Sequence record: OV754623
DNA length: 64,000 nucleotides
Reading direction: 5' to 3' (one strand)
Source of the DNA: Escherichia phage UGJNEcP1
Shown here: positions 1-64,000 of the stretch, piece by piece
How the letters are laid out: each line of letters opens with the position of its first letter
How positions within the stretch are numbered: position 1 is the stretch's first letter
Notes under the pieces: generated by a model
Told to the model about the DNA's origin: nothing
The model's database searches: none
Seen by the model: the letters and a program-made list of their open reading frames with translations, nothing else
Translations under genes and position numbers: made by a program

Positions 1-43
1 AGGTATTTGGACAAGAATTTAAAGAAGCATCAGAATAAATTTA

Positions 44-68
44 GGGAGACTTCGGTCTCCCATTTTTG
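44..68 (+). terminator. Rho-independent terminator upstream of gene 36
   Basis: GC-rich hairpin gggagacttcggtctccc followed by a T-run. Confidence 0.6.
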
Positions 69-76
69 TATAAATA
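69..76 (+). promoter_or_regulatory. T4-type late promoter (TATAAATA) for gene 36
   Basis: Exact TATAAATA about 25 nt upstream of the ATG at 101, with RBS aaggag in between. Confidence 0.6.
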
Positions 77-100
77 TGGTATACATATAAGGAGACAACT

Positions 101-766
101 ATGGCCGATTTAAAAGCTGGTAGTACAACTGGCGGTGCTGTTATATGGCATCAAGGTAATTTCCCTTTAATGCCGGCAGGTGATGACGTCCTGTATAAAA
201 CGTTTAAACTCTATTCAGAATATAATAAGCCACAAGCGGCTGATAACGATTTCGTTTCTAAAGCTAATGGTGGTACGTATGCCGCTCGAGTAACATTTAA
301 TAATGGTGTGCAAGTACCTTATGCCGTAAATAACACAAATCAAAGTGGTATTTATCCTGGCAATGGCGATGCTGCTACTTTTGATACAGCAAATATTGAT
401 ATTGTTTCATGGTATGGCATTGGTTTTAAATCATCACAAGGATCTGCAGGTAGAACTGTTGTTGTTAACACTCGTACTGGTGATATCAGCACTAAAGGTG
501 GTATTTATGCAACTGGTCCTGTCCGTTCTAACGCTACTGCTCCTATAGCAGCGAATGACCTTACTAGAAAGGACTATGTTGACGGACGAATAAATATTGT
601 TACGGATAACGCAAATTCCCGTGTATTGCGTAAAGGCGATACCATGACTGGTACTTTAACAGCACCAAACTTTTTCTCACAGAATCCGGCGTCTGAGGCT
701 AATCATGTTCCTCGTTTCGACCAGATTGTAATTAAAGATTCTGTTCAAGATTTCGGCTATTATTAA
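101..766 (+). CDS. 36: Long tail fibre hinge/connector protein gp36
   Basis: 221 aa, same length as T4 gp36, directly upstream of gp37; Gly/Thr/Asn-rich fibre-like composition; strong RBS. Confidence 0.75.
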
Positions 767-774
767 GAGGACTT

Positions 775-3700
775 ATGGCTACATTAAAACAGATACAATT
801 TAAAAGAAGCAAAGTGGCAGGAGTTAATCCTACTGCAGCACAATTAGCCGAAGGCGAATTAGCGATAAACTTAAAAGATCGAACTCTTTTTACTAAAGAT
901 GACCTCGGTAATATTATTAGCCTAGGCTTTGCTAAGGGTGGGGATATTAACGGTAATGTAACTCAAACTGGCGATTATTTACAAAACGGCACGTATAATC
1001 TCAATGGAAATCAGTTTGTTTATGCAGGAAAATACATTGAATTTTTACCTAAAACCACTGGAAATGGCGCTTGGGCTAACCAACATTCGAATAAAGCCCC
1101 TATCTTTACAGATTTAAGTTCAACTACTTCTGTTTCAGAATACCATCCACTGATTAAACAACGCTATAAAGATGGAACTTTTTCTGCTGGTACATTAGTA
1201 AACGAAGGTAGTTTTAAATTCCATTATATTGATGAAACCGGGACTTCAAAATACTGGACTTTTAATCGAAACGGTAATTTTCAAGTTGATTCCGGAAGTT
1301 TATTAGTATCTAATGGATATTTAGTTACTCAAAGTAATATTGAAACTAAAGCTGGTTCTTTAATTGGTCCTAAAGTTATTACCAAAAATATCAATGTGAG
1401 CACTAAATCTTGGGACACTAATATTGATACTGCATATGATTTAGTTTCATTACCGACTTGGCAGTATACTCCAACCGAAACAGATTTGGATACTAATGGT
1501 ATAAACTACCTTCGTAAATTCCGCGGACATGTTTCTTCTGCTATTTTCCATGAAGTTGCTGATGCTCGTTCAGGTAAACCACAGAATATTTCGTATTGGA
1601 CAGGACGTAATGCTGAAGTTTATCAATGGTCTTATACCACAGATGGGCGTATGTCTGTTGCTAATTCGATAGGTATAGGTCTTGCTGATGTTGGTGACCA
1701 AGGACGTTATCCATTGGTTTCGTTTGGTAAAGGTATTGCAATTGGTGACAATGATACTGGTATTAAATGGGTTCGTGACGGGGTTATCGATTTAGTTGCG
1801 AATGGTATTTCTGCCGGCACTATTCTTAATAACGGTATTAACAGTACTAAAAAATTGATGGTTGGTTATAGTCGAGATTCTGGTTCTACTTGGGATTACC
1901 CAAATAACAACCAAGCAATGTTTACTGCGCGTACCGATGTTGATGGTAATAATAACGGTGACGGTCAGACTCATATCGGTTATAGTAGCAATGCCAAGAT
2001 GTATCACTATTTCCGTGGCACTGGTCGTATGTCCGTTAGTATGGGTGATGGGCTTCTTGTTGAGCCTGGCATTTTAGATATTAAAACCAGTTCAAATAGG
2101 GTTGCTATTAGAGCAGATGGTACATTTGACTCAACCCAACGTATTTCAATGCGTACTGGGTTATTTTTATCAGGTGATGACAATACCAATGCTTTGACAT
2201 TTAAAGCGCCTACAGGCGTTGACGGGACAAAAACCATTAACTGGGATGCAGGTACTCGTAATGGTCAGAATAAAAATACTGTAACCATTAAAGCATGGGG
2301 TAACTCATTTAACGCTGAAAAGGGTAATAGAGAAACTGTATTTGAAGTATCAGATTCACAAGGTTATTATTTTTATGCTCAACGTACCAACCCGGCTTCT
2401 GGTGAAACAGTAGGTCCTGTTAACTTTAAATTTAACGGAACTGTCGAAACAGGCCATATCATAGGCCTTGGTAATATAAGTGCCTCCGGTACAGGTTCTT
2501 TTGGTGGCAATGTTACCATGACTAATGGCCTGTTTGTCCAAGGTGGTTCTTCTATTACAGGCCAAGTTAAAATTGGTGGAACAGCTGATGCATTAAGAAT
2601 TTGGAATGCTGAATACGGTGCTATTTTCCGTCGTTCTGAAGATAAGCTTTATATTATTCCAACCCCGCAGAATGCTGGCGAATCAGGTGGTATTTCTAAT
2701 TTACGTCCGTTCTATATTACATTAAGTACCGGTAAAGTTTCTATGGACCATGATGTAGATATCGGTGGTGGAATATTTAAAGTAGAAACTAGTGGAACAA
2801 CAGCAGGGAAACGTATTACAGTTAATGCGGCGTCAGATGCTATTAGAATAAATGCCCCAACGCAAGAGTCTTCTAACTTTATTCAAGGACGTAAAGCAGA
2901 TGTTACAAAATGGTATTTAGGTATTGGCGATGGCGGCAACGTCGTTCGTATGCATAGTTACACCTATTCACATGGTATTGCACTGAATTCTGATACTGTC
3001 GATATTACTAAACCATTAAAAGTTGGTAATGCTCAATTCGGTACTGATGGTAATATCACTGGTGGTTCTGGTAATTTTGCTAACTTGAATACCACAATAA
3101 ATAACCTTAAGACAGATATTGTCTCAAGTTATCCAATTGGTGCTCCGATTCCTTGGCCTACTGATACACCTCCTGAAGGTTATGCCATAATGGAAGGCCA
3201 GACGTTTGATACTGACTTGTATCCTAAGTTAGCTGCGGTGTATCCTTCCGGCGCTCTGCCTGATATGCGCGGTCAAACTATCAAGGGTAAACCATCCGGG
3301 CGTGCTGTATTAAGTACAGAAGCAGACGGTGTTAAGTCACATAGCCATAGTGCAAGTGCGTCAAGCACGGATTTAGGTACTAAGACCACTTCTAGTTTTG
3401 ATTACGGTAGCAAAACGACTTCAAGCTTTGATTATGGTACTAAAACCAGTAATACTACTGGTAACCATAACCATACAGTGAGTGGTAATACTAGTGCCGC
3501 TGGTAATCACCAGCACTCACAGACAGGCCCAAGAGGACCTAGTAACCAACCGACCGGGATATTTCCTAATGGGGCTACTCTAATTAGTGGGACTCAGGTT
3601 ATTAGTTTTGGCCTAAGCAACGGTATCGTGCCTGGTACAAGCCAATATATTGCAAAGTCGTCAACAGAAGGTAACCATACCCATAGTTGGTCAGGAACTA

Positions 3701-3888
3701 CTAGCGCTACTGGTAACCATGCCCATACGGTAGGTATTGGTGCTCATACCCATTCGGTAGGTATTGGTGCTCATTCTCATACTGTTGCAATTGGTTCCCA
3801 TGGGCATACAATAACTGTAAATGCCACAGGAAATACAGAAAACACTGTTAAAAACGTTGCTTTTAACTATATCGTTCGTTTAGCATAA
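775..3888 (+). CDS. 37: Long tail fibre distal subunit gp37
   Basis: 1037 aa; C-terminal His-rich GNHxH / G(A/S)HxH repeats as in T4 gp37 needle domain; RBS aagagga. Confidence 0.9.
3403..3450 (+). repeat. In-frame tandem direct repeat inside gene 37 ([10 protein letters not shown] x2)
   Basis: Two near-identical ~24-27 nt units encoding [23 protein letters not shown]. Confidence 0.7.
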
Positions 3889-3921
3889 GGAGAAGGGACT
3901 TCGGTCCCTTTTTATAATATG
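3886..3921 (+). promoter_or_regulatory. Gene 38 translation initiation region: stable hairpin between SD and AUG
   Basis: SD aaggag at 3886-3891, hairpin gggacttcggtccc at 3895-3908, ATG at 3919; the hairpin would bring the SD to normal spacing, as described for T4 gene 38. Confidence 0.55.
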
Positions 3922-4470
3922 AAACTCTATCACTATTATTTTGACACTAAAGAATTTTACAAAGAAGAAAATTATAAACCATTAAAAGGCGTAGGATTTC
4001 CGGCTCATTCGACACCAAAAAAACCTTTAGACCCTAAAGAAGGCTATGCTGTTATATTTGACGAACGCGAGCAAGAATGGGTATATGTTGAAGACCATCG
4101 TGGAAAAACAGTATGGACTTATGATAAGCAAAAAATTGTTATTGACACTCCAGGTGCTCTTCAAAATGTTACTACAGAAGAACCTGGTGAATTTGACATT
4201 TGGACCGACGACGGGTGGAAGGAAGATGAAGCATATAAACGCGTAGTTCAACGTGATAAGAAAATTCATGAACTCTATAAATTATTCAGTGTTTTAAGTT
4301 CTCTTATTGACGCAGAGGTTGCTAATAGAGAAGAAAAACGAAAATTTAAAGAGCTCAAAAAATTCTTTGCCCTTTTAGAAAAACATGAACATCTTGGCGG
4401 CGAATTCCCTAAATTCCCTGACCTTGAAAAAAAATCTATTGTCAAAGCGATTATAAATATCTTTAAGTAA
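3919..4470 (+). CDS. 38: Tail fibre assembly chaperone gp38 (T4 type)
   Basis: 183 aa; N-terminus MKLYHYYFDTKEFYKEENYKP and C-terminus FFALLEKHEHLGGEFP match remembered T4 gp38. Confidence 0.85.
   Translation: MKLYHYYFDTKEFYKEENYKPLKGVGFPAHSTPKKPLDPKEGYAVIFDEREQEWVYVEDHRGKTVWTYDKQKIVIDTPGALQNVTTEEPGEFDIWTDDGWKEDEAYKRVVQRDKKIHELYKLFSVLSSLIDAEVANREEKRKFKELKKFFALLEKHEHLGGEFPKFPDLEKKSIVKAIINIFK
4452..4459 (+). promoter_or_regulatory. T4-type late promoter (TATAAATA) for holin t
   Basis: Exact TATAAATA about 20 nt upstream of the t start, followed by RBS aaggagg. Confidence 0.55.
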
Positions 4471-4479
4471 GGAGGTATT

Positions 4480-5142
4480 ATGGCAACACCAAAAGTGTCA
4501 TTTTCGCCTAGTGATATTCTATTTGGGTTGCTAGATCGTATTTTCAAAGATAACGCTACTGGAAAGGTTTTAATGTCCCGAGTAGCGGTAATTATTCTTT
4601 TGTTCCTAATGGCACTAATATGGTACAAAGGAAGTATTTTGCTGGATTATTATGTAAGAGCTAAGTATGATACTTATACTGAAATAATCCAAAAAGAACG
4701 AGCTTTACGTTTTGAATCTGCGGCTCTAGAACAACTGCAAATAGTTCATATCTCATCTGGTGCAGATTTTAGTGCTGTGTATTCTTTCAGACCTAAAAAC
4801 TTAAATTATTTTGTCGACCTTATAGCTTATGAAGGCAAACTACCTAGCACAATTTCTGAAAAGTCGCTTGGTGGATTCCCGGTGGATAAAACGGCTAATG
4901 AATATATAATTCATTTAAGTGGCCGTCATTTCTCATCTAAATCAGAATTTGCATTTTTGCCTACAAAATCTAAGACTGCCGAACTTTCTTATATGTATAG
5001 TTGTCCATACTTTAATTTGGATAACATCTATGCTGGAACTGTGGCGATGTATTGGTATAAGGGGAATAATAATATACTTGAGGAAGATCGCTTAGCGGCT
5101 ATATGCAACCAAGCGATCCGAATACTAGGAAGGGCTAAATAA
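4480..5142 (+). CDS. t: Holin T
   Basis: 220 aa; N-terminal SFSPSDILFG..DNATGKVL..SRVAV plus a single TM and large periplasmic domain match T4 holin. Confidence 0.9.
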   Translation: MATPKVSFSPSDILFGLLDRIFKDNATGKVLMSRVAVIILLFLMALIWYKGSILLDYYVRAKYDTYTEIIQKERALRFESAALEQLQIVHISSGADFSAVYSFRPKNLNYFVDLIAYEGKLPSTISEKSLGGFPVDKTANEYIIHLSGRHFSSKSEFAFLPTKSKTAELSYMYSCPYFNLDNIYAGTVAMYWYKGNNNILEEDRLAAICNQAIRILGRAK

Positions 5143-5415
5143 TTAGTTGTTAGAATACATCGCTAAATGACGATAAATATTTTCAAAACCTTCATTGAAT
5201 TCACTAATCAGTGTTTTCTTTTCTTCGGCAGTTAAATTTGTAATTAGTTTTCTAAAAGAATTCTGATTTAGCTGCCGACCATCTTTTTTAATTCCAATCT
5301 CATTCAAGAATCCGATGAAACTTGCTCGGTCTTCAACAATATCTTCCCTAGAGAATTTAATCAAAATAGAAGCAATAGTAATAATTTCACGTACAATTTC
5401 AATATCTTTATTCAT
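5143..5415 (-). CDS. asiA: Anti-sigma70 factor AsiA
   Basis: 90 aa; MNK.I..VREIIT.ASILIKFSREDIVE..A.F..FLNEIG matches T4 AsiA. Confidence 0.9.
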   Translation of the reverse strand: MNKDIEIVREIITIASILIKFSREDIVEDRASFIGFLNEIGIKKDGRQLNQNSFRKLITNLTAEEKKTLISEFNEGFENIYRHLAMYSNN

Positions 5416-5461
5416 AACGTTTTATTCATTCTACTTAGTTGATATGGATATAGTACCATTA

Positions 5462-5623
5462 TCAGTGTTGATTGTAAACAGCTTTTTCTACGCTTTTAAC
5501 GTAATTGACGTAGTCTTCCTGTTCGTACGAGTGTAAGGCTAAGAACAGAGCTAATAGTTCATTATAGACTAAAGCCTCACGCTCGCGTTCGGCCTCTACT
5601 ACGTTCTGAAGATTATGGCTCAT
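5462..5623 (-). CDS. Hypothetical small protein (about 53 aa)
   Basis: ORF from an internal ATG (MSHNLQ...) overlapping the stop of the upstream gene; no recognisable family. Confidence 0.3.
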   Translation of the reverse strand: MSHNLQNVVEAEREREALVYNELLALFLALHSYEQEDYVNYVKSVEKAVYNQH

Positions 5624-5912
5624 ACCGTTCCTTATAACTATCAATATAGTCCTGTATGTCGAAGAATGACATTTCATATTCTAGGGCATTAAGAGCCCGT
5701 TCTTCAGTATAGTCAGAACCAAAGACGATAGTGATTTCACCAGGCTTCATGTGATTGAAATCAACACTAAAAGGAATACGAGAACATACTTCGTCTGCCA
5801 TATCTGCAACAACACTACGATACACTTCTCGGTTAACCTGATAAAGCTCTGCAAGTTCTTCGCATCGAATAACAAGTTCAGTGGCAGGATTTTCTTTGAT
5901 TTTAGTAAGCAT
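5613..5912 (-). CDS. Acidic small protein at the arn position (possible Arn-like anti-restriction protein)
   Basis: About 100 aa from MLTKIKENPATEL; acidic; sits between asiA and motA where T4 has arn; identity from position only. Confidence 0.35.
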   Translation of the reverse strand: MLTKIKENPATELVIRCEELAELYQVNREVYRSVVADMADEVCSRIPFSVDFNHMKPGEITIVFGSDYTEERALNALEYEMSFFDIQDYIDSYKERYEP

Positions 5913-5995
5913 AGTCTTTACCCTTATGTTTTTGTTTGCGTTTAGATTGAAGTTCTGATTTCTTCTTGTCCTTATGGACAGAAGCCTTATTGAAA

Positions 5996-6214
5996 TCATG
6001 TTTTGCTACAAGATTGTTCATAATGATTTATAACCTCATTTAAGCATTTATCGGTAAAAGAAAACTTTTTAGCCACAGAACATTCGATAATGTGCTCTTT
6101 CAAATCTTTAGAGTCGGTATATCCCATCTCAGTAATAAAGTGGCGAATTAAAGCTTTATTCTTATCATTGACAGAATTAAAATAATCTGCTTTAGAATCA
6201 ATTATTCTCATCAT
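5996..6214 (-). CDS. Hypothetical early protein
   Basis: 72-aa ORF in the packed minus-strand array between asiA and motA. Confidence 0.4.
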   Translation of the reverse strand: MMRIIDSKADYFNSVNDKNKALIRHFITEMGYTDSKDLKEHIIECSVAKKFSFTDKCLNEVINHYEQSCSKT

Positions 6215-6479
6215 CTAATTTCCTTAATTGATATTGCAACGAGCTAATAATTTCTTCATTCATTTTAATATACATGTCACACAAGAAAGATTTTAACCCG
6301 TCACGAATAATTGCTAACTTATCACCTTTACATAAATTGACCAAATAAGGATGATCTAAAGCATCCCAACCAGGCTGATTAGCATACATACCATAGTTTT
6401 CTTCCATCATATGATTAAGACGTTTGATATCTTGGATACGTGTTTCAATAGCATCTTTCTGGAGTTGTTTAATATTCAT
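6198..6479 (-). CDS. Hypothetical early protein
   Basis: 93-aa ORF, stop overlaps the next start. Confidence 0.45.
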   Translation of the reverse strand: MNIKQLQKDAIETRIQDIKRLNHMMEENYGMYANQPGWDALDHPYLVNLCKGDKLAIIRDGLKSFLCDMYIKMNEEIISSLQYQLRKLDDENN

Positions 6480-6940
6480 TAATAAAGGTCCTCTGAATAA
6501 AGTTCTTTCTCACTTCCGCCACGTTCAATACGTACCTGTCCAGCATATGTTGCAATAATCATTGCTTCTTCACGAGTCCAGTAATTAGAGTATTGGTCGA
6601 TAAAGCCTTGGTCGTCACCACAAACTTGTTGCGAGACTAATTGAGGACCAACTATATCAAGTACTTCAGCCATATCTTTAGAGTAATGACGAACTCCAGG
6701 AATAACCAGAGTTCCACCGCTCTTCAATTTAAACCTATTAGCTGCACATACTATAACACGTTGAACTTTTTGGTCATTATTCCAATAGCATGTTTGCCAA
6801 CAGATTTCAGGAACTTCATTCATTATATCATCAGCAGAATAATTATAACCGTAGGACTGGAATTTTTCTGCTAGACTTTCAGGAGTCTCACGAGACAAGG
6901 CCAAATCTAATAGCTCTAAACGTTCTTTAAATGATTTCAT
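6479..6940 (-). CDS. Hypothetical early protein
   Basis: 153-aa ORF, overlapping start/stop with neighbours. Confidence 0.5.
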
Positions 6941-7281
6941 TTAAACCATTCCTTAATACGTTGCCAAATAGATTTTTGTGCTTGTTTATTTACACCAATC
7001 GAACGAATAACTGGTTGTGACTGCTGATATTCTTTATAATCTTCTTTATAGATTTCGTAAGCTGCATCAACAAATGAACTGATCGCTGCCATGTAGTTTT
7101 TACGAAGACCACCAGGAGCTACTCCATTAGGGAATTCGGAATTTTCGCGAATAATTAAATATAACCCAGCTTTAACCTTTACAATTGTCCCTAAATAAGC
7201 CCCGTGGTACCAAATATCCCATCCTTCCTGAGTAGGTTCTGCACATTTACGAAGTTCGTTAATAATATTCAGCTTATTCAT
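6937..7281 (-). CDS. Hypothetical early protein
   Basis: 114-aa ORF downstream of motA. Confidence 0.5.
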
Positions 7282-7291
7282 TATGTATTCC

Positions 7292-7924
7292 TCACAGTAC
7301 GTTAGTTACAAGAGTAATGATTTCTTTGGACACATTAGGGAAGTCAATGTAAGTATATTTACCACCGATCTTAATCTTAACATCATTTTCAAGAGAAGTA
7401 AACAGCTTTGATTCAGTTTCTGACATGTTGTATGCAAAGATTCTAAGAGCGCCATCTCGTCGAATTTCAATTTGGCGAATGCCTAGAACTCGTTTAGCGA
7501 ATCGAACTTCTAAGTTACTACGGTTTTCACCAATTTCTTTAACTTCAACTTTATCTTTAATATTTTCAAAAACAAAGTTTGCTAATTCATGCATTTCAGG
7601 AGTAACTCCACGTGCTTTTCTAGTGTTACGTTTCTGAAGAAGTTCTGGAGCATTTTCTTGGGCAAAGAGGTCTGCAGCTTTTTGGATAATATCCATTGCT
7701 TCGCCTGTTGCTATAAGTCCATCACCAGATTTTTCGACTAAACCTTTCTTAATCAATACACCAATGTTAGAGTTAACAACCGATGCATTGTATTCAGCTT
7801 CCAGAGCTTCACGGACATTAGCAGCAGTGGTGAAGTTGTTCTTAATGATATAAACCATTATTGCAGCAGTTTTTTCATTCAGAGCGTTTTCAGAAGCTTT
7901 GATGATGTAAGTAACTTTAGACAT
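7292..7924 (-). CDS. motA: Middle-transcription activator MotA
   Basis: From MSKVTYIIKAS..; VVNSNIGVLIKKGLVEKSGDGLI.TGEA and QENAPELL match T4 MotA; RBS ggag; the track ORF has a 20-codon upstream extension that covers the promoter. Confidence 0.85.
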   Translation of the reverse strand: MSKVTYIIKASENALNEKTAAIMVYIIKNNFTTAANVREALEAEYNASVVNSNIGVLIKKGLVEKSGDGLIATGEAMDIIQKAADLFAQENAPELLQKRNTRKARGVTPEMHELANFVFENIKDKVEVKEIGENRSNLEVRFAKRVLGIRQIEIRRDGALRIFAYNMSETESKLFTSLENDVKIKIGGKYTYIDFPNVSKEIITLVTNVL

Positions 7925-7961
7925 TTTATTTCTCCAATTTGGTTGTTTTGTTTTGATATGT

Positions 7962-7992
7962 CTATAATACCATGTTTGAAGCAAAAGTAAAC
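7962..7992 (-). promoter_or_regulatory. Sigma70-type early promoter upstream of motA
   Basis: Minus strand reads GTTTAC, 17-nt spacer, TATTATAG; the spacer contains TGCTTCA, a MotA-box-like motif. Confidence 0.6.
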
Positions 7993-8029
7993 TTTATTTT
8001 GGGCTCTTTTTCAAAAGCCCTGGTAAAAT

Positions 8030-8245
8030 TTACAAACTCATTTCTTTAATAAGGCTAATAAGTTTTGCCTTTTTAGAACGAAGCTTTTCTAAATGATGCC
8101 CATTTGAACCGCGAACCACTAAAGAATTGATTTCAACTTCTAAGAAATTTAATTCTTCAACAAGTGCTTTACGGAGAGCATTCATACCAGGTTTAACTTT
8201 ACCGAAACGAGTAGTTGTGTTTTGAGTTAATTTCATTTTAGACAT
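8030..8245 (-). CDS. Hypothetical basic protein (71 aa)
   Basis: ORF with RBS ggag and its own early promoter; Lys/Arg-rich. Confidence 0.5.
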   Translation of the reverse strand: MSKMKLTQNTTTRFGKVKPGMNALRKALVEELNFLEVEINSLVVRGSNGHHLEKLRSKKAKLISLIKEMSL

Positions 8246-8282
8246 TTTATTTCTCCAATTTGGCTGTTTTGTTTTGATAGGT

Positions 8283-8313
8283 TTATAATATCATGTTTGA
8301 AGCAAAAGTAAAC
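8283..8313 (-). promoter_or_regulatory. Sigma70-type early promoter (near-duplicate of the motA promoter)
   Basis: GTTTAC, 17 nt, TATTATAA; about 70 nt near-identical to 7921-7995. Confidence 0.6.
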
Positions 8314-8324
8314 TGTTTTCGTGA

Positions 8325-8357
8325 GAAAAAAATGCACAAAAGGGAGCTTCGGCTCCC
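8325..8357 (-). terminator. Rho-independent terminator downstream of gene 52
   Basis: Minus-strand hairpin gggagccgaagctccc followed by a T-rich run. Confidence 0.6.
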
Positions 8358-8433
8358 TAATCATGTTTGTCTAACCAATACAGCCAAATCACTAGTGCAG
8401 CTATTGCACCGAGAAATCCTAAGGCTAGGGCAC

Positions 8434-9759
8434 TCAAAGTGCCTCCAAGTCTTTAGTGTACTCTGTCACAACATCAGTAGACTTCCAATACTCGTTTTCT
8501 TCTTTCTTAGCTTTAGCTTCTTCTGCTAGTTTACGTGCTTCGTCGGAAGTGATATGGAAGATGTTAAGACCTACCAGTTTATCGACATGTTCTTTATACA
8601 TTTCGATTTGTGCTAGCTCTTCAGTCAAAGCTTTACGAGTCTTGCCTTGAATCACAATTTCACCGGCAATAACTTTTTTGATGAAGTGTGCCTTAGCAAA
8701 AGCAAGTTTAAATGCTTTTTCAGATTCAAGGATTTTGTTGTCAATACGTTTCTGAACGTAAGTCTTACGGACTTCAACAAAATCTTTGATTAAGTCCACT
8801 ACGTTATCGTAGACCGCTAATTTACCCTTTTCATTAATCACTGTGATGTTTTGTGAACGACGTTCGATGAGACTAAAATCTTTCATGATTTTTTCGTGAC
8901 GTAGCTCTTCATCATCAGGAAGCGAGTACTCTTTACGGAACTTCACCTTAAACCCAAAGCCGTGTTCACCACAATCATCTTCCCATGAGATTAGACCTTT
9001 GTCTTCCAACGGGTCAAGAACCTTACTCACATACGTTTCACGGTCGAATTTATATGGGATTTCAGTTATCTGCATTTGAGTGCGAGATGTGAACTTATAT
9101 GTTCCGTGAATCTCATAACGCCCATCAACTTCATGTACTTCACCACGGAATTCCGGGAATTCAACTTTTGGCTTAGTGACATTTTTACCTTGAAGAGCTT
9201 GTAATACAGCCTTTTTAACTGATTTAAAACTATGAGGCAGAATATTTGTTGCGTAACCGGTTGCAATACCAGAGACGCCATTCAAAAGAACTGTCGGAAT
9301 AATAGGAAGATAGAATTTTGGTGGAACGTGTTCTTTATCTTCATGAGCTGGAGCGTATTCAGTATCTTTATAGACATTATAGAAATTTTTACTTACACGA
9401 GCAAAAATATAACGAGATGCTGCAGCTTTTTGGACTGTTCTAGAACCAAAGTTGCCCTGGCCGTCTAACAGTGGATAGTTGTTGTTCCATGTGTTAGCCA
9501 TCAATGCACCTGCATCTTGTGCAGAAGATTCGCCATGATGATAACCTAAATCTGCAACACCTCCTGCAATTGACGCAAGTTTATGAAATTTTTCTTTATT
9601 ACCACGAGCCAAATCTAATGCCCGATGAACAACAAAACGTTGAACCGGCTTAAATCCATCAATCATGTTTGGGATTGCACGGTTTTCAACGGTGTACATC
9701 GCATATGCTAAGGCTTCGTTATCAATAATACTTTTTAGATTACGAGAATTCAATTGCAT
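8434..9759 (-). CDS. 52: DNA topoisomerase II medium subunit gp52 (GyrA-like)
   Basis: 441 aa; GFKPVQR, active-site region AAASRYIF.R, topo IIA A-subunit architecture as in T4 gp52. Confidence 0.9.
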   Translation of the reverse strand: MQLNSRNLKSIIDNEALAYAMYTVENRAIPNMIDGFKPVQRFVVHRALDLARGNKEKFHKLASIAGGVADLGYHHGESSAQDAGALMANTWNNNYPLLDGQGNFGSRTVQKAAASRYIFARVSKNFYNVYKDTEYAPAHEDKEHVPPKFYLPIIPTVLLNGVSGIATGYATNILPHSFKSVKKAVLQALQGKNVTKPKVEFPEFRGEVHEVDGRYEIHGTYKFTSRTQMQITEIPYKFDRETYVSKVLDPLEDKGLISWEDDCGEHGFGFKVKFRKEYSLPDDEELRHEKIMKDFSLIERRSQNITVINEKGKLAVYDNVVDLIKDFVEVRKTYVQKRIDNKILESEKAFKLAFAKAHFIKKVIAGEIVIQGKTRKALTEELAQIEMYKEHVDKLVGLNIFHITSDEARKLAEEAKAKKEENEYWKSTDVVTEYTKDLEAL

Positions 9760-9763
9760 ATTT

Positions 9764-9904
9764 TCACCATATTAATGAACGAATAACCATTATAACATCT
9801 GAAATGAAAAGCACTACTTGGATTAGTCCAAACATCACACCATAATACAGAACCGTAAGCAACAACAAGAGCCCGAAGGCTCCTGCTAAGATTTTCTTAA
9901 TCAT
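9764..9904 (-). CDS. Small hydrophobic membrane protein (46 aa)
   Basis: Hand-translated MIKKILAGAFGLLLLLTVLYYGVMFGLIQVVLFISDVIMVIRSLIW; below the track cutoff; start overlaps the stop of the next ORF (ATGATTAA). Confidence 0.4.
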   Translation of the reverse strand: MIKKILAGAFGLLLLLTVLYYGVMFGLIQVVLFISDVIMVIRSLIW

Positions 9905-10049
9905 TACTCGCCTTTAACACGTTAAGAAGAGCTAAGACCGCTAAGGTGCCTTGTGATACGGCTTGTTGAAATACTGTTGTTTCGCCTGTAACTAAAGTGT
10001 TAACGAATAAAAACAACCAACACAGCAATGCAATAATCCATGATACCAT
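9897..10049 (-). CDS. Small membrane protein (50 aa), possible ac/stp-region gene
   Basis: Hand-translated MVSWIIALLCWLFLFVNTLVTGETTVFQQAVSQGTLAVLALLNVLKGSND; RBS gaggt; sits between 52 and ndd where T4 has ac and stp. Confidence 0.4.
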   Translation of the reverse strand: MVSWIIALLCWLFLFVNTLVTGETTVFQQAVSQGTLAVLALLNVLKASND

Positions 10050-10101
10050 TTTAATTACCTCAAAAATAAATTAAAGGACTATTAAGCTAGGCCCGTATAA
10101 A

Positions 10102-10548
10102 TTAGTAACTCTGCAGAATGAATTTGAAATTATCTGCCAGAAGACGGTTCATTTCAGTGAGTGTTTGATATTCTGATGTATGATTGCGAGTGAATGCCAG
10201 AGCCAATTGTCCTTTACCATAACCAGTAGTCAGGGGTTTCATGTTCTTAGCTGCAACAAAGATTACATCATATTCAATATTGTTAGTGCCCATAGTACGG
10301 GCTAGTTGTGAACGGCCTTGACGAATGTGAGAAAGAATTGCATCCAACCCTTGTTTAGAACGTTGACGTCCTACAAAGAATCGTGCTGCTACTTGTCGCC
10401 AATCAGATGAACCTTTAACAAAGAAGTAAAAACCTTCACGAGAACGAAACTCTTTAGAAACTTCAGAACCGTATTCACCATTACGAACTACTGCAACAAC
10501 TTCACCGCCAACTGCCAGAAGGTCTTTACGAGTTAAATATTTGGACAT
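10102..10548 (-). CDS. ndd: Nucleoid disruption protein Ndd
   Basis: 148 aa; [56 protein letters not shown] match T4 Ndd. Confidence 0.85.
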
Positions 10549-10592
10549 GCTAATTTCCTCAATTGATTAATGTTTTTGTAATCCATGAGAGC

Positions 10593-10621
10593 ATTATACT
10601 CTGCTCTCAAGAGTTTGTACA
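10593..10621 (-). promoter_or_regulatory. Early promoter with inverted repeat around -10
   Basis: TATAAT flanked by TGAGAGC / GCTCTCA arms; the 32-bp core is repeated exactly at 55476-55507. Confidence 0.5.
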
Positions 10622-10624
10622 ATT

Positions 10625-10825
10625 TTATTCGGCCATATCAGAACGTTCAAAAAGCTCTTCAACAGTTAAACATTCAGTGTCATCCTCAATAAAGAATCGA
10701 GTCCAACACGTTGGGGCGATACAGTTATGAGTTTGTCCGGCGATAGAAGCTACACGAATAAGCTGCTGACCGTTATTCAGAACAAATTTTTCACCAATTT
10801 CAACATCTTTAAAAAGCTTAGCCAT
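10625..10825 (-). CDS. Hypothetical protein (66 aa)
   Basis: ORF with upstream early promoter; several Cys. Confidence 0.45.
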   Translation of the reverse strand: MAKLFKDVEIGEKFVLNNGQQLIRVASIAGQTHNCIAPTCWTRFFIEDDTECLTVEELFERSDMAE

Positions 10826-10853
10826 TTTGTGTTCCTCATGTTTCAGTAGGACT

Positions 10854-10883
10854 ACTATACCATAATCCTACCTTGTTGTAAAC
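10854..10883 (-). promoter_or_regulatory. Sigma70-type early promoter
   Basis: GTTTAC, 18 nt, TATAGT; inverted repeat GTAGGA..TCCTAC around -10. Confidence 0.55.
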
Positions 10884-11075
10884 AATTAAATTACATTAAA
10901 ATATGTTAAAGCCAACCATGTTCCTGTGAACGAACACGCAATGTAAAAACCCGTATCGCAAATTGTTCTTAGTACAATAAGAAGTGCATTTTTCATAAGT
11001 ACCTCAATGCAATTGAAAATATTATACAAATCATAGGGATACTAAGCAACCATATTCCGATCCACATTTTAGAGC

Positions 11076-11339
11076 TCATAGCTCAACTTCCGCCAGTTCC
11101 ATATATCCTTTGTTGATAGTCTCTTTAAGGTCTTTAGAAAGAATGACATTAAAATGGTCGTTCATATGTCCGTTAACTAAACGAGTTATTTCGGCTTCAG
11201 ATGACATATAAGGCACGTCTGAGTCCCAATGAGATAGTCCCAAATGGGTATAAATCATCCCTTCGTCATCTGCAGTGTTGTACATTGAAACAAATTCGCC
11301 TGTTACTTTATGTTTTGCGTAGAAAAATTTAAATTTCAT
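11076..11339 (-). CDS. Hypothetical protein (87 aa)
   Basis: ORF downstream of an early promoter. Confidence 0.5.
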   Translation of the reverse strand: MKFKFFYAKHKVTGEFVSMYNTADDEGMIYTHLGLSHWDSDVPYMSSEAEITRLVNGHMNDHFNVILSKDLKETINKGYMELAEVEL

Positions 11340-11365
11340 AATGTTATCCTCTTTTAGATAGGACT

Positions 11366-11395
11366 ACTATAACATAGTCCTACTTAGTTGTAAAC
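11366..11395 (-). promoter_or_regulatory. Sigma70-type early promoter
   Basis: GTTTAC, 18 nt, TATAGT; inverted repeat AGGACTA..TAGTCCT flanks -10. Confidence 0.55.
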
Positions 11396-11407
11396 ACTTT
11401 TATGAAA

Positions 11408-11884
11408 TTAAAGATGAAGATACCACCCGTTGTAGTTGCTCTTGCGGACGATTTTCTTTAGGTCTTCATGGTCTCCCACAAACTTTATAGAATAAGAGAA
11501 GACGTCAGGTGAGGTTTCTTTGACATCTAATATAATAATGCAATCTGCGACTCGATGATTCAAGAAGGGCCCTATATTGATTCCATTACCACCCGGATAA
11601 TCACCGCTGTATCCTGTGGTAACCGAAATCCATTTAGAATCTATCTGATGGGTCTTTACTTCTACGCGTAGACCACAGTACTTAGGATGAGCTAAAACGT
11701 CCCACGCATACGTGTACGGGTCTTCTACGTCTTCAATACCTTTATTAACATATCCGTCTAGCCAATTTGCTACTACGTACTCTGCAAAGACCGCAACCTT
11801 ACAACGTCGAACTACATCTTCTTTGTTTTGGTCAGGATTTTGGCTCAGGGAATACCGAGCAGTGTCAGCAATCTTCACCTTCAT
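11408..11884 (-). CDS. Hypothetical protein at the denB position (possible nuclease)
   Basis: About 158 aa from the internal Met (MKVKIADTARY...); positional analogue of T4 denB between ndd and rIIB; family not verifiable by eye. Confidence 0.4.
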   Translation of the reverse strand: MKVKIADTARYSLSQNPDQNKEDVVRRCKVAVFAEYVVANWLDGYVNKGIEDVEDPYTYAWDVLAHPKYCGLRVEVKTHQIDSKWISVTTGYSGDYPGGNGINIGPFLNHRVADCIIILDVKETSPDVFSYSIKFVGDHEDLKKIVRKSNYNGWYLHL

Positions 11885-11900
11885 TTCACTAGTCAAAAAC

Positions 11901-12188
11901 TCATTCGACAGGATAAATGTCGGAAGATTCTTCAGTCTCAACAGTCCCAAGTTCGTCTTTACCATAGATACCTCTGATGTGTAGTTCGCCAAAATAAATG
12001 CGGTCACCTTCTTCAAGATATTCAGCATCTACAGATGGAATTTCAATAACAACTTCGTCGCATTCTAACCAGCCGTAGTGTGCATCACCAGGATGTTTTA
12101 CCAATTTAGCACAATAAACTGATTTACACTTATGATGACCACGAAGATTAGCAATTTTGGATTCTGATACGTCAAATGGATGAATCAT
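11901..12188 (-). CDS. Hypothetical protein (95 aa)
   Basis: ORF immediately downstream of rIIB. Confidence 0.45.
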   Translation of the reverse strand: MIHPFDVSESKIANLRGHHKCKSVYCAKLVKHPGDAHYGWLECDEVVIEIPSVDAEYLEEGDRIYFGELHIRGIYGKDELGTVETEESSDIYPVE

Positions 12189-12206
12189 AATTACCCCTAA
12201 AGAAAA

Positions 12207-12228
12207 AAGGGGACCGAAGTCCCCAATT
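12207..12228 (-). terminator. Rho-independent terminator downstream of rIIB
   Basis: Minus-strand hairpin ggggacttcggtcccc followed by TTTTTTT. Confidence 0.6.
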
Positions 12229-12229
12229 A

Positions 12230-13177
12230 TTATTCTGCAAATAATTCAGTAACGTCTGAAATTACTTCATAACGACATGTACGCATCTTAGCATCACCAT
12301 AGTCAACTGGGATGGATACAACATCACGTGGATGAACTTTAACCTTAACAACTTTATCTGAGCTAGAACCAAAGTAACGAATATATGATTTAGCACAAAC
12401 GTGGAGACCGCGAGAACAGGTTTGTGTATCATCGTCGTTAACTCGAGTACGAGGCATTGAAACAACTTTACCAGGCGAGTTATCAAATGTGCCACTATAG
12501 CAATCTAAATAGTCTTTACGAACTACTTTCCATGCATAGAAATACCCATCTTCAGTGATTTCAATATCGTTTGCAACCAAGAAGTCGAATAAACGTTGTA
12601 CAGCTTTTTCGCTTGGGTTTTCTAACAGGTTTTCAAGGAATGGCAGATAGAATTTAAAGTCTTCACCTTTTTCCATGGAATCAATAATACGGTTAACCAG
12701 CCCTGAACGAATCTCTATACCTTGATAAAATAAACTACCACCTTCAATAGTAACATTACCGTCAACAAACTTACTAATAGCTTTCTTGATGTTAATAAGT
12801 TCGACAGCTTTACTAAGGTTTCCTGCGACCAAATTAGCTTTAATTTCTTCAAAATTTGCATGACTTGATGGGGTCGCATTGTATGCTACGCGTCCTTCAA
12901 TGATTGAAATAAATTTAGATGACGCGTTCCATATGATTTCAGGACGATGTCCGCCGATAATAGGTTCATCATTTTCTGGAACTTCTTCGATTACATAAGA
13001 GGCATCGTTTGCTTCAGGGACAACGCCTTCAGCTTTAAAATTCTTAACAATCTTACGAAGAGTATCTGTTGAAATGTCGAAGTAATCGGCAATTTCTTTA
13101 CGAGTCCATTTGCCTGATTCAACCAGGCCGTAAGCTTCTAACTGTTCTTCTTGGGACAAGCATTTGATATTGTACAT
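12230..13177 (-). CDS. rIIB: rIIB protein
   Basis: 315 aa; MYNIKCL start, long stretches (FDFLVANDIEITEDGYFYAWKVVR, TQTCSRGLHVC.KSYIR.FGSS) match T4 rIIB. Confidence 0.9.
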   Translation of the reverse strand: MYNIKCLSQEEQLEAYGLVESGKWTRKEIADYFDISTDTLRKIVKNFKAEGVVPEANDASYVIEEVPENDEPIIGGHRPEIIWNASSKFISIIEGRVAYNATPSSHANFEEIKANLVAGNLSKAVELINIKKAISKFVDGNVTIEGGSLFYQGIEIRSGLVNRIIDSMEKGEDFKFYLPFLENLLENPSEKAVQRLFDFLVANDIEITEDGYFYAWKVVRKDYLDCYSGTFDNSPGKVVSMPRTRVNDDDTQTCSRGLHVCAKSYIRYFGSSSDKVVKVKVHPRDVVSIPVDYGDAKMRTCRYEVISDVTELFAE

Positions 13178-13186
13178 AATGTTTCC

Positions 13187-15400
13187 TTATTTGGCCGCTT
13201 CCACGGCCTTCATGAATTTAACGATTTGAGCGACCTGTTCTTTTGAAAGAGTACCACGTCGTCCCATGTATTCTGACACAATATGATAATTGGTTTCAAA
13301 TTCAATAACCATTTTATCATCATTATCGTAAGCATTATCTTTAAGCTTATCGAAAATTTTAGCACACAATTCTAACTTCCTGTTCAGGTCTGTATTAGTA
13401 GCACCTGCGAATCGATTCCATCCCCAGCGATTATTTACTGTTGAGAGTTTTGCAAAGTCTTTACTGATTTCTTTGTTCTTAGAGCTAAAATACTTACTAA
13501 GGAAGTTAAGCTCTTCATTACGAGTAATATGATTCAAATAAGGCTGTGCTCTACGACTTGGTGATACATACTCATCATAATCTACTTTATCGATTAGCAT
13601 AATATAGTCATTAATTGATTTTTCAAACAAACATTCTACTTCACCAAGTTTACGAACTTTCTTAGCAATCTGTGGGCGAACTACAGTGAACTCTTTAATA
13701 CCTGACAAATCGGCAATACGAGTCAAGAAATTAGAATCATAGTTCAACCAACCTTTATCTGCGTCAAGACATTCAGCGTTAGAACGATTACGAATTACAA
13801 CATAACCTTGAATCTCATCAGCTTTACCGGCCGGAATAAAGAGATCTTCTGATACCCAAACATCGTTTTCATTCTTAAAGAACCGATGAGCACTCGGCGA
13901 TTTAGGACGAGGCTGCGATGAACGTTCTTTAACTTCAATCCACGGTTTAACTAATGCAAGAATTTCAGATGTCTTATAAAATTTAAGGCTATCACCAGCG
14001 AAAATAACCTTTAATCGTTCCAGAAGTTTCATTGCAACTTCATCTTCCGGGTTAATGAATAATACGCTACTACCCCATCCGGAAGGAACCTTATCAACGA
14101 GTGTTGATGCATCGGTGGAAGTCAAAGCATCGTTCAGAGCACGCATCATTGGTACGCGGCCTTTCACATCGTCAATAACGATATCAATATGCTTACGACT
14201 AATACCTAGCAGGCTATTAATTGAAATAGTTGCAGACGAGCTTCCGCTTTCACGAATACGACGAAGTCGTGGGTCTGAAACGATATCATATACAACGCCA
14301 AGGTTGCACCATTCAGGTCCCATTTTAAAACGTTTGTACAACTCAGAATAAGTTAGTTGTTCTTTAGAGTATTTCAGTGATTCAATATTAGAACCGGCTT
14401 TTTCCATATATTTACGAGCAGAGTAACCAAGAGAATCGATTTCACGGAATACATGACGTGGATATTCACAATCAATCCATTTCTTAGAATCTTCAGCAAA
14501 TAATTTTGCATCGATTTCTGCAACACGTTTATGGATATTTGCTACTGTACGTTTATCAAATGACAATGCTTCACGAGACGGGGCTACATCTAGTTCACCC
14601 ATAGGGAATTTAATATAAGCTGTAGTGCATCGCGTCATCATCCATGTTTGTTCTTTAATAACACTTCCGATTGGATATACAATACCGCCATAAACAGCCA
14701 TGATATTACCACGTTCACCCCATGGAGCTTCCTTGGCCAAATATACATCGTCAAATTCAGGAAAGTATTTAATATCTTTAACACCGCGAACTTCTGCAAT
14801 ATCACCTAGAGGACGCATAACATATGCAATTTCAGATGCGAACTTTTCAAAATCTTCTGGGTTAACAGGTACAACTACTTCTACACCCGTACGGTCATCA
14901 GGACCCATCTTATCTACAAAGGTTGGCTTAATCTGTGGACCACTGTCATCTTGGTAGATTACGTAACCACGAACTTCACCGTTGTGATAAGACGTAAGGT
15001 TAAACGTATCAGTATATGCTAGCGGAGCTTTAGAGCCGAGTCCGAATCCACCAATGAAATCGTTACTCGATGTTTTAGTTGAAGCAAAATATGAGTTATA
15101 GATTCCTGGCTCTTCGTCATTACCTCGAATGGTGAAATCACTCATACCAGGACCAAAGTCTCGAACTACAAAACGTGGGTCTAAACGACCTGGTGCCTGA
15201 ACAATAAACTTATCAGTGCAACCATTAAGAATTTGTCCATCGATACAGTTTGTGATTAATTCACGTACACAAGCCAATTCTTTGTTTGTATAAAGGTCAT
15301 TAGACAAAATCTTATAAACTTTGCTATTGCCTTGAATAGTAAATGCTGTGCTCTTACCGCCTGAACCAATAATCGTTTCTTTAGCCGTTTCAATAATCAT
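13187..15400 (-). CDS. rIIA: rIIA protein (GHKL ATPase-like)
   Basis: 737 aa; position upstream of rIIB; N-terminal ATPase-like region with Gly-rich loops (DFGPGM, GGFGLGSK). Confidence 0.85.
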   Translation of the reverse strand: MIIETAKETIIGSGGKSTAFTIQGNSKVYKILSNDLYTNKELACVRELITNCIDGQILNGCTDKFIVQAPGRLDPRFVVRDFGPGMSDFTIRGNDEEPGIYNSYFASTKTSSNDFIGGFGLGSKAPLAYTDTFNLTSYHNGEVRGYVIYQDDSGPQIKPTFVDKMGPDDRTGVEVVVPVNPEDFEKFASEIAYVMRPLGDIAEVRGVKDIKYFPEFDDVYLAKEAPWGERGNIMAVYGGIVYPIGSVIKEQTWMMTRCTTAYIKFPMGELDVAPSREALSFDKRTVANIHKRVAEIDAKLFAEDSKKWIDCEYPRHVFREIDSLGYSARKYMEKAGSNIESLKYSKEQLTYSELYKRFKMGPEWCNLGVVYDIVSDPRLRRIRESGSSSATISINSLLGISRKHIDIVIDDVKGRVPMMRALNDALTSTDASTLVDKVPSGWGSSVLFINPEDEVAMKLLERLKVIFAGDSLKFYKTSEILALVKPWIEVKERSSQPRPKSPSAHRFFKNENDVWVSEDLFIPAGKADEIQGYVVIRNRSNAECLDADKGWLNYDSNFLTRIADLSGIKEFTVVRPQIAKKVRKLGEVECLFEKSINDYIMLIDKVDYDEYVSPSRRAQPYLNHITRNEELNFLSKYFSSKNKEISKDFAKLSTVNNRWGWNRFAGATNTDLNRKLELCAKIFDKLKDNAYDNDDKMVIEFETNYHIVSEYMGRRGTLSKEQVAQIVKFMKAVEAAK

Positions 15401-15412
15401 ATTTTTCTCTCA

Positions 15413-15613
15413 TCACAAGTTACGTTTAAAAATTTCTGCCACTTCGAGAAGTTCTTCTTTAGTAGCTGTATCGGTTTGTATTTTATATCGAATTTCTTTA
15501 AAGCGTTCTTTAAAGGACTCTGCTGACTCGATATCAAAAAATCTTTGGATAAGCCGGAATTCCCGGAGCACTGCTTTATCAAAAAGTTCCAAGTCCACGT
15601 TATATGTTCTCAT
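15413..15613 (-). CDS. Hypothetical protein (rIIA.1 position)
   Basis: 66-aa ORF directly upstream of rIIA. Confidence 0.45.
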   Translation of the reverse strand: MRTYNVDLELFDKAVLREFRLIQRFFDIESAESFKERFKEIRYKIQTDTATKEELLEVAEIFKRNL

Positions 15614-15705
15614 AATATTCTCTTCAGTAGATTCCTAGGGCACTATTACTAAAGACCATATAATCTATCATCTTATGTGTAATAGTGCCTCAGGCTATTC
15701 AGGAT

Positions 15706-16806
15706 TTACGCTGTGAAGATTTTATCCCACATCGCAACAACTGCATCTCGGTTATACTTCTTCCATACTGCTTCAGCACGTTTAACTCGAGCTTCGTATG
15801 TGTCAGTGAATTCTAATACAGCTTTTGTGTAAAGCGCAACTACTTCTTTCTTAGGAGTAGAGGAATCAATTTCTACACGCACAGTATCTGGGTCGTATTC
15901 GAATGTCGCATGAGGATAATCCTTAAAAACTAACTGGATTACAGGGACACCTTTAGAGATGGCTTCAATAGAACTATTCTCTACAGTACCTGTGTCAGGA
16001 CACGTATTAATAAGTGCTTTAGCTGTTTTAAGACGTTCCATAATTTCACTGTGTGGAGCATCAATAATAACAGGATATTTAGCTGGTGGCGCCCATTTGC
16101 TTGGACAGTATCCTGCACCATTTTCGCCTAGTGCTTTAATCGCTTCAAGAGCAACATCAGTACGACGCATTTTAGTGTCATAACGTTGTGCACTAATAAT
16201 CAGATCCGTCGCCGGAAGAACTTCTGGCTTTTCAGTCAAACAAATAACCGGATAATCTTCGGCTTCAAACAACGGATTTGCTCGCCAATAATCATAATCA
16301 ATTTTGTCAGTCAGACCTGAAGTCATATAACAATATTTGCGTTCAAATTCACGGAAGGCTTTAGTAGGAGCATAACTCTTACCACCATTCTTATGAATTT
16401 GAATAGTCTGGTCCCAAATTTGAACAATGCCACGAGATACCGGTTCAAATGGTGTTGCCATAAAATTCTTATGAACTTTAGAGAGACCTGCGTCTTTAAT
16501 TGCCTGAACGGTTAGTTTAGTCGGTTCCATAGTAACAACAAAATCGTATTCATGGATGCCGGCTAGTTCAACAATCTTACGAGCCATAGTATAACTCATA
16601 CCTAGACTGAATTTAGTCAGATGACCAACAGGATGATGATTAACTTTCCAATCACCAAATGTGTCATTATCAAAACCGATATAATCAATATCAGCACCGA
16701 TGGACACAAGATATTTCAACACGTTCAAATGAACCGCTTCAAGACCACCTTGTACACGGTCAGGATTAAATGGGACTGCACGAGATGGGATAAACATAAC
16801 TTTCAT
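15706..16806 (-). CDS. GT-B (GT4-like) glycosyltransferase, candidate DNA sugar transferase
   Basis: 366 aa; N-terminal GGLEAVHLNVLKYL resembles the GT4 acceptor-domain motif; C-terminal TGTVENSSIEAISKGVPVI resembles the GT4 E-x7-E donor region; occupies the T4 gene 60 slot. Confidence 0.55.
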   Translation of the reverse strand: MKVMFIPSRAVPFNPDRVQGGLEAVHLNVLKYLVSIGADIDYIGFDNDTFGDWKVNHHPVGHLTKFSLGMSYTMARKIVELAGIHEYDFVVTMEPTKLTVQAIKDAGLSKVHKNFMATPFEPVSRGIVQIWDQTIQIHKNGGKSYAPTKAFREFERKYCYMTSGLTDKIDYDYWRANPLFEAEDYPVICLTEKPEVLPATDLIISAQRYDTKMRRTDVALEAIKALGENGAGYCPSKWAPPAKYPVIIDAPHSEIMERLKTAKALINTCPDTGTVENSSIEAISKGVPVIQLVFKDYPHATFEYDPDTVRVEIDSSTPKKEVVALYTKAVLEFTDTYEARVKRAEAVWKKYNRDAVVAMWDKIFTA

Positions 16807-16814
16807 AATTAAGC

Positions 16815-16850
16815 CTTATTAAAATTAAAATGAAGCTCCCGAAGGAGCTT
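16815..16850 (-). terminator. Hairpin/terminator at the end of gene 39
   Basis: Minus-strand hairpin aagctcc-ttcg-ggagctt right after the stop, followed by a T-rich tract. Confidence 0.45.
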
Positions 16851-18666
16851 AGGACATCCATTCTTTACGAAGTTCTGAATCATCACCCATCAACATTTCA
16901 AAGAGTTCTTTCCAATTTTCAGGAAGTTTAACTACGTCGTACACAGGGTTCTGAATCATTTCACGATATTCTGACTTTTCAAGGGAGCCTAATCCCTTGA
17001 TGTATCTAATACTATGCTTAGGCAGTGTATCTTTAACTTCTTCATACTCAGCTACAGTATAAAACCATTTTTGAGTTTTGCCAATTTGTGCAATAATTAC
17101 AGGCGTTTTAACAAAACGAATACGTCCTTGTTCAAACAATTCAGGCCAATTACTAAAGAAAGCAAGCAAAGCCGGATAGATACTTCCAAGACCGTCGTGA
17201 TCTGCATCGGTCATAATTGCAATATTACGATAGTTCGTATTCTCTGCCTTTTCACCAAGAATAAGACCTGTGATAGCACAGATATCGAAGAGCTCTTTGT
17301 TCTTCATCATATCGGCATATGACATACCCCAGCTATTCATCACCTTACCACGTAATGGGAATCCACCGTGTAGTTCACGGTCACGAACATCAATGAGATA
17401 ACCAATTGCCGAATCACCTTCTGTTAAAAACAATGTTGTATCTGCATCTTTACCGCATTGGTTAGCTTTAATATGCTTATGAACCTTAGCTTTAGTTGCC
17501 TTTTTAGCTGCTTTAGTTTCTGCAGCCTTTTCTGCCGCCAATTTACGAGCTAATGCTGCTTCAACAATAGGCATAATCAAGGCTTCGTTTTTAAGAAGTG
17601 CCTGAGCAATTTTCTTAGCATCTAATTGGATATGATTACGAATATCACCGTACGTTGACGTTAAACGCTCTTTAGTCTGAGAATCAAAACGCATGTTGCT
17701 CATGTCTCTAATAAACATCAACATTGTGAGACATTCTTTAACACGAGCTTTAGTGACTTCAATACCCTTATATTTCTTTTTAATACCTGGCAAAAGATGT
17801 TCACAGATATCATCCATTACACATTCAACATGATGACCACCATTTTTAGTATGGATGTTATTCACATAAGTTAAATGACGGAAGCCATCTGGTGATGTTG
17901 TGAATGCTATAGAAACTTTATCATTTTCTTGAATGATGTTATCTTCACCAAATTGTTTAGCAAATCGTTTAAAATTACCATCAACCTTTTTACCATTAAA
18001 TGTGAACTTGATATCAGGATAAACGACTGCCAATGTTTGAAGTCGGTCTAAAGTAATATCTAAATAAATTTGAGATAAATTGTGCTCTTCAAACGAAGAG
18101 AAATCAGGAGTGAAGATTACTTTAGTGCCTTTACCTTTAGATTTCTTAGAAGACCATGATTTGTTTTCCATTCCATTTGAACAGTTAACAGTGATTTCAT
18201 TTTCGCCATCTGACGTAATGCCTGTAAACAACGTAGAGAAGATATTAGTTAAACTACTCCCGACGCCATTCATACCACCAGTCTTGCGTTCAGAGTCATC
18301 ACCAAAGTTACCACCGGCCTTTGGAATAGTCCAGGCTGCTACAGGCCCAGGAATTTGTTCACCTGTTTGGTCGGTAACTAAACCTTGAGGAATACCACGT
18401 CCGTTATCTTCCACCGAAACTTGATTATTTTTAATTTGCACATCAATTTTATTTGCAAACTTAAATGATGTACGAATAGCTTCATCAACCGAGTTGTCAA
18501 TAATCTCATCGATTAATTTAACCAGACCAGGAACATATTCAACTTGTTGATATTTACCAAACAAAAAACGCTCATGTGCTTCTTTAGCTGAAGAACCAAT
18601 ATACATACCACTGCGTTTCTTAATATGTTCTACATCCGACAATACCTTAATTTCATTTTTAATCAT
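16849..18666 (-). CDS. 39: DNA topoisomerase II large subunit gp39 (GyrB-like), unsplit
   Basis: 605 aa continuous ORF with N-terminal GHKL ATPase and TOPRIM region (LTEGDSA); not split as in T4. Confidence 0.9.
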   Translation of the reverse strand: MIKNEIKVLSDVEHIKKRSGMYIGSSAKEAHERFLFGKYQQVEYVPGLVKLIDEIIDNSVDEAIRTSFKFANKIDVQIKNNQVSVEDNGRGIPQGLVTDQTGEQIPGPVAAWTIPKAGGNFGDDSERKTGGMNGVGSSLTNIFSTLFTGITSDGENEITVNCSNGMENKSWSSKKSKGKGTKVIFTPDFSSFEEHNLSQIYLDITLDRLQTLAVVYPDIKFTFNGKKVDGNFKRFAKQFGEDNIIQENDKVSIAFTTSPDGFRHLTYVNNIHTKNGGHHVECVMDDICEHLLPGIKKKYKGIEVTKARVKECLTMLMFIRDMSNMRFDSQTKERLTSTYGDIRNHIQLDAKKIAQALLKNEALIMPIVEAALARKLAAEKAAETKAAKKATKAKVHKHIKANQCGKDADTTLFLTEGDSAIGYLIDVRDRELHGGFPLRGKVMNSWGMSYADMMKNKELFDICAITGLILGEKAENTNYRNIAIMTDADHDGLGSIYPALLAFFSNWPELFEQGRIRFVKTPVIIAQIGKTQKWFYTVAEYEEVKDTLPKHSIRYIKGLGSLEKSEYREMIQNPVYDVVKLPENWKELFEMLMGDDSELRKEWMS

Positions 18667-18699
18667 GTTGTCTCCTCGTTATGAAGGTATTCTATCATC

Positions 18700-18722
18700 C
18701 GAAATCTAAAGCAAAAAGGGCC
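18700..18722 (-). terminator. Rho-independent terminator upstream of gene 39
   Basis: Minus-strand hairpin agggcttcggccct followed by TTTTT. Confidence 0.5.
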
Positions 18723-18729
18723 GAAGCCC

Positions 18730-19173
18730 TTATTTAAATTTAATTTTCTGAAGTGCATCAATTGCAGCTAAACGCCCTTGTTCACTTTTAACTGTAATGA
18801 CCACATCGCCTGATACGATCACCGAACCATCAACAAATTCTATAGAGCCTTTTTTGAAATCGACAGCTGTATCTGGTTCCGGAACTTCTTCAAAGAATTT
18901 AAATTCTGCACCATAAATCAGAATATCACCTTGCATACTAATGATTGTACGTCTAGGTCCATCGGTTTCAGCGGCAATCATTGAAACACCATAACCAATC
19001 ATCTCTTCTACAATAAAATCTCTTGATAATAAAACTGTATGCAGAGTAGTGTTAAGACGTTTACCAGTTGTATTAAGAATTCTCAAGAAATTATCTTCTT
19101 GACCTTTGATAATACGATATTTCTTACCAACTTCAAAACCTTTAAAACCTTTAAAAGCCGTATTAAAAGCCAT
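18730..19173 (-). CDS. Hypothetical protein (147 aa)
   Basis: ORF in the variable region between 39 and dexA. Confidence 0.5.
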   Translation of the reverse strand: MAFNTAFKGFKGFEVGKKYRIIKGQEDNFLRILNTTGKRLNTTLHTVLLSRDFIVEEMIGYGVSMIAAETDGPRRTIISMQGDILIYGAEFKFFEEVPEPDTAVDFKKGSIEFVDGSVIVSGDVVITVKSEQGRLAAIDALQKIKFK

Positions 19174-19175
19174 AA

Positions 19176-19355
19176 TTAACCCTTCTTAAGTAAGTCGTAA
19201 AAACCACCGTTCACATGTTTAGGAGCAGAAACCCGACGAGTAGACAGACGATGACATTCAGGGCAAACATCGTTTTCTCGTTCAGAAATCCTTTTAATTT
19301 TTTCATATTCATGACCACAATCTTCAGATTGACATTTATAGTCGTATAACGGCAT
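19176..19355 (-). CDS. Zinc-ribbon small protein (FmdB-like)
   Basis: Hand-translated [45 protein letters not shown]...; two CxxC pairs; below the track cutoff; TAATG overlap with the upstream gene. Confidence 0.55.
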   Translation of the reverse strand: MPLYDYKCQSEDCGHEYEKIKRISERENDVCPECHRLSTRRVSAPKHVNGGFYDLLKKG

Positions 19356-19768
19356 TATTGTTCCTTAAAATGTGCTTTCAACATTTGATACAAAGACCAT
19401 GCCTGGTCGTTATTTTCGATAGTAATCGTCATCACAGGAAATTCAGACAATTCGTCAAGTTCATCAGAATCTTGCTCTTCAGACGCTTGATATGGATTTC
19501 CAACTTCGTCAAAGAACTCTGCTTCATTCGTGGAGAGCCAGATAAAGTTTTCATCAAGGATATCACCGCCTGTTGCGTATCCAACCGTGCCAGTAGATGT
19601 TAAAATTTTAGTAGGACGTCCGAGATGGTCAACATCTAATACTTTAAATGGTTCCATGCCAAGACGTCGTGCATAAATCCCATTATCAGTGTGGTCTTTA
19701 ATAAACTCTTCTTGGGCACGTTTATCTATAAATTGATACCATGAGTTAACGCGGAATTTATTAGCCAT
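19355..19768 (-). CDS. Hypothetical acidic protein
   Basis: ORF from [13 protein letters not shown]; acidic C-terminal stretch. Confidence 0.5.
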
Positions 19769-19995
19769 TAGTAAGTTTCCTTCCAATAAGTTGTACCATT
19801 TTCAGTGATTTCACGGAAGATACCATAGATAGGCATTTCATCGCCGAGTTTTTCGTAAACGTAAACCACTTCGGTGTAGCATAAAAATTCAGTCCAGTTT
19901 TTCTGTACAACAACTAAATCAGGATTAAACAGAACATCTTCAAACTCATCGATGTTTGAATCGGTAGTTACGTTTTTAATGATTTGACGTTTCAT
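19768..19995 (-). CDS. Hypothetical protein (about 75 aa)
   Basis: From the internal Met MKRQIIKN with RBS agaggag; the track N-terminal extension would cover the promoter. Confidence 0.5.
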
Positions 19996-20023
19996 AATAT
20001 TCTCCTCTTGTTTTGATAGGTCT

Positions 20024-20052
20024 ATAGTATCATAGACCATAGTTGTTGTACA
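20024..20052 (-). promoter_or_regulatory. Sigma70-type early promoter with inverted repeat
   Basis: TGTACA, 17 nt, TACTAT; arms GGTCTAT / ATAGACC flank -10. Confidence 0.5.
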
Positions 20053-20577
20053 TCATTTTAGCAAAATAAAATCAACTTGTTCTGCCAATGAACGTCTGAA
20101 CATTAATTGACAACTTCCAAGGATGAAATCAGGTGCTTCATAGACCGCGATGTAGTATCCTTTAGCTTTCAAGAGTTCAACATCCACCTGGTCATCAAAC
20201 CATGCATAGACCGCGTCAACACTTTCAAATCCAAAATAGAACTCTTGAGCCCAATCTTCGCTCAATTCAAATGTGTGCTCAATTCTATGGTATCTTAAGG
20301 TATTTTGTTCAAGGAGTTTGTCTTCATTTACTGTAGGACGATTAGGGACATTATAGTTGTCGCCATGATGGTAGAAGTTACCTGAGAGTATTCCATGCTT
20401 ATCAAGGAACTCCCATGTTTCTTCAGAGTTGTCGGTGCCCGACCAACCGTATGGCGAACGAGGTTCTTTATTCCAAGAGGTTTCCCAAATTCTGACGGCT
20501 TTACCGTCTTCAATAGCAATTCCTGGTAATGATTCACGTTGAGTACAAAAACTACGTTCTACTCGGTAAACTAACAT
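20053..20577 (-). CDS. Hypothetical protein (174 aa)
   Basis: ORF with its own upstream promoter; no family recognised. Confidence 0.5.
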   Translation of the reverse strand: MLVYRVERSFCTQRESLPGIAIEDGKAVRIWETSWNKEPRSPYGWSGTDNSEETWEFLDKHGILSGNFYHHGDNYNVPNRPTVNEDKLLEQNTLRYHRIEHTFELSEDWAQEFYFGFESVDAVYAWFDDQVDVELLKAKGYYIAVYEAPDFILGSCQLMFRRSLAEQVDFILLK

Positions 20578-20604
20578 ATTATTCTCCTCTGGTTGATATG
20601 GTTA

Positions 20605-20632
20605 TAATATCAAAACCAGAGGAGAAGTAAAC
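20605..20632 (-). promoter_or_regulatory. Sigma70-type early promoter with 11-bp inverted repeat
   Basis: GTTTAC, 16 nt, TATTAT; arms CTCCTCTGGTT / AACCAGAGGAG flank -10. Confidence 0.55.
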
Positions 20633-20636
20633 AACT

Positions 20637-21056
20637 TTATGCAAAAGATGCTGGACAATATTTTTTGATTTGGAACTCAGGAACTACCATGAACTGACCA
20701 GCAAAAACAATGTTATAAAGCTTGACGCCATCTTCAACCCATTGGTCACTGATGAACCCAGCGACTTGATTCGTTGTCCACGGTGTTCCGTCTGTCGCAG
20801 AGGCAATGGTGAACTTGTGGTCTTTTACAACTAAAACCGATCTGCACAGTTTCCATTTGAACGCTTTTTCTTCCGGTTCAATGAATTGGCTTTTAACGTA
20901 ACCAATGTTACCATCGGCGTCACGAACTTTAATTTCGTTACGTCCAAAAACAGGATCACTCACATAAAGAACTTCAACCAACTTCCCGGCAACTTTAGAG
21001 CGAGAAGCATCCGATACGTGTACATAATCACCAATAGAGAGATTTGCAATATTCAT
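20637..21056 (-). CDS. Hypothetical protein, paralog family member A
   Basis: 139 aa; shares SxASRSKxAGxLVEV and GFISDQWVEDG.KLYNIVF with the next gene and a conserved ~30-nt DNA stretch with both neighbours. Confidence 0.6.
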   Translation of the reverse strand: MNIANLSIGDYVHVSDASRSKVAGKLVEVLYVSDPVFGRNEIKVRDADGNIGYVKSQFIEPEEKAFKWKLCRSVLVVKDHKFTIASATDGTPWTTNQVAGFISDQWVEDGVKLYNIVFAGQFMVVPEFQIKKYCPASFA

Positions 21057-21065
21057 AATAATTCC

Positions 21066-21530
21066 TTAAGCTTTACGAGGAGACACATAGCGAGTGATTT
21101 CAGATTCTTCAACAACTCGGAAGTCACCTAAGAATACAATATTGTATAGCTTTTTACCATCTTCAACCCATTGGTCGCTGATGAAGCCGCACATAGTATC
21201 AGTTTTGCTTGGATAACCGTATTCGTCGATGTAATCAAATTCTTTATCGGTTATAAATTCAACGCCTTTGCAAAGGGCCCATTTGAACTGTGTAGTAGGC
21301 TCAACGATATCGCTTGAAGCAAATTGGACTCGTATATGTTTTTCCAGGAATTTAGGACTTACGTAAGCATACTGGGCATCTTGTCCGCCAAAACTCGGGA
21401 TGATTCGAACTTTAACTTCTTTAACACGTCCCATGCCGTTAGTACGAAGCCCTGCTACTTCAACCAGACGACCTGCAGCTTTAGAACGAGAAGCAGGAGA
21501 TACACGAAGGATTTCACCAATAGTAATCAT
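21066..21530 (-). CDS. Hypothetical protein, paralog family member B
   Basis: About 154 aa from MITIGEILRVSPASRSKAAGRLVEV; the track N-terminal extension overlaps the promoter. Confidence 0.6.
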   Translation of the reverse strand: MITIGEILRVSPASRSKAAGRLVEVAGLRTNGMGRVKEVKVRIIPSFGGQDAQYAYVSPKFLEKHIRVQFASSDIVEPTTQFKWALCKGVEFITDKEFDYIDEYGYPSKTDTMCGFISDQWVEDGKKLYNIVFLGDFRVVEESEITRYVSPRKA

Positions 21531-21592
21531 AATTTCTCTCTCTTTGTTTAAATTGAATTCACTATACTCCATCCATCCTTGGATGTACAACA

Positions 21593-22087
21593 TTAATTAA
21601 GGATATTAACCACAGCACTACGTGGAACAACACTAAAATCACCAGCATGAACAACGTTAATAAGTTCAACACCATCTTCAATCCACTGGTCAGTTACCCA
21701 TCCACTCACTGGACCTGCGAACGGACGTCGAATTGAAACGGCTTTACACAACAAATCAGTAGGCTCAATAGGCTTAATCAGAGTACCGTACATACAAGCG
21801 ATGTCCATATCAAAGTGGAGACCATCTTTAACAGGTGCTTCTTCAATCAACAGTTCAAAGTCTGTGCTTGGAAGGGCGGTAGTAGAAATTGTACCGTATG
21901 AATTTTTAATTTCTAAGAATAACCAAGGGCCTTCAGCTTGTTTGATGAAGTTAACAATAGTGAAACTATTACCTTGAGTGGCACCTAAAATTTCACAAAA
22001 CTTTTCATAAGCTCGCACTGAAGCACCGTACCAATTGATTTGTTTTTCGTCTTTCAGGATGTAAGTAGCCGTAGTATTGATATTCAT
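21593..22087 (-). CDS. Hypothetical protein, paralog family member C
   Basis: 164 aa; C-terminal GWVTDQWIEDGVELINVVHAGDF related to A and B. Confidence 0.6.
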   Translation of the reverse strand: MNINTTATYILKDEKQINWYGASVRAYEKFCEILGATQGNSFTIVNFIKQAEGPWLFLEIKNSYGTISTTALPSTDFELLIEEAPVKDGLHFDMDIACMYGTLIKPIEPTDLLCKAVSIRRPFAGPVSGWVTDQWIEDGVELINVVHAGDFSVVPRSAVVNILN

Positions 22088-22118
22088 AATGTTTTTCCTG
22101 TTTGGTTAAGATAGAAAG

Positions 22119-22148
22119 ATTATACTCCAACCATCCTTGGTTGTAAAC
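22119..22148 (-). promoter_or_regulatory. Sigma70-type early promoter with spacer hairpin
   Basis: GTTTAC, 18 nt, TATAAT; the spacer holds a 6-bp stem hairpin (caacca-tcct-tggttg); same element at the 3' window edge. Confidence 0.55.
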
Positions 22149-22152
22149 TGTT

Positions 22153-22830
22153 TTATCGCTGTTTTACACTTAACGGGTCAGGATTCTCAGGGACATCTTC
22201 AAGGCCAAGCGCATAACGCTGGGCATATTTTAACATCAAAATATCTTTAGCACAATCATGAATACTATCATGGGCAACGAATCCTTTTAGCGTACCCATC
22301 GGTAATGGACACATACTTAATCCTCGTGTCAACGAGTAAGCTTCGATTGCCGTACGAATATCACGTTGAGCCCAGAATTTAACAGGTTCTAATTTATCAG
22401 TATCAATATCTGGTTCAAGAACACCTTCATCACGATAGAGGTCACGAATCAAATCGACCAAGATTGGGAAGTCAAAGCTCATACCACGACACCACATCTG
22501 TGATTTCCATTGGTCAACTTTATTAGCTCGACAATAATCTAAAAAGATTTTAATGCCTTCAAGCGTAGTGACATCGTCTTCAGACGGAGCCAAGTTTTTA
22601 CGTGCTTCAGCCGATTGTTCTTTCCACCATTTCATAGTTGATTTAGCGAAAACTCGCTTCCCTTTCTGAGAAGCTAAATTAAATTTAATTCGCTTACCTC
22701 GTTGAACAAGTTCTTCGAATGATTCAACAACTTCAGGGTCGGAATTATATGCAATAACCGCAAGGTCAATAACGGCCGCTTTTGATGTATTGCCGAATGT
22801 TTCAAAATCTATAATAACATCAGTGCTCAT
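22153..22830 (-). CDS. dexA: Exonuclease A (DexA), DEDDh 3'-5' exonuclease
   Basis: 225 aa; N-terminal D-x-E motif (IIDFETFG) and T4 dexA position next to dda. Confidence 0.8.
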   Translation of the reverse strand: MSTDVIIDFETFGNTSKAAVIDLAVIAYNSDPEVVESFEELVQRGKRIKFNLASQKGKRVFAKSTMKWWKEQSAEARKNLAPSEDDVTTLEGIKIFLDYCRANKVDQWKSQMWCRGMSFDFPILVDLIRDLYRDEGVLEPDIDTDKLEPVKFWAQRDIRTAIEAYSLTRGLSMCPLPMGTLKGFVAHDSIHDCAKDILMLKYAQRYALGLEDVPENPDPLSVKQR

Positions 22831-22839
22831 AATTTTCTC

Positions 22840-24153
22840 TCAAATAAAATGGACGTCAAACCGACCACGAGTTGTGCCGACATACAATAACTGTTTAGCT
22901 AATTCTGAATCGGCATAATGGATACACGGTGTATAAACAAAGGCCGTGTCAACAGACATACCCTGGGCCTTATGGAAGGTTGATACAGGTAGTGCCTTCA
23001 CCTTAGTGAACATACGTTTAGCATCCCAGAATTCGCTCCATGGAGCTTTACCACCTTTATTCCAGAATTTGTATGTTTCTGCGGTCTTAGCCAAAAACAA
23101 ATTGAATTTATAAAGCTCTTCTTCAGAAGAAATAACCTTTATATCTTCGCGGATGTATTCTTCATCATCCCCATATGTTTCTACTGTAAGATTCCAGTAT
23201 CGTATCATATATTCGCCTGAAACACCACGTGCTTTAACGAATGTAGACGTTTCTACAGCATCTCGAATACGAACGAATTGCCCGTTATTGAAAAGCATTT
23301 CAGTCATATTTTTGCCATCTAGCTTGTACGTCTTAGTAAATGGCTCTTGTAGAACAATGACTTCGTCTTTAATAAATGGTTTTTCTGTTTCAAGAAGTTT
23401 TCGGCGAATAATTGAATTTAACTTGTCCACCGACTTATTTGTGAATGCCATCATTCGATTTTCGAAAAGGTCTTCAGGAGTTTTAACGACGTTAAAATAG
23501 TTCATCATATACGATTTAAGGTCTGTATATCCATGAACACCGTGTCCATCAACTACTTTATCGTAAATCCATTTGCCATTACGAATATCAGTCGCAACAT
23601 CAATAATTGGTGCATTGCTACGTTTAACTTCTGTAAGGTTGCATTGCACGAAGTCTTTGTGAGTGAAGAAAGGACTTAGATACGCAGTTGATTCGCCTGG
23701 GTCTACCGGACGAATCTGGCATCGGTCGCCGATTCCAATTACTGTACACCATTTAGGGATACTAGCTAACATTATTTTAAACAGAGAACGGTCGCACATT
23801 GACGCTTCATCAAATAACAGTACACGACACAAGGCTAAGTCGGGAACCTTTTTCTGTTCAAACAATACGTTTTCTTCGTATGTAGTTGGGTTGATTTTAA
23901 GAATGCTATGAATAGTCGATGCTTCTTGACCCGCAAGTTTGCTTAGAACCTTTTTAGCAGCATGTGTAGGGGCTGCTAAAATAATACCTGATTCTCCAGA
24001 AGAAATAAGGGCTTCAACGATGAATCTAGTAAGGGTTGTTTTACCTGTACCAGCAGGTCCATTAATAGTTACATGATGTTTCTTTTCTTTAATAGCTTTC
24101 ATAACAACGTTGAAGGCGTTTTTCTGGCCTTCAGTCAAATCATCAAATGTCAT
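22840..24153 (-). CDS. dda: Dda DNA helicase (SF1B)
   Basis: 437 aa; Walker A GPAGTGKTT, Walker B LLFDEASM and N-terminal LTEGQKNAF as in T4 Dda. Confidence 0.9.
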   Translation of the reverse strand: MTFDDLTEGQKNAFNVVMKAIKEKKHHVTINGPAGTGKTTLTRFIVEALISSGESGIILAAPTHAAKKVLSKLAGQEASTIHSILKINPTTYEENVLFEQKKVPDLALCRVLLFDEASMCDRSLFKIMLASIPKWCTVIGIGDRCQIRPVDPGESTAYLSPFFTHKDFVQCNLTEVKRSNAPIIDVATDIRNGKWIYDKVVDGHGVHGYTDLKSYMMNYFNVVKTPEDLFENRMMAFTNKSVDKLNSIIRRKLLETEKPFIKDEVIVLQEPFTKTYKLDGKNMTEMLFNNGQFVRIRDAVETSTFVKARGVSGEYMIRYWNLTVETYGDDEEYIREDIKVISSEEELYKFNLFLAKTAETYKFWNKGGKAPWSEFWDAKRMFTKVKALPVSTFHKAQGMSVDTAFVYTPCIHYADSELAKQLLYVGTTRGRFDVHFI

Positions 24154-24461
24154 CGTAAAGTCCCTGCAATTGGAATACTAACAATACGGCCTGTGTCCAG
24201 AATTCGTTGATACAATCTTTGCGTCTCCGCATCTAGTTTAACGTGTTTCATTTCAAGCTTATTAAACCAGAACTTACGCGGAGTTTCGACCATTCTTAGA
24301 GCTCCCATTTTTAAATCTGTTTTATACTGTGTTTTCAAAGTATCGAAAACTTTATCTGCAATATCCTTTCTAAAAAATACTGCAGGACGATGCTCATCAA
24401 GTGGAACCGGGACAGTAAATCCTTCCATATCTCGATAAACTATTGCATATACATAAACCAT
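24150..24461 (-). CDS. Hypothetical protein (dda.1 position)
   Basis: 103-aa ORF overlapping the dda stop. Confidence 0.5.
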   Translation of the reverse strand: MVYVYAIVYRDMEGFTVPVPLDEHRPAVFFRKDIADKVFDTLKTQYKTDLKMGALRMVETPRKFWFNKLEMKHVKLDAETQRLYQRILDTGRIVSIPIAGTLR

Positions 24462-24463
24462 AA

Positions 24464-25210
24464 TTAACCTTTAATCAGTTGGAATAATGATGCGCTAAGT
24501 GGTAAGCCACGTTTCAATTTTAATTTACCAATGAAACCAATCTTTTCAAAACGTTGCAGACCTTGGATAACTTTATCATATGTATCGAAAAGCGATTCAG
24601 CGTCAGTTAATTTAGTTTTAGTTTTCCAGTCAGAGCCTTTAAGAAGAACGTTGAGTTTAGTAAGTTCATGGCCTTCTGCTTGATGTGAGCCGTTAATGCG
24701 TGCTTTCAAAGCAACAATTCTAAGTTTAGATTCGTTAGATAAAGGTTGATTTTTCATCATGTTCGCCATATGCTTAACACGATTTTCACGTTTTGCTCGG
24801 ATTTTTAAAATAGTACCATAAACCTTTTTAATTTGGGCCCATTTCTTCTCGTCGAGATTAAGTTTCTCTACTTTACGAACAGAAGGATTAGCGATACGTC
24901 TTGCAATAGCATCACGTTTCTCAATAAGTTCTTCTAATGTTAAATCAGAACGAGCCGTGTTATATTTTTTCTTAACTGGGATAACATTACCTTTAATGTA
25001 GCCTATATCATTATTAAAACGTTCTAAGGATAATTTCTCACCTTCAACAGAGTTATTGAAAGATTCACCTGAGTAAGCGCAGACCTTTTGATCAAGAATG
25101 TTTTTAAGGTAATTAAAGTCTAAGTTAAAATCCTTAGAGCGTCTCTTCGCAGAAGCTCTGGTGTGGTCAAGACGACGATTGATTTTGTTAATTTTATTAT
25201 TTGATAACAT
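24464..25210 (-). CDS. Basic protein at the srd position (Srd-like)
   Basis: 248 aa, very basic; between dda and modA as T4 srd; identity from position only. Confidence 0.35.
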   Translation of the reverse strand: MLSNNKINKINRRLDHTRASAKRRSKDFNLDFNYLKNILDQKVCAYSGESFNNSVEGEKLSLERFNNDIGYIKGNVIPVKKKYNTARSDLTLEELIEKRDAIARRIANPSVRKVEKLNLDEKKWAQIKKVYGTILKIRAKRENRVKHMANMMKNQPLSNESKLRIVALKARINGSHQAEGHELTKLNVLLKGSDWKTKTKLTDAESLFDTYDKVIQGLQRFEKIGFIGKLKLKRGLPLSASLFQLIKG

Positions 25211-25363
25211 AATATTTTCCTCTGTCTTACGGACGTTAAGGTCATTTAGCTGATAAGCTTATAATATCATGCCCTCAGGTAGTGTACACTCTTTTTTCAT
25301 GAAATGCTTTAATTTTTTATGTGTTATAATGGTTCTGAGTTCCATCCGGTTATTCCAATTCAG

Positions 25364-25972
25364 TCAGTAACTGACAATAGACAGATTCCAGATTGTATAA
25401 CGTCCATCCTGAATAATAGAATCTACACACAGTGTAGTCCCTATAGGGAGCATAAATTCACATTCGTCAGATATAAGTCTAGCATTAGACCGTCTTGTCG
25501 CTTCAGGGAAAGCTCCATTGAACTCACAAGATGGCGCAGCCAGAATCATGTTAAGCATATGTTCACGGAAGTTGAAAGCAAATGGTGCATCTTTGATGCA
25601 GAACATATTAAATGTTCCGTAAAAATTATACGAAGCAAAGTTACGTGCTACACCGAACACTGGGCTGAAGCTCATTACTCTGTCAAATTTAATAATACTA
25701 CCAATGCCTTTATCATCGAGTGTGGCCATAGTTTTCTTAGAGATTCCACGATACATTGTCTCAGGAACAGAAGACGTCCAATTTCTACGAACGATTGAAC
25801 TTAACTCCTGTTGAATACAGTCTGGCTTGTTTTCCATACACTGCCAAAGGACACTTTGTTCAATGTCGCTGAATTGACTATCAATTTCGTACTGCAATAC
25901 ATCTTGATATTCGGGGTTTTGAGCACGACGAACCATTTCTTCAATTTCACACTCGTTATACGGCATAAACAT
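25364..25972 (-). CDS. modA: ADP-ribosyltransferase ModA (R-S-E class)
   Basis: 202 aa; MYRGIS (Arg), SFSPVFG (Ser-x-Ser region) and a C-terminal Glu-rich motif; tandem with modB as in T4. Confidence 0.7.
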   Translation of the reverse strand: MFMPYNECEIEEMVRRAQNPEYQDVLQYEIDSQFSDIEQSVLWQCMENKPDCIQQELSSIVRRNWTSSVPETMYRGISKKTMATLDDKGIGSIIKFDRVMSFSPVFGVARNFASYNFYGTFNMFCIKDAPFAFNFREHMLNMILAAPSCEFNGAFPEATRRSNARLISDECEFMLPIGTTLCVDSIIQDGRYTIWNLSIVSY

Positions 25973-26029
25973 TTTGGTTTCTCCTGTGGTTGATAAAGGT
26001 ATAGTATCATCATCGGAAGAGTTTGTACA

Positions 26030-26644
26030 CTAAAAATTCAACATTTTCAAATGAATGATTTTGTATAATCGAGATAAAGGGTCATACTCTAACTCTTCGA
26101 TTTCCACAATCTCAAATCTAGAGATACTTGAAACCATGTACTCTTGTTCAGATTCAATCATATCTAGGACATCAACACGTGTTTCTTCCATAACATGCTT
26201 AGGGTTCTTTCCGGCGAGTACAATATTAACCATGTTTTGGTAGTAATCAAAAATGAATGGAGCATTCCTGAGACTAAGAATAGTGTACGTCTGATATTCC
26301 CATCTCCCAGAGAATTGACGAGCTGTACTGAAATCAGTTGTGAACGATGTTACTCGTCCAGGAGACCAATGGCATCCAACAGAAAGAAGTGAAAGACGTT
26401 CTACTTCTTCTGGAGTTACACCACGGTAAAGTTCTACTGGTACTGTAGAAGTCATATGCTTACGAACAAGATGGTCTAATTCATAGTGGAAATCCGGGTC
26501 TTCCTTAGAATCGGTGCAAGCCCAGAGAATGTTTTGTTCTTGGCGGGTGAATTTGTTATCAATAAGATTTGTTAGGTATTCACGTTCTTGAAGTTCAGAT
26601 TGACATGTCATGATAGACCTCCATTTAAAGATAAAGCCTATCAT
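26030..26644 (-). CDS. modB: ADP-ribosyltransferase ModB (R-S-E class)
   Basis: 204 aa; paralog of the preceding gene with LYRGV, SFTTDFSTA and MIESEQEYM motifs. Confidence 0.7.
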   Translation of the reverse strand: MIGFIFKWRSIMTCQSELQEREYLTNLIDNKFTRQEQNILWACTDSKEDPDFHYELDHLVRKHMTSTVPVELYRGVTPEEVERLSLLSVGCHWSPGRVTSFTTDFSTARQFSGRWEYQTYTILSLRNAPFIFDYYQNMVNIVLAGKNPKHVMEETRVDVLDMIESEQEYMVSSISRFEIVEIEELEYDPLSRLYKIIHLKMLNF

Positions 26645-26828
26645 AACACGAGAGGAGGGAATGTAAACTACTTTTTAAGCTTTCCTACTAAAGGACCATC
26701 AGGACCAGGTTGTTCTAACATGAATAACGATGCTTTAAAAAGCAATGTCAACCCTTTCACCATTCGATACCATGTCTCAAAGTCTTTTTCCTTAATTTCT
26801 AGTAAGAATTTCTCTTTAAATTTCTCTT

Positions 26829-27017
26829 TCATTTCCAAGGACTCCATGGTGGAGGGTCGTCATAATAAGATGCAAGGTCTTTCAGGGCTTCAACAGGTAA
26901 ACTAAAGCCATGACGCTGTATAATACTATCTAGTTCATCAACAAGTTCACTACGATGCACTTTAGGAGCCTCAACTTCAGGCTCGTCAAACATACTCATA
27001 AGGTCCATATTATTCAC
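26829..27017 (-). CDS. Hypothetical acidic small protein
   Basis: 62-aa ORF. Confidence 0.4.
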   Translation of the reverse strand: MNNMDLMSMFDEPEVEAPKVHRSELVDELDSIIQRHGFSLPVEALKDLASYYDDPPPWSPWK

Positions 27018-27474
27018 CTAAATAAAAACTAGGCTGCTCGGAGAATGTTTCTAGCGCTACACCTTTTGTCTTAAAAAATTTCCAAATAGCTCGTTGCAAA
27101 TGGATTAAATCTGCTAATGATGTAATAAAGTATTTTTTGGCAAAATATTTATGGTCTCGCTTTTCAAACAAGTCTAAACGCTTTTCAGGATTCACATAAA
27201 CGGCATTTTCCGTAGATTCATAACCTAAGTCCTTTATGCCTTCTTCAAGACTAAACGGAGAATTTTTAGAACGAGTAATAGCTCCAACTCGCTCTACACG
27301 AATTTTGTAACCTTTAGGAATCTGCAATTTGCAGAATTCTTCTACGATATATTGCGGATTATTTAGACTTTTGTTAATGAGAATAGCTATTTCTAGTGGA
27401 GTCTTATCTTCCACTGGTATATGTTTAAATGACTTGGCTTCAAGCAAATACATTTTAAATAACATAGCATCCAT
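27010..27474 (-). CDS. Hypothetical protein (154 aa)
   Basis: ORF overlapping its neighbours. Confidence 0.5.
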   Translation of the reverse strand: MDAMLFKMYLLEAKSFKHIPVEDKTPLEIAILINKSLNNPQYIVEEFCKLQIPKGYKIRVERVGAITRSKNSPFSLEEGIKDLGYESTENAVYVNPEKRLDLFEKRDHKYFAKKYFITSLADLIHLQRAIWKFFKTKGVALETFSEQPSFYLGE

Positions 27475-27653
27475 TATAATTTCCTCGATGGTTCACCCAT
27501 ATAAAGTTTTACAATACGTTCGCCTTCATCTTCGACGAGCTTTTCTTCATGTTTCTGGAATTCTTTAGCCATATTCTCTTCAAGAACATCCAGCCAATCT
27601 TCTGGACCGACACCATCGTCCCAGCTTTTAAACCATTTAACTATCTTGTTCAT
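27474..27653 (-). CDS. Hypothetical small protein (about 59 aa)
   Basis: Hand-translated MNKIVKWFKSWDDGVGPEDWLDVLEEN...; ATGA/TAATG overlaps on both sides; below the track cutoff. Confidence 0.4.
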   Translation of the reverse strand: MNKIVKWFKSWDDGVGPEDWLDVLEENMAKEFQKHEEKLVEDEGERIVKLYMGEPSRKL

Positions 27654-27837
27654 TCGCAGCTCCCTGAGCTTGAATCACAATCAGAATAACTTGACCCAGA
27701 ATCACCAGACCAAGACGATACATATGAATGATTATAACTTGAAGAGTTTGAAGCAGACTTAGGACGAATAACTTCTTCCATCATTCCGTCACCGATATAT
27801 TCCCAACTTTTTTCGTGTGTATCAGGAATAGGCATCA
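27650..27837 (-). CDS. Hypothetical Ser-rich small protein
   Basis: From the internal MMPIPDTHEKSW; Ser/Cys-rich C-terminal tail; start uncertain. Confidence 0.35.
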
Positions 27838-27851
27838 TACCTTCGCCTGGT

Positions 27852-28079
27852 TTAACAGCAAACAACTTCTTCAGTATCGTAAGCATTAATTGTTCCTCGA
27901 ACAAAACGAACACCACCATTATCCCAGCGGATTTCGGCATTAAATTTGACGTCTTCACCATCCATCATGAATGAGTGTACGACTACATCATCGTAATATC
28001 CAAGACCGTATTTCAACGAAACTTCTTGAGCAATCAAAGCACCTAATGTGTTATTAGGTTTAATCCAACGATTTAACAT
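27852..28079 (-). CDS. Hypothetical protein (about 75 aa)
   Basis: From the internal MLNRWIKPNNT with RBS agaggag; the track ORF begins at a TTG further upstream. Confidence 0.45.
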   Translation of the reverse strand: MLNRWIKPNNTLGALIAQEVSLKYGLGYYDDVVVHSFMMDGEDVKFNAEIRWDNGGVRFVRGTINAYDTEEVVCC

Positions 28080-28149
28080 ATTGTTCTCCTCTTGAGTAAG
28101 TAAGAATATCTTAACACAGTTTTTAGCGGTTGTAAACTGTAGAAACAAA

Positions 28150-28180
28150 AAAAAAAAGGAATCCCGAAGGATTCCTAAAT
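28150..28180 (-). terminator. Rho-independent terminator downstream of soc
   Basis: Minus-strand hairpin ggaatccttcgggattcc followed by an 11-nt T-run. Confidence 0.7.
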
Positions 28181-28183
28181 TAT

Positions 28184-28420
28184 TTAACCACTTACTGGTG
28201 TAGGGGTAAACATTGCAGCGTTCTTAGTTTTCCAGTCAGCTGCATCAGAAACTACAGTAGAATAAGCTGCCTTTTCAGAAGGAAAGGTCTGATAATGAGA
28301 ATCTGCAATCCGATGTTCGTTTGAATAAATCTCAAACGGTACAGAAACTTCCATACCTTTAACTTCTTTGCCTTCACCAGCCGGACGTGTAAAGGTTTTG
28401 ATATTAACGTAACCACCCAT
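28184..28420 (-). CDS. soc: Small outer capsid protein Soc
   Basis: 78 aa; GYVNIKTF, AHYQTFPSEKAAYSTV-like stretch as in T4 Soc; late promoter upstream and strong terminator downstream. Confidence 0.85.
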   Translation of the reverse strand: MGGYVNIKTFTRPAGEGKEVKGMEVSVPFEIYSNEHRIADSHYQTFPSEKAAYSTVVSDAADWKTKNAAMFTPTPVSG

Positions 28421-28452
28421 AATTAACTCCTTTGTTGTTTAATTACAGGTGT

Positions 28453-28460
28453 ATTTATAA
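28453..28460 (-). promoter_or_regulatory. T4-type late promoter (TATAAATA) for soc
   Basis: Minus-strand TATAAATA about 30 nt upstream of the soc ATG. Confidence 0.55.
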
Positions 28461-28465
28461 CTTAA

Positions 28466-29002
28466 TCAGTAACCATTATCCTGACGTTCAAAGTTGTGTT
28501 GGTTTTTCAAGTAGTAAAGTTTAAAGATTTCTTCTGCAGTGAGTCCAAGACCCTGGAACATATTCAGAACAAAGTGGAGGATATCAATCATTTCAAATTT
28601 AATTTCAAGCTGGTCTTCAGGAGACAGTTCATCGATACGACGATTTCGATATTCAGCATGTTGTGCTTTCCAAGGCTTCCATACAGAGCTAGCGGCTTTT
28701 TCACCATTGCTCATACCACCGAGTGAAGTCAGCAGTTCACGGAATTCATCATCAATATAATCTTTCTGATTACGCAGCCAATCAACAACATCACCAGCAG
28801 TGGCCAATTCATCAGGATGTTTGTTATGTTCAGGCTTGTCATTTGCCAGACGAACCTGTAAAGATTTCTGCATATCAAGCATTACCTGCAGTGGGTCTTT
28901 ATCTTCGTGAATCAGAGCATTAAAATAAGCTTCTTCCGCTTTATCAACACCAGAAATAAGTTGTGAACATTCGTTAAAGTGTGCCATTATTTTTCCTTTC
29001 AA
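28466..29002 (-). CDS. 56: dCTP pyrophosphatase gp56 (MazG-like)
   Basis: 178 aa; all-alpha NTP-pyrophosphatase-like sequence at the T4 gene 56 position between soc and 61; start may be the internal MAHF. Confidence 0.7.
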   Translation of the reverse strand: MKGKIMAHFNECSQLISGVDKAEEAYFNALIHEDKDPLQVMLDMQKSLQVRLANDKPEHNKHPDELATAGDVVDWLRNQKDYIDDEFRELLTSLGGMSNGEKAASSVWKPWKAQHAEYRNRRIDELSPEDQLEIKFEMIDILHFVLNMFQGLGLTAEEIFKLYYLKNQHNFERQDNGY

Positions 29003-29075
29003 TTCAGTATAAGAGAGTTAATTTTAACATTAATTTTATAAAGCGTAATAAATAATAGGTAACTAAGGAGATATT

Positions 29076-29273
29076 ATGTTTAAACTTCCATCGTTAATCA
29101 ACGCTATTAAAGGCAATAAAAAGAAAACTGCTATCGCTGCAATAGTTGTAGGTGGCATTATTTCATGGAACTTCGGGATTGCACCATTGTTAGTTGCCCA
29201 TGGTATTATAGTTCCTTCTGTTCCATTGGATACTGTAGTTGATTTGGCCTTTGCTATTATAGGGCTTGTTTAA
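29076..29273 (+). CDS. Small hydrophobic membrane protein on the plus strand
   Basis: 65 aa; strong RBS taaggag 7 nt before the ATG; two hydrophobic segments; convergent with the gene 61 stop. Confidence 0.5.
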   Translation: MFKLPSLINAIKGNKKKTAIAAIVVGGIISWNFGIAPLLVAHGIIVPSVPLDTVVDLAFAIIGLV

Positions 29274-30292
29274 ATCTTCGAATAACGAGATAATCTCATT
29301 TTAGCATGCAACCCACTTGAAATATTCTGTTTCATATATTCTAAAATTTCTTGTGGTGTTGCATTTTCTTTCATTACCATATCATTCACATCCTTTGATC
29401 TCCACGGAGCTCGGTCCCAGAACATGACACGTTCGCCTGCATCAACTAATCGCTTCATGCGAGCTATAGTATCCGGATGCCTAGGTTCATTATCCATTAC
29501 CCATACCCGACGTTCTTTAAATGGTACCACATCTAAATCTATTGAGCCGCCTGTAATAGCGATTGCATTGGGTATGAATAAACTATCAATAGGGCCTTCC
29601 ATTACCCAGACGTCTCCTTCCTTAACACGTTCAACACCATAAATTTTTGTTGCAGACTCAAACGCTTTAATAGTGATATATTTCTGAGGAGCATCTTTAC
29701 GAAGTGCACGTCCTTGGAATGACTCGGCCTTACCATCTTTATTAAAAATAGGAATCACTAAACGTGGTTCGGGAATCTCTTTCTTGTACGTACCAGGTTG
29801 AATCTTGTTGACCAATTTAGGCCATTCTAATGTGAACCATAATCTGTTCCATGATTCTTTAGGAATACACCGAGACTTGACATATTTCACAATAGGATGC
29901 TCTTCAGGCAACTTGTCCAGACGAGAACAAGACGGCAAAGAATTTATAGTCTTTTTCTCCGGTTCTGGTTTATGTTCAGGAACCTTTTCAATTTTTGGTT
30001 CCATTCTAGCTTTTTCTTTACGAACTTCCATTAGATATTCGCGATAAAGCTCTTCATCATACTCTTTTAAGTATCCAGAAATTGTATTATGGTATTGACA
30101 GTTATAGCAATGTACATTACCAGGAGTACCGCCATAATACCATCCGCGAGCTTTCATTGCATCTGTCTGGGAGTCGCCACAAACTGGACAACGAAACGTT
30201 AATTTAAATGTGCTTGAATTATTGATTTGTCTAAAACGAGGGAGGTGAGAAAACGCACGATAAGCAAATTCATTATCTATCCATTCAGCCAT
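29270..30292 (-). CDS. 61: DNA primase gp61
   Basis: 340 aa; zinc finger CPVCGDS..HCYNC and long stretches (QGRALRKDAPQKYITI, FWD..PW.SKDVNDM) as in T4 gp61. Confidence 0.9.
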   Translation of the reverse strand: MAEWIDNEFAYRAFSHLPRFRQINNSSTFKLTFRCPVCGDSQTDAMKARGWYYGGTPGNVHCYNCQYHNTISGYLKEYDEELYREYLMEVRKEKARMEPKIEKVPEHKPEPEKKTINSLPSCSRLDKLPEEHPIVKYVKSRCIPKESWNRLWFTLEWPKLVNKIQPGTYKKEIPEPRLVIPIFNKDGKAESFQGRALRKDAPQKYITIKAFESATKIYGVERVKEGDVWVMEGPIDSLFIPNAIAITGGSIDLDVVPFKERRVWVMDNEPRHPDTIARMKRLVDAGERVMFWDRAPWRSKDVNDMVMKENATPQEILEYMKQNISSGLHAKMRLSRYSKI

Positions 30293-30331
30293 AGTATTCT
30301 CCAGAGGCCTTAAATTAATAAGGCCATCATA

Positions 30332-30826
30332 TCACAACTTATTAATATTTACTTTAATTCGCTTTCTTTTCTTGGAAGGAATTTGTTCTGGACCTTTATT
30401 TACGACTGCACCTGAAGTAGTTCCTGATGCAATAGCTTGAGGACTGCCACCTGAATCACCAGCAACCATATCCTCAAATAAAGGGAGTTCTTTAAATATT
30501 TCTTTCTGTTGTTCTTCCGTAATGTTATAGCGTGAAGCTACAGCACTCCAGGCAGACATCATTGAGGCCATTCCATTAAGACCTGGAACAGTGCTCATCA
30601 TTCGCTTCATTGAACGAACTGAAGCATGAAAAGGTGTATAAGCCGCTTTCTCTTCAGGAGTGGAAGGGCGTTTAAGAACACTTCCACGTTCATCGATGAT
30701 TTTGGCTTCATACGCTTTCCATTCGGTAAAAGGTTTTTGCATTAGTCGAATAAACTTATATGCGTAAACAGAATCTATTGCAGTGTTAATAATACCCATA
30801 GGTACCTCCTGAGTATATTTAATCAA
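30332..30826 (-). CDS. Hypothetical protein (164 aa)
   Basis: ORF in the island between 41 and 61; basic C-terminus. Confidence 0.5.
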   Translation of the reverse strand: MIKYTQEVPMGIINTAIDSVYAYKFIRLMQKPFTEWKAYEAKIIDERGSVLKRPSTPEEKAAYTPFHASVRSMKRMMSTVPGLNGMASMMSAWSAVASRYNITEEQQKEIFKELPLFEDMVAGDSGGSPQAIASGTTSGAVVNKGPEQIPSKKRKRIKVNINKL

Positions 30827-31016
30827 TTACAAAGATTGCTTTGTCACCATTTATATCTGTGACTTCATATGTAGTGCCTTCATACTGTGGAATATTCCAA
30901 ATTACACCATCATTAGCTTTTACGCTAATATGGCATTGGTGTTTTGAAACAACTTCATAATCTTCAAAACTTGTAAAAACACTAATTTTAGAACCAGTGC
31001 AAATTGCAGTAGTCAT
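30819..31016 (-). CDS. Hypothetical protein (65 aa)
   Basis: Small ORF overlapping the next gene by 8 nt. Confidence 0.45.
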   Translation of the reverse strand: MTTAICTGSKISVFTSFEDYEVVSKHQCHISVKANDGVIWNIPQYEGTTYEVTDINGDKAIFVID

Positions 31017-31017
31017 T

Positions 31018-31677
31018 TTAACCTCGATTCATAAATGCATTAAATATTTGGTCATCAACAGAAATTTCTAATTCGACTTCAATTGCTTCAGCCTTTTCTT
31101 CAGGCGGTAATTCGTATCCACACACTACAATTTTTTCATCGATATCAAAATATACAGAAGCAATATGATTAATGTTATTTTCAGTTAAGTCCAAATCAAC
31201 ATCAACATCTTTTTGACCTTCACTTAAAGGATAACTAATACGGGTTATTTTATTATCTTTAACAAAGAGTCCGCCAACATACTCTGTACTACGTTTGAAG
31301 TTTACACGTTTCCGAATTGAAAGATATGATGCATCTTTACCGTGAGCTCGGCTCATAGGACATAATGAATAGCTAGAATAAGAGATGTCAAATCCTACAC
31401 CTTCAATATGAGCCAACGTATCATGATTAAACCAATTATAATCATATGCCAAATCCATTATATTGTAATATGTGAAAGGCACAGGATTAACATCATATGT
31501 TGTACCTTTAAAATCCGCCCATGCAACGATTTCGTTATCTTTAACAATTACAAAAATTACACCAATATGGTATCCATTATTATTTTCATTCGGCGTTATA
31601 TTATAACATTGTGCATTAGGAAATTTACCATATTTAAATGGCGCATTTTTGTGCATATAATAAATCATATTATTCAC
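31018..31677 (-). CDS. Hypothetical protein (219 aa)
   Basis: ORF in the island; no family recognised. Confidence 0.5.
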   Translation of the reverse strand: MNNMIYYMHKNAPFKYGKFPNAQCYNITPNENNNGYHIGVIFVIVKDNEIVAWADFKGTTYDVNPVPFTYYNIMDLAYDYNWFNHDTLAHIEGVGFDISYSSYSLCPMSRAHGKDASYLSIRKRVNFKRSTEYVGGLFVKDNKITRISYPLSEGQKDVDVDLDLTENNINHIASVYFDIDEKIVVCGYELPPEEKAEAIEVELEISVDDQIFNAFMNRG

Positions 31678-31963
31678 CTGTGATTTCGGTTACGATATCT
31701 TTGTTATCGAAATTAGGGTCACAATACAAAACATAGTTGTACTGCATGATACCGCCAGACTTAAGTTGTTCAACAACTTTATTAACCATATTAGGACGGT
31801 CTCGTTTAGTGATGTTCATGATATCAGAGAAGATTTGTTGTTCAACATCTTCTTGATTTGCAGTCATTGACCACTCACAGAGGTCTTTATCATAACCTGC
31901 CGTAACTGGAGCCGGTGCACATGATACTGCAAGTAAGATTGCTGCCAATGATAACTTTTTCAT
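31670..31963 (-). CDS. Secreted small protein with signal peptide (Sp/spackle-like)
   Basis: 97 aa; signal peptide MKKLSLAAILLAVSCAPAPVTAG, two Cys; length and character of T4 Sp; identity uncertain. Confidence 0.45.
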   Translation of the reverse strand: MKKLSLAAILLAVSCAPAPVTAGYDKDLCEWSMTANQEDVEQQIFSDIMNITKRDRPNMVNKVVEQLKSGGIMQYNYVLYCDPNFDNKDIVTEITGE

Positions 31964-31992
31964 TTTAACTCCTTAGTTGATTTGATAGGACT

Positions 31993-32022
31993 ACTATACT
32001 ATAGTCCATCTATAATGTAAAC
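31993..32022 (-). promoter_or_regulatory. Sigma70-type early promoter with inverted repeat
   Basis: GTTTAC, 18 nt, TATAGT; arms GGACTA / TAGTCC. Confidence 0.55.
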
Positions 32023-32026
32023 AAGT

Positions 32027-32275
32027 TTATTCTTTTTCGCGAATAATAATTACTTGTTGAGGCTGCTGAGCAGATTTCTTTTCGGCAACGATAGACCAAA
32101 TTAAAGTTCCAATCCAACCAACCATCGTCCAGTTAAAGAGTAAAGATACAAAGAAGATTGCTGCTGTGCTTTTTGTGCCACGAATAAGTGCGATTACCCA
32201 AGGCAACATGTAAATGATGATTGAACCAATACCTGCGATTAAAACTGCTACTGAACTAGCCACGAATAATTCCAT
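32027..32275 (-). CDS. Small inner-membrane protein (Imm / superinfection-immunity-like)
   Basis: 82 aa; two TM segments with P..IA..RG.K....NW..VGWIGTLIWS pattern typical of the Imm family. Confidence 0.5.
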   Translation of the reverse strand: MELFVASSVAVLIAGIGSIIIYMLPWVIALIRGTKSTAAIFFVSLLFNWTMVGWIGTLIWSIVAEKKSAQQPQQVIIIREKE

Positions 32276-32303
32276 GATAATTTCCTCTTGATTTGTTATG
32301 TTT

Positions 32304-32333
32304 ATAGTATCTTATTTTAACTTTGGTGTAAAC
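32304..32333 (-). promoter_or_regulatory. Sigma70-type early promoter
   Basis: GTTTAC, 18 nt, TACTAT. Confidence 0.5.
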
Positions 32334-32336
32334 CAA

Positions 32337-32705
32337 TTAATTAAATTTGTTTAAACGTTCAATACACTGGACGTAGTTATTCGCGATTTGTTTCTGGGTA
32401 GGCTCTTTACCAGTTGTTTCAACATAGCGAATGAATGCGATTTCAGTAGCCTGTAAGCAATGTTCTTTAACGCGTTGTTCCTTTGACAATGCTACAGTAT
32501 CAGAGTCACGATAACGTTGAGCATGAGCGTCAGCTTGAATCATTCGATTACCTACAGTAACCGGGTCTTCCACTTCAACTTTAGGTTGTTCATATTGTTT
32601 AACATTCGGATTGTAAATCAGTTGGCCAACGTTATTAGGGATAAAGCCATGAGCACCACATCCGGTTAATCCGAATACCATTGCTAAAGCGATTAATTTT
32701 TTCAT
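32337..32705 (-). CDS. Putative lipoprotein
   Basis: 122 aa; signal peptide plus lipobox LTGC (MKKLIALAMVFGLTGC). Confidence 0.6.
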   Translation of the reverse strand: MKKLIALAMVFGLTGCGAHGFIPNNVGQLIYNPNVKQYEQPKVEVEDPVTVGNRMIQADAHAQRYRDSDTVALSKEQRVKEHCLQATEIAFIRYVETTGKEPTQKQIANNYVQCIERLNKFN

Positions 32706-32733
32706 TTCAATTTCCTCTGTAGTTGATAGAAAG

Positions 32734-32763
32734 ATAGTAACACAGTATGTGGTGCTTGTAAAC
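32734..32763 (-). promoter_or_regulatory. Sigma70-type early promoter
   Basis: GTTTAC, 18 nt, TACTAT. Confidence 0.5.
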
Positions 32764-32765
32764 AG

Positions 32766-32978
32766 CTATTTTAAACTTTTGCGAAATTTGCGTTTTTCTT
32801 GACGAATCTGTCGTTTAGTCGGACGTACAGCAAATTTAACGAAGTCCACTTTGCCGTGTGGAAACTTTTCAGATGCTTCACAATCCATCATTAGTTCCCA
32901 TCCTTCCAAAATAAGAGCTTTCCATTGGGTAGTTGATGCAAATTCGTATGTTGATGGTTTAAACACAGTTGAATACAT
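32766..32978 (-). CDS. Small protein with basic RPTKRQ tail
   Basis: About 70 aa from MYSTVFKP; the C-terminal VRPTKRQIRQEKRK tail is shared with two small ORFs near gene 49. Confidence 0.45.
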   Translation of the reverse strand: MYSTVFKPSTYEFASTTQWKALILEGWELMMDCEASEKFPHGKVDFVKFAVRPTKRQIRQEKRKFRKSLK

Positions 32979-32979
32979 A

Positions 32980-33171
32980 TTAACCTCTGAAGTCTGCTTC
33001 AAAAACTTTCTCATCATTAACAAATGCTTTAACTAATGCATTGTTCACTTCAGCAAGTTGTACCGCAACCCACTCGATTTCTTCGCGATCACCTGATAAC
33101 ATGATATCTTTAGTGAACATCTCACCGCTTTTAAACCAACCGATAAAAGTAACTTTAGTTAATTTGCTCAT
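32980..33171 (-). CDS. Hypothetical small protein (about 63 aa)
   Basis: From MSKLTKVTFIGW; ATGA overlap with the upstream ART-like gene. Confidence 0.45.
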   Translation of the reverse strand: MSKLTKVTFIGWFKSGEMFTKDIMLSGDREEIEWVAVQLAEVNNALVKAFVNDEKVFEADFRG

Positions 33172-33485
33172 ATTTCCTCGCAAAATGCCCATTCAGCGTG
33201 ATAAACTGTAGCGCCTTTAGTATCATTCATTTGAACTACATCTACCGGAGAAATTACTCGATAGAGACGTGGTTCACCTCCATAAGAGCGTGCTGCTCGT
33301 CCTGCATAAATCTTTGCTAAACCGATATCTTCGGTAAAGAATACACGATCCAAGTTTTTCTTACGTCCTGTTTCAGACAGAACTCCTGTTTCTTCAGGAG
33401 GACAAAGCATGTTTTCGATGTTAGCTGAACTACTTGAACCGTGATAAAAAATCTTAAATTCTGCTTTACAATCGATGGTTTTCAT
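33168..33485 (-). CDS. Small protein with an ADP-ribosyltransferase-like H-Y-E signature (tentative)
   Basis: 105 aa; FYHGSSSS (H-G-S), AKIYAGRAARSYGG (Tyr-rich loop) and YHAEWAF (catalytic Glu context) in the order seen in PARP/diphtheria-toxin ARTs; short for a full ART domain. Confidence 0.35.
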   Translation of the reverse strand: MKTIDCKAEFKIFYHGSSSSANIENMLCPPEETGVLSETGRKKNLDRVFFTEDIGLAKIYAGRAARSYGGEPRLYRVISPVDVVQMNDTKGATVYHAEWAFCEEI

Positions 33486-33511
33486 TTTGTTCTCCAGTAG
33501 TTGATAGGTCT

Positions 33512-33540
33512 ATAATAACACAACTACTGGAGAAGTAAAC
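33512..33540 (-). promoter_or_regulatory. Sigma70-type early promoter with 10-bp inverted repeat
   Basis: GTTTAC, 17 nt, TATTAT; arms CCAGTAGTTG / CAACTACTGG flank -10. Confidence 0.55.
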
Positions 33541-33915
33541 TTAAAAACGTAATTTAGATATATCTGCGTTGATTTCGTTTTGGTTTGCGTCGTATGCAAT
33601 TAAACGAACCGCTTTAGATGGGTCATTCAATGCATAGAAATGATGGAACATTGCTCGAACGATATCACCATTTACGAGTTCTACCTGGATAGGAGAACCT
33701 TTTTCGAGTTGGAAATGTTCATAAGCTTTGATGGTTCGTAGATAATCAAGTTTTTGATTTCCAGCTCCAACTATTTGTACGATACGTTTGCCCATGTTTT
33801 CCATACGAGATACAATAGTTTTAGGAGCAAGAATAACGTAGGTTGCCAGCGGAGAAACTACTTCAACAGTTGTGTTTTCGGTGATTGCAGTAAAAATTGC
33901 TTGAGACATATTCAT
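33541..33915 (-). CDS. Hypothetical protein (124 aa)
   Basis: First gene of the island downstream of gene 41. Confidence 0.5.
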   Translation of the reverse strand: MNMSQAIFTAITENTTVEVVSPLATYVILAPKTIVSRMENMGKRIVQIVGAGNQKLDYLRTIKAYEHFQLEKGSPIQVELVNGDIVRAMFHHFYALNDPSKAVRLIAYDANQNEINADISKLRF

Positions 33916-33944
33916 AATGTTTTCCTCTTGGTTTGTGTAAGTGC

Positions 33945-33974
33945 ATCATATCATGCCTAGAGGAAGATGTAAAC
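33945..33974 (-). promoter_or_regulatory. Sigma70-type early promoter
   Basis: GTTTAC, 18 nt, TATGAT; arms TCCTCT / AGAGGA around -10. Confidence 0.5.
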
Positions 33975-33977
33975 CCC

Positions 33978-34000
33978 GAAAGGAGACCGAAGTCTCCTTT
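33978..34000 (+). terminator. Hairpin with T-run on the plus strand (possible antisense or bidirectional terminator) just after gene 41
   Basis: aggagaccgaagtctcct followed by TTTTTATT on the plus strand; weaker T-tract on the minus strand. Confidence 0.4.
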
Positions 34001-34003
34001 TTA

Positions 34004-35446
34004 TTAAAATTTTAACTCATTGGCTAAGCTATCTAGGTCAGCACGTGTTGCTTTGGCTTTACCTACGCGTTCCGTACGATTCACCTCTGCCTGACGCATC
34101 TGAGCACCTGCGTTTTCATTTACTGTGTTAGGTGTGTTCATGCCTTCTTGCTCAATCTCAATCCATTTCTGGTTGCCTTTACGTACACCCATCAGGAATT
34201 TATTCCACTTATTCTTATCACCATAACGTGATTTGATTTGTTTGATAAGTTGTTGTTCGGCTTGTGCAAGTTCTTCGGTTTCAATTACAGCCAACATGAA
34301 ATCTGCCGTTGCTGGTAAACCTGCTGATTCTGCGATATCACTCATGTTCATGTCTGAAGCATCCCATGCTGCACGTCCTACTTGAGCTGCAGTCCATAGA
34401 ACTGTTTCAGATTCTACTGCTAATGCACGAAGTTCTTCTGCGATAGCTTTAACTAATGTGTAGCTATTTTCAGTGTAAACTCTGATACGACAAGACCCAC
34501 AAATACCTAAGTAATCAACCATGATTACAGATGGCACAAAGTTCTTCTTAAGTTTTAACTCATTAAGCAATGCACGGAATGTATTAGCATTAGCTCCACC
34601 AGTAGGATACTGTTTAACTACTAAACGTCCTAATGTGGATTTTGAACGCCATTTTTCCATCTTGGCTTTATATTCAGCATAAGATACGTTACCATCATCG
34701 ATATCATCGAGTGATACGTCAAGCATGTTTGCATCTATACGCTTAGCACAAACTTCTTCAGCCATTTCCATGGAAATATAAAGAACATTATGTCCTGTTT
34801 GAAGATAATCTGCAGCAAGTGAACAAAGGCCTAAAGATTTACCAACGTTAACACCTGCCATTAAAACGTTTAGTGTACCAGTTTCAGCACCGCCTTTGGT
34901 GATTTTATTCAAAATGTTTAATTTGAACGGGACCTTACGTGCTTTGTTCAGATAAGAAAGCCAGCGTGCTTCGTAGTCTTCCATCCAGTCATGTCCAACA
35001 TAACTATCGAACGAAATTGAAAGTGCTTGACGCATAATATCAGGAATAGCTCCTACATCAGGCATTTTCTTGTTACGTTGTTCTGGAGGTAGTTCAGCAT
35101 TAGACTGAATCTCAATGATTTTGGACGTAGCATTATACATCGCTTTTTGCTGGACATATTTCTCAGTTTCTTTAACCAACCATTCGTGGTCTTCAGGAGT
35201 ATCAGCCAATTTTTCAATTAGGTCTGAAGTTCCTTTATATTCGGCTTCAGTTAAAGAACTGTTATCTAAAGCCACCTTTAATGCATTGATAGATGGCATT
35301 GCATTATATTCGTTAACGTGGCTCTTTATAATTTTAAAGACATTTTTTGCCGGTCCACGCTCAAAGTAATCAGAATCCATATAAGGCCAGACCTTAGAAA
35401 AATAAGCCTGGTCATATACTAGATGAGACAAAATAATTTCTACCAC
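34004..35446 (-). CDS. 41: Replicative DNA helicase gp41 (DnaB-like)
   Basis: 480 aa; Walker A GVNVGKS, DnaB-family motifs and T4 gp41 length. Confidence 0.9.
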   Translation of the reverse strand: MVEIILSHLVYDQAYFSKVWPYMDSDYFERGPAKNVFKIIKSHVNEYNAMPSINALKVALDNSSLTEAEYKGTSDLIEKLADTPEDHEWLVKETEKYVQQKAMYNATSKIIEIQSNAELPPEQRNKKMPDVGAIPDIMRQALSISFDSYVGHDWMEDYEARWLSYLNKARKVPFKLNILNKITKGGAETGTLNVLMAGVNVGKSLGLCSLAADYLQTGHNVLYISMEMAEEVCAKRIDANMLDVSLDDIDDGNVSYAEYKAKMEKWRSKSTLGRLVVKQYPTGGANANTFRALLNELKLKKNFVPSVIMVDYLGICGSCRIRVYTENSYTLVKAIAEELRALAVESETVLWTAAQVGRAAWDASDMNMSDIAESAGLPATADFMLAVIETEELAQAEQQLIKQIKSRYGDKNKWNKFLMGVRKGNQKWIEIEQEGMNTPNTVNENAGAQMRQAEVNRTERVGKAKATRADLDSLANELKF

Positions 35447-35455
35447 GATAACTCC

Positions 35456-35818
35456 TTAAAAGAATTTAAATTTTTTCTTGGCCCGTTCATTAAAAGCTTG
35501 TTGTACTTGCATTGTAACACATTTTTCAACATGTGGTGCAAGTTCTGCTTTTCTGTCCTGGTCAAGAACTGCAAAGTCCATTACGATTTTACCATCAACC
35601 CAGTCTAGTTTTGTAATATAGACTATATGATGGGAACCATCTTCAAGTGTAATCAGAATCTCTTGAATGACATTTTCCATTGCTGAACGGATAATTTTAA
35701 GAGATTCATTAAACACTCGTTCTTTGCGAATGTCTTCCCCTTCCGAAGAAGGGGATTCATCAACGATTTCTAGATTTAAATCATCGAGATTATTCATCGA
35801 AATCTTCCATTTCGTCAA
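35456..35818 (-). CDS. gp40-like protein (head vertex assembly chaperone position)
   Basis: 120-aa ORF between uvsX and 41 as T4 gene 40; N-terminus overlaps the uvsX 3' end. Confidence 0.45.
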   Translation of the reverse strand: MTKWKISMNNLDDLNLEIVDESPSSEGEDIRKERVFNESLKIIRSAMENVIQEILITLEDGSHHIVYITKLDWVDGKIVMDFAVLDQDRKAELAPHVEKCVTMQVQQAFNERAKKKFKFF

Positions 35819-36962
35819 GGTCGTTTTCTATATCTGCTGCAGACGGAGCATCAGAAGTTTTAACCGGAACTTTAGTTGTTGCTTTGCAATTAATAAGGTC
35901 ATTAACAGCGTCATCAACTTCTTTAATAGAAGAGATAGCACCTAGTTTATATTTAGTTTCAATTGCATCTCGGAAAGGTTTGTGTTTAAACAAAGGTCCC
36001 CAGAATTCTACACAATCAGTAGCTTTAGCACGCCATGATTTTTCTTCACGAATCATTTCACCTGTTTCTTCGTCAAGGAATTCGCGAGCATACCAACCGG
36101 CTTTAGGCTTAACTACAAAACCAATTTCAGTTGCCATTTCTAACAAGCCACTGAATGGGTCAATACCGCCATCAAAATTAACCGTGATTGGGAAAGTAGA
36201 TTTTTCTTTAACGGTGCGAGATTTTTCTGCTTTCAACGTGAAGTCATAACCGGTCAATTCTGTACCTTCTTTAACCTGACGTTTAGAGATAAAAAATACC
36301 GTGTTGGCAGAATAAAGAATACCTGTACCACCGCCCATAATCTCTTTAGGATACAATCCGCCAATTTCCATTGCGGTATGGTTGATTGCAACACATGGAA
36401 TATCTTTAATAGTCAGATAAGGAGTCACAATACGGAACAGAGATTTAAGTGCCTTAGCACGAGACATATCACCTACAACTTTCTCGTTCAACGCATCTTC
36501 GGTTTCTTTCTTAGATGCAGTATTACCGATTGAATCGATAAAGATAATAACTTTATCACCGCGTTCAATCGCGTCAAGCTGATTAGTCATATCAACTTTA
36601 AGTTGTTCGACTGACTGAATTGGTGTATGAACTACACGGTCTAAATCAACACCCATTGAACGAAAATAAGATTCTGAAGCACCAAATTCTGAATCATAGA
36701 ACAAACAAATTGCATCTTTATATTTCTTCATATATGCTGCAACCATAGTTAGTCCAAACAACGTTTTAAAGTGTTTAGAAGGAGCAGCAAAAATAGTCAA
36801 GCCTGATTGCAATCCTGCATTCAGAGCACCACCTAATGCAATATTCAACATCGGAATACGAGTAGGGACTTCATCACGATTATTAAACAGCTTAGACTTA
36901 GTCAAGTCTGCAGTCATTTTAGAAGTAGAAGCTTTAATCAGACGAGATTTTAAATCAGACAT
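35790..36962 (-). CDS. uvsX: UvsX recombinase (RecA-like)
   Basis: 390 aa; near-identical stretches to remembered T4 UvsX (MSDLKSRLIKASTSK, KETEDALNEKVV, NGWYAREFLDEETGEMIREEKSWRAK). Confidence 0.95.
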   Translation of the reverse strand: MSDLKSRLIKASTSKMTADLTKSKLFNNRDEVPTRIPMLNIALGGALNAGLQSGLTIFAAPSKHFKTLFGLTMVAAYMKKYKDAICLFYDSEFGASESYFRSMGVDLDRVVHTPIQSVEQLKVDMTNQLDAIERGDKVIIFIDSIGNTASKKETEDALNEKVVGDMSRAKALKSLFRIVTPYLTIKDIPCVAINHTAMEIGGLYPKEIMGGGTGILYSANTVFFISKRQVKEGTELTGYDFTLKAEKSRTVKEKSTFPITVNFDGGIDPFSGLLEMATEIGFVVKPKAGWYAREFLDEETGEMIREEKSWRAKATDCVEFWGPLFKHKPFRDAIETKYKLGAISSIKEVDDAVNDLINCKATTKVPVKTSDAPSAADIENDLDEMEDFDE

Positions 36963-37060
36963 TGTATTTTTCCATAGGCATCATTATATTTTACTCATGT
37001 TTAAAAGATAAGATGATTATATACTAAGAGTTATACAGCATTTAAAACTTTAAATGGCTC

Positions 37061-37609
37061 TTAACGAGCCCATTTAATGATTTCTGTAATCAAATTATTA
37101 CGTTCGCTTGCATTAAATCCTATAACTTTGTTAGAACCATCATGATTAAGTAATTGATACGTTTGGATTTTGTTATGAATTGCAAACTCTTCAAAATGTG
37201 AAATGACTGTATTAAAACCGAATGAAGACAAAGTAATAAGGTCGTCTTCAAAACTTTCAGTCATTTCGTTACGTGTTAAAATAATTGTGAACACATCATG
37301 GTTTTGGCAAAGACGAACATAATCCTGTTCATAAACGTCAAGAACCGAGTCCGCATCTTGTCGAATACGTCCATAAACCCAGTTACTAATATATCCACGG
37401 TCTAATAGATAAATCTTAGTAGGGTCTAAATAATTCAACATCGTTTCGAAACAGCCAACTTCATTTCGAGACTTAACATCGAAACGCCCATCAACTGTTC
37501 GTTTAGGGAAATCAATCTTTACATATCTTTCACTAATTTCCATTATATCATTAATGAAAGTTGTTTTACCAGCATTATCCGGCCCGTCTACTAAAATAAT
37601 TTTAGCCAT
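37061..37609 (-). CDS. Thymidylate-kinase-like P-loop nucleotide kinase
   Basis: 182 aa; Walker A GPDNAGKTT near the N-terminus and DRGYISNWVYG resembling the Tmk DR-Y..S..AY substrate motif. Confidence 0.55.
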   Translation of the reverse strand: MAKIILVDGPDNAGKTTFINDIMEISERYVKIDFPKRTVDGRFDVKSRNEVGCFETMLNYLDPTKIYLLDRGYISNWVYGRIRQDADSVLDVYEQDYVRLCQNHDVFTIILTRNEMTESFEDDLITLSSFGFNTVISHFEEFAIHNKIQTYQLLNHDGSNKVIGFNASERNNLITEIIKWAR

Positions 37610-37610
37610 T

Positions 37611-38510
37611 TTATTCCTCGATTACGACATCTTCGTATTTAGGTATATTATACGGTGAAGAAATTAAAGCATTAAAGTAGATGAACTCACCAAGACCTGG
37701 ATGGAATACTTCTTCAGGATTTTCGAAATATTGAATCTTCGGACGTCCTTTAAGAATTTGATAGTACTCAGTTTTAGTTGGATTAAAAATTCGAATCAGC
37801 GCTTCTTCAGGATACTTATTTCTGTCGAAACTATTATTTGGATCAGTTATATAAAGCGGTTGACCTAATTGAATTGCGCATTCAACCACTTGTTCAAAAC
37901 GATAGCATGGGTCACTAATTCGAAATGGATGAAAAATACCATCTAGATGAATAGGAGCCAAATCACCTACAAGACGCTGCATGACGGAAGGACGTATAAC
38001 TTTCTGCGTTACGATAATCTTATTACCATCTGCACCTGCGTTAACCAGCACTTCTTTTTGACGTTCATTCAACATAGTAGTTTGAAGTGAACGATTAACA
38101 GACAACATGTCGGTTTTTAAGAATTCATCAATATAAAAACGTGGTTTATTAGGGTCTGCAGTGATATTGAAATTGAATTCTACATCAAAAGCGCCGTCAT
38201 ATCCAGTGATATCTGTGATTAGAAAATCACAATCATAATAAGCAATTAATGAATCAACCACAAATTCATTTTCAGACCAAAAATATTTACGAGTGTTATA
38301 CGCGTTATCTTTATACCATAATGGAACAAACTTAAATTCTGGGAAAAGACGTTCACATTCTTTAATATCAGATGCATTACGTGGATATGTAATCACATCA
38401 CCCGGATTAGCACGGTGCAAATGAAGTTGGAAGTTGCCATCCTTAAGGATAGCATACTGTCCAGTTTCATAAGACCGCATACTCAAGATAGGTACGCGGA
38501 AAATAGCCAT
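37611..38510 (-). CDS. Hypothetical protein in the beta-gt slot (candidate DNA-modifying enzyme)
   Basis: 299-aa ORF directly downstream of and overlapping gene 42; positional analogue of T4 beta-gt; no clear family motif. Confidence 0.45.
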   Translation of the reverse strand: MAIFRVPILSMRSYETGQYAILKDGNFQLHLHRANPGDVITYPRNASDIKECERLFPEFKFVPLWYKDNAYNTRKYFWSENEFVVDSLIAYYDCDFLITDITGYDGAFDVEFNFNITADPNKPRFYIDEFLKTDMLSVNRSLQTTMLNERQKEVLVNAGADGNKIIVTQKVIRPSVMQRLVGDLAPIHLDGIFHPFRISDPCYRFEQVVECAIQLGQPLYITDPNNSFDRNKYPEEALIRIFNPTKTEYYQILKGRPKIQYFENPEEVFHPGLGEFIYFNALISSPYNIPKYEDVVIEE

Positions 38511-39226
38511 TAGTCAAGGAATCCTTTAACATAATCAAAATCACGTTCAAACACATGGGCACTTACCATGGTATGAGTATAATCACCAACTTCTACACCA
38601 CATTCGTTAGCGATATAATGAAGTAATTTTCCTTGGAGATAAAAATCCAACTGCATAACAACAGCACAGTTCTGGGAACGCATATGACAGTGGGTATAAA
38701 GCTTACCATCACGAATATAATAAGTCACTGAGTCAGTACATGGATATTCAAGCGTTTCGTCCGAATCAAGCAAAGCCTGATCAGAACTTTCTAGAATTTG
38801 GAACACAACTCTTCGGGAGTTAGGCTTCTCTTTAAGTTCTTTTAGAAGAGCTGGTAATTGAGCCGCAATGCGAGGGCCATAGAAAGTGTTGAAGTTCGCC
38901 GGCAAAACATCTGATTTTGGTTTAGAAATAAATTTAGCGACATTAGGATATGCCTTAAACGCTTCTTCTGCGTTGGTACCACCAGAAATCATAAACTTCC
39001 AGAAGTCTTCGGCATATTCATAAGAGATGCGGTTAATACGTGGGTCGGTCATTTTGAATGATGATGGAGTGTCAACAACCACTGTCATAGACCCAATTTC
39101 ATTACAACGTCCAATACGAGAATCAGTTACGAATTCCGGGTTTTCTAAAATTTCACGATTGACTGCTTTAAATGCGGCTTGAAAATCTGCGGCTTTGATA
39201 TATTTCATTGTGTTATGTTTTCCCAT
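38510..39226 (-). CDS. 42: dCMP hydroxymethylase gp42 (thymidylate-synthase fold)
   Basis: 238 aa; EYPCTDSVTYYIRDGKL...HMRSQN aligns with T4 gp42 catalytic Cys region MCTNTVQYLIRD...NMRSND. Confidence 0.7.
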   Translation of the reverse strand: MGKHNTMKYIKAADFQAAFKAVNREILENPEFVTDSRIGRCNEIGSMTVVVDTPSSFKMTDPRINRISYEYAEDFWKFMISGGTNAEEAFKAYPNVAKFISKPKSDVLPANFNTFYGPRIAAQLPALLKELKEKPNSRRVVFQILESSDQALLDSDETLEYPCTDSVTYYIRDGKLYTHCHMRSQNCAVVMQLDFYLQGKLLHYIANECGVEVGDYTHTMVSAHVFERDFDYVKGFLD

Positions 39227-39268
39227 GTTTACCTCAATACAATTTATTATATACTCAATTCGTAAAGC

Positions 39269-39508
39269 TTATTTGAATTTCTTGACAATGTTGATATAAC
39301 GTAAAGCTTCAGCATCGATACTTCCAAGAACACTATGAAGAAATGCATCAGCGTAATATTCTAGTTGAACAGGTTCTTTAATCACTTTAGCCGCTTTAGT
39401 TTCAAACAGGCCCATCAGGGCCTTTTTAAGAATTTGTTCGTTAGTGTTCAGTTTAATAGTCAAAATCTCTTCGTTAAGTTGGTGGTTAAAAGTTTTTCTA
39501 GAAATCAT
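39269..39508 (-). CDS. Hypothetical protein (79 aa)
   Basis: ORF between the U32-like gene and gene 42; start overlaps the upstream stop. Confidence 0.45.
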   Translation of the reverse strand: MISRKTFNHQLNEEILTIKLNTNEQILKKALMGLFETKAAKVIKEPVQLEYYADAFLHSVLGSIDAEALRYINIVKKFK

Positions 39509-40665
39509 TCCGGGTACCTCAAAGCGTCATCAGAGTTAGTTATATCAATAATAGATATAGAGTTTTCTGCTAACCCGTTTTTAGATAATTGACGTTTATA
39601 ATATCTTTCACAATATGTACACGTCGTCCCGCAGATTTCATTAGCACAATCGAAATCTGGATGTCTGAACCACCTTTTTTCTAAAAAGCCATCTAACAAA
39701 GAGGTTTCAATATTTACTGTATGTGAAAACTCAGTTTCGTTTTCAAGAGTGAAAATAGTCTCTAAAGGCTTCCACAGTTCTAACAAATTACCTTCAAACT
39801 TTTCAGAAGCGTATGCTTCAAGAACTTTCAAAATGTAGTCTGTGCTACCTGTACGTCCTGAAACTTTGAATTGAGTGATACCAATATCATTATAAAGTTT
39901 CAAATCTTGAGGACGAACAAAACGAGTTCTCAACCAGTTAAATGGGTCTGTATCACGAGCTTTAATACAGTGCTGCATAGGATATCCGTTTAAGGATTTA
40001 GCATCATCGGCTGTAACATCAGTACTATGGAAAATATAGCAAGAGTCACGATAGCTACAATGTGTTGTATACCCTTTACCAGCATTAGAACAGAACTCAT
40101 TTACAAGAACTTCAAATATTATATTGTTCTTATTGCAAAACTCTGCTGCACGCTTCAGGAAAGAAACTGAACGGTTCTTATGAATTCCACAGCAGACCTT
40201 TTTGATATTATATTGGTCATGCAAGTATTTGATTTGAGTTACAGCATCGACATGTAGAATTGTTGAAACTTCAATCTCAATGTCTTTATTGACTTCACGA
40301 ACAATTTCCATAACAACAGGGTTAGCGATAGTAATACGCCATACGCCTATTGACCAAAGATACTGAACATAATCCTGAATAGCTTTCTTCTTCCACTCAA
40401 CTAGTTCTCTTTTTGAACCAGGATTTATCGTGTTGAGTGTATAGTTAAAGCAAATACCTAATTCGTTACAACGTTTAACGTAATCTTCTAACATCTTTTT
40501 GTCAACGTCAGGAAGCCTAAAATCAGGTCTGGCTGCTACAAAAGCCATTTCTCTTGTAGAGCCGTATACTTCATTTATCAAGCTATTAGGATAAGTTTTA
40601 TTGAGCTCTACGATTTTATCAAGAAGAGCTAAATCAAAATTCGTTCCGATTTTAAAAGTATTCAT
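39505..40665 (-). CDS. Cys-rich protein resembling peptidase U32 family (TIM-barrel, Fe-S type)
   Basis: 386 aa; N-terminal FKIGTNFDLALL..INEVYGS and central NRSVSFLKRA...EVLVNEFCSNAGKGYTTHC resemble the U32 signature region; C-terminal CANEICGTTCTYC contains C-x3-C-x2-C. Confidence 0.4.
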   Translation of the reverse strand: MNTFKIGTNFDLALLDKIVELNKTYPNSLINEVYGSTREMAFVAARPDFRLPDVDKKMLEDYVKRCNELGICFNYTLNTINPGSKRELVEWKKKAIQDYVQYLWSIGVWRITIANPVVMEIVREVNKDIEIEVSTILHVDAVTQIKYLHDQYNIKKVCCGIHKNRSVSFLKRAAEFCNKNNIIFEVLVNEFCSNAGKGYTTHCSYRDSCYIFHSTDVTADDAKSLNGYPMQHCIKARDTDPFNWLRTRFVRPQDLKLYNDIGITQFKVSGRTGSTDYILKVLEAYASEKFEGNLLELWKPLETIFTLENETEFSHTVNIETSLLDGFLEKRWFRHPDFDCANEICGTTCTYCERYYKRQLSKNGLAENSISIIDITNSDDALRYPE

Positions 40666-40719
40666 TTTTTACATCTCGCGTTAATTGATGCGATGGTTTT
40701 TTTGCAGGTCTTACTTAAA

Positions 40720-41124
40720 TTATTGTAGATTCGGTTTATATGATTTAAATGTTTCGAATTCGCCTTTATTCATAAGAGCTTTGAATTCGTCAGGACGCAT
40801 AGCTTTGTCGTCGATAATCCAATCATATACTGGTTTATGTGTTAGCAAATTATGGTACTTCAAGCCAATGTTTGCCAAGTTCTGAATCAGACTTGGGAGA
40901 ATGTCAATTGCTATACGACCAGGACCTACTGACTTCATACCGCGAGCAGTGTAAAGCGTTATGGTATGCCCTGCATCATACAGGGCATTAATGGCAGACA
41001 CCATTTCGACGTCTGGTTTGAAGTTCACGTAATCACGATTGTTATTCCACTCTGTTATACAATCATCGACATCAAAACAAAGATTAAGCATGTTTTCTAC
41101 ACGGTGCATTAGATTCGTTCCCAT
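40720..41124 (-). CDS. Small HAD-superfamily phosphatase
   Basis: 134 aa; motif I FDVDDCIT, motif II Thr (ITLYTAR), motif III Lys (THKP), motif IV IIDD. Confidence 0.6.
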   Translation of the reverse strand: MGTNLMHRVENMLNLCFDVDDCITEWNNNRDYVNFKPDVEMVSAINALYDAGHTITLYTARGMKSVGPGRIAIDILPSLIQNLANIGLKYHNLLTHKPVYDWIIDDKAMRPDEFKALMNKGEFETFKSYKPNLQ

Positions 41125-42794
41125 TGATGAGTGATATCGCCACCGATTGGACGATAAGAAACACCAGTTTCTTTATCAGTTAGTACCCATTTACCAGGAT
41201 TTTTTGTAATCAGAGTAGCCGTTACAGGCTCTGCTACGTCATAACTAATAGAGCCGTCTTGAAGTACACGGCCCATGTTACGTAATTGCTTAGTCAGAAG
41301 TTCCATACCTTTATAATATGCGGCTACCGCTTTAAGTGGATTATTCTTGAAATAACCACCTAATGCAATCCAGATAATTGCCACCGCCAAATGATGATAC
41401 TCGTTAAACGAACTCATCTTTCCATATTTGTAAATTAATGGATTGATGTTAATAGTCACATTACAAGTTGTTTCATCAATAGTAAACTGTCCCCAGGTCG
41501 GATTAGCATTGAATTCATCATAACCTGAAACAGCATAAAGCACTTTAGCTTCATCGTACAATTTTGGCCCGTAAATCTTGGTTTCGCCAAAATATCCACG
41601 AGGGTCGATAAACTTGACTTCGCCGTTATCAGTAATCATAGTATTACTGAAGTTCGGGTCACCGTGAATAACAGAGTACTGTCCCTGAGAACGGTTATGA
41701 TAACGAATAAGGTGTTCTAAAGCTTGTTTCAGCATTGGCTTCAGACGTCCAATCTTAGTGTAGTTCACGTGTGTGATTTTACCAAATGAATCAATCAATG
41801 GTTGAATGCTTTCACAACGATCAATAACTTTCGTATAGAATTCTTTAGTGAAATCACGACGAACAGTTTCAGGACTTACAAAATAAGTGTCTGTGCTGAA
41901 TTTCAGTGCATCTAAAATTGCATCAACAATTTGTGGACGAGCAAGACTTGATTTGGATTTAATATATTCAAATGCCGGCTTACCTTTAATGCGTTCCATT
42001 TCAAAGTTATTTTCATTAACAGAAACTAACTGAGGAACTGAATCTGATTTCACTTTAAGATACCATGAAATCTCATCTTTCTGAAGAGCTCGGCCCTGTT
42101 CGGTTAATGCGAATTTAGTTACAGTTTCTTCACCAATTTCAACTGCATTAAAACTACGATTAAGTTCACGAACTTCATGAGCCTTTTCAAGTTTAGGCAT
42201 ATCACCTAAATCAATTAGATTCATAAGCTCTGATTTATTGAATGCACTCCCGTAAAGGAATTCTACAAAATCACGTCCTTTGCAATATTCGTGAATTTCC
42301 TCATCAGTAGAACCCATGTAGAATTCCCAGTCTTTGAACTGATAAATTCCTACAACATTACCACCTGTTGAACCTACGTTAGTGATATTTTCACCGTCGA
42401 AATTATATCGACATTCGTCACCCTTAACATAGATTGCGTTAACATTCCAAGACCATGAACCAAAATCAGGAATAATATCACACCAGTTAACAATTACGTT
42501 ATGGCCGTCTAAATCTTTGTGTAATTTAGCAAGAGCATAAGCAGAACCATACGCTTCATCAACTGTACGAATAGTCACATTGAACCCTTCTTGCTCACAA
42601 TAAGCTCGAACAGTTTCAGCAAATTTTGAATGAACTACTACAATAATTTCATCTGCGCCAAGGTCAGAATAAATTGTATACAAATTGCTCAGAATAGTGT
42701 CTTGTTTATAGTTAACAAGCACCTTAGGAATATGATGCGTTATTGGATACAAACGAGTTGCCAGTCCAGCACCAAGAATAACAGCTTTTTTCAT
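41109..42794 (-). CDS. Bifunctional sugar-1-phosphate nucleotidyltransferase / APH-like kinase
   Basis: 561 aa; N-terminal RmlA/GlmU-type signature AVILGAGLATRLYPIT; C-terminal HGDPNFSNTMI and FIDPRG resemble the catalytic loop of aminoglycoside/choline/anomeric-sugar kinases; RBS gagga. Confidence 0.65.
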   Translation of the reverse strand: MKKAVILGAGLATRLYPITHHIPKVLVNYKQDTILSNLYTIYSDLGADEIIVVVHSKFAETVRAYCEQEGFNVTIRTVDEAYGSAYALAKLHKDLDGHNVIVNWCDIIPDFGSWSWNVNAIYVKGDECRYNFDGENITNVGSTGGNVVGIYQFKDWEFYMGSTDEEIHEYCKGRDFVEFLYGSAFNKSELMNLIDLGDMPKLEKAHEVRELNRSFNAVEIGEETVTKFALTEQGRALQKDEISWYLKVKSDSVPQLVSVNENNFEMERIKGKPAFEYIKSKSSLARPQIVDAILDALKFSTDTYFVSPETVRRDFTKEFYTKVIDRCESIQPLIDSFGKITHVNYTKIGRLKPMLKQALEHLIRYHNRSQGQYSVIHGDPNFSNTMITDNGEVKFIDPRGYFGETKIYGPKLYDEAKVLYAVSGYDEFNANPTWGQFTIDETTCNVTININPLIYKYGKMSSFNEYHHLAVAIIWIALGGYFKNNPLKAVAAYYKGMELLTKQLRNMGRVLQDGSISYDVAEPVTATLITKNPGKWVLTDKETGVSYRPIGGDITHQWERI

Positions 42795-42835
42795 GTTGAA
42801 GTCCTCATTGGTAAGTAGGAGTATTGTACACTATT

Positions 42836-42979
42836 CTAGTTAAAGCATTCATACTTTGCTTGTAGTCCAATCATAATCCATCCGATTATAAGAGTCGGAA
42901 TCATTACCGGAGCCGTTAAGCTCCAGTAGATAGTCATGACAAGCATCAATAGTAAAAGTCCTATTGTTATTGCTTTCAT
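42836..42979 (-). CDS. Small membrane protein (about 47 aa)
   Basis: Hand-translated MKAITIGLLLLMLVMTIYWSLTAPVMIPTLIIGWIMIGLQAKYECFN; ATGA overlap with the SIS gene stop; below the track cutoff. Confidence 0.4.
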   Translation of the reverse strand: MKAITIGLLLLMLVMTIYWSLTAPVMIPTLIIGWIMIGLQAKYECFN

Positions 42980-43611
42980 TGTTCGCCTCGTAACATGGCA
43001 CCTAGTGCACCGCCTGGATGGAACTTAAGGAAGTCATTAGAGGTAAATCCACGTTCAGACGAAAGGTTGATAGCAAACGTATCGATAAGCGCTAACAACA
43101 ATGTAGTGGACATAGTCGGAGCCAGAGAATTCTCATCAACCTCTACCGCGATGCCTGTACAGAAAGAGTAATCAAAAAGGGCTTCATTTTCTTGCGGAAT
43201 GTCTGGGTTACAATGCAACAGAATCTGTTTGACGTTCGGTCGAATCATTTTAAGATGCTTAGCCACGCCTATCATTTCTTCAGTTTTACCAGAACGACTA
43301 ATATGAATCAACACATCATTAGGCGCAATGAATCCTGCGTCACCGTGAGAATAATGTCCAGTGTTCAAGTACATACTCGGGATACCGAGTGAAGCAAATG
43401 TCTCAGAAGCTTTAGTTGCAATATTAGCATTCTTACCAACACCTGTAATAATTACTCGGCTTTCATAATTACTAAGTCCAGGGCGTCGAAGAGTTTCTAG
43501 AATAGCATTATAACGAGCAGGGTTTTGACTAATTACTTTGGCCATAGCGGCCAAAGAAGAAGCTTGTTTTATGATTGCGTCAATAGCGATAGTAATAGGA
43601 GTAGTTTTCAT
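42976..43611 (-). CDS. SIS-domain sugar-phosphate isomerase, KdsD/KpsF-type arabinose-5-phosphate isomerase-like
   Basis: 211 aa; ITGVGKNANIATKASETFASLGIPS, HGDAGF, ISRSGKTEE, LAPTMSTT and FHPGGALG align with KdsD GMGKSGHIGKK.AATFASTGTPS / HGDLGM / ISNSGE / LAPTSSTT / HPGGALG; lacks the CBS domains. Confidence 0.7.
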   Translation of the reverse strand: MKTTPITIAIDAIIKQASSLAAMAKVISQNPARYNAILETLRRPGLSNYESRVIITGVGKNANIATKASETFASLGIPSMYLNTGHYSHGDAGFIAPNDVLIHISRSGKTEEMIGVAKHLKMIRPNVKQILLHCNPDIPQENEALFDYSFCTGIAVEVDENSLAPTMSTTLLLALIDTFAINLSSERGFTSNDFLKFHPGGALGAMLRGEQ

Positions 43612-43651
43612 ATTTCTCTCATTTAATTAGTTTACCGTCCATGGCATTATA

Positions 43652-46363
43652 TCAAAAATCGAACATATCGAACAGAGATGCTTTCTTCTCGTAATCGAGT
43701 TTCGCTGCTGATGTGAATCCTTCAAGTGGTTTAATAAATGTCTTCTCAAGGAGAACAGTGTAGTCCATCCAATGAAGTACGTCGTCTTTAATTAAATCTG
43801 TGATTTCCGTACCAGAAGGCCATGCGATACATTTATCACCGAATGGGTTTCCATCACGTAAAGGCAGAACGTATACCTTTTCGCCTTCTACAACTTGTGG
43901 AGCATCAATATTACCTTTGATAGCTCGGTTATATGTCAGAATTCCACGAATATGGAACGGGCATTTAGGTCCTGGATATCCACCTACATCATATTTAGCA
44001 ATGTTATTCGCAGAAGATACCGACGCGATGCTAATATAATTCAATTGACGGAATTCTTTTTCAAACTCTTTAAAATATTCTTGTAATGATTCTTCACCTT
44101 CTTGAAGCATACGACGAATACATTCTTTAAGAGCTTTCTGTACTGCTTTAGGAGTCGAAGATTTCTGAGTCTCTAGACCCATGATTTTGAGTTTAGGCTC
44201 AGCGTAACGAGTACCTTCCATATCCCACACGTTTAATGCATAACGTTTCTTACCAGTCCAGAATCCACCAATACCTTTAGAACCGAGCGGAGGTCCAGCG
44301 ATAGCTTCTCGGTCCATGAACATTAAGTGTTGTTTATTGTTCATGTATTCACACATTTCACGGAAACCTTTATCAATAGCTGGTTCCATACGTTCACGTG
44401 CAAACTTATCTAAGAAGTCTACCCAATGGTTGGTATCACGGAATTTAGATTCACCAACCTTATCGATAATTTTATCAGCAGATACGTAAATAGAGTCTGT
44501 ATCACCATAAAGAACGAAAGCTTCACCTTCTGTGCCACAAACTTCATTCAGATATTCATTAACTTTACGTTCAATCCACTGTAAAGCCATTTGACCAAAT
44601 GTTGTGATTGCAGTTGCATTACGCAAATCGTAATAACGGAACCAAACGTTGCCAAGTGCACCATAAAGCGAGTTGATGAGCAATTTACGGTTAATCTGTG
44701 CAGTCATACCTGCAACTTCAGTACGTTGAGCTCTAAACAACATTTCATTAAGAGATTTAGCAGACAACTTTTTAATCTTTTCTTTAATCTCATCGCTGAA
44801 GTCGAAACGATAATCAACATCTAATGGTTCGTCAACAGAAAGATTAGGATTATGCAATGCCTCTTTAATTATTTCACCATTACGTTGAGCTGCAAGCATG
44901 TAACCTTTATGTTCTTTACGTTGATTAAAGACCTTAGTTATTTCAGTTGGAACTACACCATCACGGTCTTTATAATACATCATGCCGTTAGGAGAACAAC
45001 TGTACACATCTGAAGGACGTTCAGCGATTGCGTTAATATAATCATGCAATGGAGCTACTTTAAACGTTCCTGCTATTGTTTCCGGGCTAATATTCACTTG
45101 GCGAATAATACTTGGATACAGAGATGTAAGGTCGAAACTCATTACATATTTGTATCGATTTGGAATAGGTTCCTTAACAAAAGCACCCGGGTAAGGTTGA
45201 ACTGGATGCGAACGACCTTGTGGAATCACCTTGTTTTGTTCTTTAAGGCTATTAAAAATAATAGCGTCCCAAGTTTTAATTGGACTGAACACAGATTGAA
45301 TCTGAATTTTAGCATAATAACCCATGTCCAAACTCAAGTTGATGAACTGACGCTTAGCATCAATTTGCAATACACGATACACGTCGATAATGTTATAAGA
45401 AATATATCGTTGGTGATTGCTTTCACGAAGCTTAGAAATAGGGCCGTCATATTTCAGTTTACCAACGTTCAATTCAAATTCTGAAATGTAATCCAGAGAA
45501 TACGACGGTTGATTAGTAAAAGAGAATTTTTTGTAAAGGTCGATGTAATCAAGAACAGAGATACCGAACAATGTAATGATTTCACGAGAACCATACATGT
45601 TTTCGATAACTTTAACACGAGTTTTACGATGTGGTGATAAACGTTTCGCAGTAGATTCGCCAAAAATATTCTTGATTCGGTTATACACATATGGAATATC
45701 AAATGACTCAACGTTCCATCCGGTTAAAATGACAGGAGTTTTCTGTTGCCAGAAGTTGAGATATTCCATCAACAATTCTTTTTCGTTATCGAACGGCATA
45801 TAAACGATTTTATCGATAATTTCAGATGGAACCTCATCACCACCTTGTTCTTGAAGCTTAGCAGCGATTTCAATAGACCATTCTTCTACATTACCGTATG
45901 GAGAATTCAATAGATCAAATACGTAGAACCTGTCGTCAATTGAGTCATAATGGGTGATAGCATCAATCGGATGTTTTGCTTGTGACGGCTCAGGGAACCC
46001 GTCCGGAGATGTTACTTCGATGTCGAAGTTAGCCACACGAATTTTTGTATGGTCGTATTTGATTTCATAGTTATAAGTGTCAGACAAATACGCCAATTTG
46101 AAATCGTCCATGCCAAGTGCTTCAAGTCCGATATCTTCCATGCGTTTAATCCATTGGGAGGCATCACGCATATTAGCGAACAACTTACGAGTACACGGCT
46201 TACCGTAGATATCGAAATATTTCGTAGCCTGACTTTCCGGACAATGAGCAAACAGTGATGGTTTATATTCTACTTCACGAGTACGTTCACGGCCATTAGA
46301 ATCGATGTAACGTTCAAAAATTGAATCACCAATCTGTTCAACCGTTAAGTAAAATTCTTTCAT
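43652..46363 (-). CDS. 43: DNA polymerase gp43 (family B)
   Basis: 903 aa; exonuclease motifs, polymerase motif C YGDTDS, T4 gp43-like length and position next to regA. Confidence 0.95.
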   Translation of the reverse strand: MKEFYLTVEQIGDSIFERYIDSNGRERTREVEYKPSLFAHCPESQATKYFDIYGKPCTRKLFANMRDASQWIKRMEDIGLEALGMDDFKLAYLSDTYNYEIKYDHTKIRVANFDIEVTSPDGFPEPSQAKHPIDAITHYDSIDDRFYVFDLLNSPYGNVEEWSIEIAAKLQEQGGDEVPSEIIDKIVYMPFDNEKELLMEYLNFWQQKTPVILTGWNVESFDIPYVYNRIKNIFGESTAKRLSPHRKTRVKVIENMYGSREIITLFGISVLDYIDLYKKFSFTNQPSYSLDYISEFELNVGKLKYDGPISKLRESNHQRYISYNIIDVYRVLQIDAKRQFINLSLDMGYYAKIQIQSVFSPIKTWDAIIFNSLKEQNKVIPQGRSHPVQPYPGAFVKEPIPNRYKYVMSFDLTSLYPSIIRQVNISPETIAGTFKVAPLHDYINAIAERPSDVYSCSPNGMMYYKDRDGVVPTEITKVFNQRKEHKGYMLAAQRNGEIIKEALHNPNLSVDEPLDVDYRFDFSDEIKEKIKKLSAKSLNEMLFRAQRTEVAGMTAQINRKLLINSLYGALGNVWFRYYDLRNATAITTFGQMALQWIERKVNEYLNEVCGTEGEAFVLYGDTDSIYVSADKIIDKVGESKFRDTNHWVDFLDKFARERMEPAIDKGFREMCEYMNNKQHLMFMDREAIAGPPLGSKGIGGFWTGKKRYALNVWDMEGTRYAEPKLKIMGLETQKSSTPKAVQKALKECIRRMLQEGEESLQEYFKEFEKEFRQLNYISIASVSSANNIAKYDVGGYPGPKCPFHIRGILTYNRAIKGNIDAPQVVEGEKVYVLPLRDGNPFGDKCIAWPSGTEITDLIKDDVLHWMDYTVLLEKTFIKPLEGFTSAAKLDYEKKASLFDMFDF

Positions 46364-46444
46364 TTAATTTCCTTTAGACGAGTTATTGTCTTTTGTTTGT
46401 TGATGAACTTATTATACTCCAAATGGGACCGAAGTCCCATTGCT

Positions 46445-46813
46445 TTAATTACCAATTGTATATTTTGCTTTCAAAGTCCAGTCATCTTTCTGTTTAAAAG
46501 AGATAACACGGAAGTTATTAGTCAGGCCAAACAGATCTTCACGAGCAGAGTCTTCAATAACAATCAAGCCCCAGTCTTCAAGCAACTGAGCAATCGAATC
46601 ACGTCGCTGATAGTCTTCACCATCAATATCAACCTGACGTCCGTCCATACGCAGCATTTCTTTAAAGTGGACGATGTAGTATTTACCTTGCTTTTGGAGG
46701 ATATGACAGGACTGATAAAGGACTTTATCCTTGTTATTAGCGATGCCCATACGGGTCAGAGTCTCTTTGACTTTCAGAAAATCTTCGGGGTTCTTCAATT
46801 TAATTTCGATCAT
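46445..46813 (-). CDS. regA: Translational repressor RegA
   Basis: From MIEIKLK; near-identical to T4 RegA (KPEDFLKVKETLTRMGIANNKDKVLYQSCHILQK.G.YYIVHFKEMLRMDGRQV, LTNNFRVISFKQK). Confidence 0.95.
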   Translation of the reverse strand: MIEIKLKNPEDFLKVKETLTRMGIANNKDKVLYQSCHILQKQGKYYIVHFKEMLRMDGRQVDIDGEDYQRRDSIAQLLEDWGLIVIEDSAREDLFGLTNNFRVISFKQKDDWTLKAKYTIGN

Positions 46814-46815
46814 TT

Positions 46816-47379
46816 TTACCATTCCAATGCTAATTTTTTAAATTGTTTTTGTTCTTTCACATTTTTTGTAACTTCTTTGAGAAACTCATCAGTGACCATG
46901 GCCTTCAGTTCTTTAAGGACTATTGGCAACTTGTTATTTTTTTCAAGGAGCCGCTTATACTCGGTAGCATCATTCATGTTGATTGTGTAATGTTTCATCA
47001 ACAGTTTGATAACTAGTAACTCTGAAGTGTCTTCGACTAGTTTAGCCCATTTAGAGAATCGACGACCACGCGGAATTGCCGCCATCATATAGTTGAAGTG
47101 CGCTTCATCACTTAATTCAGAACCGACTAAGTTCATCATGTAAACAGCTGGCATACATTCTGGGAACTGGGATAATGAGTTCTCAACCATAAATTTTGAG
47201 TAGTCGACCTGAGCAATTGACATAGGTTTCTTTTCATTAATAGCATTAATGATTTTAAAGAATTCGTTCTCAGGTTTTTCTTTAAACATGTCAGCGCATT
47301 TTTGAATCGCATCAGCGTCGTTAGACTTCCATGCGATTTGGTGCTCGTTAAGTTGGACGTCATCATCAAATAAGTTCAT
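46816..47379 (-). CDS. 62: Clamp loader small subunit gp62
   Basis: 187 aa; between regA and gene 44 as in T4. Confidence 0.8.
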
Positions 47380-47380
47380 A

Positions 47381-48343
47381 TTATTTCCAAGTCAATTCAC
47401 AAGTCAATTGAAGAAGCATATACATAACATGTAATTCAATATTACTAGCTAGTCCATGAAACTTATTATTTTCACCTGCAATTTCATAAAGCGAAATAAT
47501 ACTTTTACCAGGTGCAACTTGGTCATAACATTCTGAAACTAATTTATCGATGAACCATGAATAATCTGCAGCGTATTTTGGAGCTAATGCACGAAGTTGT
47601 TTGATATCTTTGTTCTTCATTGCTTCGATAACATCAGAGACTGTGCCACGGTCATTAGTTACGATAGACAGAATACCTGCATCAAGAACACCTTTAGACG
47701 AGTACTGGTCTAATTGACCAATTGTACGACGAAAGTCCGGGAAGTTCTTTTTAACAAGAGCTGCAACAACTTTCATATCAGCGATTTCAATATTTTCGTT
47801 CTTACAGATTTCAACCATACGATGAATCATTTTCTTCATCATTGAGATTTTATCTTCTTCGGTTGGACGTCCGAATTCGATAACTCGACAACGACTACGT
47901 AACGGTTCGATAATTCCATCGATGTTGTTGGCAGTAATAATAATAGAACAGTTACTAGAGAATTCTTCCATGAATGTACGAAGGTGTCGTTGTGATTCAG
48001 CAAGGCCACTACGGTCAAATTCATCGATAACGATAACTTTCGGCTTGCCTTCCATTGAGACTGAACGAGCAAATGCAGTTAACGGACCACGCACAAAATC
48101 AATCTTACAATCAGAACCGTTGACGAACATCATTTCGGCATTGATATCATTACATAATGCTTTTGCTACGGTTGTTTTACCGGTACCAGGAGATGGAGAG
48201 TGTAAAATAATATGAGGAAGTTTTCCTTTAGATACTAAAGACTTGAATGTTTCATGGTCATACGCAGGCAGAATACATTCGTCAATGGAAGAAGGACGAT
48301 ATTTCTGTTCTAGAATGTGTTCTTTGGAATTGATAGTAATCAT
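47381..48343 (-). CDS. 44: Clamp loader large subunit gp44 (AAA+)
   Basis: 320 aa; Walker [11 protein letters not shown], Walker B VIVIDEFD. Confidence 0.9.
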
Positions 48344-48418
48344 GTAATTTTCCTCATTATCATTAAACTGGAGGATTTCTCCTCCATAATCGTATCACAA
48401 TAAATGTAAAGCTTTGAC

Positions 48419-49105
48419 TTAGAAGTCGTGAGTAGAATCGGCTTCCATCGCAATAACATAACTTACTTGAGAGCTTTCAAACTTGGCTGCAACTTTATCA
48501 CCAGCTCCCCACAACATTACTTTATAGTTACCTGGCTGGATTTTCATATTAGCCATATTGATTACGAAGTTAAAGTTGTTAGAACCATCATAATCGGTAA
48601 GAGTTAAAGAATACTTAGGACGAGTTAGTCCAGAATCTTCAACTTTATTATAGCCATTGATAACAATTTTACCATCTTTATTTGTAATAGCAATTGTATC
48701 AATCTGAAGACCACGTGAAACTCGAAGCAATTGTTGAAGGTCTTCAGCTTTAATTTCAGTAATCACAGAAGCCACTGGGAATTGAATTGGCTTATTAGGA
48801 AAAACAATAGTGCTCTTGTCAGCGGCAGGCCAATAAACTGTGGAACGTGTATCTGCAATTTTAATATTGCCATCGGTGTGCATTGAAATTTCAGCATCAT
48901 CAGACACTAGACTCAAAATGCTTAAGAAGCTATTCAAATCATAAAGTGCTACGTCAAAATCAATTTCATCAGAGATATTTGCTTCCGCATAAGTGGTGCC
49001 ATTAACTGCACGAGTCATAATAAATTTACCTTGACTCAGCAGAATGCCAGAGTTAATAGAGGCAAAGTTTTTCAGAATAGCGATAGTATCTTTAGACAGT
49101 TTCAT
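48419..49105 (-). CDS. 45: Sliding clamp gp45
   Basis: About 228 aa from MKLSKDTIAILKNF; position and length as T4 gp45. Confidence 0.85.
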   Translation of the reverse strand: MKLSKDTIAILKNFASINSGILLSQGKFIMTRAVNGTTYAEANISDEIDFDVALYDLNSFLSILSLVSDDAEISMHTDGNIKIADTRSTVYWPAADKSTIVFPNKPIQFPVASVITEIKAEDLQQLLRVSRGLQIDTIAITNKDGKIVINGYNKVEDSGLTRPKYSLTLTDYDGSNNFNFVINMANMKIQPGNYKVMLWGAGDKVAAKFESSQVSYVIAMEADSTHDF

Positions 49106-49147
49106 TTTATTTCCTTTCAAGACAATTCAAAGTTTATAACAAATTTA

Positions 49148-49564
49148 TTATGCAGCAACCATCTGCTTTTTAATAGCTTCAGGCAGTGATTCAATATATT
49201 CTGGAATTTTAGAAGCAACAATTTCGCCAGCTGCAATTAGTTGTTCGTCGGCATCAACACAATAGAAATCTTCCAGACGCTCAGAACCGTCTTTATCAAG
49301 AACGATTTTTCCGCCGGCTTCAATAGAATCTTTATAGTGCTTACGCATCAGATGAATCCACATATCAGATACATCGTTATCAATAAAACCATAAATCATA
49401 AAACGAGTTTCTTGTGGCAAAGATTGGAGTTTTTTAGCACTTGCGTCATCACAATGCAGGACCCATGCTTTACGAACACGATTATGGTTATGTGGGTTAG
49501 CGTCAGTACGGATAGAAGTAACTTTCAGATCAGCAGCAGTGAAACCTTTAGCAGTAGTAAACAT
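49148..49564 (-). CDS. RNA polymerase binding protein RpbA-like
   Basis: 138 aa between 45 and 46 as T4 rpbA; identity positional. Confidence 0.45.
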   Translation of the reverse strand: MFTTAKGFTAADLKVTSIRTDANPHNHNRVRKAWVLHCDDASAKKLQSLPQETRFMIYGFIDNDVSDMWIHLMRKHYKDSIEAGGKIVLDKDGSERLEDFYCVDADEQLIAAGEIVASKIPEYIESLPEAIKKQMVAA

Positions 49565-49576
49565 ATTATTTCTCTC

Positions 49577-49777
49577 TTATTCGTAGAAGTCGGTAACTGT
49601 CCATGCGGAATTGCGATTAGACATTATTTTATTATACTCATCTTTAAAAGCAGATTTGAGCATTTGTTCAGTAACAATATGTTCTTCACCTGAAAACGTA
49701 TTGGTCAAAACATATTTTTTAATTTCAGGGACAACGAGAAGATGTTGGCCAGTTGAATACTCCATGTTGTTCTCCAT
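49577..49777 (-). CDS. Hypothetical protein (66 aa)
   Basis: Small ORF downstream of gene 46. Confidence 0.4.
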   Translation of the reverse strand: MENNMEYSTGQHLLVVPEIKKYVLTNTFSGEEHIVTEQMLKSAFKDEYNKIMSNRNSAWTVTDFYE

Positions 49778-49819
49778 TTAATTTGATGTGGTCATTATAA
49801 CCACATCGTGTTAAAGCGT

Positions 49820-51508
49820 TTATGAAACAGTCATTACAGTAAATCGTCCAACTTTGCTCATTTGAAGATGTTGTCCATAACGTTGAGGGTCATGGTCTCG
49901 ATGAGAGATAATGAACACATTAGTATTTTGTAAACTTCCAAGAATGGTATCTATAGCCTTAACAGCCTCAGAATCGACAGCCCCGTCAAAAACCTCATCA
50001 AGAATCAGAGTGTTGATTTTAACGCCAGAGACCTTTTCAGCAATATCTCGCCATGTAAACAACAATGCGATATCGATACGTGCCTTTTCACCTTGACTAA
50101 ATGAAGCGTAACTAAAATCTTCACGACCACGTGATTTTATAGATTCATTGAATTCTTCGTCAATAGAAAACACGTAATCAGCTTCCATGATTTTAAGATA
50201 ATGGTTAATCTGCTTGTTAAACAGAGGCACATATTTTTTAATGATAGCACCTTTAATACCAGAATCTTTTAACATATCTGTGATAATACCACGATGGTAT
50301 TTTTCAAGAACGATATCCGATTTTGTCTTAATGATTTTATCAAGTTCTTTTTGAAGCAAAGCTATCTCATCAGCATGGTCGATAAATTCTGCTGAGGCTT
50401 GCTCTATTGCAGCTTTAACTTTCTTAGCTTTATCAATAGTGGCAATCATTGCTTGTTTCTTGGTACGAATATCAGATGCAAGGTCCTGTTTAGTCTTAAC
50501 ATTAGCTCTATATTCGTCCACTAGGACACTCAGATTATCTCTGTGACATGTAAGTTGCTCGAATGAGTGATTACATTCGTGAAGCTTATCGGTAATCTTA
50601 GAGACAATAGGATCACCCTGGTGCAACTGTGATGCACAAGTAGGACATGTACCGCCATCGTGATACATCTTAATAACTTTGTTATATGAGTCAATTTTAG
50701 ATTTAATCAAGAACGCTTCTTGTCCTATCTTGTTGAATGCCTCAGTAGGGTCCTCATCAAGAACGATATTAAGTAGTCGCTCATTAGCTTCTTCGATTTC
50801 TGCTTTTAATGAACGAGCTTCTTTGGCTAGGTCGTCATACATATTCTGTAGACGCGCTACATTATCACCAGATAATTTCTTTTGACGTTCGATATTCTCG
50901 TTATAAATCTTAATTTGTTGGATAATACCATCTTTCTTGGCATCGAGAACTTGTCCCTGGGAATTAAGTTCTCGAACTTGAGCCTTATTGATTTTATCCA
51001 TTTCAGCGAGTGTGCCGACTTCTAAAAGGTCTTCGACAAGTTTTCTACGAGCAGGGGTGCTAAGAGCCATGAAAGGGGTATACCCTGCCGTCCCAAGCAC
51101 AACGATTTGTTTAAAAGACGCGTATGACATTCCGATGCTACGTTCAAATTCTTCTTGGAAGTCACGACTGCTGGCAGATTCATCAAGACGAACACCGTCA
51201 ACGGAGATTTCGAAAATATTGGGCTTTTGGCCGCGTTTAATGAAGTATTTTTTACCATCGAATTCCATCCAAAGCTCAACTAAGAGCTCTTTCTTGTTCG
51301 TGCTATTAATGATTTGTCCTTTCTTAACATCACGAAATGGTTTACCGAAAAGTCCGAAAGTAATGGCTTCTAACATCGTAGATTTACCGCCGCCGTTTTT
51401 TCCAGTGATTAATGTCTTTTGGACTTTATCTAATTGGATATCAATAGGATTCCCACCTACCGACATGATGTTTTGATAACGAACACGATTTAATTTAAAT
51501 GATTTCAT
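49820..51508 (-). CDS. 46: Recombination nuclease subunit gp46 (Rad50/SbcC-like ATPase)
   Basis: 562 aa; Walker A GKNGGGKST, long coiled-coil, C-terminal signature and Walker B LILDEVFD. Confidence 0.9.
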   Translation of the reverse strand: MKSFKLNRVRYQNIMSVGGNPIDIQLDKVQKTLITGKNGGGKSTMLEAITFGLFGKPFRDVKKGQIINSTNKKELLVELWMEFDGKKYFIKRGQKPNIFEISVDGVRLDESASSRDFQEEFERSIGMSYASFKQIVVLGTAGYTPFMALSTPARRKLVEDLLEVGTLAEMDKINKAQVRELNSQGQVLDAKKDGIIQQIKIYNENIERQKKLSGDNVARLQNMYDDLAKEARSLKAEIEEANERLLNIVLDEDPTEAFNKIGQEAFLIKSKIDSYNKVIKMYHDGGTCPTCASQLHQGDPIVSKITDKLHECNHSFEQLTCHRDNLSVLVDEYRANVKTKQDLASDIRTKKQAMIATIDKAKKVKAAIEQASAEFIDHADEIALLQKELDKIIKTKSDIVLEKYHRGIITDMLKDSGIKGAIIKKYVPLFNKQINHYLKIMEADYVFSIDEEFNESIKSRGREDFSYASFSQGEKARIDIALLFTWRDIAEKVSGVKINTLILDEVFDGAVDSEAVKAIDTILGSLQNTNVFIISHRDHDPQRYGQHLQMSKVGRFTVMTVS

Positions 51509-51759
51509 ATGTATTCTCTTCGAATGAAGTCCTCTACATATTTTAACATGTCATCTCTATCAGCAAAATATTCATCTAGTTCTGCATACATGACAACACC
51601 TGGTGCGTACTCACAGGTAACATACATTGTTCCAAAGAAACGAGGAGTTGTCTCCTCGTAATTCTCAGTCCATTCAACGATACCAATATAACCGTCACCA
51701 ATACTAAATTCGTGACGATGGATTTCATAATCAGTCTTCGTCATTATACGCATCCTCAA
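51505..51759 (-). CDS. Hypothetical protein (84 aa)
   Basis: ORF between 47 and 46. Confidence 0.45.
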   Translation of the reverse strand: MRMRIMTKTDYEIHRHEFSIGDGYIGIVEWTENYEETTPRFFGTMYVTCEYAPGVVMYAELDEYFADRDDMLKYVEDFIRREYI

Positions 51760-51988
51760 TACACGCTTCGGCCATTTTAAGAATAGAGCCAGGAGTATCG
51801 TTGTCCATTATATTAAAGCTAAATTCAATAGCCCAGTCAGTGCAGACATGAACTGCTTTAACTTCATTGCCTTCAACGCGTAATGGCTCAATCCAATACT
51901 TGATAGTGTTCTCGAATCCATCATCATCTTTAACGTCCATTTCAACTTCAAGCCTGAGTCCAGCATTGTTAAATTCATCTAAAGTCAT
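51731..51988 (-). CDS. Hypothetical acidic protein (85 aa)
   Basis: ORF between 47 and 46. Confidence 0.45.
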   Translation of the reverse strand: MTLDEFNNAGLRLEVEMDVKDDDGFENTIKYWIEPLRVEGNEVKAVHVCTDWAIEFSFNIMDNDTPGSILKMAEACIEDAYNDED

Positions 51989-53004
51989 TGTGTTGCCTCA
52001 ACATAAAGTTCGTTGGAATATTTGACCAGCGCTTCTCTGTCTTCATCTGAGATATCCGGAATCGCGTCAATATATTCTTTAATGATATCTTGAAGCGATT
52101 TAATCTCGATTTCCTGGTCGTCATCAGATTCAACACTGTTATCAACTTTAGAAACCATGCGAAGAGAGTGAACTACTTTTTCAAGTTCAGATTCAAACTT
52201 AGTCAACTCTGAATCAATTTCTGATACTATAACACGTACGGCTAGATTAGTATAATCAGAATAATTGATTTTGCCTTTAAACGGATAAGTGATTCGTCGA
52301 TGCCATGTTGTTTCATTAGGAATAAATTCCATACGTTCAACATCAGTGTCAAATACCCAGAATCCGCGAGGGTCGTTCTCATCACCTGCAGTAAGGGTCC
52401 ATGGTGTCCCAATATATTTGACGTTAGCAGCTTCAGAGATTGTGTGGAAGTGGCCAGAACAGACTTGTTTATAGGTCTTTAAGAAATCAGGTTCAAGCCC
52501 ATGAGACTTCATTCCTTTATAGAAATAAAAGCCATTCAGTTCCCAGTGCCCAACACAATACGCTGCGGAAGAAGTCTTGATGTGCTCTAAGATTTCACCT
52601 GTATTTTCTTCACACATCCATGGAACGATATCAATCAGACATCCATCAAAATCTACAGTAGTTGGATGCTCATAAATAGTAAAGTTTTCAAATTGAGTTA
52701 ACAATTCAGAAACAGTGTTAGGTGTTATTGTATTCTTAAACGCCATGTCATGGTTTCCTACCGTGACATGAACGTGAATGCCTGCTTTAGAAATCATATC
52801 AACGATTTCACGATTGAATTCCATCGTACGATGTGTTATTGCTTTACGGACGTCAAACCAATCACCGCACTGAATCCAAGTTTTAATCCCGTGTTTCTTA
52901 GAGTATTCAATTGCTTGACGAATACCATCACGTTGAATGTCTTGAACCCATGGGTCGTCTTGTTTGACTCCGATATGGAAGTCGCCTAAGTACAAAATTT
53001 TCAT
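51985..53004 (-). CDS. 47: Recombination nuclease subunit gp47 (Mre11/SbcD-like)
   Basis: 339 aa; N-terminal phosphoesterase motif ILYLGDFHIG, GNHD motif. Confidence 0.9.
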   Translation of the reverse strand: MKILYLGDFHIGVKQDDPWVQDIQRDGIRQAIEYSKKHGIKTWIQCGDWFDVRKAITHRTMEFNREIVDMISKAGIHVHVTVGNHDMAFKNTITPNTVSELLTQFENFTIYEHPTTVDFDGCLIDIVPWMCEENTGEILEHIKTSSAAYCVGHWELNGFYFYKGMKSHGLEPDFLKTYKQVCSGHFHTISEAANVKYIGTPWTLTAGDENDPRGFWVFDTDVERMEFIPNETTWHRRITYPFKGKINYSDYTNLAVRVIVSEIDSELTKFESELEKVVHSLRMVSKVDNSVESDDDQEIEIKSLQDIIKEYIDAIPDISDEDREALVKYSNELYVEATQ

Positions 53005-53056
53005 ATTATTTCCTCATTAGTTAATTCATTTTATCATCCGTTTATAAAGCAAAAAA

Positions 53057-53080
53057 GGAACTCCGAAGAGTTCCTATCCA
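53057..53080 (-). terminator. Rho-independent terminator upstream of gene 47
   Basis: Minus-strand hairpin ggaactcttcggagttcc followed by TTTTTT. Confidence 0.55.
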
Positions 53081-53247
53081 CATAGTACACCATACAGAGG
53101 CTCATTTGAACTTTTAAATCGAATGGGCTTGTATGTAATAGTTCCTTCGGCTTTAGCTTTATCATAAGACTCTTTAAAACGTCTCATTCTTTCTGCTTTG
53201 CCTTTACGGATTTTATCGAAATTTTCAGAAGTCGGGATGTTCGTCAT
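53074..53247 (-). CDS. Hypothetical small basic protein (about 55 aa)
   Basis: Hand-translated MTNIPTSENFDKIRKGKAERMRRFKESYDKAKAEG...; RBS gagaggtg; below the track cutoff. Confidence 0.35.
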   Translation of the reverse strand: MTNIPTSENFDKIRKGKAERMRRFKESYDKAKAEGTITYKPIRFKSSNEPLYGVLCG

Positions 53248-53286
53248 GCATAAGCACCTCTCAGAAAATGCCTAAATCAATTTCTC

Positions 53287-53508
53287 TCATCGTTTCCACC
53301 ATTTCTTAACTTGAAATGAATCGACCCACACGAGTTGTTTTGGGTCTGCCTTTACAATAGGCGGACAAATTTCTGTAATAGAACCGTCGTGATATTCCTT
53401 TTCAGAAATTTTAACACAAAGAGGACCTCCCAATTTAAGGGTGAACCCTGCGTTCAGCTTCAGACGTTTAAACTTTGTTTGAACTAGCGCCATTAATGAT
53501 GTCCTCAA
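53287..53508 (-). CDS. Hypothetical protein
   Basis: 73-aa ORF in the alpha-gt slot; start uncertain. Confidence 0.4.
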   Translation of the reverse strand: MRTSLMALVQTKFKRLKLNAGFTLKLGGPLCVKISEKEYHDGSITEICPPIVKADPKQLVWVDSFQVKKWWKR

Positions 53509-53791
53509 TAGCCTGACGAGTAGTAACCCACTGGATTTTAATTAACTTGTCATTATATGGTTGTCGTAGAATATCCCGAGATTTCTTAATAGCATATTCG
53601 TAAGCTTCGAAGTTGTTTTGAATTGCTGCTTCTTGAGCGTGAGCATAAAGACGGTTTAGTTCAAAACGATTCTTTTTAAGAATCTTTTCGGATTTTTTAC
53701 GTGCTTCAGCTTCATTTTTCTTTTGGATTTCTTGTAGCATTTTAGCTACTGCATCTTCTGCTTCTTTATTTTCAATAATCTCGGTAGTCAT
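53468..53791 (-). CDS. Hypothetical protein (107 aa)
   Basis: Lys/Glu-rich helical ORF in the alpha-gt slot. Confidence 0.45.
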   Translation of the reverse strand: MTTEIIENKEAEDAVAKMLQEIQKKNEAEARKKSEKILKKNRFELNRLYAHAQEAAIQNNFEAYEYAIKKSRDILRQPYNDKLIKIQWVTTRQAIEDIINGASSNKV

Positions 53792-53792
53792 A

Positions 53793-54008
53793 TTATCTCA
53801 TTAAATTAAAATAAAAACGTCCATCCTCTTCAATACAGAACTCATACTCAACCGGAGTCCCATTTATCGAAAATGACACGTCGTGTGGGTTCAAAGGGTC
53901 GATGTCAAAATTAATTTTAAATTCACGACCCAACAGTTTTACCAAATAAGGGATTGCTTCGTCAAAAGGTTCTTCTAAGTAGTTAGAGATGTCAATTGTC
54001 GTCCTCAT
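53793..54008 (-). CDS. Hypothetical protein (about 71 aa)
   Basis: From the internal Met; overlaps the gene 55 3' end. Confidence 0.35.
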
Positions 54009-54549
54009 ATAAAAAATCCAAACTAGGCGAATCGCTAACAACTTCCTTCTTTTCAGCCCCAGGAGCTTTATAAGCGGATTCTTCATAATGCGTCATTTTA
54101 TCGTAGATGTCTTGAATAAACGTTTCATCTACCAACGCTACCATATCATCGTCATGACTGTCGTAGACATTATGAACGAAGTAACTATATTTCTTTGCAA
54201 CTTCCTTACGTTCTTTTTTGATACGTTGGACAAAAGCATTAAAACAAGCTCGAGTTATGTATGCATGTGGGTTATTGTACTTAGTTTCGTCGAAATTATG
54301 AAGTCCCTTAATAGAGGCTTCAATCCCATCTGCAATCATCTCCTGCTTCCAAGACTGGGTATATCCTGAAAAGTTGAAACGTTTAGACAGGCCTTCGGCA
54401 ATAAGCATAATTGCTAAACCGATGGTATCATTCTGACGAATAATTTTGTTTGGGTCTTTATTATTTAAGAGCTCCTTTTTCCACTCGATTATAGCGGCGA
54501 GAAGCTCTTTATTATTCACATAGTTATTTTTATGTTTTTGTTCAGTCAT
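53992..54549 (-). CDS. 55: Late sigma factor gp55
   Basis: 185 aa, T4 gp55 length; N-terminal NNKELL..I..WK and a sigma region-2-like segment. Confidence 0.85.
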
Positions 54550-54621
54550 AAGTACCTCTTAGCTCAATTCATAGGTCTATTATATCATAATATTTAGAGA
54601 CCTATCTTAAAGCACGAGATA

Positions 54622-54891
54622 CTATCGGAGCAAACAATAAGCCTGAAACACTTTTTCCATTAAACGTTTGAACTCATGGATATCGATATAAAGCTCAGGA
54701 AGTCCGGCGTTATAAAGAAAATCTAAAAAGTTCTCATGTGTTTCGTTATAGTCGCCTTCGTTTAATTGAGATACATGAGTTTCCCAAAAACCGACACCTT
54801 TAACAAATGGAAAATACGTAACTTTCATAAAGTTGTCGACGTAAAATTCGCCCAGCTTTTCTTCAGTTATAGCGATTCGAGATAGTTTCAT
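54622..54891 (-). CDS. Hypothetical protein (89 aa)
   Basis: ORF in the packed array downstream of 55. Confidence 0.45.
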   Translation of the reverse strand: MKLSRIAITEEKLGEFYVDNFMKVTYFPFVKGVGFWETHVSQLNEGDYNETHENFLDFLYNAGLPELYIDIHEFKRLMEKVFQAYCLLR

Positions 54892-55115
54892 TCTAGTTCC
54901 TTTGCTGCTTCAAGAGCAGCATCCAGCGAATCAAATTGGTCAACGAAATCAATATTCAACGCATCGTCAACCGTAGCATATAGCCACCATTGTTTAAATT
55001 CATATTCTAGAATAAATCCAGGACCTTCAATCTGAGGAAGACCTAGACTATTTGTACCAACTTCGTAACCAGCTAGACGCAGATCATTAATCAAAGTTTC
55101 TGTTAATACGCTCAT
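54888..55115 (-). CDS. Hypothetical acidic protein (75 aa)
   Basis: ORF with overlapping stop/start. Confidence 0.45.
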   Translation of the reverse strand: MSVLTETLINDLRLAGYEVGTNSLGLPQIEGPGFILEYEFKQWWLYATVDDALNIDFVDQFDSLDAALEAAKELE

Positions 55116-55444
55116 TTTACCGCCTTAACAATTTTCAAGTCAGCGAATTTTTTCTTACGTTGATTTTTCATACGACGGATAGTCTTTTCAGAGATTTCAT
55201 GTTTCTGATAAGCTTTAGATTCAACACCAAATGCAGCAACGTCAAATTCAGAAAGAATATATTGTACTAGAATTTCGCGAATAGAATTACGTCCAATTTT
55301 CTGGTCGTGTTTTTGCATGATTTCATAAAGACGGAATTCCCATGCGTCAAGAACTTGAGGAGTAACAATATTGCCGGATTCCAGAAGAGCAACAACTTTA
55401 TCGAAAGCGAAAGAATTAACTACGTTTTTGATTTTAGTAGACAT
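55112..55444 (-). CDS. Hypothetical protein (about 110 aa)
   Basis: From MSTKIKNVV with RBS gaggaaa; promoter repeat just upstream. Confidence 0.5.
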   Translation of the reverse strand: MSTKIKNVVNSFAFDKVVALLESGNIVTPQVLDAWEFRLYEIMQKHDQKIGRNSIREILVQYILSEFDVAAFGVESKAYQKHEISEKTIRRMKNQRKKKFADLKIVKAVK

Positions 55445-55481
55445 ATTATTTTCCTCGGTTATTTTATTATCCAACGAGAGC

Positions 55482-55510
55482 ATTATACTCTGCTCTCAAG
55501 AGTTTGTGCG
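55482..55510 (-). promoter_or_regulatory. Early promoter (32-bp exact repeat of the 10587-10618 element)
   Basis: TATAAT flanked by TGAGAGC / GCTCTCA; identical core to the promoter upstream of ndd. Confidence 0.5.
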
Positions 55511-55750
55511 TTATTTCGTGATAAGATAATGTAAATAGTTTGCTTGACGAACACTGATATCAACACCCATATCAAAGATACCTTTATAGAACGGGTATTT
55601 GTTTTCAGTAGAATCTAGACTAAAAGCCTTTCCACCACAACTAACGCTAATAGCATCAGTTAAAGTGTCATATACAAACTTAATAGTTGAGCCATTCACT
55701 ACAACTTCAAGACGTTTTTTCGATGTAATAATGTCTAATTCTTGTTCCAT
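55511..55750 (-). CDS. Hypothetical protein (79 aa)
   Basis: ORF. Confidence 0.45.
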   Translation of the reverse strand: MEQELDIITSKKRLEVVVNGSTIKFVYDTLTDAISVSCGGKAFSLDSTENKYPFYKGIFDMGVDISVRQANYLHYLITK

Positions 55751-55805
55751 GATATTCTCCTCAAATTGGTAGGAAGAAGTGTTATCTTCCTACCATCATA
55801 AACTA

Positions 55806-56018
55806 TTAACCGAACTTTTTAGCGCCTTTCCAGCCTTCGTACATAATTGCGCAAGTCAATAGCACAGCATGTTGGCATTCTTTGTATTTGTAAATCCAGA
55901 ACCAGCGTAAAAAGTCTTCATCCTCAACACCGTTGAGTTTCATATTGGCAAAGAATTCGGCACGTTCTTCACGAAGTTGCCATGACACAATATTTTCAGG
56001 ATTCATTTTGTGTTCCAC
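55806..56018 (-). CDS. Hypothetical protein (70 aa)
   Basis: ORF. Confidence 0.4.
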   Translation of the reverse strand: MEHKMNPENIVSWQLREERAEFFANMKLNGVEDEDFLRWFWIYKYKECQHAVLLTCAIMYEGWKGAKKFG

Positions 56019-56137
56019 GCCCCATTTTCATCGATGAACTTAATCCAGTCATTTACAGACCATTTAGTTGTATCGCCCTTTGGATTAACATTTAAAGTAT
56101 ATAATCCCTGCTTAAAAAGCATTCGTTTGATATTCAT
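56003..56137 (-). CDS. Hypothetical small protein (about 44 aa)
   Basis: From the internal MNIKRMLF with RBS gaggaa. Confidence 0.3.
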   Translation of the reverse strand: MNIKRMLFKQGLYTLNVNPKGDTTKWSVNDWIKFIDENGAWNTK

Positions 56138-56144
56138 AATTTCC

Positions 56145-56438
56145 TCAACTGTAACGATAACATTCGTTAGCTTTACGTTTGGCTTCAGTATGAGAAGTAT
56201 TATAATCATAATCTTCTTTACTGTAAACATCTTTTTTCAACTTACGAACTTCTTTGCGGAGTTGACGATTCATTTCATTCTTGACTTCAGAATCAACGCC
56301 TTTCATACGTTTCCATTTATCTGAGCGGAAAATGTTTTCAACCATGCCTTTGTGGCTAACACCGTCAGGAGCTTTACGCTTACCAAAATAGTCATAATCG
56401 CGAACTTTCAAATCTTTACGACGATATGTTTTACCCAT
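56145..56438 (-). CDS. Hypothetical basic protein (about 97 aa)
   Basis: From MGKTYRRKD with RBS gaggt; Lys/Arg-rich. Confidence 0.45.
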   Translation of the reverse strand: MGKTYRRKDLKVRDYDYFGKRKAPDGVSHKGMVENIFRSDKWKRMKGVDSEVKNEMNRQLRKEVRKLKKDVYSKEDYDYNTSHTEAKRKANECYRYS

Positions 56439-56445
56439 AAGTACC

Positions 56446-56694
56446 TCAGAGGTTGATTGATACGACACGTTTGATAAAATTAACTTCACTTACTGAAAGG
56501 TCTTTGAGACCGATTGATTCTAAACGCTGAGTAAGCGTCAACATTGGGATATAGTCCCATTGTGTTTTAGTCGTTTGATAAGTACGGACGCCATTAGCAA
56601 TTTCAACATGTAAATCGGAAATGGTAATGAATACCAGTCGCTCGTCATTAACTTTAAGGGTTAGAACAACTTTCTTTGAATCTAAACTAATCAT
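56446..56694 (-). CDS. Hypothetical protein (82 aa)
   Basis: ORF. Confidence 0.45.
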   Translation of the reverse strand: MISLDSKKVVLTLKVNDERLVFITISDLHVEIANGVRTYQTTKTQWDYIPMLTLTQRLESIGLKDLSVSEVNFIKRVVSINL

Positions 56695-56873
56695 GGCTTA
56701 ATTTCCTTCGCAATTGAACAGAAGATACCACGGTCACAAAGCATTTCACCAATTTCTGGATATTTGATTGGACGGTACCAAACATCCAGGCTTGAAACTC
56801 TGGTTATCTGTACTGCATTACCGTTGACAGAATAGTACTGGTCGACCTTAATTTCTTTATCTTCAATTGTCAT
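56691..56873 (-). CDS. Hypothetical small protein (about 60 aa)
   Basis: From MTIEDKEIK with RBS agaggaaa. Confidence 0.4.
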   Translation of the reverse strand: MTIEDKEIKVDQYYSVNGNAVQITRVSSLDVWYRPIKYPEIGEMLCDRGIFCSIAKEIKP

Positions 56874-57014
56874 TTTATTTTCCTCTATAGTAGATGGTTT
56901 AATCTTAACACATCTATTGAGGATGTAAACTGTTTTATGAAAATATTTTTGATTTGAGAGGGGCACAAGGAGATAGTGAAGTGAAGATTCCAATGGATTA
57001 TATTAGAAATGTGA

Positions 57015-57038
57015 TAAAGAAGACCAGGCGGCACCTGG
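57015..57038 (-). terminator. Hairpin/terminator downstream of the glutaredoxin-like gene
   Basis: Minus-strand hairpin gaccagg-tgccg-cctggtc followed by a T-rich tract. Confidence 0.4.
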
Positions 57039-57362
57039 TCAATCTTCTATGATATCAGAGTCATATCCTAATGAAATCAAGGACTTTTTAAACTCTGCAA
57101 TATTCTTTTGTTTCTTATCATTTAAAAATATGACAGGATAACGAATATTAAGTGAAGTGAATCCTGCACGTTTAGCAAGAGATACGATTAAAGGACGGTC
57201 ATATCCAATCTTACCATTATTAGTGAGGACTTTATAAAATGTATAAGGAGCATTGAGCTCCTTTAAAAGTTTTGTAACAGCATAACATCCTGGACAACGT
57301 CCTACTTCTTCAGGGATGCCATAGATTTCAATCTTGTTCTTTAAGTTCGAGTTTTGTTCCAC
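57039..57362 (-). CDS. Glutaredoxin-like protein (NrdH-like, CPGC motif)
   Basis: KIEIYGIPEEVGRCPGCYAVTKLL thioredoxin-fold start; probable GTG start with RBS aagga; the track ORF has a spurious N-terminal extension. Confidence 0.55.
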   Translation of the reverse strand: MEQNSNLKNKIEIYGIPEEVGRCPGCYAVTKLLKELNAPYTFYKVLTNNGKIGYDRPLIVSLAKRAGFTSLNIRYPVIFLNDKKQKNIAEFKKSLISLGYDSDIIED

Positions 57363-57645
57363 GAGAAATAATTCCTTGGTAAGCCCAATAAGGAGGATTA
57401 ACAGAATCCTCACCAGAGTTTTCTTCAGGAAAATAAACCTGGATAACAAATCCAGATGCATCAAAGGTAAAATAAACCGTAGGCAATTCACCTAACAATT
57501 CGGCACGAGCATTAATTTCTTCTAGATCTCGTTCACGTCCAGCCCAAAAACTAGGATTTAGATTACATTCGTAAAAATAATAGTCATTACCGAACATATC
57601 AAAACCCTTCCAACTCTCTACCACATACCGCTCAAAACTAATCAT
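57328..57645 (-). CDS. Hypothetical protein (105 aa)
   Basis: ORF downstream of the small membrane protein. Confidence 0.45.
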   Translation of the reverse strand: MISFERYVVESWKGFDMFGNDYYFYECNLNPSFWAGRERDLEEINARAELLGELPTVYFTFDASGFVIQVYFPEENSGEDSVNPPYWAYQGIISRGTKLELKEQD

Positions 57646-57647
57646 AA

Positions 57648-57863
57648 TTAAGCCTTTTTATCAAGAACAGAATTCAGTTTATTAGTAATTTTGCCCAAAC
57701 GTCCATTGAATTCGCTGGAGGATAAACCCTTTTCTGGAGAAATTAAACTAATCACAAAAAATACACCAATAAAAGGAATAAGAAAAATAGCTCCAACTGC
57801 CATAAACAAAAAGAACGTTACAGCTGTAAGAAAATCAGCTAAACCTTTACGAAATTTGTACAT
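57648..57863 (-). CDS. Small membrane protein (71 aa)
   Basis: Two hydrophobic segments (FLTAVTFFLFMAVGAIFLIPFIGVFFVISLI). Confidence 0.45.
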   Translation of the reverse strand: MYKFRKGLADFLTAVTFFLFMAVGAIFLIPFIGVFFVISLISPEKGLSSSEFNGRLGKITNKLNSVLDKKA

Positions 57864-57973
57864 ATTTACCCTTAATTAACTAAGCATTGATAATCATTAA
57901 ACTATATTGCGAATAAAATTCTGGACCAAAACGAAAAATCGTATCATTTATAGTATCCATAATGTAATTCAAT

Positions 57974-58444
57974 TTAATCATGTTTCCACACCCCATCGGT
58001 ATTTGACCAAAGTCGCTGATTATCTGATCCTCGCCACAGTTTTTTGGTCGGAAGATTTTTCTCATACTTCCCATCAATAATAACATCAACATATTTAAGC
58101 ATTTCTAGCTGTTTAATATCTTCAAACTTATATCCTGTCCACAACCAAATGCTTTTATTGGGATAAAGATTTTTTACTGTTTGAACAATGCAATGAATAA
58201 CATCTCGATTGTCAGGATAGAGAGGGTCACCTCCGGTTATAGTCAATCCTTCTATATAATCATTATTCAAATAATCAATTAATTGTTCTAGTGTCTCTCT
58301 GGTGAATGGAATACCATTTCTAGCATTCCATGTTGATTTATTATAACACCCTTCGCATTTATGCAAACAACCTGTAACGAAAAGAACGACCCTGCAACCA
58401 GGGCCATTCACAAAATCGCAAGGATAAAATCTATCATAATTCAT
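57974..58444 (-). CDS. nrdG: Anaerobic ribonucleotide reductase activating protein NrdG (radical SAM)
   Basis: 156 aa; C-x3-C-x2-C within GCLHKCEGCYN; overlaps the nrdD stop. Confidence 0.85.
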   Translation of the reverse strand: MNYDRFYPCDFVNGPGCRVVLFVTGCLHKCEGCYNKSTWNARNGIPFTRETLEQLIDYLNNDYIEGLTITGGDPLYPDNRDVIHCIVQTVKNLYPNKSIWLWTGYKFEDIKQLEMLKYVDVIIDGKYEKNLPTKKLWRGSDNQRLWSNTDGVWKHD

Positions 58445-60258
58445 TGGTGTTTAACCCTATGCATGATTTCTTTATTTTTACCGAGATTAAATCCGCGTTC
58501 GTTCGGGTTTCCCAAATATCCGCATGTTCTTCTTATGGTGTTCATCTTTTTAGGATCAGTTTCTCCACAAATAGAACAAACAAATCCGTTTTCAGTAGGA
58601 GTCATTTCATGGGTACTTCCGCATGTAAAACATTTATCTACTGGCATATTAACACCAAAATAATCTAAATGTTGTGCAGCATAATCCCATACGGCCTCAA
58701 GACCTTTTAGGTTATTTTTCATATCAGGAAGTTCAACATAAGAAATGTGACCGCCTGTCGCAATGAAATGATATGGTGCTTCACGAGAAATTTTTTCAAA
58801 CGGAGTGATATTTTCTTCTACTGAAACGTGGAAACTGTTAGTGTACCAGCCTTTATCAGTAACATCCTTTACACTTCCATATTTTTCGGTATCAAGTTTA
58901 CAAAAGCGATAACACAAGTTTTCAGCAGGAGTAGAATACAAGCTAAAAGCAAATCCAGTTCTTTCAGTCCACTGTTTAAGATGAGCATTCATTTTAGTCA
59001 AAATTTCCTGACCAATATCACGACCGACAAGAATATTCAATTCGTGAATACCAATGTATCCTAGGGAAACTGAACTTCTACCGTTTTTAAATAACTCAAT
59101 TATATCGTCATCAGGTTTAAGACGAACCCCGAATGCACCTTCTTGGTAAAGAATAGGAGCTACAGTTGCTTTAACACCCTTTAAAGAACTAATTCTACAC
59201 ATCAAGGCTTCAAAACACAAATCCATTCGTTCATTAAATAGCTCAACAAATTTCTGTTCGTTAAATTGTGTTCCAATATAAGAATCTAATGCGATACGAG
59301 GAAGATTCAGTGTTACAACACCAAGATTATTACGTCCATCAAGAATTTCATTACCAGTCGAATCTTTCCATACGCTCAAGAAACTACGGCAACCCATTGG
59401 AGAAACTGGAATTGAAGAACCAGTAATAGCTTTATTATTCTTAACCGAAATAATGTCAGGATACATTCTTTTGCTTGCACATTCTAACGCAAGTTGTTTA
59501 ATATCATAGTTTGGATCATCTTTATAAAGATTAACACCTTCTTCAACAAACATAACAAGTTTAGGAAAAATAGGAGTTATTCCGTCGCGTCCGAGACCTT
59601 TAATACGATTTTTCAGAATTGCCTTCTGAATCATTCGTTCGGTCCAGTCAGTTCCCGTACCAAATGTAATTGTTACAAAAGGCGTTTGTCCGTTTGAACT
59701 AAAGAGAGTATTTACTTCATACTCATACGCTTGAAATGCGTCATAGACATCTTTTTCTGTTTTGGATTGAGCATAATTCAACGCATCAGCGATTTGCCAT
59801 TTTTCTGCATCCTCGATATGTTTTGCATAGGTGCGTTTAACATAAGGAGAAAGAACTTTATCGACATTCGCAAAAGTCGTTCCGCCATATTGATGAGAAG
59901 CAACCTGTGCAGTAATTTGTGCCATAATTGCAGTAGCAACACCAATCGATTTAGGCGTTTCAATTTGAGCATTGCCTAATTTAAATCCATTCTCAAGCAT
60001 CCCCTTTAAATCGACTAAACAGCAATTAGTAAATGGAAGAGCAGGAGAATAATCAATATCATGCATGTGAATGATTCCACTTTCATGCGCATTCATAATA
60101 AAAGACGGGACCATATTTTTGGCAATGTGCTTAGACACAATACCAGCCATAAGGTCCCGTTGAGTTGGAAAAACACGAGAATCTTTATTAGCATTCTCGT
60201 TCAAAAGATCTTTATTAGTTTTATAAATTAATCCTTCAATTTCTTTTTCAATTTTCAT
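58441..60258 (-). CDS. nrdD: Anaerobic ribonucleoside-triphosphate reductase NrdD
   Basis: 605 aa; C-terminal zinc-ribbon cysteines and glycyl-radical motif RRTCGYLG; uninterrupted ORF. Confidence 0.9.
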   Translation of the reverse strand: MKIEKEIEGLIYKTNKDLLNENANKDSRVFPTQRDLMAGIVSKHIAKNMVPSFIMNAHESGIIHMHDIDYSPALPFTNCCLVDLKGMLENGFKLGNAQIETPKSIGVATAIMAQITAQVASHQYGGTTFANVDKVLSPYVKRTYAKHIEDAEKWQIADALNYAQSKTEKDVYDAFQAYEYEVNTLFSSNGQTPFVTITFGTGTDWTERMIQKAILKNRIKGLGRDGITPIFPKLVMFVEEGVNLYKDDPNYDIKQLALECASKRMYPDIISVKNNKAITGSSIPVSPMGCRSFLSVWKDSTGNEILDGRNNLGVVTLNLPRIALDSYIGTQFNEQKFVELFNERMDLCFEALMCRISSLKGVKATVAPILYQEGAFGVRLKPDDDIIELFKNGRSSVSLGYIGIHELNILVGRDIGQEILTKMNAHLKQWTERTGFAFSLYSTPAENLCYRFCKLDTEKYGSVKDVTDKGWYTNSFHVSVEENITPFEKISREAPYHFIATGGHISYVELPDMKNNLKGLEAVWDYAAQHLDYFGVNMPVDKCFTCGSTHEMTPTENGFVCSICGETDPKKMNTIRRTCGYLGNPNERGFNLGKNKEIMHRVKHQ

Positions 60259-60728
60259 TTTAAACTCTTTCTAAGCTGCTTTTTGAATGAAGCTATTAAT
60301 TGTGTTTTAGTATCAGATTCATTATATTCAAATCCTCTTTGAAGCATCTCAGCCATCATTTCCTCTTTACCTAGTCTTGAGAACTCTTTAGTTTTGTCTG
60401 GAACAAAATTAGGATGGATATTATTATCAGAATAATCTTGTTTCAAATAAACAAGAAGAGCTTCAAGCCATTCTAAGTAGTCAACGTTTTGACCTTTCAA
60501 ACCGGAACGGTTGAACTTATGCTTCATTTGACCTTCTGCTGCGTTGCACAGATTACAGAGTAATCCACGAACTCTACCGGCTTTTGGCCCGTTTAATTCG
60601 TGGTCGTGGTCAAGATGGTTACCTTGAACATCAGGGTCTAATTCACGGTGGCAAATAGGACACTTACCGTTCTGTGCATCATAAAATTTTTGTTTTTCTT
60701 CTTTATATTTTGCGCCTGATAATAACAT
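60255..60728 (-). CDS. 49: Endonuclease VII gp49 (Holliday junction resolvase)
   Basis: 157 aa; near-identical to remembered T4 gp49 (KYKEEKQKFYDAQNGKC.IC.REL.PDVQ.NHLDHDHELNGPKAG.VRGLLCNLCNAAEGQMKHKFNRSGLKGQ). Confidence 0.95.
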   Translation of the reverse strand: MLLSGAKYKEEKQKFYDAQNGKCPICHRELDPDVQGNHLDHDHELNGPKAGRVRGLLCNLCNAAEGQMKHKFNRSGLKGQNVDYLEWLEALLVYLKQDYSDNNIHPNFVPDKTKEFSRLGKEEMMAEMLQRGFEYNESDTKTQLIASFKKQLRKSLK

Positions 60729-60756
60729 GATAAACCCTTACCTTAAATAGATAAGG

Positions 60757-60764
60757 GTATTTAT
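60757..60764 (-). promoter_or_regulatory. T4-type late promoter (TATAAATA) for gene 49
   Basis: Minus-strand TATAAATA about 30 nt upstream of the gene 49 ATG. Confidence 0.5.
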
Positions 60765-60776
60765 AATTTAGTAAAC

Positions 60777-60956
60777 GTTATAAAAGTCTCGATGAAAACG
60801 TTTATATTGACGAATCATTTTCTTAGTAGGACGAGTTTCTGAAATAATTGAAGTCCTCATATTTGGATTGTTTGGGGCCCCAATCATAATAAATTTCCAG
60901 GATTTTTGCCCATTTTTTCTTTCACCATAAAATAATTCAGTTTTCATAATAAACCT
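60777..60956 (-). CDS. Small protein with basic RPTK tail (paralog 1)
   Basis: Hand-translated MKTELFYGERKNGQKSWKFIMIGAPNNPNMRTSIISETRPTKKMIRQYKRFHRDFYNVY; below the track cutoff. Confidence 0.4.
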
Positions 60957-61370
60957 TTAACTTAAACGTCTTTCTAAATATTCAATGTATTCCGCTGCGG
61001 CTTGCATCAGATTACCTTCATAGCCATCGTTATTTTCTTGTCCAGCTAATTTAGCTAACGCATAAGAAATTCGTTCACCTTCGAATTCGCCAAGTCCACC
61101 ATCACAAACTACTTGGTCAATTTCTTCGAGTTCATCTATTGAATGGGATTCCCAGAAGCACCAAAGAGAAGTATCACGGTCATAGATGCAAAGTTTCTCA
61201 CCTGTGTTCAACATTACTTCGATAATGCCATGGTCGCCATAACCATCTTCGGTAGTAGTACCAATTACCTTGATGATCGTATCTTTCTTTAATTCAGGAA
61301 ACTTGACTTGTAGTTCTTCATCTTCTTTAACAATCTTGAACCATTTACCGCGAGTTTCAGAAATATTCAT
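60957..61370 (-). CDS. Hypothetical acidic protein (about 137 aa)
   Basis: From the internal Met MNISETRGKW; the track N-terminal extension overlaps the neighbour. Confidence 0.45.
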   Translation of the reverse strand: MNISETRGKWFKIVKEDEELQVKFPELKKDTIIKVIGTTTEDGYGDHGIIEVMLNTGEKLCIYDRDTSLWCFWESHSIDELEEIDQVVCDGGLGEFEGERISYALAKLAGQENNDGYEGNLMQAAAEYIEYLERRLS

Positions 61371-61371
61371 A

Positions 61372-61542
61372 TCAATATTCTCTATAAAAGTTACGATGAG
61401 AACGTTTAGCTTTGCGAAGCTGACGTTTAGTAGGACGAACTGTAAATGGTTGTCCAGAGAAAAAATTCGGATCGGTTTTAATAAGCAAATACCAATCATG
61501 TTTGCCATTTTTTAATAAACGGTACAATAATTTAACTTGCAT
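61372..61542 (-). CDS. Small protein with basic RPTK tail (paralog 2)
   Basis: From MQVKLLYRLLKNGKHDWYLLIKTDPN...VRPTKRQLRKAKR; clear similarity to the 60777-60956 ORF. Confidence 0.4.
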   Translation of the reverse strand: MQVKLLYRLLKNGKHDWYLLIKTDPNFFSGQPFTVRPTKRQLRKAKRSHRNFYREY

Positions 61543-61670
61543 AATAATCTCTTCCCATCTCCATATCAATTAATTCATTTATTGAAGGTTCATCATAACA
61601 TGTTTCTTCGTCGTTGTAAACCGTTTCGACGTCTGGCTCGACAGTCTCCCATCGAGCAGAATACCACGGT

Positions 61671-62027
61671 TTAACCCCGGAGTTTATTGAGCTCTTCATA
61701 ATCAACCCAGGATTCTAGCCCAGATGGCAAATCAGATTCAATGTTCCACAGAAGCTCTTCAATGGCTTGCAGGCGATTATATTCTTCAACGGTAATGGTA
61801 ACCATTGGTGCAACCGGTTCTGCCTTTTTAACCATCATATCGTTCATCAGGACGTAAAGGTCATCACGAACGACAGTGTCGTTCCAACCCCATGATTTGG
61901 CTTCGTAAGCTAATGATGAAGGGAGCACATTTAAAACTTCAATAATAGTTGGAGCATCAGGACCAAGTTCATTGGCACAAACTTCGTATACATCTTGGAA
62001 ATCTTTAAGATTTAATGAATATGTCAT
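61671..62027 (-). CDS. Hypothetical acidic protein (118 aa)
   Basis: ORF. Confidence 0.5.
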   Translation of the reverse strand: MTYSLNLKDFQDVYEVCANELGPDAPTIIEVLNVLPSSLAYEAKSWGWNDTVVRDDLYVLMNDMMVKKAEPVAPMVTITVEEYNRLQAIEELLWNIESDLPSGLESWVDYEELNKLRG

Positions 62028-62287
62028 TTAAAATATTCTCGCAGTTGATCAAATCCACCAATGTGACTTCCGTCAGGAGCAAACACTTGAGGCATAGTCA
62101 ATCCAACTTGTGATTCGCGTCCAAGCTTAACAAGAAGCTCAGTAATTTTCTCATCGTCTAACACACCTTTTTCTGGCATAACATTAATGAATTCGAATGG
62201 CTGTTTCTTAACAGTCAGCAATCGTTTCGCATTATCACAATAAATGCATTTATGAATAGTAGAGTCATACCCATACACTTTAAACAT
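62024..62287 (-). CDS. nrdC: Glutaredoxin/thioredoxin NrdC
   Basis: From MFKVYGYDS; near-identical to remembered T4 NrdC (HKC.YCDNAKRLLTVKKQPFEFIN.MPEKGV, LTMPQVFAPDGSHIGGFDQLREYFK). Confidence 0.9.
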   Translation of the reverse strand: MFKVYGYDSTIHKCIYCDNAKRLLTVKKQPFEFINVMPEKGVLDDEKITELLVKLGRESQVGLTMPQVFAPDGSHIGGFDQLREYFK

Positions 62288-62693
62288 TATTTTTCCTTTC
62301 ATCGATTAAATATGCAACGCCAAATACAATACATGTAATAAAACCTGTGATACAGATAGAAACCAACAACACCGTACCAAAGAACCAAATCAGGTTATCT
62401 TTAGTAGTTTGTTTGATATCCATCTCACGAATTTCTATAGCTATCGTATCACCTTTATTCAGAAGCGTATAAAACGACGGTGATACATGCCTGTCAAAAA
62501 CTCGACCTTGTTCATCTTTATAAACTGCAATAAATTCTAATTTAGAATATTTTCCTGTAGATTGACCTGAAATTAATTCCACTACCTCCACAGGAATTAC
62601 TTTAGTTTCCATGTAAGTATTCTGGCTGTTCCAAATGAATGGAATAATAGCAAAAACTAAAGCTGCGATAAAACAACGAAGGCTATATCTCAT
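62280..62693 (-). CDS. Membrane protein (137 aa)
   Basis: N- and C-terminal hydrophobic segments. Confidence 0.5.
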   Translation of the reverse strand: MRYSLRCFIAALVFAIIPFIWNSQNTYMETKVIPVEVVELISGQSTGKYSKLEFIAVYKDEQGRVFDRHVSPSFYTLLNKGDTIAIEIREMDIKQTTKDNLIWFFGTVLLVSICITGFITCIVFGVAYLIDERKNNV

Positions 62694-62998
62694 TATAATG
62701 TTCTCTCAAATTTGTGGAAGCATTTACGGCATTTCAATTTCAAGTTATCAGTGGTCCAGTTAACCAGTTGAACTTGGATAGTTCCACATTCCGGGCACGG
62801 ATGTTTTGCTGCCGATTTGGCAGCATTTTCACGTCGTTCAACCATTTTCATTATTTCGTTCCATGCCGGAGGAACGAACTCTTCTTCAATGTGGATTTTA
62901 TCTCGTTGAACAAATTCAATCTTTGAACTATCGTCAATAAACTTAACCAAGCCGTGATTAGTGCTCATATCAATATCCTCTAAAAGACGTAGGTTCAT
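62693..62998 (-). CDS. Zinc-finger protein (101 aa)
   Basis: C-terminal CPECG...CRKC cysteine pairs. Confidence 0.5.
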   Translation of the reverse strand: MNLRLLEDIDMSTNHGLVKFIDDSSKIEFVQRDKIHIEEEFVPPAWNEIMKMVERRENAAKSAAKHPCPECGTIQVQLVNWTTDNLKLKCRKCFHKFERTL

Positions 62999-63945
62999 TA
63001 TAACACCTCAATGGCATTTCGTAAACCGTCCGCTTTCGCATTCAGAGCTTTTAACGATTTAGTTTGTTCTGCAATCTGGGCTTCGACTTCTTTCAGACGA
63101 GATTTGAGATATTCGCGTTCTTCTCTTAAGTTATCAACTTTTTCTGCTTTAGGCTCTTTAATAGGCTTAGGCTTATACTCGTTAGGGTTCTTCAACTTAA
63201 TTTGAATGCGAGAACTGTATAACATTGAACCATTATCTTCGGTTTCATCATACATTTCTACCACGTCCATGATTCTTAACATCATGCGAAGTTTATAAGA
63301 CAGCGAACGAATGGTTTTATTGTGCTTCTTAATTTCTTCAGCTTTCATGGTGCCGAGATTACGTGAGTAGCAATAAGGAACCTGGATATCAATTGACAAT
63401 GATGCGTTACCATTACCGGTTGGTTTGAATACTGCAGTAACCCAATCTTTAACATGAACTTTATTTGTACGATCATCGCCGCCTGTGAATAATTTACGAG
63501 AATGTTTAAAAAGCATATTCACTTGGTTATTGAATTCACAAGCAAATTTATCAGCAAATTTAGTTTCAGGAATGGTAGATAACCAATCGGCCAAATGAGT
63601 CTTTTTAACATCATTAACAATAGTGAATTCAACCAAATCGGTTTTAGATGTCACAGATTTAATAAAGCTCGGCTTCATAAAGTTTTTGATGTTATCACGA
63701 GCTACAGTAGAAGATAATAAACGAGAACGTTTGAACCATTTAAGCAGTGTCCCTAATGAATGAGAATAGGCATTTTGAGTATCTTTACAGATATGATTTT
63801 CTTGGCCAACATATGTAAGAAAATCACGAAGAATACTATAAACCACGCCTTTATGTGGAACATCAGTCCAAGCACCAGTAGCACGTTGAGCGTGAGCGTT
63901 ATCGATAAGACCTGCAAAGTATTCAATGTAATGTGAACGTGTCAT
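62998..63945 (-). CDS. Hypothetical protein (315 aa) with C-terminal coiled coil
   Basis: ORF; C-terminal Lys/Glu-rich heptad-like region. Confidence 0.55.
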   Translation of the reverse strand: MTRSHYIEYFAGLIDNAHAQRATGAWTDVPHKGVVYSILRDFLTYVGQENHICKDTQNAYSHSLGTLLKWFKRSRLLSSTVARDNIKNFMKPSFIKSVTSKTDLVEFTIVNDVKKTHLADWLSTIPETKFADKFACEFNNQVNMLFKHSRKLFTGGDDRTNKVHVKDWVTAVFKPTGNGNASLSIDIQVPYCYSRNLGTMKAEEIKKHNKTIRSLSYKLRMMLRIMDVVEMYDETEDNGSMLYSSRIQIKLKNPNEYKPKPIKEPKAEKVDNLREEREYLKSRLKEVEAQIAEQTKSLKALNAKADGLRNAIEVL

Positions 63946-63974
63946 AATATTTTCCTCTCGTTAAGATAGATTCA

Positions 63975-64000
63975 TTATACTCCAACCATCCTTGGTTGTA
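63975..64000 (-). promoter_or_regulatory. Early promoter truncated at the window edge
   Basis: Same tatactccaaccatccttggttgta element as at 22121-22148; the -35 runs off the window. Confidence 0.4.

Follow-up and report, generated by a model that had tools for sequence, protein, structure and literature searches.

The window, by which we mean the whole 64,000-nt stretch of DNA analysed, belongs to a Mosigvirus (RB69/HX01-like, a relative of T4) with 99.7% identity to Escherichia phage UGJNEcP2 over 4 kb. Coordinates 5143-64000 form a minus-strand early gene cluster, and the intergenic gaps, about 55-68 nt long, are each filled by a strong sigma70 early promoter and a short leader. There are 22 occurrences of the motif GTTTAC-N16-19-TAnnnT, where shuffled sequence gives 4.4 +/- 2.1; 20 of the 22 are on the minus strand. 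Allowing one relaxed -35 position and requiring a Shine-Dalgarno (SD)-ATG gave a set of 22 early-type promoters, and the first-pass annotation was correct in counting at least 15 minus-strand sigma70-type promoters; a candidate at 41487 was dropped as intragenic. Promoters and +1 positions in this phage are consensus predictions, the +1 assignment matching the RB69 early-promoter logo (C at -3..-1) of PMC1524935.

Inverted repeats at the early promoters

The inverted repeats that had been reported at 11359-11383, 20019-20038, 20584-20624, 33494-33530 and 54571-54606 all read as described; on extension, that at 20584-20624 (CTCCTCTGGTT/AACCAGAGGAG) reaches 13 bp and that at 33494-33530 reaches 14 bp. 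Both exact promoter repeats also lie where they had been placed, a 32-bp pair (10587-10618 = 55476-55507) whose identity extends no further and a 27-bp pair (22119-22145 = 63974-64000) whose second copy is cut by the window end. That the -10 is bracketed by an inverted repeat holds for "many" promoters, as originally worded, and would fail for "all", a stem clearly above background being present in about 9-11 of about 25. The inverted repeats of the window promoters split into distinct positional classes.

Class A promoters are those in which the downstream SD or AUG is predicted to pair with an anti-SD arm or with the -10 itself. Promoter P33540 (33483-33540, minus strand, as are all features below; -35 GTTTAC at 33535-33540, -10 TATTAT at 33512-33517) has the 5' arm TTCTCCAGTAGTTG in its spacer (33521-33534) and the 3' arm CAACTACTGGAGAA (33490-33503), which includes the SD GGAG, ahead of a conserved 105-aa early ORF (phrog_2110, ATG 33483-33485). 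Its read-through RNA has dG -21.9 (z -4.9) and a predicted P(SD paired) of 1.00 versus 0.32 for the local transcript, and its orthologues retain TCTCC/GGAGA or TCCTC/GAGGA. P20632 (20575-20632; -35 20627-20632, -10 TATTAT 20604-20609), upstream of a 174-aa ORF (phrog_1106, ATG 20575-20577), combines TTCTCCTCTGGTT (20614-20626) with AACCAGAGGAGAA (20582-20594), which covers the SD (dG -23.9, z -4.1; P(SD paired) 1.00 versus 0.55). In P26668, assigned to class A2 (26604-26668; -35 26663-26668) and followed by the gene of a ModA/ModB-like ADP-ribosyltransferase, the 5' arm CGTGTTATGATAGGCTTT (26633-26650) includes the -10 TATGAT (26640-26645) and the 3' arm GAGGTCTATCATGACATG (26604-26621) spans both SD and start codon (26609-26611), with dG -22.2 and z -3.9. 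Two cases are individually weak: P33974 (33913-33974), in which the anti-SD TTCCTCT (33959-33965) faces AGAGGAA (33922-33928), has P(SD paired) 0.92 versus 0.58 with a z of only -0.27 and a canonical UUCG terminator directly 5' of the promoter; and P56930 (56871-56930), which lies outside the interval annotated earlier, has an interrupted stem of spacer CCTC..ATAGATG with CATCTA..ATAGAGG including the SD (dG -12.1, z -2.1; 0.98 versus 0.32).

In the three strongest class A read-through folds (P33540, P20632, P26668) the SD is 86-100% paired; for the local transcripts the folding energy is 0 to -3 kcal/mol. Across promoters, read-through RNA has a mean P(SD paired) of 0.588, versus 0.579 with the spacer shuffled, and values of at least 0.8 are found in 36 versus about 28 promoters. 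Occlusion of the SD in longer RNA is in general largely an effect of length and composition; specific occlusion is limited to the strong-stem class A subset, roughly 10% of promoters. Some copies appear to hide the ribosome binding site (RBS) of the next gene.

Class B, as defined from the sequence, has a putative 5' arm in the spacer, a 3' arm running from the discriminator to +1 and the -10 in the loop; the 3' arms end at the inferred +1. P11395 (11359-11395; -35 11390-11395) carries the hairpin TAGGACTA-tgttatag-TAGTCCTA within 11359-11383, an 8-bp stem (dG -16.3, z -2.8) in which the -10 TATAGT straddles loop and 3' arm; this arm stops at the inferred +1, and the SD is free. P10883 (10846-10883), with GTAGGATTATG-gtatag-TAGTCCTAC including G.U pairs (dG -16.5, z -2.2), is a paralogous copy of the P11395/P32022 type. 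P32022 itself (31986-32022), 5' of sp (spackle), has (T)GGACTAT-agtat-AGTAGTCC(TA), and its orthologues have GGTCTAT/ATAGACC or GGGATAAT/ATTATCCC at differing spacer positions. Upstream of cef, P20053 (20019-20053; -35 ATGTAC 20048-20053) contains GGTCTAT-gatact-ATAGACC (20019-20038), replaced in orthologues by AGGGTTAT/ATAACCCT (L119) or TGGTAGGAG/CTCCTACCA (L121/122). P10622, 5' of ndd (10586-10622; -35 TTGTAC), has TGAGAGCA-gagtataa-TGCTCTCA at 10586-10609 and includes the 32-bp repeat copy 10587-10618. At the T4-like loci L111/L113/L114 a promoter with the same backbone (ACAAACTCTTG..AGAGTATAAT..) has the arms GGGACC/GGTCCT, which differ from those of P10622 by two double substitutions and one G.U; we take this promoter to be of the T4 motB type, because its leader carries GGAGUAUAAAA, the RegB motB substrate.

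Other arrangements are also present. The second copy of the 32-bp repeat (55476-55507; hairpin GAGAGCA-gagtataa-TGCTCTC at 55476-55497) may be a weak or decayed promoter, since its -35 is degenerate (ACGCAC), and the hairpin ATAGGTCT...AGACCTAT at 54571-54606 encloses TATGAT/TATAAT and lacks a GTTTAC-type -35. In class C, P22148 (22119-22148), 5' of a 164-aa ORF, has AACCA-agga-TGGTT wholly within the spacer; its core recurs as the exact 27-bp repeat at 63974-64000, truncated by the window edge, its paralogue P21590 has ATCCA-agga-TGGAT (21571-21584) and L116-118 have CCACA-agga-TGTGG. A probable MotA-type middle promoter (49785-49807; GCTTTA, 12 nt, TATAAT) has its -10 in the loop of GATGTGGT-tataatg-ACCACATC; the design would therefore not be restricted to early promoters.

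Stem excess and arm positions

Palindromes were scored against shuffled controls as the longest Watson-Crick stem between [-35 tail + spacer] and [-10 tail..ATG], summed over the 22 window promoters, and the excess is clear. The sum is 130 bp, compared with 97.8 +/- 4.2 when both segments are shuffled, 96.7 +/- 4.1 when the spacer alone is shuffled and 100.7 +/- 4.6 when spacers are combined with the downstream parts of other promoters (partner swap); 0 of 2000 replicates reach it in each of the three controls. Six stems are at least 7 bp long, where 0.6-1.3 are expected. About ten window promoters carry the signal, in the two enriched arrangements, class A and class B.

The pattern extends to a comparison set of 159 non-redundant promoters, drawn from about 60 contigs of other T4-like phages, and to T4 itself (modB, mrh.2, motB-type). 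For 107 independent non-redundant promoters of other T4-like phages the stem sum is 569 versus 493-497 +/- 10 in controls, with 10 stems of 8 bp or more versus 1.4. Enrichment is confined to two placements of the 3' arm, a start no more than 5 nt past the -10 (29 cases, 5.6 expected) and a position on the SD (18 cases, 9.6 expected); elsewhere there is none (9 versus 9.6). Pairing of the untranscribed promoter part with the promoter's own translation initiation region reaches dG <= -10 in 25 of 140 promoters versus 9.2 by partner swap (p ~5e-6), and dG <= -12 in 11 versus 2.9.

Strand, covariation and alternative readings

In orthologous promoters of different phages the arms differ in sequence yet remain complementary, with covariation or convergence at sp, cef, the motB-type/ndd backbone, the 105-aa gene and the L094/L097/L098 orthologues. 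The structural role that had been proposed from symmetry kept under varying sequence is upheld in this respect. T4 is a classic case of templated quasi-palindrome correction, which would alter both arms together; the stems could then be functionless by-products of such strand switching, of promoter duplication (P11395, P10883 and P32022 are paralogous, and there are the exact repeats) and of chance complementarity between consensus elements, and about half of the window promoters have no stem above background. We consider this very unlikely: the excess survives the partner swap, which removes consensus-level complementarity, the enrichment is restricted to two functionally meaningful arm positions, and the arms upstream of one gene can differ in both sequence and spacer position, which indicates repeated independent origin. 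Neither the preference for G.U over A.C nor the depletion beside terminators, both described below, is predicted by neutral mutation.

Among internal stem mismatches on the sense strand, G.T outnumbers A.C by 14 to 2 for seeds of at least 5 bp and by 11 to 0 for seeds of at least 6 bp, near parity (2.7 versus 2.5) being given by shuffles; the counts are small and some related promoters contribute to them. Because cruciforms and duplex protein sites are both strand-symmetric, this excess points to sense-strand RNA, and the structure most likely acts as RNA. Part of the asymmetry could come from a mutational bias towards C-to-T on the sense strand. The cruciform and the dimeric DNA-binding protein offered by the first-pass annotation are not supported, a G.T on one strand being an A.C on the other. 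We regard a DNA-level role as most improbable, whether as a cruciform or hairpin that, extruded in supercoiled DNA, affects promoter melting or the exposure of the -10, or as a palindromic operator through which a dimeric protein would silence early promoters. In its favour, the -10 of class B lies within the repeat loop, and phage N4 has hairpin promoters. A single sequence-specific protein is made less likely by the lack of any arm sequence common to the promoters, the position of the 5' arm in the spacer varies among orthologues, and class A loops of 20-30 nt disfavour extrusion, which would wreck the -35/-10 geometry. The shut-off of T4 early promoters is itself not understood (PMC2988021; PMC3014915), a point in favour of the DNA-level reading. 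As to the "RNA 5' structure" also suggested, RNA is retained and the promoter's own 5' leader is not: since the inferred +1 is downstream of the 5' arm, which occupies the spacer or -10, only RNA reading through from upstream could fold.

Of promoters with a canonical terminator just upstream, 0 of 18 have a stem of 7 bp or more, versus 27 of the 141 that lack one, a borderline difference (Fisher p 0.044) obtained with a simple terminator detector. It speaks for a link to read-through. It also agrees with the function first proposed for PeSLs, that of terminators or attenuators for the upstream gene, here considered as their only role, as does one PeSL stem-loop from RB49/phi1 that, placed before lacZ, cut expression as much as rrnB T1 (PMC2839356); the G.U bias is compatible with any sense-RNA function. 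As a sole role we think this unlikely. The canonical terminators of the window phage are different (GC stem, UUCG tetraloop and U-run, placed 5' of the -35), whereas the embedded stems are AT-richer, have loops of 6-29 nt and lead into AUCAA-type sequence instead of a U-tract; a terminator consensus scan of the sense strand scored none of the embedded hairpins, and those of class B have no U-tract. Termination also leaves unexplained why the 3' arm falls exactly on the SD/AUG in one enriched class, and in the lacZ assay it is inseparable from translational or stability effects.

Recombination as the primary role, with the cassettes as crossover sites that shuffle small early genes (the PeSL mini-circle model) and the exact repeats as footprints of exchange, seems quite unlikely. 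Mini-circles between PeSLs have been demonstrated in RB49/phi1 (PMC2839356), unrelated loci share identical promoter cores of 27-32 bp, and the P33540 orthologue of L013/L017/L018 has had its upstream half exchanged but retains the 3' arm AACTACTGGAG, which places a mosaic junction inside the promoter. Homology breakpoints against 28 related loci are 3.7x denser in promoter cores (13.2/kb) than in coding DNA (3.6/kb), but not denser than in other intergenic gaps (16.7/kb), and the suggestion of recombination hotspots is left without specific support. Recombination requires shared sequence rather than intramolecular symmetry, and therefore fails to account for the G.U bias, for the covariation between arms or for their two preferred positions. 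The exact repeat pairs, moreover, are 42-45 kb apart in direct orientation with essential genes between them, so that exchange would yield no viable phage.

Proposed promoter/stem-loop cassettes

We read the observed repeats, with their excess over chance, two preferred positions, covariation and G.U bias, as read-through RNA hairpin cassettes of the PeSL type with class-specific roles, local-promoter transcripts staying unfolded; we put this at slightly better than even. Taking start sites from the consensus, we infer folding in vivo and effects on translation, termination or stability. A promoter part absent from its own transcript (the spacer, sometimes the -10) would have evolved complementarity to the sequence just downstream. 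The hairpin would form solely in transcripts reading through from the upstream gene, while locally started transcripts, beginning at or past the 3' arm, would remain unstructured, and the cassette would mark an mRNA by its site of initiation. In class A, where the 3' arm is the SD and/or AUG, read-through mRNA would be poorly translatable for that gene and its GGAG probably shielded from RegB cleavage; protein output would then depend on the gene's own immediate-early promoter. The upstream stop codon lies 0-15 nt before the -35, and a terminating ribosome could partly open class A stems, which would turn the block into translational coupling. The class B hairpin, from spacer to +1 with the RBS free, would most likely serve either as an attenuator between cistrons or as a barrier at the 3' end of the upstream cistron, replacing a canonical terminator.

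The PeSL architecture has already been published (Arbiol 2010), and what is new is its sighting in a Mosigvirus. Published PeSL stem-loops overlap the -10 and contain G-T pairs (PMC2839356). The SD-sequestering subclass resembles the logic of T4 e, soc, 49 and I-TevI, in which RBS-sequestering hairpins are combined with an internal promoter (PMC3014915); there the promoter is a late one, whereas here the promoters are early. T4 modB and mrh.2 themselves show the hairpin design, and that of P26668 is found at T4 modB (dG -20.8), where structure in the RNA is reported to block RegB in vitro (Durand et al. 2006, PMC1702504), as well as in JS98-like and other lineages, there with different discriminator/SD sequences.

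Early promoters of the window and their inverted repeats

A 4-kb probe taken from the window matches Escherichia phage UGJNEcP2, which belongs to the RB69/HX01 group of T4-like phages (genus Mosigvirus), at 99.7%; its matches to other T-even-type phages run into the hundreds, at 80–98%. By way of an annotated relative, positions ~5143–64000 are recognized as a long minus-strand early region that includes asiA, motA, ndd, denB, rIIB/rIIA, topoisomerase genes, cef, motB-like genes, dexA, dda, srd, mod, mrh, primase, sp, imm, dmd, helicase 41 and others; GC content in the window is 35–40% and the GC skew is steadily negative. In an unbiased list of all minus-strand intergenic gaps, most of those bearing a promoter are 55–68 nt long, with the upstream stop codon abutting the -35 element and the SD-ATG placed 25–35 nt past the -10, and the genes that follow are mainly small ORFs of unknown function, together with ndd, sp, cef and a mod-like gene. 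A lone plus-strand ORF of 65 aa (29076-29273), hypothetical in UGJNEcP2, lies amid this otherwise uniformly minus-strand early cluster, and its gap (28988-29269) is unusually long at 282 nt.

The motif GTTTAC-N16-19-TAnnnT has 22 matches in the window, 20 of them on the minus strand, against 4.4 ± 2.1 in dinucleotide shuffles. A relaxed set, in which one -35 position was left free and an SD-ATG opening an ORF of at least 35 codons was required within 80 nt, comprises 22 early-type promoters, one intragenic candidate being left out; each is named here by P and the window coordinate at which its -35 starts on the minus strand. As in the promoter-early stem-loop (PeSL) cassettes considered below, these are sigma70-like early promoters with -35 and -10 elements 16–19 nt apart and AT-rich DNA upstream (72% AT in the 25 nt before the -35 vs 63% window-wide), they are intergenic, and they end in the SD and start codon of an early gene that is often small or an ORFan. 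A segment reading (A/G)nCCTATCAA follows the -10 (-6 to +5 of the inferred start) in most early promoters of the window and of JS98-like, RB49-like and 44RR-like loci. Judged from this consensus, +1 is probably the A in the conserved CTATCAA, at the seventh position past the -10, and the RB69 early-promoter logo, with C at -3 to -1, agrees (PMC1524935); Nolan et al. (2006), who predicted 57 RB69 early promoters, do not mention hairpins (PMC1524935).

The first-pass annotation had described inverted repeats around the -10 of early promoters between 10587 and 55507, together with exact promoter repeats. All of the inverted repeats that it cited are present where it placed them, and both exact repeats exist: 10587-10618 is identical to 55476-55507 (32 bp) and 22119-22145 to 63974-64000 (27 bp, ending at the window edge). 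Stems were measured as the longest perfect Watson-Crick stem between the last 3 nt of the -35 plus the spacer, on one side, and the segment from the last 3 nt of the -10 to the ATG, on the other. Summed over the 22 window promoters they amount to 130 bp, compared with 97.8 ± 4.2 when both segments were shuffled, 96.7 ± 4.1 when only the spacer was shuffled, and 100.7 ± 4.6 when spacers were re-paired with the downstream parts of other promoters. The last of these controls is important because it preserves all consensus-level complementarity. None of 2000 replicates reached 130 bp in any of the three, so that the claimed bracketing of the -10 goes beyond shuffled expectation. Stems of at least 7 bp number 6 against 0.6–1.3 expected. 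The excess is due to about 9–11 promoters, the remainder being at background: stems of 6–14 bp surround the -10 in ~10 promoters, with RNA folds of -11.5 to -23.9 kcal/mol for stem-loops within or overlapping the promoter, and about half of the promoters have no such stem.

Near-identical copies of an early promoter and leader (~68 nt, 4 differences) lie at 7925-7992 and 8246-8313 on the minus strand, reading GTTTACttttgcttcaaacatgRTATTAT...ccaaattggagaaataaaATGtctaaa, before neighbouring genes beside motA whose ORFs both begin MSK, which points to a local duplication of promoter and 5' gene end. In both copies the stem does not rise above background. A MotA box in the spacers of these promoters (P7992 and P8313; TTGCTTCA) was rejected, its gap to the -10 being too short.

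Single small proteins used as queries (20053-20577, 11076-11339 and ndd) returned only 3 near-identical loci each; flanks of ±10 kb were therefore fetched around a conserved 105-aa early gene (50 T4-like contigs) and around dda (15 contigs), and the resulting loci carry L numbers. For 107 non-redundant promoters outside the window-like loci, the stems add up to 569 against 493–497 ± 10, and 10 stems reach 8 bp or more where 1.4 are expected. When the stems of at least 6 bp in 159 non-redundant promoters were sorted by register, only two registers were enriched: 3' arms beginning no more than 5 nt after the -10 (29 observed, 5.6 expected) and 3' arms on the SD (18 vs 9.6), every other position together giving 9 vs 9.6. 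The feature is real, statistically robust and evolutionarily maintained.

Anatomy and variation of the stems

In the arrangement that we call class A, the 3' arm lies on the translation initiation region (TIR), on the SD or AUG. At P33540 TTCTCCAGTAGTTG pairs with CAACTACTGGAGAA, at P20632 TTCTCCTCTGGTT with AACCAGAGGAGAA, and at P33974 TTCCTCT with AGAGGAA; P56930 has an interrupted stem; and at P26668, which precedes a gene for a ModA/ModB-like ADP-ribosyltransferase, the -10 itself is the 5' arm, CGTGTTATGATAGGCTTT pairing with GAGGTCTATCATGACATG across the SD and start codon. Read-through RNA, that is, a transcript from an upstream gene crossing the promoter, is predicted to fold at -21.9, -23.9 and -22.2 kcal/mol for P33540, P20632 and P26668 (z = -4.9, -4.1 and -3.9 vs dinucleotide shuffles) with 86–100% pairing of the SD, and over all five promoters the predicted probability that the SD is paired in upstream-initiated RNA is 0.86–1.00. 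Since the 5' arms are in the spacer or the -10, upstream of the inferred +1, each promoter's own transcript would lack the 5' helix strand, and transcripts from the inferred +1 fold at only 0 to -3 kcal/mol.

Over 140 promoters, the mean SD pairing probability is 0.59 in read-through and 0.34 in local transcripts, a highly significant difference, but spacer-shuffled controls of the same promoters are equally high (0.58), and pairing of at least 0.8 occurs in 36 promoters against ~28 in shuffles. Because spacer shuffling reproduces it, generic SD occlusion is an effect of length and composition, and it was dropped as evidence while the excess in strong-stem duplex energy was retained. The untranscribed part of the promoter forms an RNA duplex of -10 kcal/mol or stronger with its own TIR in 25 of the 140 promoters, where 9.2 are expected from all non-self pairings (p about 5e-6), and of -12 kcal/mol or stronger in 11, where 2.9 are expected on the same basis. 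The specific class A signal is the strong-stem subset only, roughly 10% of promoters, to which P33540, P20632 and P26668 are assigned in the window with confidence, and P56930 and P33974 less so.

Class B has its 5' arm in the spacer and its 3' arm running from the discriminator to the inferred +1, which places the -10 in the loop and leaves the SD free. We assign to it P11395, P10883, P32022 (sp), P20053 (cef), 54571-54606 and P10622 (ndd), the last together with the 32-bp copy at 55476; a middle promoter at 49785-49807, probably of MotA type, takes the same form. As the 3' arms here sit on the conserved (A/G)nCCTATCAA segment, the variable partner is the spacer. In class C a small hairpin lies wholly within the spacer (AACCA-agga-TGGTT at 22148 and 64000), and a paralogue at 21590 is compensated (ATCCA-agga-TGGAT).

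Other hairpins were noted on the minus strand, and an Rfam scan of the entire window returned no family at gathering score. A long interrupted inverted repeat absent from the first-pass list, CCTGAGGCACTATTAC ... GTAATAGTGCCCTAGG (15625-15697; 16 bp with one mismatch, 29-nt loop), occupies the gap upstream of a small ORF preceding rIIA, and its loop contains several -10-like hexamers without a GTTTAC -35. At 55751-55805 a strong hairpin of 10–11 bp, GGTAGGAAGA-taacac-TTCTTCCTACC, begins directly after a -10-like TATGAT hexamer and ends 8 nt before an SD, GAGGAG. At 60729-60767 the hairpin ACCCTTA-tctatttaagg-TAAGGGT directly follows a late-promoter motif, TATAAATA, and its 3' arm overlaps the likely SD of a 157-aa ORF (60255-60728); the entire hairpin would fall within the late transcript.

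Covariation was assessed by grouping promoters according to the downstream protein and inspecting the orthologue groups directly; column-wise tools were left aside because the 5' arm lies at differing spacer positions and the helices are not positionally homologous. Before the same gene in different phages, the arms differ yet remain complementary. The sp arms are GGACTAT/ATAGTCC in the window, GGTCTAT/ATAGACC in L063-L068 (L063 showing a G.U variant) and GGGATAAT/ATTATCCC in a further lineage (L069, L073, L074); those of cef are GGTCTAT/ATAGACC in the window, AGGGTTAT/ATAACCCT in L119 and TGGTAGGAG/CTCCTACCA in L121/122. On the ndd-type backbone ACAAACTCTTG..AGAGTATAAT.., GAGAGCA/TGCTCTC in the window corresponds to GGGACCA/TGGTCCT in the T4-like L111/L113/L114, a difference of two double substitutions and one G.U; we tentatively take the promoter of these three loci to be motB-type, as its leader contains GGAGUAUAAAA, the RegB substrate of motB (PMC1702504). 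Compensating substitutions separate L097 from L098, G to T in the 5' arm with C to A in the 3' arm. Before the 105-aa gene stand, depending on lineage, TCTCC/GGAGA arms, TCCTC/GAGGA arms or else a class B hairpin. The frequent shift of the 5' arm within the spacer between lineages indicates that the pairing arose repeatedly and was not inherited as one helix. T4 itself provides two cases in L126 (NC_000866): at modB (13130-13186) the -10/discriminator pairs with the SD and AUG, read-through RNA folding at -20.8 kcal/mol, and at mrh.2 (15232-15288) ACTTTCC directly after the -35 pairs with GGAGAGT. ModB is toxic and tightly controlled, to which the sequestering design of its early promoter may be relevant.

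Transcription through the promoters, terminators and recombination

Conserved symmetry could in principle reside in the DNA, as a cruciform or as the site of a dimeric protein bound to the duplex, or in RNA 5' structure, as the first-pass annotation had proposed. Single mismatches lying between a seed stem and two or more additional pairs discriminate between DNA and RNA, since a G.T read on the sense strand becomes an A.C on its complement. Requiring seeds of 5 bp or more gives 14 G.T and 2 A.C mismatches, and requiring 6 bp or more gives 11 and 0, whereas spacer shuffles give parity (2.7 vs 2.5 and 0.77 vs 0.73); the numbers are modest, related promoters are among those counted, and a C-to-T bias on the sense strand could contribute. 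The asymmetry argues for pairing in sense-strand RNA and against either DNA structure.

If the arms pair as RNA, only RNA arriving from upstream can fold, because the 5' arm is upstream of the promoter's own start site. The canonical intrinsic terminators of the window (GC stem, UUCG tetraloop, U-run), found on the minus strand at 34003-33975, 28183-28150, 18729-18700, 16848-16825, 12229-12195, 53073-53045 and 46444-46420, are a uniform set lying immediately upstream of the -35 of early promoters or of MotA-type middle promoters. Like the promoter-embedded stems they are intergenic RNA hairpins between early genes, but the promoter-embedded repeats have neither their position nor their GC-rich stem, tetraloop or U-tract. 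A consensus terminator scan of 19–35 kb returned, on the sense strand, the UUCG terminator at 28157-28176 together with a few weak stems inside genes, and scored no promoter-embedded repeat; 20019-20038 was scored on the antisense strand only. Of 18 promoters with a canonical terminator in the 60 nt upstream, none has a stem of 7 bp or more, compared with 27 of the 141 that lack such a terminator (Fisher p = 0.044, with a simple detector). Canonical terminators and long promoter-embedded stems thus appear to be mutually exclusive, which is consistent with folding only in read-through RNA and lends indirect support to a terminator or attenuator role of the stems. The U-run of several canonical terminators merges into a TTGCTTTA-like MotA box.

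A role of the repeats as recombination hotspots had also been suggested. End-points of BLAST HSPs between the window and 28 related loci occur at 13.2/kb in promoter cores and 3.6/kb in coding DNA (3.7-fold, p = 4e-4), but at 16.7/kb in other intergenic gaps. Promoter cores are enriched over coding DNA and no denser than other gaps; the hotspot reading, though conceivable, is not specifically supported and was not adopted. One clear mosaic junction falls inside the P33540 orthologue of L013/L017/L018 (IMG/VR contigs 2706795408, 2706795401 and 2706795394), where, ~60 nt upstream of the 105-aa gene, the half of the promoter 5' of the -10 has been swapped for a terminator (GGGGCTTACAGCCCC and a U-run), followed by a -10-only element and the retained leader with its former 3' arm, AACTACTGGAG. 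The two exact repeat pairs, 42–45 kb apart and in direct orientation, more plausibly arose as promoter cassettes spread or were converted than as sites of active crossover.

Functional interpretation and relation to known systems

The repeats are best explained as promoter-embedded RNA hairpins acting only on read-through transcripts, each functional step of which we infer; class A would insulate translation, and class B would act as an attenuator or 3' barrier. A bolder proposal is possible, although we lean somewhat against it: that some 10–20% of immediate-early promoters in T4-like phages, that of T4 modB included, contain a convergently evolved in-promoter RNA switch, the untranscribed half serving as anti-SD/anti-AUG, so that the gene is translated only from mRNA of its own promoter and read-through mRNA is translationally silent and RegB-resistant. 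Such a switch would be a general means of insulating early gene cassettes that are densely packed, and would account in part for the abrupt end to the synthesis of some early proteins despite persisting read-through and middle transcripts.

The early regions of T4-type phages are crowded with small host-takeover and anti-defence genes, each with its own very strong promoter, and, to our knowledge, the independence of these cassettes from their neighbours and the sharp shut-off of early proteins are understood only in part. If the hairpins gate translation or attenuate read-through, they would be compact, context-insulating parts of ~60 nt that help to account for the timing with which toxic early proteins, the Mod ADP-ribosyltransferases among them, are expressed, and they would explain the shuffling of cassettes between phages without mis-expression. 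This would be relevant to annotation, to the reading of phage RNA-seq and Ribo-seq data and to the engineering of therapeutic T4-like phages.

The gain is incremental, because the basic architecture has been published as PeSLs. PeSLs were defined in RB49/phi1 by Arbiol et al. (2010), who proposed a terminator/attenuator role, found that one stem-loop cut lacZ like rrnB T1, and demonstrated recombination between cassettes (PMC2839356), and were extended to T4/PST and KVP40/nt-1 by Comeau et al. (2014; PMC4122927). They resemble the window elements in combining a strong sigma70-like early promoter, AT-rich upstream DNA, a short spacer ending in SD and ATG, and a stem-loop (PMC2839356, PMC4122927), and likewise stand before small early ORFs in copies repeated around the genome. 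The RB49/phi1 stem-loops are mostly drawn between -35 and -10 or overlapping the -10, with G-T pairs in the stems (PMC2839356); RB49 stems are typically G-run/C-run, whereas those of the window are sequence-diverse and AT-richer. The stem-loop of T4/PST is placed upstream of the promoter (PMC4122927), which matches the canonical terminators of the window. The window stems occupy two specific registers, from spacer to +1 and from spacer or -10 to SD/AUG, and SD/AUG sequestration does not appear to be described in either report (PMC2839356, PMC4122927). Mosigvirus/RB69 lies outside the PeSL analyses of both; as the stems match PeSLs and the genus is unreported for them, the first-pass observation amounts to PeSL architecture newly seen in Mosigvirus. 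Within the incompletely covered searchable literature we found no description of SD sequestration by arms embedded in early promoters, and the SD-sequestering variant of PeSL is possibly undescribed so far.

RegB targets GGAG with an A-rich tract in early SDs and is inhibited by secondary structure, and Durand et al. (2006) report that modB RNA structure blocks it in vitro (PMC1702504). The class A 3' arms carry GGAGAAUAAUA or GGAGAACAAAA-type sequences resembling the RegB consensus GGAGAAUAAAA; RegB is a trans-acting nuclease, whereas the window elements are cis structures that would modulate access to RegB-type sites.

A mechanistic parallel to class A is offered by T4 e, soc, 49 and I-TevI, whose long, upstream-initiated transcripts fold with the SD and/or AUG paired, a promoter in or near the 5' helix strand giving rise to a shorter, translatable transcript without that strand (reviewed by Uzan and Miller 2010; PMC3014915). 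Class A shares with them the predicted pairing of SD/AUG in upstream-initiated RNA and an own transcript devoid of the 5' strand, and so would work like this family without being a strict member. In e, soc, 49 and I-TevI the internal promoter is late (gp55, TATAAATA) or middle and delays expression, whereas in the window it is a GTTTAC/TATAAT sigma70 promoter; because this promoter is immediate-early, translation would be restricted to the earliest transcripts, or neighbouring cassettes would be insulated from one another.

Follow-up and report, generated by a model that had tools for sequence, protein, structure and literature searches.

The stretch of DNA analyzed here (the window) comprises 64,000 nucleotides of Escherichia phage UGJNEcP1 (OV754623) and is that of a Mosigvirus, an RB69-like phage. 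Between positions 15706 and 16806 of its minus strand, the ORF listing holds exactly one long open reading frame, which runs from an ATG start to a TAA stop and encodes 366 amino acids. Using this listing together with orthology and an AlphaFold (AF2) model, we assigned the product as a GT-B glycosyltransferase (GT) and as the orthologue of RB69 ORF003c/gp3. The ORF is genuine and uninterrupted, and purifying selection acts on it. It was found in 163 phage records at 90–100% DNA identity, and it differs from its RB69 counterpart by 25 nucleotides (2 amino acid changes) and from that of Bas47 by 59 nucleotides (8 amino acid changes); since it is kept in so many records with mostly synonymous substitutions, it is not a chance ORF. 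The downstream neighbour is rIIA.1 (15413..15613, minus strand; 71% identical to T4 rIIA.1), and on the other side lies gene 39 (16849..18666, minus strand), which by homology to T4 and the RB69 annotation encodes a full-length topoisomerase II large subunit of 605 aa. A short stretch (16807..16850, minus strand) separates the stop of gene 39 from the GT start. It contains a 7-bp hairpin (16833-16850) whose loop is UUCG and, after it, a T-rich run, as well as a ribosome-binding site, the Shine-Dalgarno-like AAGG, 7 nt ahead of the ATG. A promoter search of the region returned 11 promoter-like sites where 13.1 were expected from shuffled sequence, none of them above chance. As no promoter stands out near the GT gene, it is probably co-transcribed with gene 39.

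An earlier reading made from the sequence without database searches (the sequence-only reading) had placed this gene in the slot of gene 60. T4 indeed carries 60, 60.1, and mobA between rIIA.1 and 39, but the idea that the GT gene replaced gene 60 was rejected, as gp60 sequence is present in the window and fused to gp39: residues 1-473 of T4 gp39 are 79% identical to the gene 39 product, and residues 27-159 of T4 gp60 are 87% identical to the translation of 17250..16852, inside gene 39. With the coding content of gene 60 thus accounted for, the GT gene is an extra gene between 39(+60) and rIIA.1. Base composition likewise gave no sign of horizontal transfer (GC 0.397 for the gene, 0.371 for the window).

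The gene is not new. Its product shares 99.5% identity with RB69 ORF003c/gp3 (NP_861693.1), encoded at the same locus, from which it departs only by the few conservative substitutions T191N and T327I (window residue given first), and PHROG 8302 matches it end to end (E 2e-222). ORF003c was proposed as 'the' arabinosyltransferase by Thomas et al. in 2018 (PMC6024577), the Bas47 orthologue is annotated as 'putative hmC-arabinosyltransferase' (MZ501047.1), and the glycosyltransferase of phage HY126, with 98% identity to the window protein, was crystallised and released in 2025 in apo form (PDB 9iqz) and with bound UDP (9ir0). RB69 gp3 carries no experimentally-confirmed flag in PMC13326640.

Scans of the 366-aa protein against Pfam (including Glycos_transf_1 PF00534 and Glyco_trans_4) and NCBIfam gave no match at E cutoffs of 1 or 0.01, so that the protein had to be placed in a family by its structure. 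A single-sequence AlphaFold run reached a pLDDT of only 37, which was remedied by an 11-sequence family alignment, yielding an AF2 model with a pLDDT of 90.6. In this model the fold is GT-B, with two Rossmann-like domains, a cleft between them, and structural similarity to GT4 enzymes, and it is predicted to be closest to the retaining members of that group. Outside the family, the solved structures nearest to it were PimA, WaaG/WaaB, BshA, MshA, and a tetrahydrobiopterin glucosyltransferase. The earlier description of the protein as GT-B/GT4-like therefore holds at the level of the fold, but neither a Pfam/NCBIfam match nor the canonical C-terminal EX7E goes with it, in distinction from its GT4 relatives. 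In the alignment to P0018, which is a PF00534 protein and the nearest outsider to the family among 1.84 billion proteins (E 5e-5), the first Glu position of the motif is occupied by Thr272. Instead, the family has an invariant E276 five residues before E281 (T272...E276-x4-E281, i.e. EX4E); E281, R208, and R214 are near-invariant, and the G20-G21 loop is kept. The spacing of R208 and R214 appears to match that of PimA R196/K202, which we take to be a diphosphate-binding pair. One family member in addition gave a sub-threshold match to PF20706, 'GT4-conflict'. All in all, the GT4 enzymes and their relatives (BshA, PimA/PimB', MshA, WaaG/WaaB, sucrose-phosphate synthase) share only 9-14% identity with the window protein, and they differ from it in the proposed chemistry, where the acceptor would be a sugar on DNA, the donor a furanose, and the product beta-linked.

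The glucosyltransferases of T4 belong to other families, alpha-GT to GT72 and beta-GT to GT63. As the sequence-only reading had stated, neither is found in this phage: tblastn with T4 proteins over the whole window gave no similarity to alpha-gt or beta-gt below E = 1, and the 366-aa protein resembles neither of them in sequence or closely in structure. The likeness to T4 is a functional one, in that hydroxylated cytosine in DNA is decorated from UDP-sugars by phage enzymes, with 5hmC as the base and Glc as the sugar in T4, and 5-hydroxycytosine (5hoC) and arabinofuranose (Araf) in the pathway of the window.

The window holds a full set of genes for such a pathway at 37061-43611, all on the minus strand, comprising the synthase for 5-hydroxy-dCMP (5hodCMP), the genes for UDP-arabinofuranose synthesis, and a proposed base-proximal transferase. 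The synthase is a 238-aa thymidylate-synthase homologue (38510..39226; RB69 gp48; Pfam Thymidylat_synt) that is all but identical to the crystallised 5hodCMP synthase (PDB 9iqc/9ir2/9iqu) and only 25% identical to T4 gp42, and 5hodCMP synthase activity of RB69 gp48 was shown in PMC13326640. The base is therefore 5-hydroxycytosine, and the hmC acceptor assumed in the sequence-only reading has to be given up; the sugar is D-arabinofuranose, not glucose. Synthesis of the sugar nucleotide is represented by a 211-aa arabinose-5-phosphate isomerase (42976..43611; RB69 gp55; NCBIfam KpsF/GutQ and KdsD, E 2e-32), by a 561-aa bifunctional sugar kinase/UDP-arabinose pyrophosphorylase (41109..42794), and by a 134-aa HAD-type phosphatase (40720..41124; RB69 gp51; NCBIfam capsule-biosynthesis phosphatase). 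The 561-aa protein corresponds, in intact form, to RB69 gp52:53, with a Pfam NTP_transferase match in its N-terminal part and weak kinase matches in its C-terminal part; it is AfhE-like, and the role of this type of bifunctional enzyme was described in PMC13326640, where the AfhF-like phosphatase was proposed to convert Araf-1,5-bisphosphate into Araf-1-phosphate. A 386-aa peptidase-U32-family protein (39505..40665; RB69 gp50; Pfam PF01136, E 7e-11) is encoded between the synthase and the phosphatase; it is shared by 221 phage records with identities of 80% or more, and the organism breakdown of these names no Acinetobacter phage.

The proposed base-proximal transferase is a 299-aa protein (37611..38510), collinear with RB69p046+047 and the intact equivalent of RB69 gp46:47. 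It is homologous to DLP3 gp79 and Thanatos TH1_063, and a direct comparison revealed no sequence similarity to the 366-aa protein. Its family was proposed to act as the first (alpha) arabinosyltransferase on 5-hydroxycytosine (PMC13326640), which bears out the earlier suggestion that the 366-aa protein works together with it; both transferases of the pathway had thus been picked out correctly from the raw sequence. Homologues of the 299-aa protein were found in 348 phage records, where they nearly always adjoin a thymidylate-synthase homologue. Beside the gene in the window lies that of a 182-aa thymidylate-kinase-like nucleotide kinase (37061..37609; RB69 gp45), assigned by RB69 collinearity and a weak dTMP-kinase match, and this kinase is conserved beside the 299-aa family in DLP1, DLP3, and Thanatos.

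The 366-aa GT family, by comparison, is small and narrow. A word-indexed search recovered 5 clusters and a profile search 10, and an exhaustive HMMER search of 1.84 billion representatives ended at about 10 true members, so that no deep alignment is possible. Counted by records, the family comprises 211, all from Mosigvirus and Acinetobacter phages, whereas the 299-aa family occurs far more widely and in many genera, a distribution in keeping with a core role of the 299-aa family and an accessory one of the 366-aa family. The DLP1 and DLP3 homologues of the 366-aa GT are encoded inside the arabinosylation cluster, unlike the window gene with its rIIA/39 location, and a metagenomic contig has a family member immediately next to a gene of the 299-aa family. 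The two DLP3 proteins match the window protein over the full length (gp77, 43% identity, E 1e-109; gp76, 41%, E 1e-99), share the conserved G20-G21, R208, R214, E276, and E281, and belong to the same pathway. They form a duplicated pair with 58% mutual identity, and the bond formed by one of the two is presumably 1->5 instead of 1->3. Relative to the two Acinetobacter paralogues, the window protein is an outgroup (41-44% identity to them), which means that linkage specificity is not transferable by orthology. In vitro, gp76 and gp77 together added a further (third) arabinose from UDP-Araf onto RB69 DNA, but no single GT was active (PMC13326640), and the family may thus need a partner.

We compared the number of family copies with published DNA chemistry; this comparison runs across phages, and the virion DNA of the window phage itself lies outside it. 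Thanatos has no family member, and its DNA is mono-arabinosylated (PMC13326640). The family is also absent from every record of Serratia-host phages; the DNA of the Serratia phage LC53, whose own record lies outside the family count, is mono-arabinosylated. RB69, NP, and Bas46/47 have one copy and carry mono- plus di-arabinosylated DNA, and DLP3 has two copies and DNA that is up to tri-arabinosylated. Family copies of 0, 1, and 2 therefore track the number of beta-arabinose extensions, and at this comparative level the presence of the gene goes with poly-arabinosylated 5hoC in virion DNA. The anomeric configurations follow the same division: the base-proximal sugar is alpha, while both extension sugars of DLP3 and the single one of RB69 are beta-D-Araf, so that one family corresponds to one anomeric outcome. 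This correlation could have been broken by Thanatos TH1_065, a 378-aa protein at the position of DLP gp77, had it been a hidden family member; BLASTP and hhalign were negative, however, and Pfam identified it as Peptidase_U32.

Taking the DNA chemistry of RB69, NP, and Bas46/47 as established, along with the orthology, the fold, the UDP binding of the orthologue, and the occurrence of all other pathway genes in the window, we consider it likely that the 366-aa protein is a soluble, UDP-sugar-binding GT-B enzyme and the 'second' DNA arabinosyltransferase of Mosigviruses. The DNA sugar transferase of the sequence-only reading would then indeed be part of a DNA sugar-modification pathway, but probably as an extender and not as 'the' transferase that modifies the base. 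In the proposed pathway, the thymidylate-synthase homologue would make 5-hydroxy-dCMP, and ribulose-5-P would be converted to UDP-D-arabinofuranose by the isomerase, the bifunctional kinase/uridylyltransferase, and the HAD phosphatase. The 299-aa transferase would put alpha-D-arabinofuranose on O5 of 5-hydroxycytosine, after which the 366-aa enzyme would use UDP-Araf to place a second arabinofuranose on O3 of this first sugar, already on DNA, giving beta-D-Araf-(1->3)-alpha-D-Araf-5-hydroxycytosine. The second-step glucosyltransferase of T2/T6 likewise extends a sugar already on DNA, building gentiobiosyl-hmC. A UDP-linked donor is indicated both by the orthologue crystal and by the use of UDP-Araf by gp76 and gp77. 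Our inference is that polymerised DNA is the substrate of the 366-aa enzyme and that the beta-(1->3) bond is formed by it and not by the 299-aa protein. Two results count against the role given to the 299-aa family in this reading: for TH1_063, UDP-xylose pyrophosphorylase activity but no glycosylation of plain DNA was reported, and DLP3 gp79 was inactive on 5hoC-DNA (PMC13326640).

These same two results could be taken to mean that the 366-aa enzyme is the primary transferase, adding the first arabinose to the modified cytosine as the 2018 proposal for ORF003c and, in essence, the sequence-only reading would have it, and that the 299-aa protein works elsewhere, e.g. in sugar-nucleotide synthesis. 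We regard this as improbable, because Thanatos DNA is arabinosylated without any member of the 366-aa family, as would be, judging from their arabinosylation genes, that of many Klebsiella, Serratia, Yersinia, and Proteus phages. In phages lacking the family, the 299-aa protein is the sole GT-fold candidate, so something other than the 366-aa enzyme must perform the first transfer; moreover, the sugars attributable to the 366-aa family are all beta, in contrast to the alpha sugar next to the base. Somewhat less probable still is a protein that is weak or inactive on its own and serves as the acceptor-recognition or processivity subunit of a complex, for instance with the 299-aa transferase as its partner or as a homo-oligomer on the replisome. 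The combined requirement for gp76 and gp77 and the replacement of the first Glu of EX7E by Thr272 are consistent with such a role, but conserved glutamates, arginines, and a glycine loop like these typically mark an intact nucleotide-sugar site, UDP is bound in the crystal of the orthologue, and a pairing of the gp76/gp77 type cannot apply to the single copy in Mosigviruses. A non-DNA acceptor, be it host LPS or lipid, a phage protein, or a small molecule, is very unlikely. The nearest solved structures are of enzymes such as PimA, WaaG/WaaB, and BshA, and some database records name the protein after them, and homology to lipid-directed transferases was what the sequence-only reading had singled out as speaking against its proposal; yet this likeness is confined to the fold (10-14% identity for the lipid-directed enzymes) and is outweighed by the 41-43% identity to enzymes that act on DNA, the only real homologues occur in phages with arabinosylated DNA, and the gene strictly co-occurs with the genes for 5hoC and UDP-Araf.

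The second-arabinosyltransferase reading raises a stereochemical point. Judging from the fold comparisons in the papers and our structure comparison of the 366-aa protein, the two arabinosyltransferases of the pathway both resemble enzymes of GT4, which is a retaining clan. Since their products are alpha and beta and they presumably share one UDP-Araf donor, one of the two must invert. The 366-aa enzyme could be the inverter, i.e. a beta-arabinofuranosyltransferase on a GT4-type scaffold with a remodelled EX4E site, although we hold this only as a tentative and rather doubtful idea. A further possibility is that the first sugar is added at the nucleotide level and that the 366-aa enzyme is the only one of the pathway to act on polymerised DNA, which would explain why a dedicated nucleotide kinase is encoded next to the 299-aa gene and why DLP3 gp79 was inactive on 5hoC-DNA.

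Arabinosylated 5-hydroxycytosine is a DNA hypermodification that was clarified only recently (2025-2026). With this modification, RB69-like, Serratia, Klebsiella, and Acinetobacter phages are protected against restriction enzymes, DNA glycosylases, and some CRISPR systems, and the degree of protection appears to be tuned by the number of sugars. The thicker sugar coat would hinder restriction enzymes, DNA glycosylases, and CRISPR nucleases. In Mosigviruses, which include many candidates for phage therapy, the second sugar is likely determined by the 366-aa GT gene.

The window is collinear with phage RB69 (genus Mosigvirus), and the 366-aa open reading frame at 15706..16806 (minus strand) is a real gene. 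It is the sole long ORF at this position in the ORF listing, runs from an ATG start to a TAA stop, and is preceded by an AAGG ribosome-binding site 7 nt upstream of the start; its base composition is in no way unusual. The gene recurs in 163 phage records with DNA identities of 90-100% and is identical (100%) in Escherichia phage UGJNEcP2, while its product shares 99.5% identity with RB69 ORF003c (NP_861693.1), a protein of equal length encoded at the same position. Differences from its relatives were overwhelmingly synonymous (25 nt and 2 aa versus RB69; 59 nt and 8 aa versus Bas47).

Downstream of the glycosyltransferase (GT) gene lie rIIA.1 (15413-15613, minus strand, 71% identity to T4 rIIA.1) and rIIA (13187-15400), and upstream lies gene 39 (16849-18666, minus strand), encoding a 605-aa gp39. 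The sequence-only reading assigned the gene to the gene 60 slot, and in T4 it is indeed genes 60, 60.1 and mobA that sit between rIIA.1 and 39. Replacement of gene 60 was nevertheless rejected, because its sequence is retained as a fusion to gene 39: residues 27-159 of T4 gp60 match the C-terminal part of the window's gp39 (17250..16852) at 87% identity. The GT gene is therefore an additional gene between the fused 39+60 and rIIA.1. Just upstream of the GT ribosome-binding site, at 16833-16850 (minus strand), is a 7-bp hairpin capped by a UUCG tetraloop. Its first two bases are the final two of the gene 39 stop codon, a T-rich run follows it, and it could be a partial terminator or mRNA-stability element. 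In Shigella phage JK45, the intact GT gene is immediately followed by a second copy of its last 411 nt (136 codons; 1501-1911), which is annotated as a separate ORF and has its own BFVD entry; the repeat could stem from partial tandem duplication or from an error in assembly.

The gene belongs to the family of phage DNA arabinosyltransferases that includes RB69 gp3, the HY126 GT and DLP3 gp76-77. No Pfam or NCBIfam match was obtained for the protein, which corresponds end to end to phrog_8302 (PHROGs, labelled 'unknown function'), and a PDB sequence search returned a 98%-identical chain (9iqz/9ir0). The AlphaFold model, built from an 11-sequence family alignment, was confident (pLDDT 90.6, pTM 0.87), and its predicted fold is the GT-B, GT4-like one that had been proposed from sequence. 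Conserved throughout the family are the G20-G21 loop, R208 and R214, and the '...E281-A-I-S-x-G-x-P-V' helix; we take the R208/R214 spacing to be that of the diphosphate-binding pair of PimA. The EX7E motif is remodelled, with Thr272 at the first Glu position (in the alignment to the nearest outsider, a Pfam Glycos_transf_1 protein) and an invariant E276 five residues ahead of E281.

When 1.84 billion representative proteins were searched exhaustively with HMMER, only ~10 true family members (36-43% identity) emerged, and word-indexed searches concurred. Among 50,697 phage records the family was present in 211, namely in Mosigviruses of Escherichia and Shigella (at least 96% identity) and in Acinetobacter T4-like phages (~43% identity, two copies each), with nothing between these groups. 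A distant 394-aa member (35% identity) on a JGI metagenome T4-like contig (3040-4224) adjoins DNA ligase and DsbA genes, and the gene thus fills different hyperplastic slots in different T4-like phages. In BFVD, the closest non-family viral structures were two unnamed proteins, one of them A0A7D7JJK2 (TM 0.76, 17% identity), and a glycosyltransferase each from Rhizobium phage RL2RES and Sinorhizobium phage phiM9. Glycosylated 5-hydroxycytosine (5hoC) is also a component of Rhizobium phage RL38J1 DNA, a hint that the clade of 5hoC-sugar transferases is wider.

Every other gene of the RB69 arabinosyl-5hoC pathway (PMC13326640) is present in the window: a thymidylate-kinase-like nucleotide kinase (37061-37609, minus strand), a 299-aa protein (37611-38510, minus strand), a thymidylate-synthase homologue (38510-39226), a U32-family protein (39505-40665), a HAD phosphatase (40720-41124), a 561-aa bifunctional kinase/uridylyltransferase (41109-42794, minus strand) and an arabinose-5-phosphate isomerase (42976-43611). 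The 299-aa and 561-aa ORFs, which the RB69 reference splits into gp46 + gp47 and gp52/gp53, are intact here, and this supports the published view that the splits are sequencing errors (PMC13326640). The synthase homologue shows virtually no difference from PDB 9iqc/9ir2/9iqu, entries numbered next to 9iqz/9ir0, and shares just 25% identity with T4 gp42. The sequence-only reading had assumed hmC as the modified base; by NMR, RB69 cytosines are beta-D-Araf-(1->3)-alpha-D-Araf-5-hydroxy-dC (Araf, arabinofuranose) and not arabinosyl-hmC, with one more beta-D-Araf-(1->5) in DLP3 DNA (PMC13326640).

[quoted passage not shown] Its family is one of DNA arabinosyltransferases, but several lines of evidence favour a role in the second step, in which the first sugar is extended. 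The protein shares 43% identity with DLP3 gp77 and 41% with gp76, a pair that jointly transfers one more arabinose from UDP-Araf onto RB69 DNA in vitro (PMC13326640). All sugars attributable to the family are beta-linked, whereas the base-proximal sugar is alpha. Furthermore, family copy number tracks arabinosylation: Thanatos (mono) has none, RB69, NP and Bas46/47 (mono and di) have one, and DLP3 (up to tri) has two. The 378-aa Thanatos TH1_065, considered as a hidden member, was rejected as a U32 protein. LC53, a phage of Serratia sp. ATCC 39006, is mono-arabinosylated, and no Serratia-host phage among the 50,697 records has a family member, a comparison at host level. The 299-aa protein has a far broader distribution, occurring in 348 records from many genera and almost invariably beside a thymidylate-synthase homologue, the pattern expected of a core, first-step enzyme. 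In DLP1 and DLP3 the gp3 homologues are located inside the arabinosylation cluster, and on a metagenomic contig a member directly abuts a 299-aa-family gene. Published proposals also place the gp3 type at the second step (PMC13326640). [quoted passage not shown]

The assignment has its limits. In the accessible literature, the RB69 gp3 role is a proposal and not a demonstration, and DLP3 gp76 and gp77 are active only in combination (PMC13326640). The two Acinetobacter paralogues share 58% identity and the window protein falls outside the pair as an outgroup, so its 1->3 specificity follows from chemistry and gene count and not from orthology. A citing paper states that deletion of 'the arabinosyltransferase Aat' sensitised Bas46 to a defence system, and leaves the deleted gene unspecified. 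Nor is the 299-aa family biochemically secure as the first-step enzyme, and its literature conflicts: TH1_063 (Thanatos-1 4995-5897, 47% identical) is reported to convert UTP and xylose-1-P into UDP-xylose and to leave plain DNA unglycosylated (AEM 2025), whereas the family was assigned as first arabinosyltransferase although DLP3 gp79 was inactive on 5hoC-DNA (NAR 2026, PMC13326640). The thymidylate-kinase-like gene directly adjoins the 299-aa gene in Mosigvirus, DLP1/DLP3 and Thanatos; RB69 dNMP kinase gp159 already phosphorylates 5hodCMP (PMC13326640). This raises the possibility that the mononucleotide is what receives the first arabinose, a step that would call for a dedicated kinase.

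The U32-family protein of the cluster (39505-40665, minus strand) is 386 aa long and corresponds to RB69 gp50 (Pfam Peptidase_U32 E 7e-11, weak UbiU match). The U32 members RlhA, TrhP and UbiU/V perform O2-independent hydroxylations, including that yielding 5-hydroxycytidine in rRNA, and the phage protein could be an anaerobic route to 5-hydroxycytosine that complements the O2/flavin-dependent synthase. Its conservation is unusually high (at least 80% identity in 221 phage records; 82% in Thanatos versus only 47% for the 299-aa transferase). The organism breakdown of these 221 records names no phage of Acinetobacter, a strictly aerobic genus. About 40 Escherichia phages with the 299-aa gene seem to be without it, and it is not discussed in the text of PMC13326640.

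The GT gene itself was already known: it was proposed as an arabinosyltransferase in 2018 (RB69 ORF003c; PMC6024577), annotated as 'putative hmC-arabinosyltransferase' in the Bas47 record (MZ501047.1), crystallised as an orthologue with UDP (PDB 9ir0, released 2025) and placed as 'beta-arabinosyltransferase 2' in 2026 (PMC13326640). Our finding is therefore a correct rediscovery, although the sequence-only reading was wrong in some details (hmC, the gene 60 slot, "the" transferase). By fold, both pathway transferases resemble retaining GT4-type enzymes (gp3 in our model, gp46:47 in PMC13326640), and their products differ, one being alpha and the other beta. A single UDP-Araf donor presumably serves both. 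With UDP-beta-D-Araf as this donor, the GT would simply retain, as GT4-like transferases ordinarily do, and inversion would fall to the 299-aa enzyme; other natural NDP-furanoses are 1,2-cis, as UDP-beta-D-Araf would be. An alpha donor would instead make the GT an inverting enzyme built on a GT4 scaffold, an unusual arrangement.

Follow-up and report, generated by a model that had tools for sequence, protein, structure and literature searches.

An unsplit topoisomerase gene 39 in the RB69-like Escherichia phage UGJNEcP1, and the position within it of the T4 gene 39/60 interruption

The GyrB-like large subunit of the type II DNA topoisomerase of phage T4 is divided between genes 39 and 60, with translational bypassing in gene 60; on this point the T4 record agrees with the original prediction for the locus described here. 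The element that carries the split is MobA, the primary paper on which is reportedly that of Bonocora et al. 2011 (PNAS), reference 19 in Manning & Atkins. MobA is an HNH homing endonuclease that nicks the unsplit T2 gene (Edgell et al. 2010, PMC2988022; Manning & Atkins, bioRxiv 10.1101/2022.08.31.505936). When it moves, the split and the bypass gap go with it, and the gap guards the invaded gene from re-cleavage (PMC2988022; Manning & Atkins). The ~1.1-kb element, as defined by Manning & Atkins (10.1101/2022.08.31.505936), replaces a segment of 64 nt and carries a re-coded homologous patch (‘homR’), the 50-nt gap and 9 further nt; where elements have decayed, or the gene has been re-fused, element-derived CTE and NTE tails are kept. 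Empty-site comparators, 96-99% identical, were already analysed in the same study.

The unsplit form is also well described. Gene 39 (or ‘60plus39’) of phages T2, T6, RB14 and RB32 has the same form as the gene reported here, the Tequatrovirus homologues being ~76% identical to it in nucleotide sequence, and the GenBank note to gene 39 of RB69 states that ‘in T4 an insertion splits the large Topo II subunit in two parts (gp60 and gp39)’. The T6 topoisomerase is a two-subunit form; ATP-dependent DNA relaxation has been demonstrated for both the T6 and T4 enzymes, and the T-even phage enzyme is without the C-terminal beta-pinwheel domain and GyrA box of bacterial gyrases (Xin et al. 2024, PMC11461880). 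By cryo-EM a T4-specific Toprim insertion of ~70 aa was seen to hang outside the domain, and it barely affects activity (Xin et al. 2024, PMC11461880).

A whole gene 39 in an RB69-like setting

We analysed a 64-kb window, that is, the whole 64,000-nt stretch of the UGJNEcP1 record OV754623. Gene 39, in its ‘60plus39’ form, lies on the minus strand at 16849..18666, an interval (the end coordinate of which includes the stop codon) for which the ORF listing gives exactly one ORF, of 605 aa, starting with ATG and preceded by a GAGG ribosome-binding site ~10 nt upstream. This listing, and the equivalence of the ORF to gp39 plus gp60 described below, confirm the prediction of a single unsplit 605-aa reading frame. 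Over aa 1-605 the product matches PHROG 543 ‘DNA topoisomerase II large subunit’ (E=2.3e-287), and it is thus an unsplit GyrB-like large subunit of a type II DNA topoisomerase.

The domain order is GHKL, transducer, Toprim, as is common to bacterial GyrB/ParE and the N-terminal half of eukaryotic Topo II; sequence matches extend to human Topo IIa (E=1e-61), ParE (E=4e-48) and GyrB (E=1e-37), although at 605 aa the phage subunit is shorter than these. The GHKL ATPase domain (aa 47-189; 18100..18528, minus strand) scores above the cut-off for Pfam PF02518 HATPase_c (E=3.5e-11), and the ORF has the N-box EIIDNSVDE at aa 54-62, DNGRGIP at aa 87-93 and GGMNGVGSS at aa 130-138. The transducer domain (aa 249-385; 17512..17922, minus strand) is likewise above threshold for PF00204 DNA_gyraseB (E=2.8e-14) and contains the QTK loop, QTKERL, at aa 330-335. 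The Toprim domain with its C-terminal tail occupies aa 411-604 (16855..17436, minus strand). Here the Pfam scores fall below the curated cut-offs (Toprim, 17.5 bits against 23.1; TOPRIM_C, 27.8 bits against 29), as is to be expected in so divergent a phage family; the low scores are compensated because the catalytic motifs, TEGDSA at aa 415-420 and DADHDG at aa 487-492, are both intact, and because the match to the T6 structure runs through this region, which is uninterrupted and collinear with T6 gp39 up to residue 605.

The GyrA-like partner subunit is encoded in the same window, ~7 kb away, by a gene 52 homologue at 8434..9759 on the minus strand (441 aa; Pfam PF00521 DNA_topoisoIV, E=6.8e-78). 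The locus thus has the GHKL domain, the transducer with its QTK loop, an uninterrupted Toprim domain and the gp52 partner and, by analogy with T2 and T6, the 605-aa subunit and gp52 would assemble into an A2B2 type IIA topoisomerase, for which the activity reported for the T-even enzymes would be predicted.

The surroundings of the gene are those of RB69. Window positions 13187-19400 are collinear with RB69 positions 1-6195 (6.2 kb) at 97.1% identity, and the gene order is as in RB69: rIIA, rIIA.1, an ORF003c homologue and gene 39. The rIIA gene (13187..15400, minus strand; 737 aa; PHROG 612, E=6e-224) encodes a protein identical to RB69 rIIA at 729 of 737 residues, and the rIIA.1 homologue (15413..15613, minus strand; 66 aa; Pfam PF24210 T4_RIIA1, E=2.1e-30) is identical to RB69 rIIA.1 throughout (66/66). 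Gene 39 itself corresponds to RB69p004, from which it shows point differences only; the RB69 reference gene is given as 606 aa, owing to what appear to be frameshift errors that compensate each other within the first ~150 nt. Over 4.1 kb around the ORF, identity to Escherichia phage UGJNEcP2 (Mosigvirus) is 99.7%, and identity to ~150 other RB69-like (Mosigvirus) phages is 95-99%.

Position of the T4 interruption

For comparison with the divided gene, T4 gp39 and gp60 were translated from NC_000866, gp60 being joined across the 50-nt gap, and were compared with the 605-aa ORF by blastp, with which tblastn agreed. Residues 1-473 of T4 gp39 correspond to residues 1-474 of the ORF at 79% identity, and residues 27-159 of gp60 correspond to residues 473-605 at 87% identity (E=8e-88), so that the two stretches tile the whole ORF with an overlap of 2 residues. 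The C-terminal part that gp60 supplies in T4 is therefore present in the ORF, where codons ~478-605 correspond to gene 60. Nothing in the ORF answers to the C-terminal 43 residues of T4 gp39 or to the first ~30 of gp60. Among solved structures, the unsplit T6 gp39 chain 8ylu_C (aa 1-604) matches aa 1-605 of the ORF over its full length, and an artificial T4 gp39-gp60 fusion, 8yo3_C, matches it in two stretches.

The exact boundaries were sought by ungapped prefix and suffix comparison of T4 with RB14, followed by codon-level inspection, as gapped aligners misplaced the T4 insertion: a cheap-gap global DNA alignment broke into many tiny blocks, and MAFFT moved the insertion to the 3′ end. RB14 is an unsplit Tequatrovirus whose gene, annotated ‘60plus39’, encodes 605 aa, the same length as the window ORF. 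T4 and RB14 show 96.8% homology through nt 1418, then a clean break, a lower-identity stretch directly after the T4 landing codon, and perfect agreement over the final 330 nt up to the stop; these boundaries agree with the MobA element as published by Manning & Atkins (10.1101/2022.08.31.505936). On the window, the homology to T4 gp39 ends at Ala474 of the ORF (17246/17245), which places the split point after codon 474. The empty target site, counterpart of the 64 nt of an unsplit gene that are lost to the T4-type MobA element, starts at the third base of codon 474 and extends to codon 495 (17181..17245, minus strand).

The bypass position can be placed equally closely. The 50-nt gap in T4 (misc_feature 2803..2852) sits between Gly46 and Leu47 of gene 60, and its equivalent in the window is between Gly492 (GGT) and Leu493 (CTT), at 17191/17190 and within the Toprim motif DADHDG|LG. 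Codons 492-493 (17188..17193, minus strand) are contiguous here, and codons 492-494 read GGT CTT GGA, uninterrupted, so that the DADHDG glycine is followed by no T4-type untranslated gap with its matched take-off and landing codons. The T4 gene pair encodes a homologous protein that shares the Toprim DADHDG at the bypass position; in contrast with the window it has a net 1,053 nt extra, made up of the 43-aa C-terminal tail of gp39, the mobA (pseudo)gene, the ~30-aa unique N-terminus of gp60, the re-coded homologous patch and the 50-nt gap. Searches of the whole 64-kb window with the T4 element (tblastx and blastn) found no similarity to MobA, the CTE, the NTE or the bypass gap; the sole match, of 45 nt at 80% identity (17192-17236), is the native counterpart of homR. 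In this single ORF we find no endonuclease gene dividing the topoisomerase into two frames with CTE and NTE tails.

We conclude that this is almost certainly an intact, ancestral-type Mosigvirus gene 39, which has never been invaded by MobA and whose single polypeptide product is the entire GyrB-like subunit. From the published history we infer an insertion into T4 rather than a loss here: the MobA element would have entered the Toprim-coding region in T4 and a small set of its close relatives, replacing ~64 nt, and the gene would have gained in the process a C-terminal tail on gp39, an N-terminal tail on gp60 and the 50-nt bypass gap.

The reverse course, in which a T4-like MobA split existed in an ancestor and was later undone by secondary re-fusion, with endonuclease, bypass and gene break all disappearing, has precedent, for ‘hit and run’ and re-fusion cases exist elsewhere, the latter in a Campylobacter-phage clade (Manning & Atkins, 10.1101/2022.08.31.505936). 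It is very improbable at this locus, as a re-fused or decayed element retains its tails and these are absent from the window, where the homologous patch is all that resembles the T4 element. The ORF, moreover, has exactly the length of the RB14 ‘60plus39’ product and is collinear with T6 gp39, which also argues against re-fusion and for a gene that was never split.

The original prediction held that the junction preserves a record of how the T4 arrangement arose. An empty target site is indeed preserved; the MobA origin of the T4 split has, however, already been published and worked out with closer comparators, and the window adds nothing to that history. It is the poorer empty-site comparator because its gene has ~76% nucleotide identity to the T4-type genes, against 96-99% for the published ones.

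To see how common each arrangement is, a 116-aa peptide spanning both T4 discontinuities was searched for by tblastn in 50,697 phage records. Of the 1,970 that match, 1,896 have a contiguous junction, and 160 records match the peptide at 95% identity or more. The T4 mobA/bypass cassette was found by megablast of the phage records in 43 only, all at least 97% identical to T4; the best 40 of these 43 are all named as Escherichia, Enterobacteria, Tequatrovirus, Salmonella or Shigella phages. Names that we recognise among the carriers (T4, T4T, RB55 and RB59) belong to what we take to be T4-like phages. The unsplit gene is thus the rule in T4-like phages and the T4 split a rare exception, so that the suggestion of an unsplit form ‘as in several non-T4 T-even phages’ understated its frequency. 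The arrangement in UGJNEcP1 is correctly described, but it is ordinary and already known.

The chance that an error of assembly or consensus calling masks a real interruption of the reading frame is negligible: older records do err locally (RB69 at its 5′ end, and T4 near the QTK loop, with frameshifts), but we found no support for such an error here, ~150 independently sequenced Mosigvirus genomes span the same 4.1 kb at 95-99.7% identity, and the junction peptide recurs in the 160 records noted above.

The neighbouring glycosyltransferase

The gene that follows gene 39 (15706..16806, minus strand; 366 aa) encodes a GT-B/GT4-like glycosyltransferase orthologous to RB69 gp3 (ORF003c). Its product matches along its entire length (E=5.9e-249) PDB entries 9iqz and 9ir0, titled ‘Glycosyltransferase subfamily 4-like N-terminal domain-containing protein’, and is nearly identical to 9iqz; it is identical to RB69p003 at 364 of 366 residues and keeps the GT-B residues Gly20 and Glu281. 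The RB69 gene occupies the same position, between rIIA.1 and gene 39, and nothing material differs between the two. Curated profiles give the protein no glycosyltransferase family (no Pfam family at E<=0.01; PHROG 8302, ‘unknown function’), the family being too divergent for these profiles. The call therefore rests on the name of the solved structure and on published fold comparisons, in which RB69 gp3 was assigned a GT-B fold (PMC6024577, PMC13326640). A literature search for a paper on 9iqz/9ir0 returned only unrelated chemistry papers.

It had been predicted that this glycosyltransferase holds the ‘gene 60 slot’. The neighbour is a glycosyltransferase, as 9iqz indicates, but the slot was wrongly assigned, the gene 60 equivalent lying inside the ORF. 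A replacement of gene 60 by the glycosyltransferase, with the C-terminal part of the topoisomerase missing or supplied from elsewhere, takes its appeal only from position, as this gene fills the interval from 39 to rIIA.1, in which T4 carries mobA and gene 60. That reading is refuted by the gp60-equivalent residues found within the ORF at 87% identity, and we give it practically no credence. The T4 element, moreover, falls not after the stop codon but ~340 nt upstream of it, internal to the ORF at codons 474-495. From the topoisomerase stop to rIIA.1 there are 54 nt in both RB14 and T4, compared with 1,235 nt in the window, and in RB14, the one Tequatrovirus examined, no glycosyltransferase gene follows that stop. 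The glycosyltransferase is thus an independent addition of ~1.2 kb between the topoisomerase stop and rIIA.1, and not a replacement of gene 60.

What is clarified is chiefly positional: the T4 interruption belongs inside the Toprim-coding codons 474-495 of an otherwise intact gene 39, and the neighbouring glycosyltransferase is an unrelated DNA-modification gene. Beyond a correct annotation the significance of this is slight, since the 39/60 split, MobA and the bypass gap are covered in the literature and in the RB69 GenBank note.

The glycosyltransferase would be a separate cargo gene of a cytosine-arabinosylation pathway, with no relation to the topoisomerase. ORF003c was proposed as the RB69 arabinosyltransferase by Thomas et al. 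2018 (PMC6024577), and further literature lies behind the assignment of RB69 gp3-type arabinosyltransferases (PMC13390438). Lee et al. 2026 (PMC13326640) revised the RB69 modification to arabinosylated 5-hydroxycytosine and proposed that gp3 adds a second arabinose, a role which for RB69 gp3 stands as a hypothesis only; the activity obtained in vitro was that of the gp76 and gp77 pair of Acinetobacter phage DLP3. Following that work, we propose that the 366-aa gene encodes a second DNA arabinosyltransferase, which would act on arabinosyl-5-hydroxycytosine. The rest of such a pathway is encoded in the same window, at 37-43.6 kb, where ThyA-like, NTP-transferase, SIS isomerase and Peptidase_U32 ORFs correspond to the gp45-55 cluster that PMC13326640 gives for RB69 (5-hydroxy-dCMP synthase and UDP-arabinose synthesis).

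By tblastn, the glycosyltransferase is present in ~155 Mosigvirus-type records at 95% identity or more; 55 records of T4-like Acinetobacter phages also have it, at ~43% identity and at two sites in each genome. The arabinosyltransferase genes of Acinetobacter phage DLP3 (gp76, gp77 and gp79) are numbered alongside other arabinosylation genes, gp78-gp83 (PMC13326640). We offer two rather unlikely ideas. The short spacer between the topoisomerase gene and rIIA.1 may be a cargo-insertion point at which Mosigvirus phages lodged the second arabinosyltransferase. Separately, the topoisomerase genes of these phages may be targets that MobA has yet to invade, protected by arabinosylation of the DNA and by barriers to recombination with T4-like phages, and not by a diverged target site.

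Candidate expression signals

A general scan for sigma-70 promoters in the window did no better than chance (13 sites, against 13.2 expected from shuffled sequence) and underlies no promoter proposed here, and no promoter-like site was seen between the hairpin at the gene 39 stop codon and the glycosyltransferase start. Upstream of gene 39 a putative T4-type middle promoter lies at 18689..18713 on the minus strand, where a consensus match consists of TGCTTTA, a 12-nt spacer and TAGAAT. The TGCTTTA of this site (18713-18689) is MotA-box-like. A UUCG-tetraloop hairpin with a run of T, found in the terminator-like scan, stands at 18716..18731 on the minus strand, after the upstream ORF and before this promoter-like site. 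The same scan found a second UUCG-tetraloop hairpin, followed by a T-rich tract, at 16833..16850 on the minus strand; it overlaps the gene 39 stop codon and lies within the 42-nt spacer between gene 39 and the glycosyltransferase gene, 26 nt before the start codon of the latter.

The cytosine-arabinosylation genes

A complete RB69-type cytosine-arabinosylation cluster is present on the minus strand at 37061-43611 of the window, where it directly precedes the DNA polymerase gene. It encodes a ThyA-like protein, the putative 5-hydroxy-dCMP synthase, along with a SIS-domain isomerase, a Peptidase_U32 protein and a 561-aa NTP-transferase, the RB69 equivalent of which is an NTP-transferase/kinase. 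Pfam searches gave no hit for the other three ORFs: the 182-aa ORF lies where RB69 has its gp45 nucleotide kinase, the 134-aa ORF lies where RB69 has its gp51 phosphatase, and the 299-aa ORF is probably arabinosyltransferase 1. The gene for this first glycosyltransferase (GT1) is a single intact ORF in the window, whereas in the RB69 reference it is broken into genes 46 and 47. The second glycosyltransferase gene, beside gene 39, lies approximately 20 kb away from the cluster.

Surroundings of the second glycosyltransferase gene

This second gene is separated from rIIA.1 by a 92-nt spacer (15614-15705, minus strand). Within the spacer, the arms of an inverted repeat of 11 bp, GGCACTATTAC ... 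GTAATAGTGCC, enclose a loop of approximately 34 nt. By eye, the spacer has no evident likeness to the 54-nt, early-promoter-like spacer at the same position in RB14. In Shigella phage JK45 (MK962757), a partial tandem duplication of approximately 500 bp (locus positions 2694-3104) affects the 3′ portion of this gene and has produced an additional 136-aa ORF between the full gene and rIIA.1. The JK45 record is classed as Tequatrovirus; this region is nonetheless Mosigvirus-like, with 97.4% identity to the window.

Gene 39 and its upstream ORF

The gene 39 product has 605 residues in the window and in RB14, but 606 in the RB69 reference (NC_004928). Compensating indels are seen within the first ~150 nt of RB69 gene 39 (5330-5483, compared with 18517-18666 of the window), and residues 14-50 of the RB69 protein are garbled relative to those of the window and RB14; these indels are probably sequencing errors of an old record. 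In the T4 reference gp39 (NC_000866, ~4345-4355, corresponding to window codons 326-329), the sequence is MRLIRQTKERL, as against MRFDSQTKERL in the window, RB69 and RB14. The difference amounts to a compensated -1/+1 shift just ahead of the ATP-sensing QTK loop; it is either specific to T4 or an error from early sequencing.

Located 5′ of gene 39, a 147-aa ORF (18730-19173, minus strand) hits PHROG 622, a family of unknown function, at E=3e-19 and sits where RB69ORF005c and RB32ORF005c do in RB69 and RB32; its final ~40 residues weakly resemble goF (PHROG 13003, E=2e-05). In the interval that separates gene 39 from the 39.2-like gene, annotation of the window and of RB69 includes no counterpart of the small T4 gene 39.1.

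Related genes in Acinetobacter phages

Within the phage collection, Acinetobacter T4-like phages, including KARL-1 (MH713599), each carry two homologs of the glycosyltransferase (~43% identity). The topoisomerase junction is broken in at least one such phage, AB-Navy-v2 (OZ075066); and in the MobA element of KARL-1, the homing endonuclease is pseudogenized (Manning & Atkins, bioRxiv 10.1101/2022.08.31.505936).
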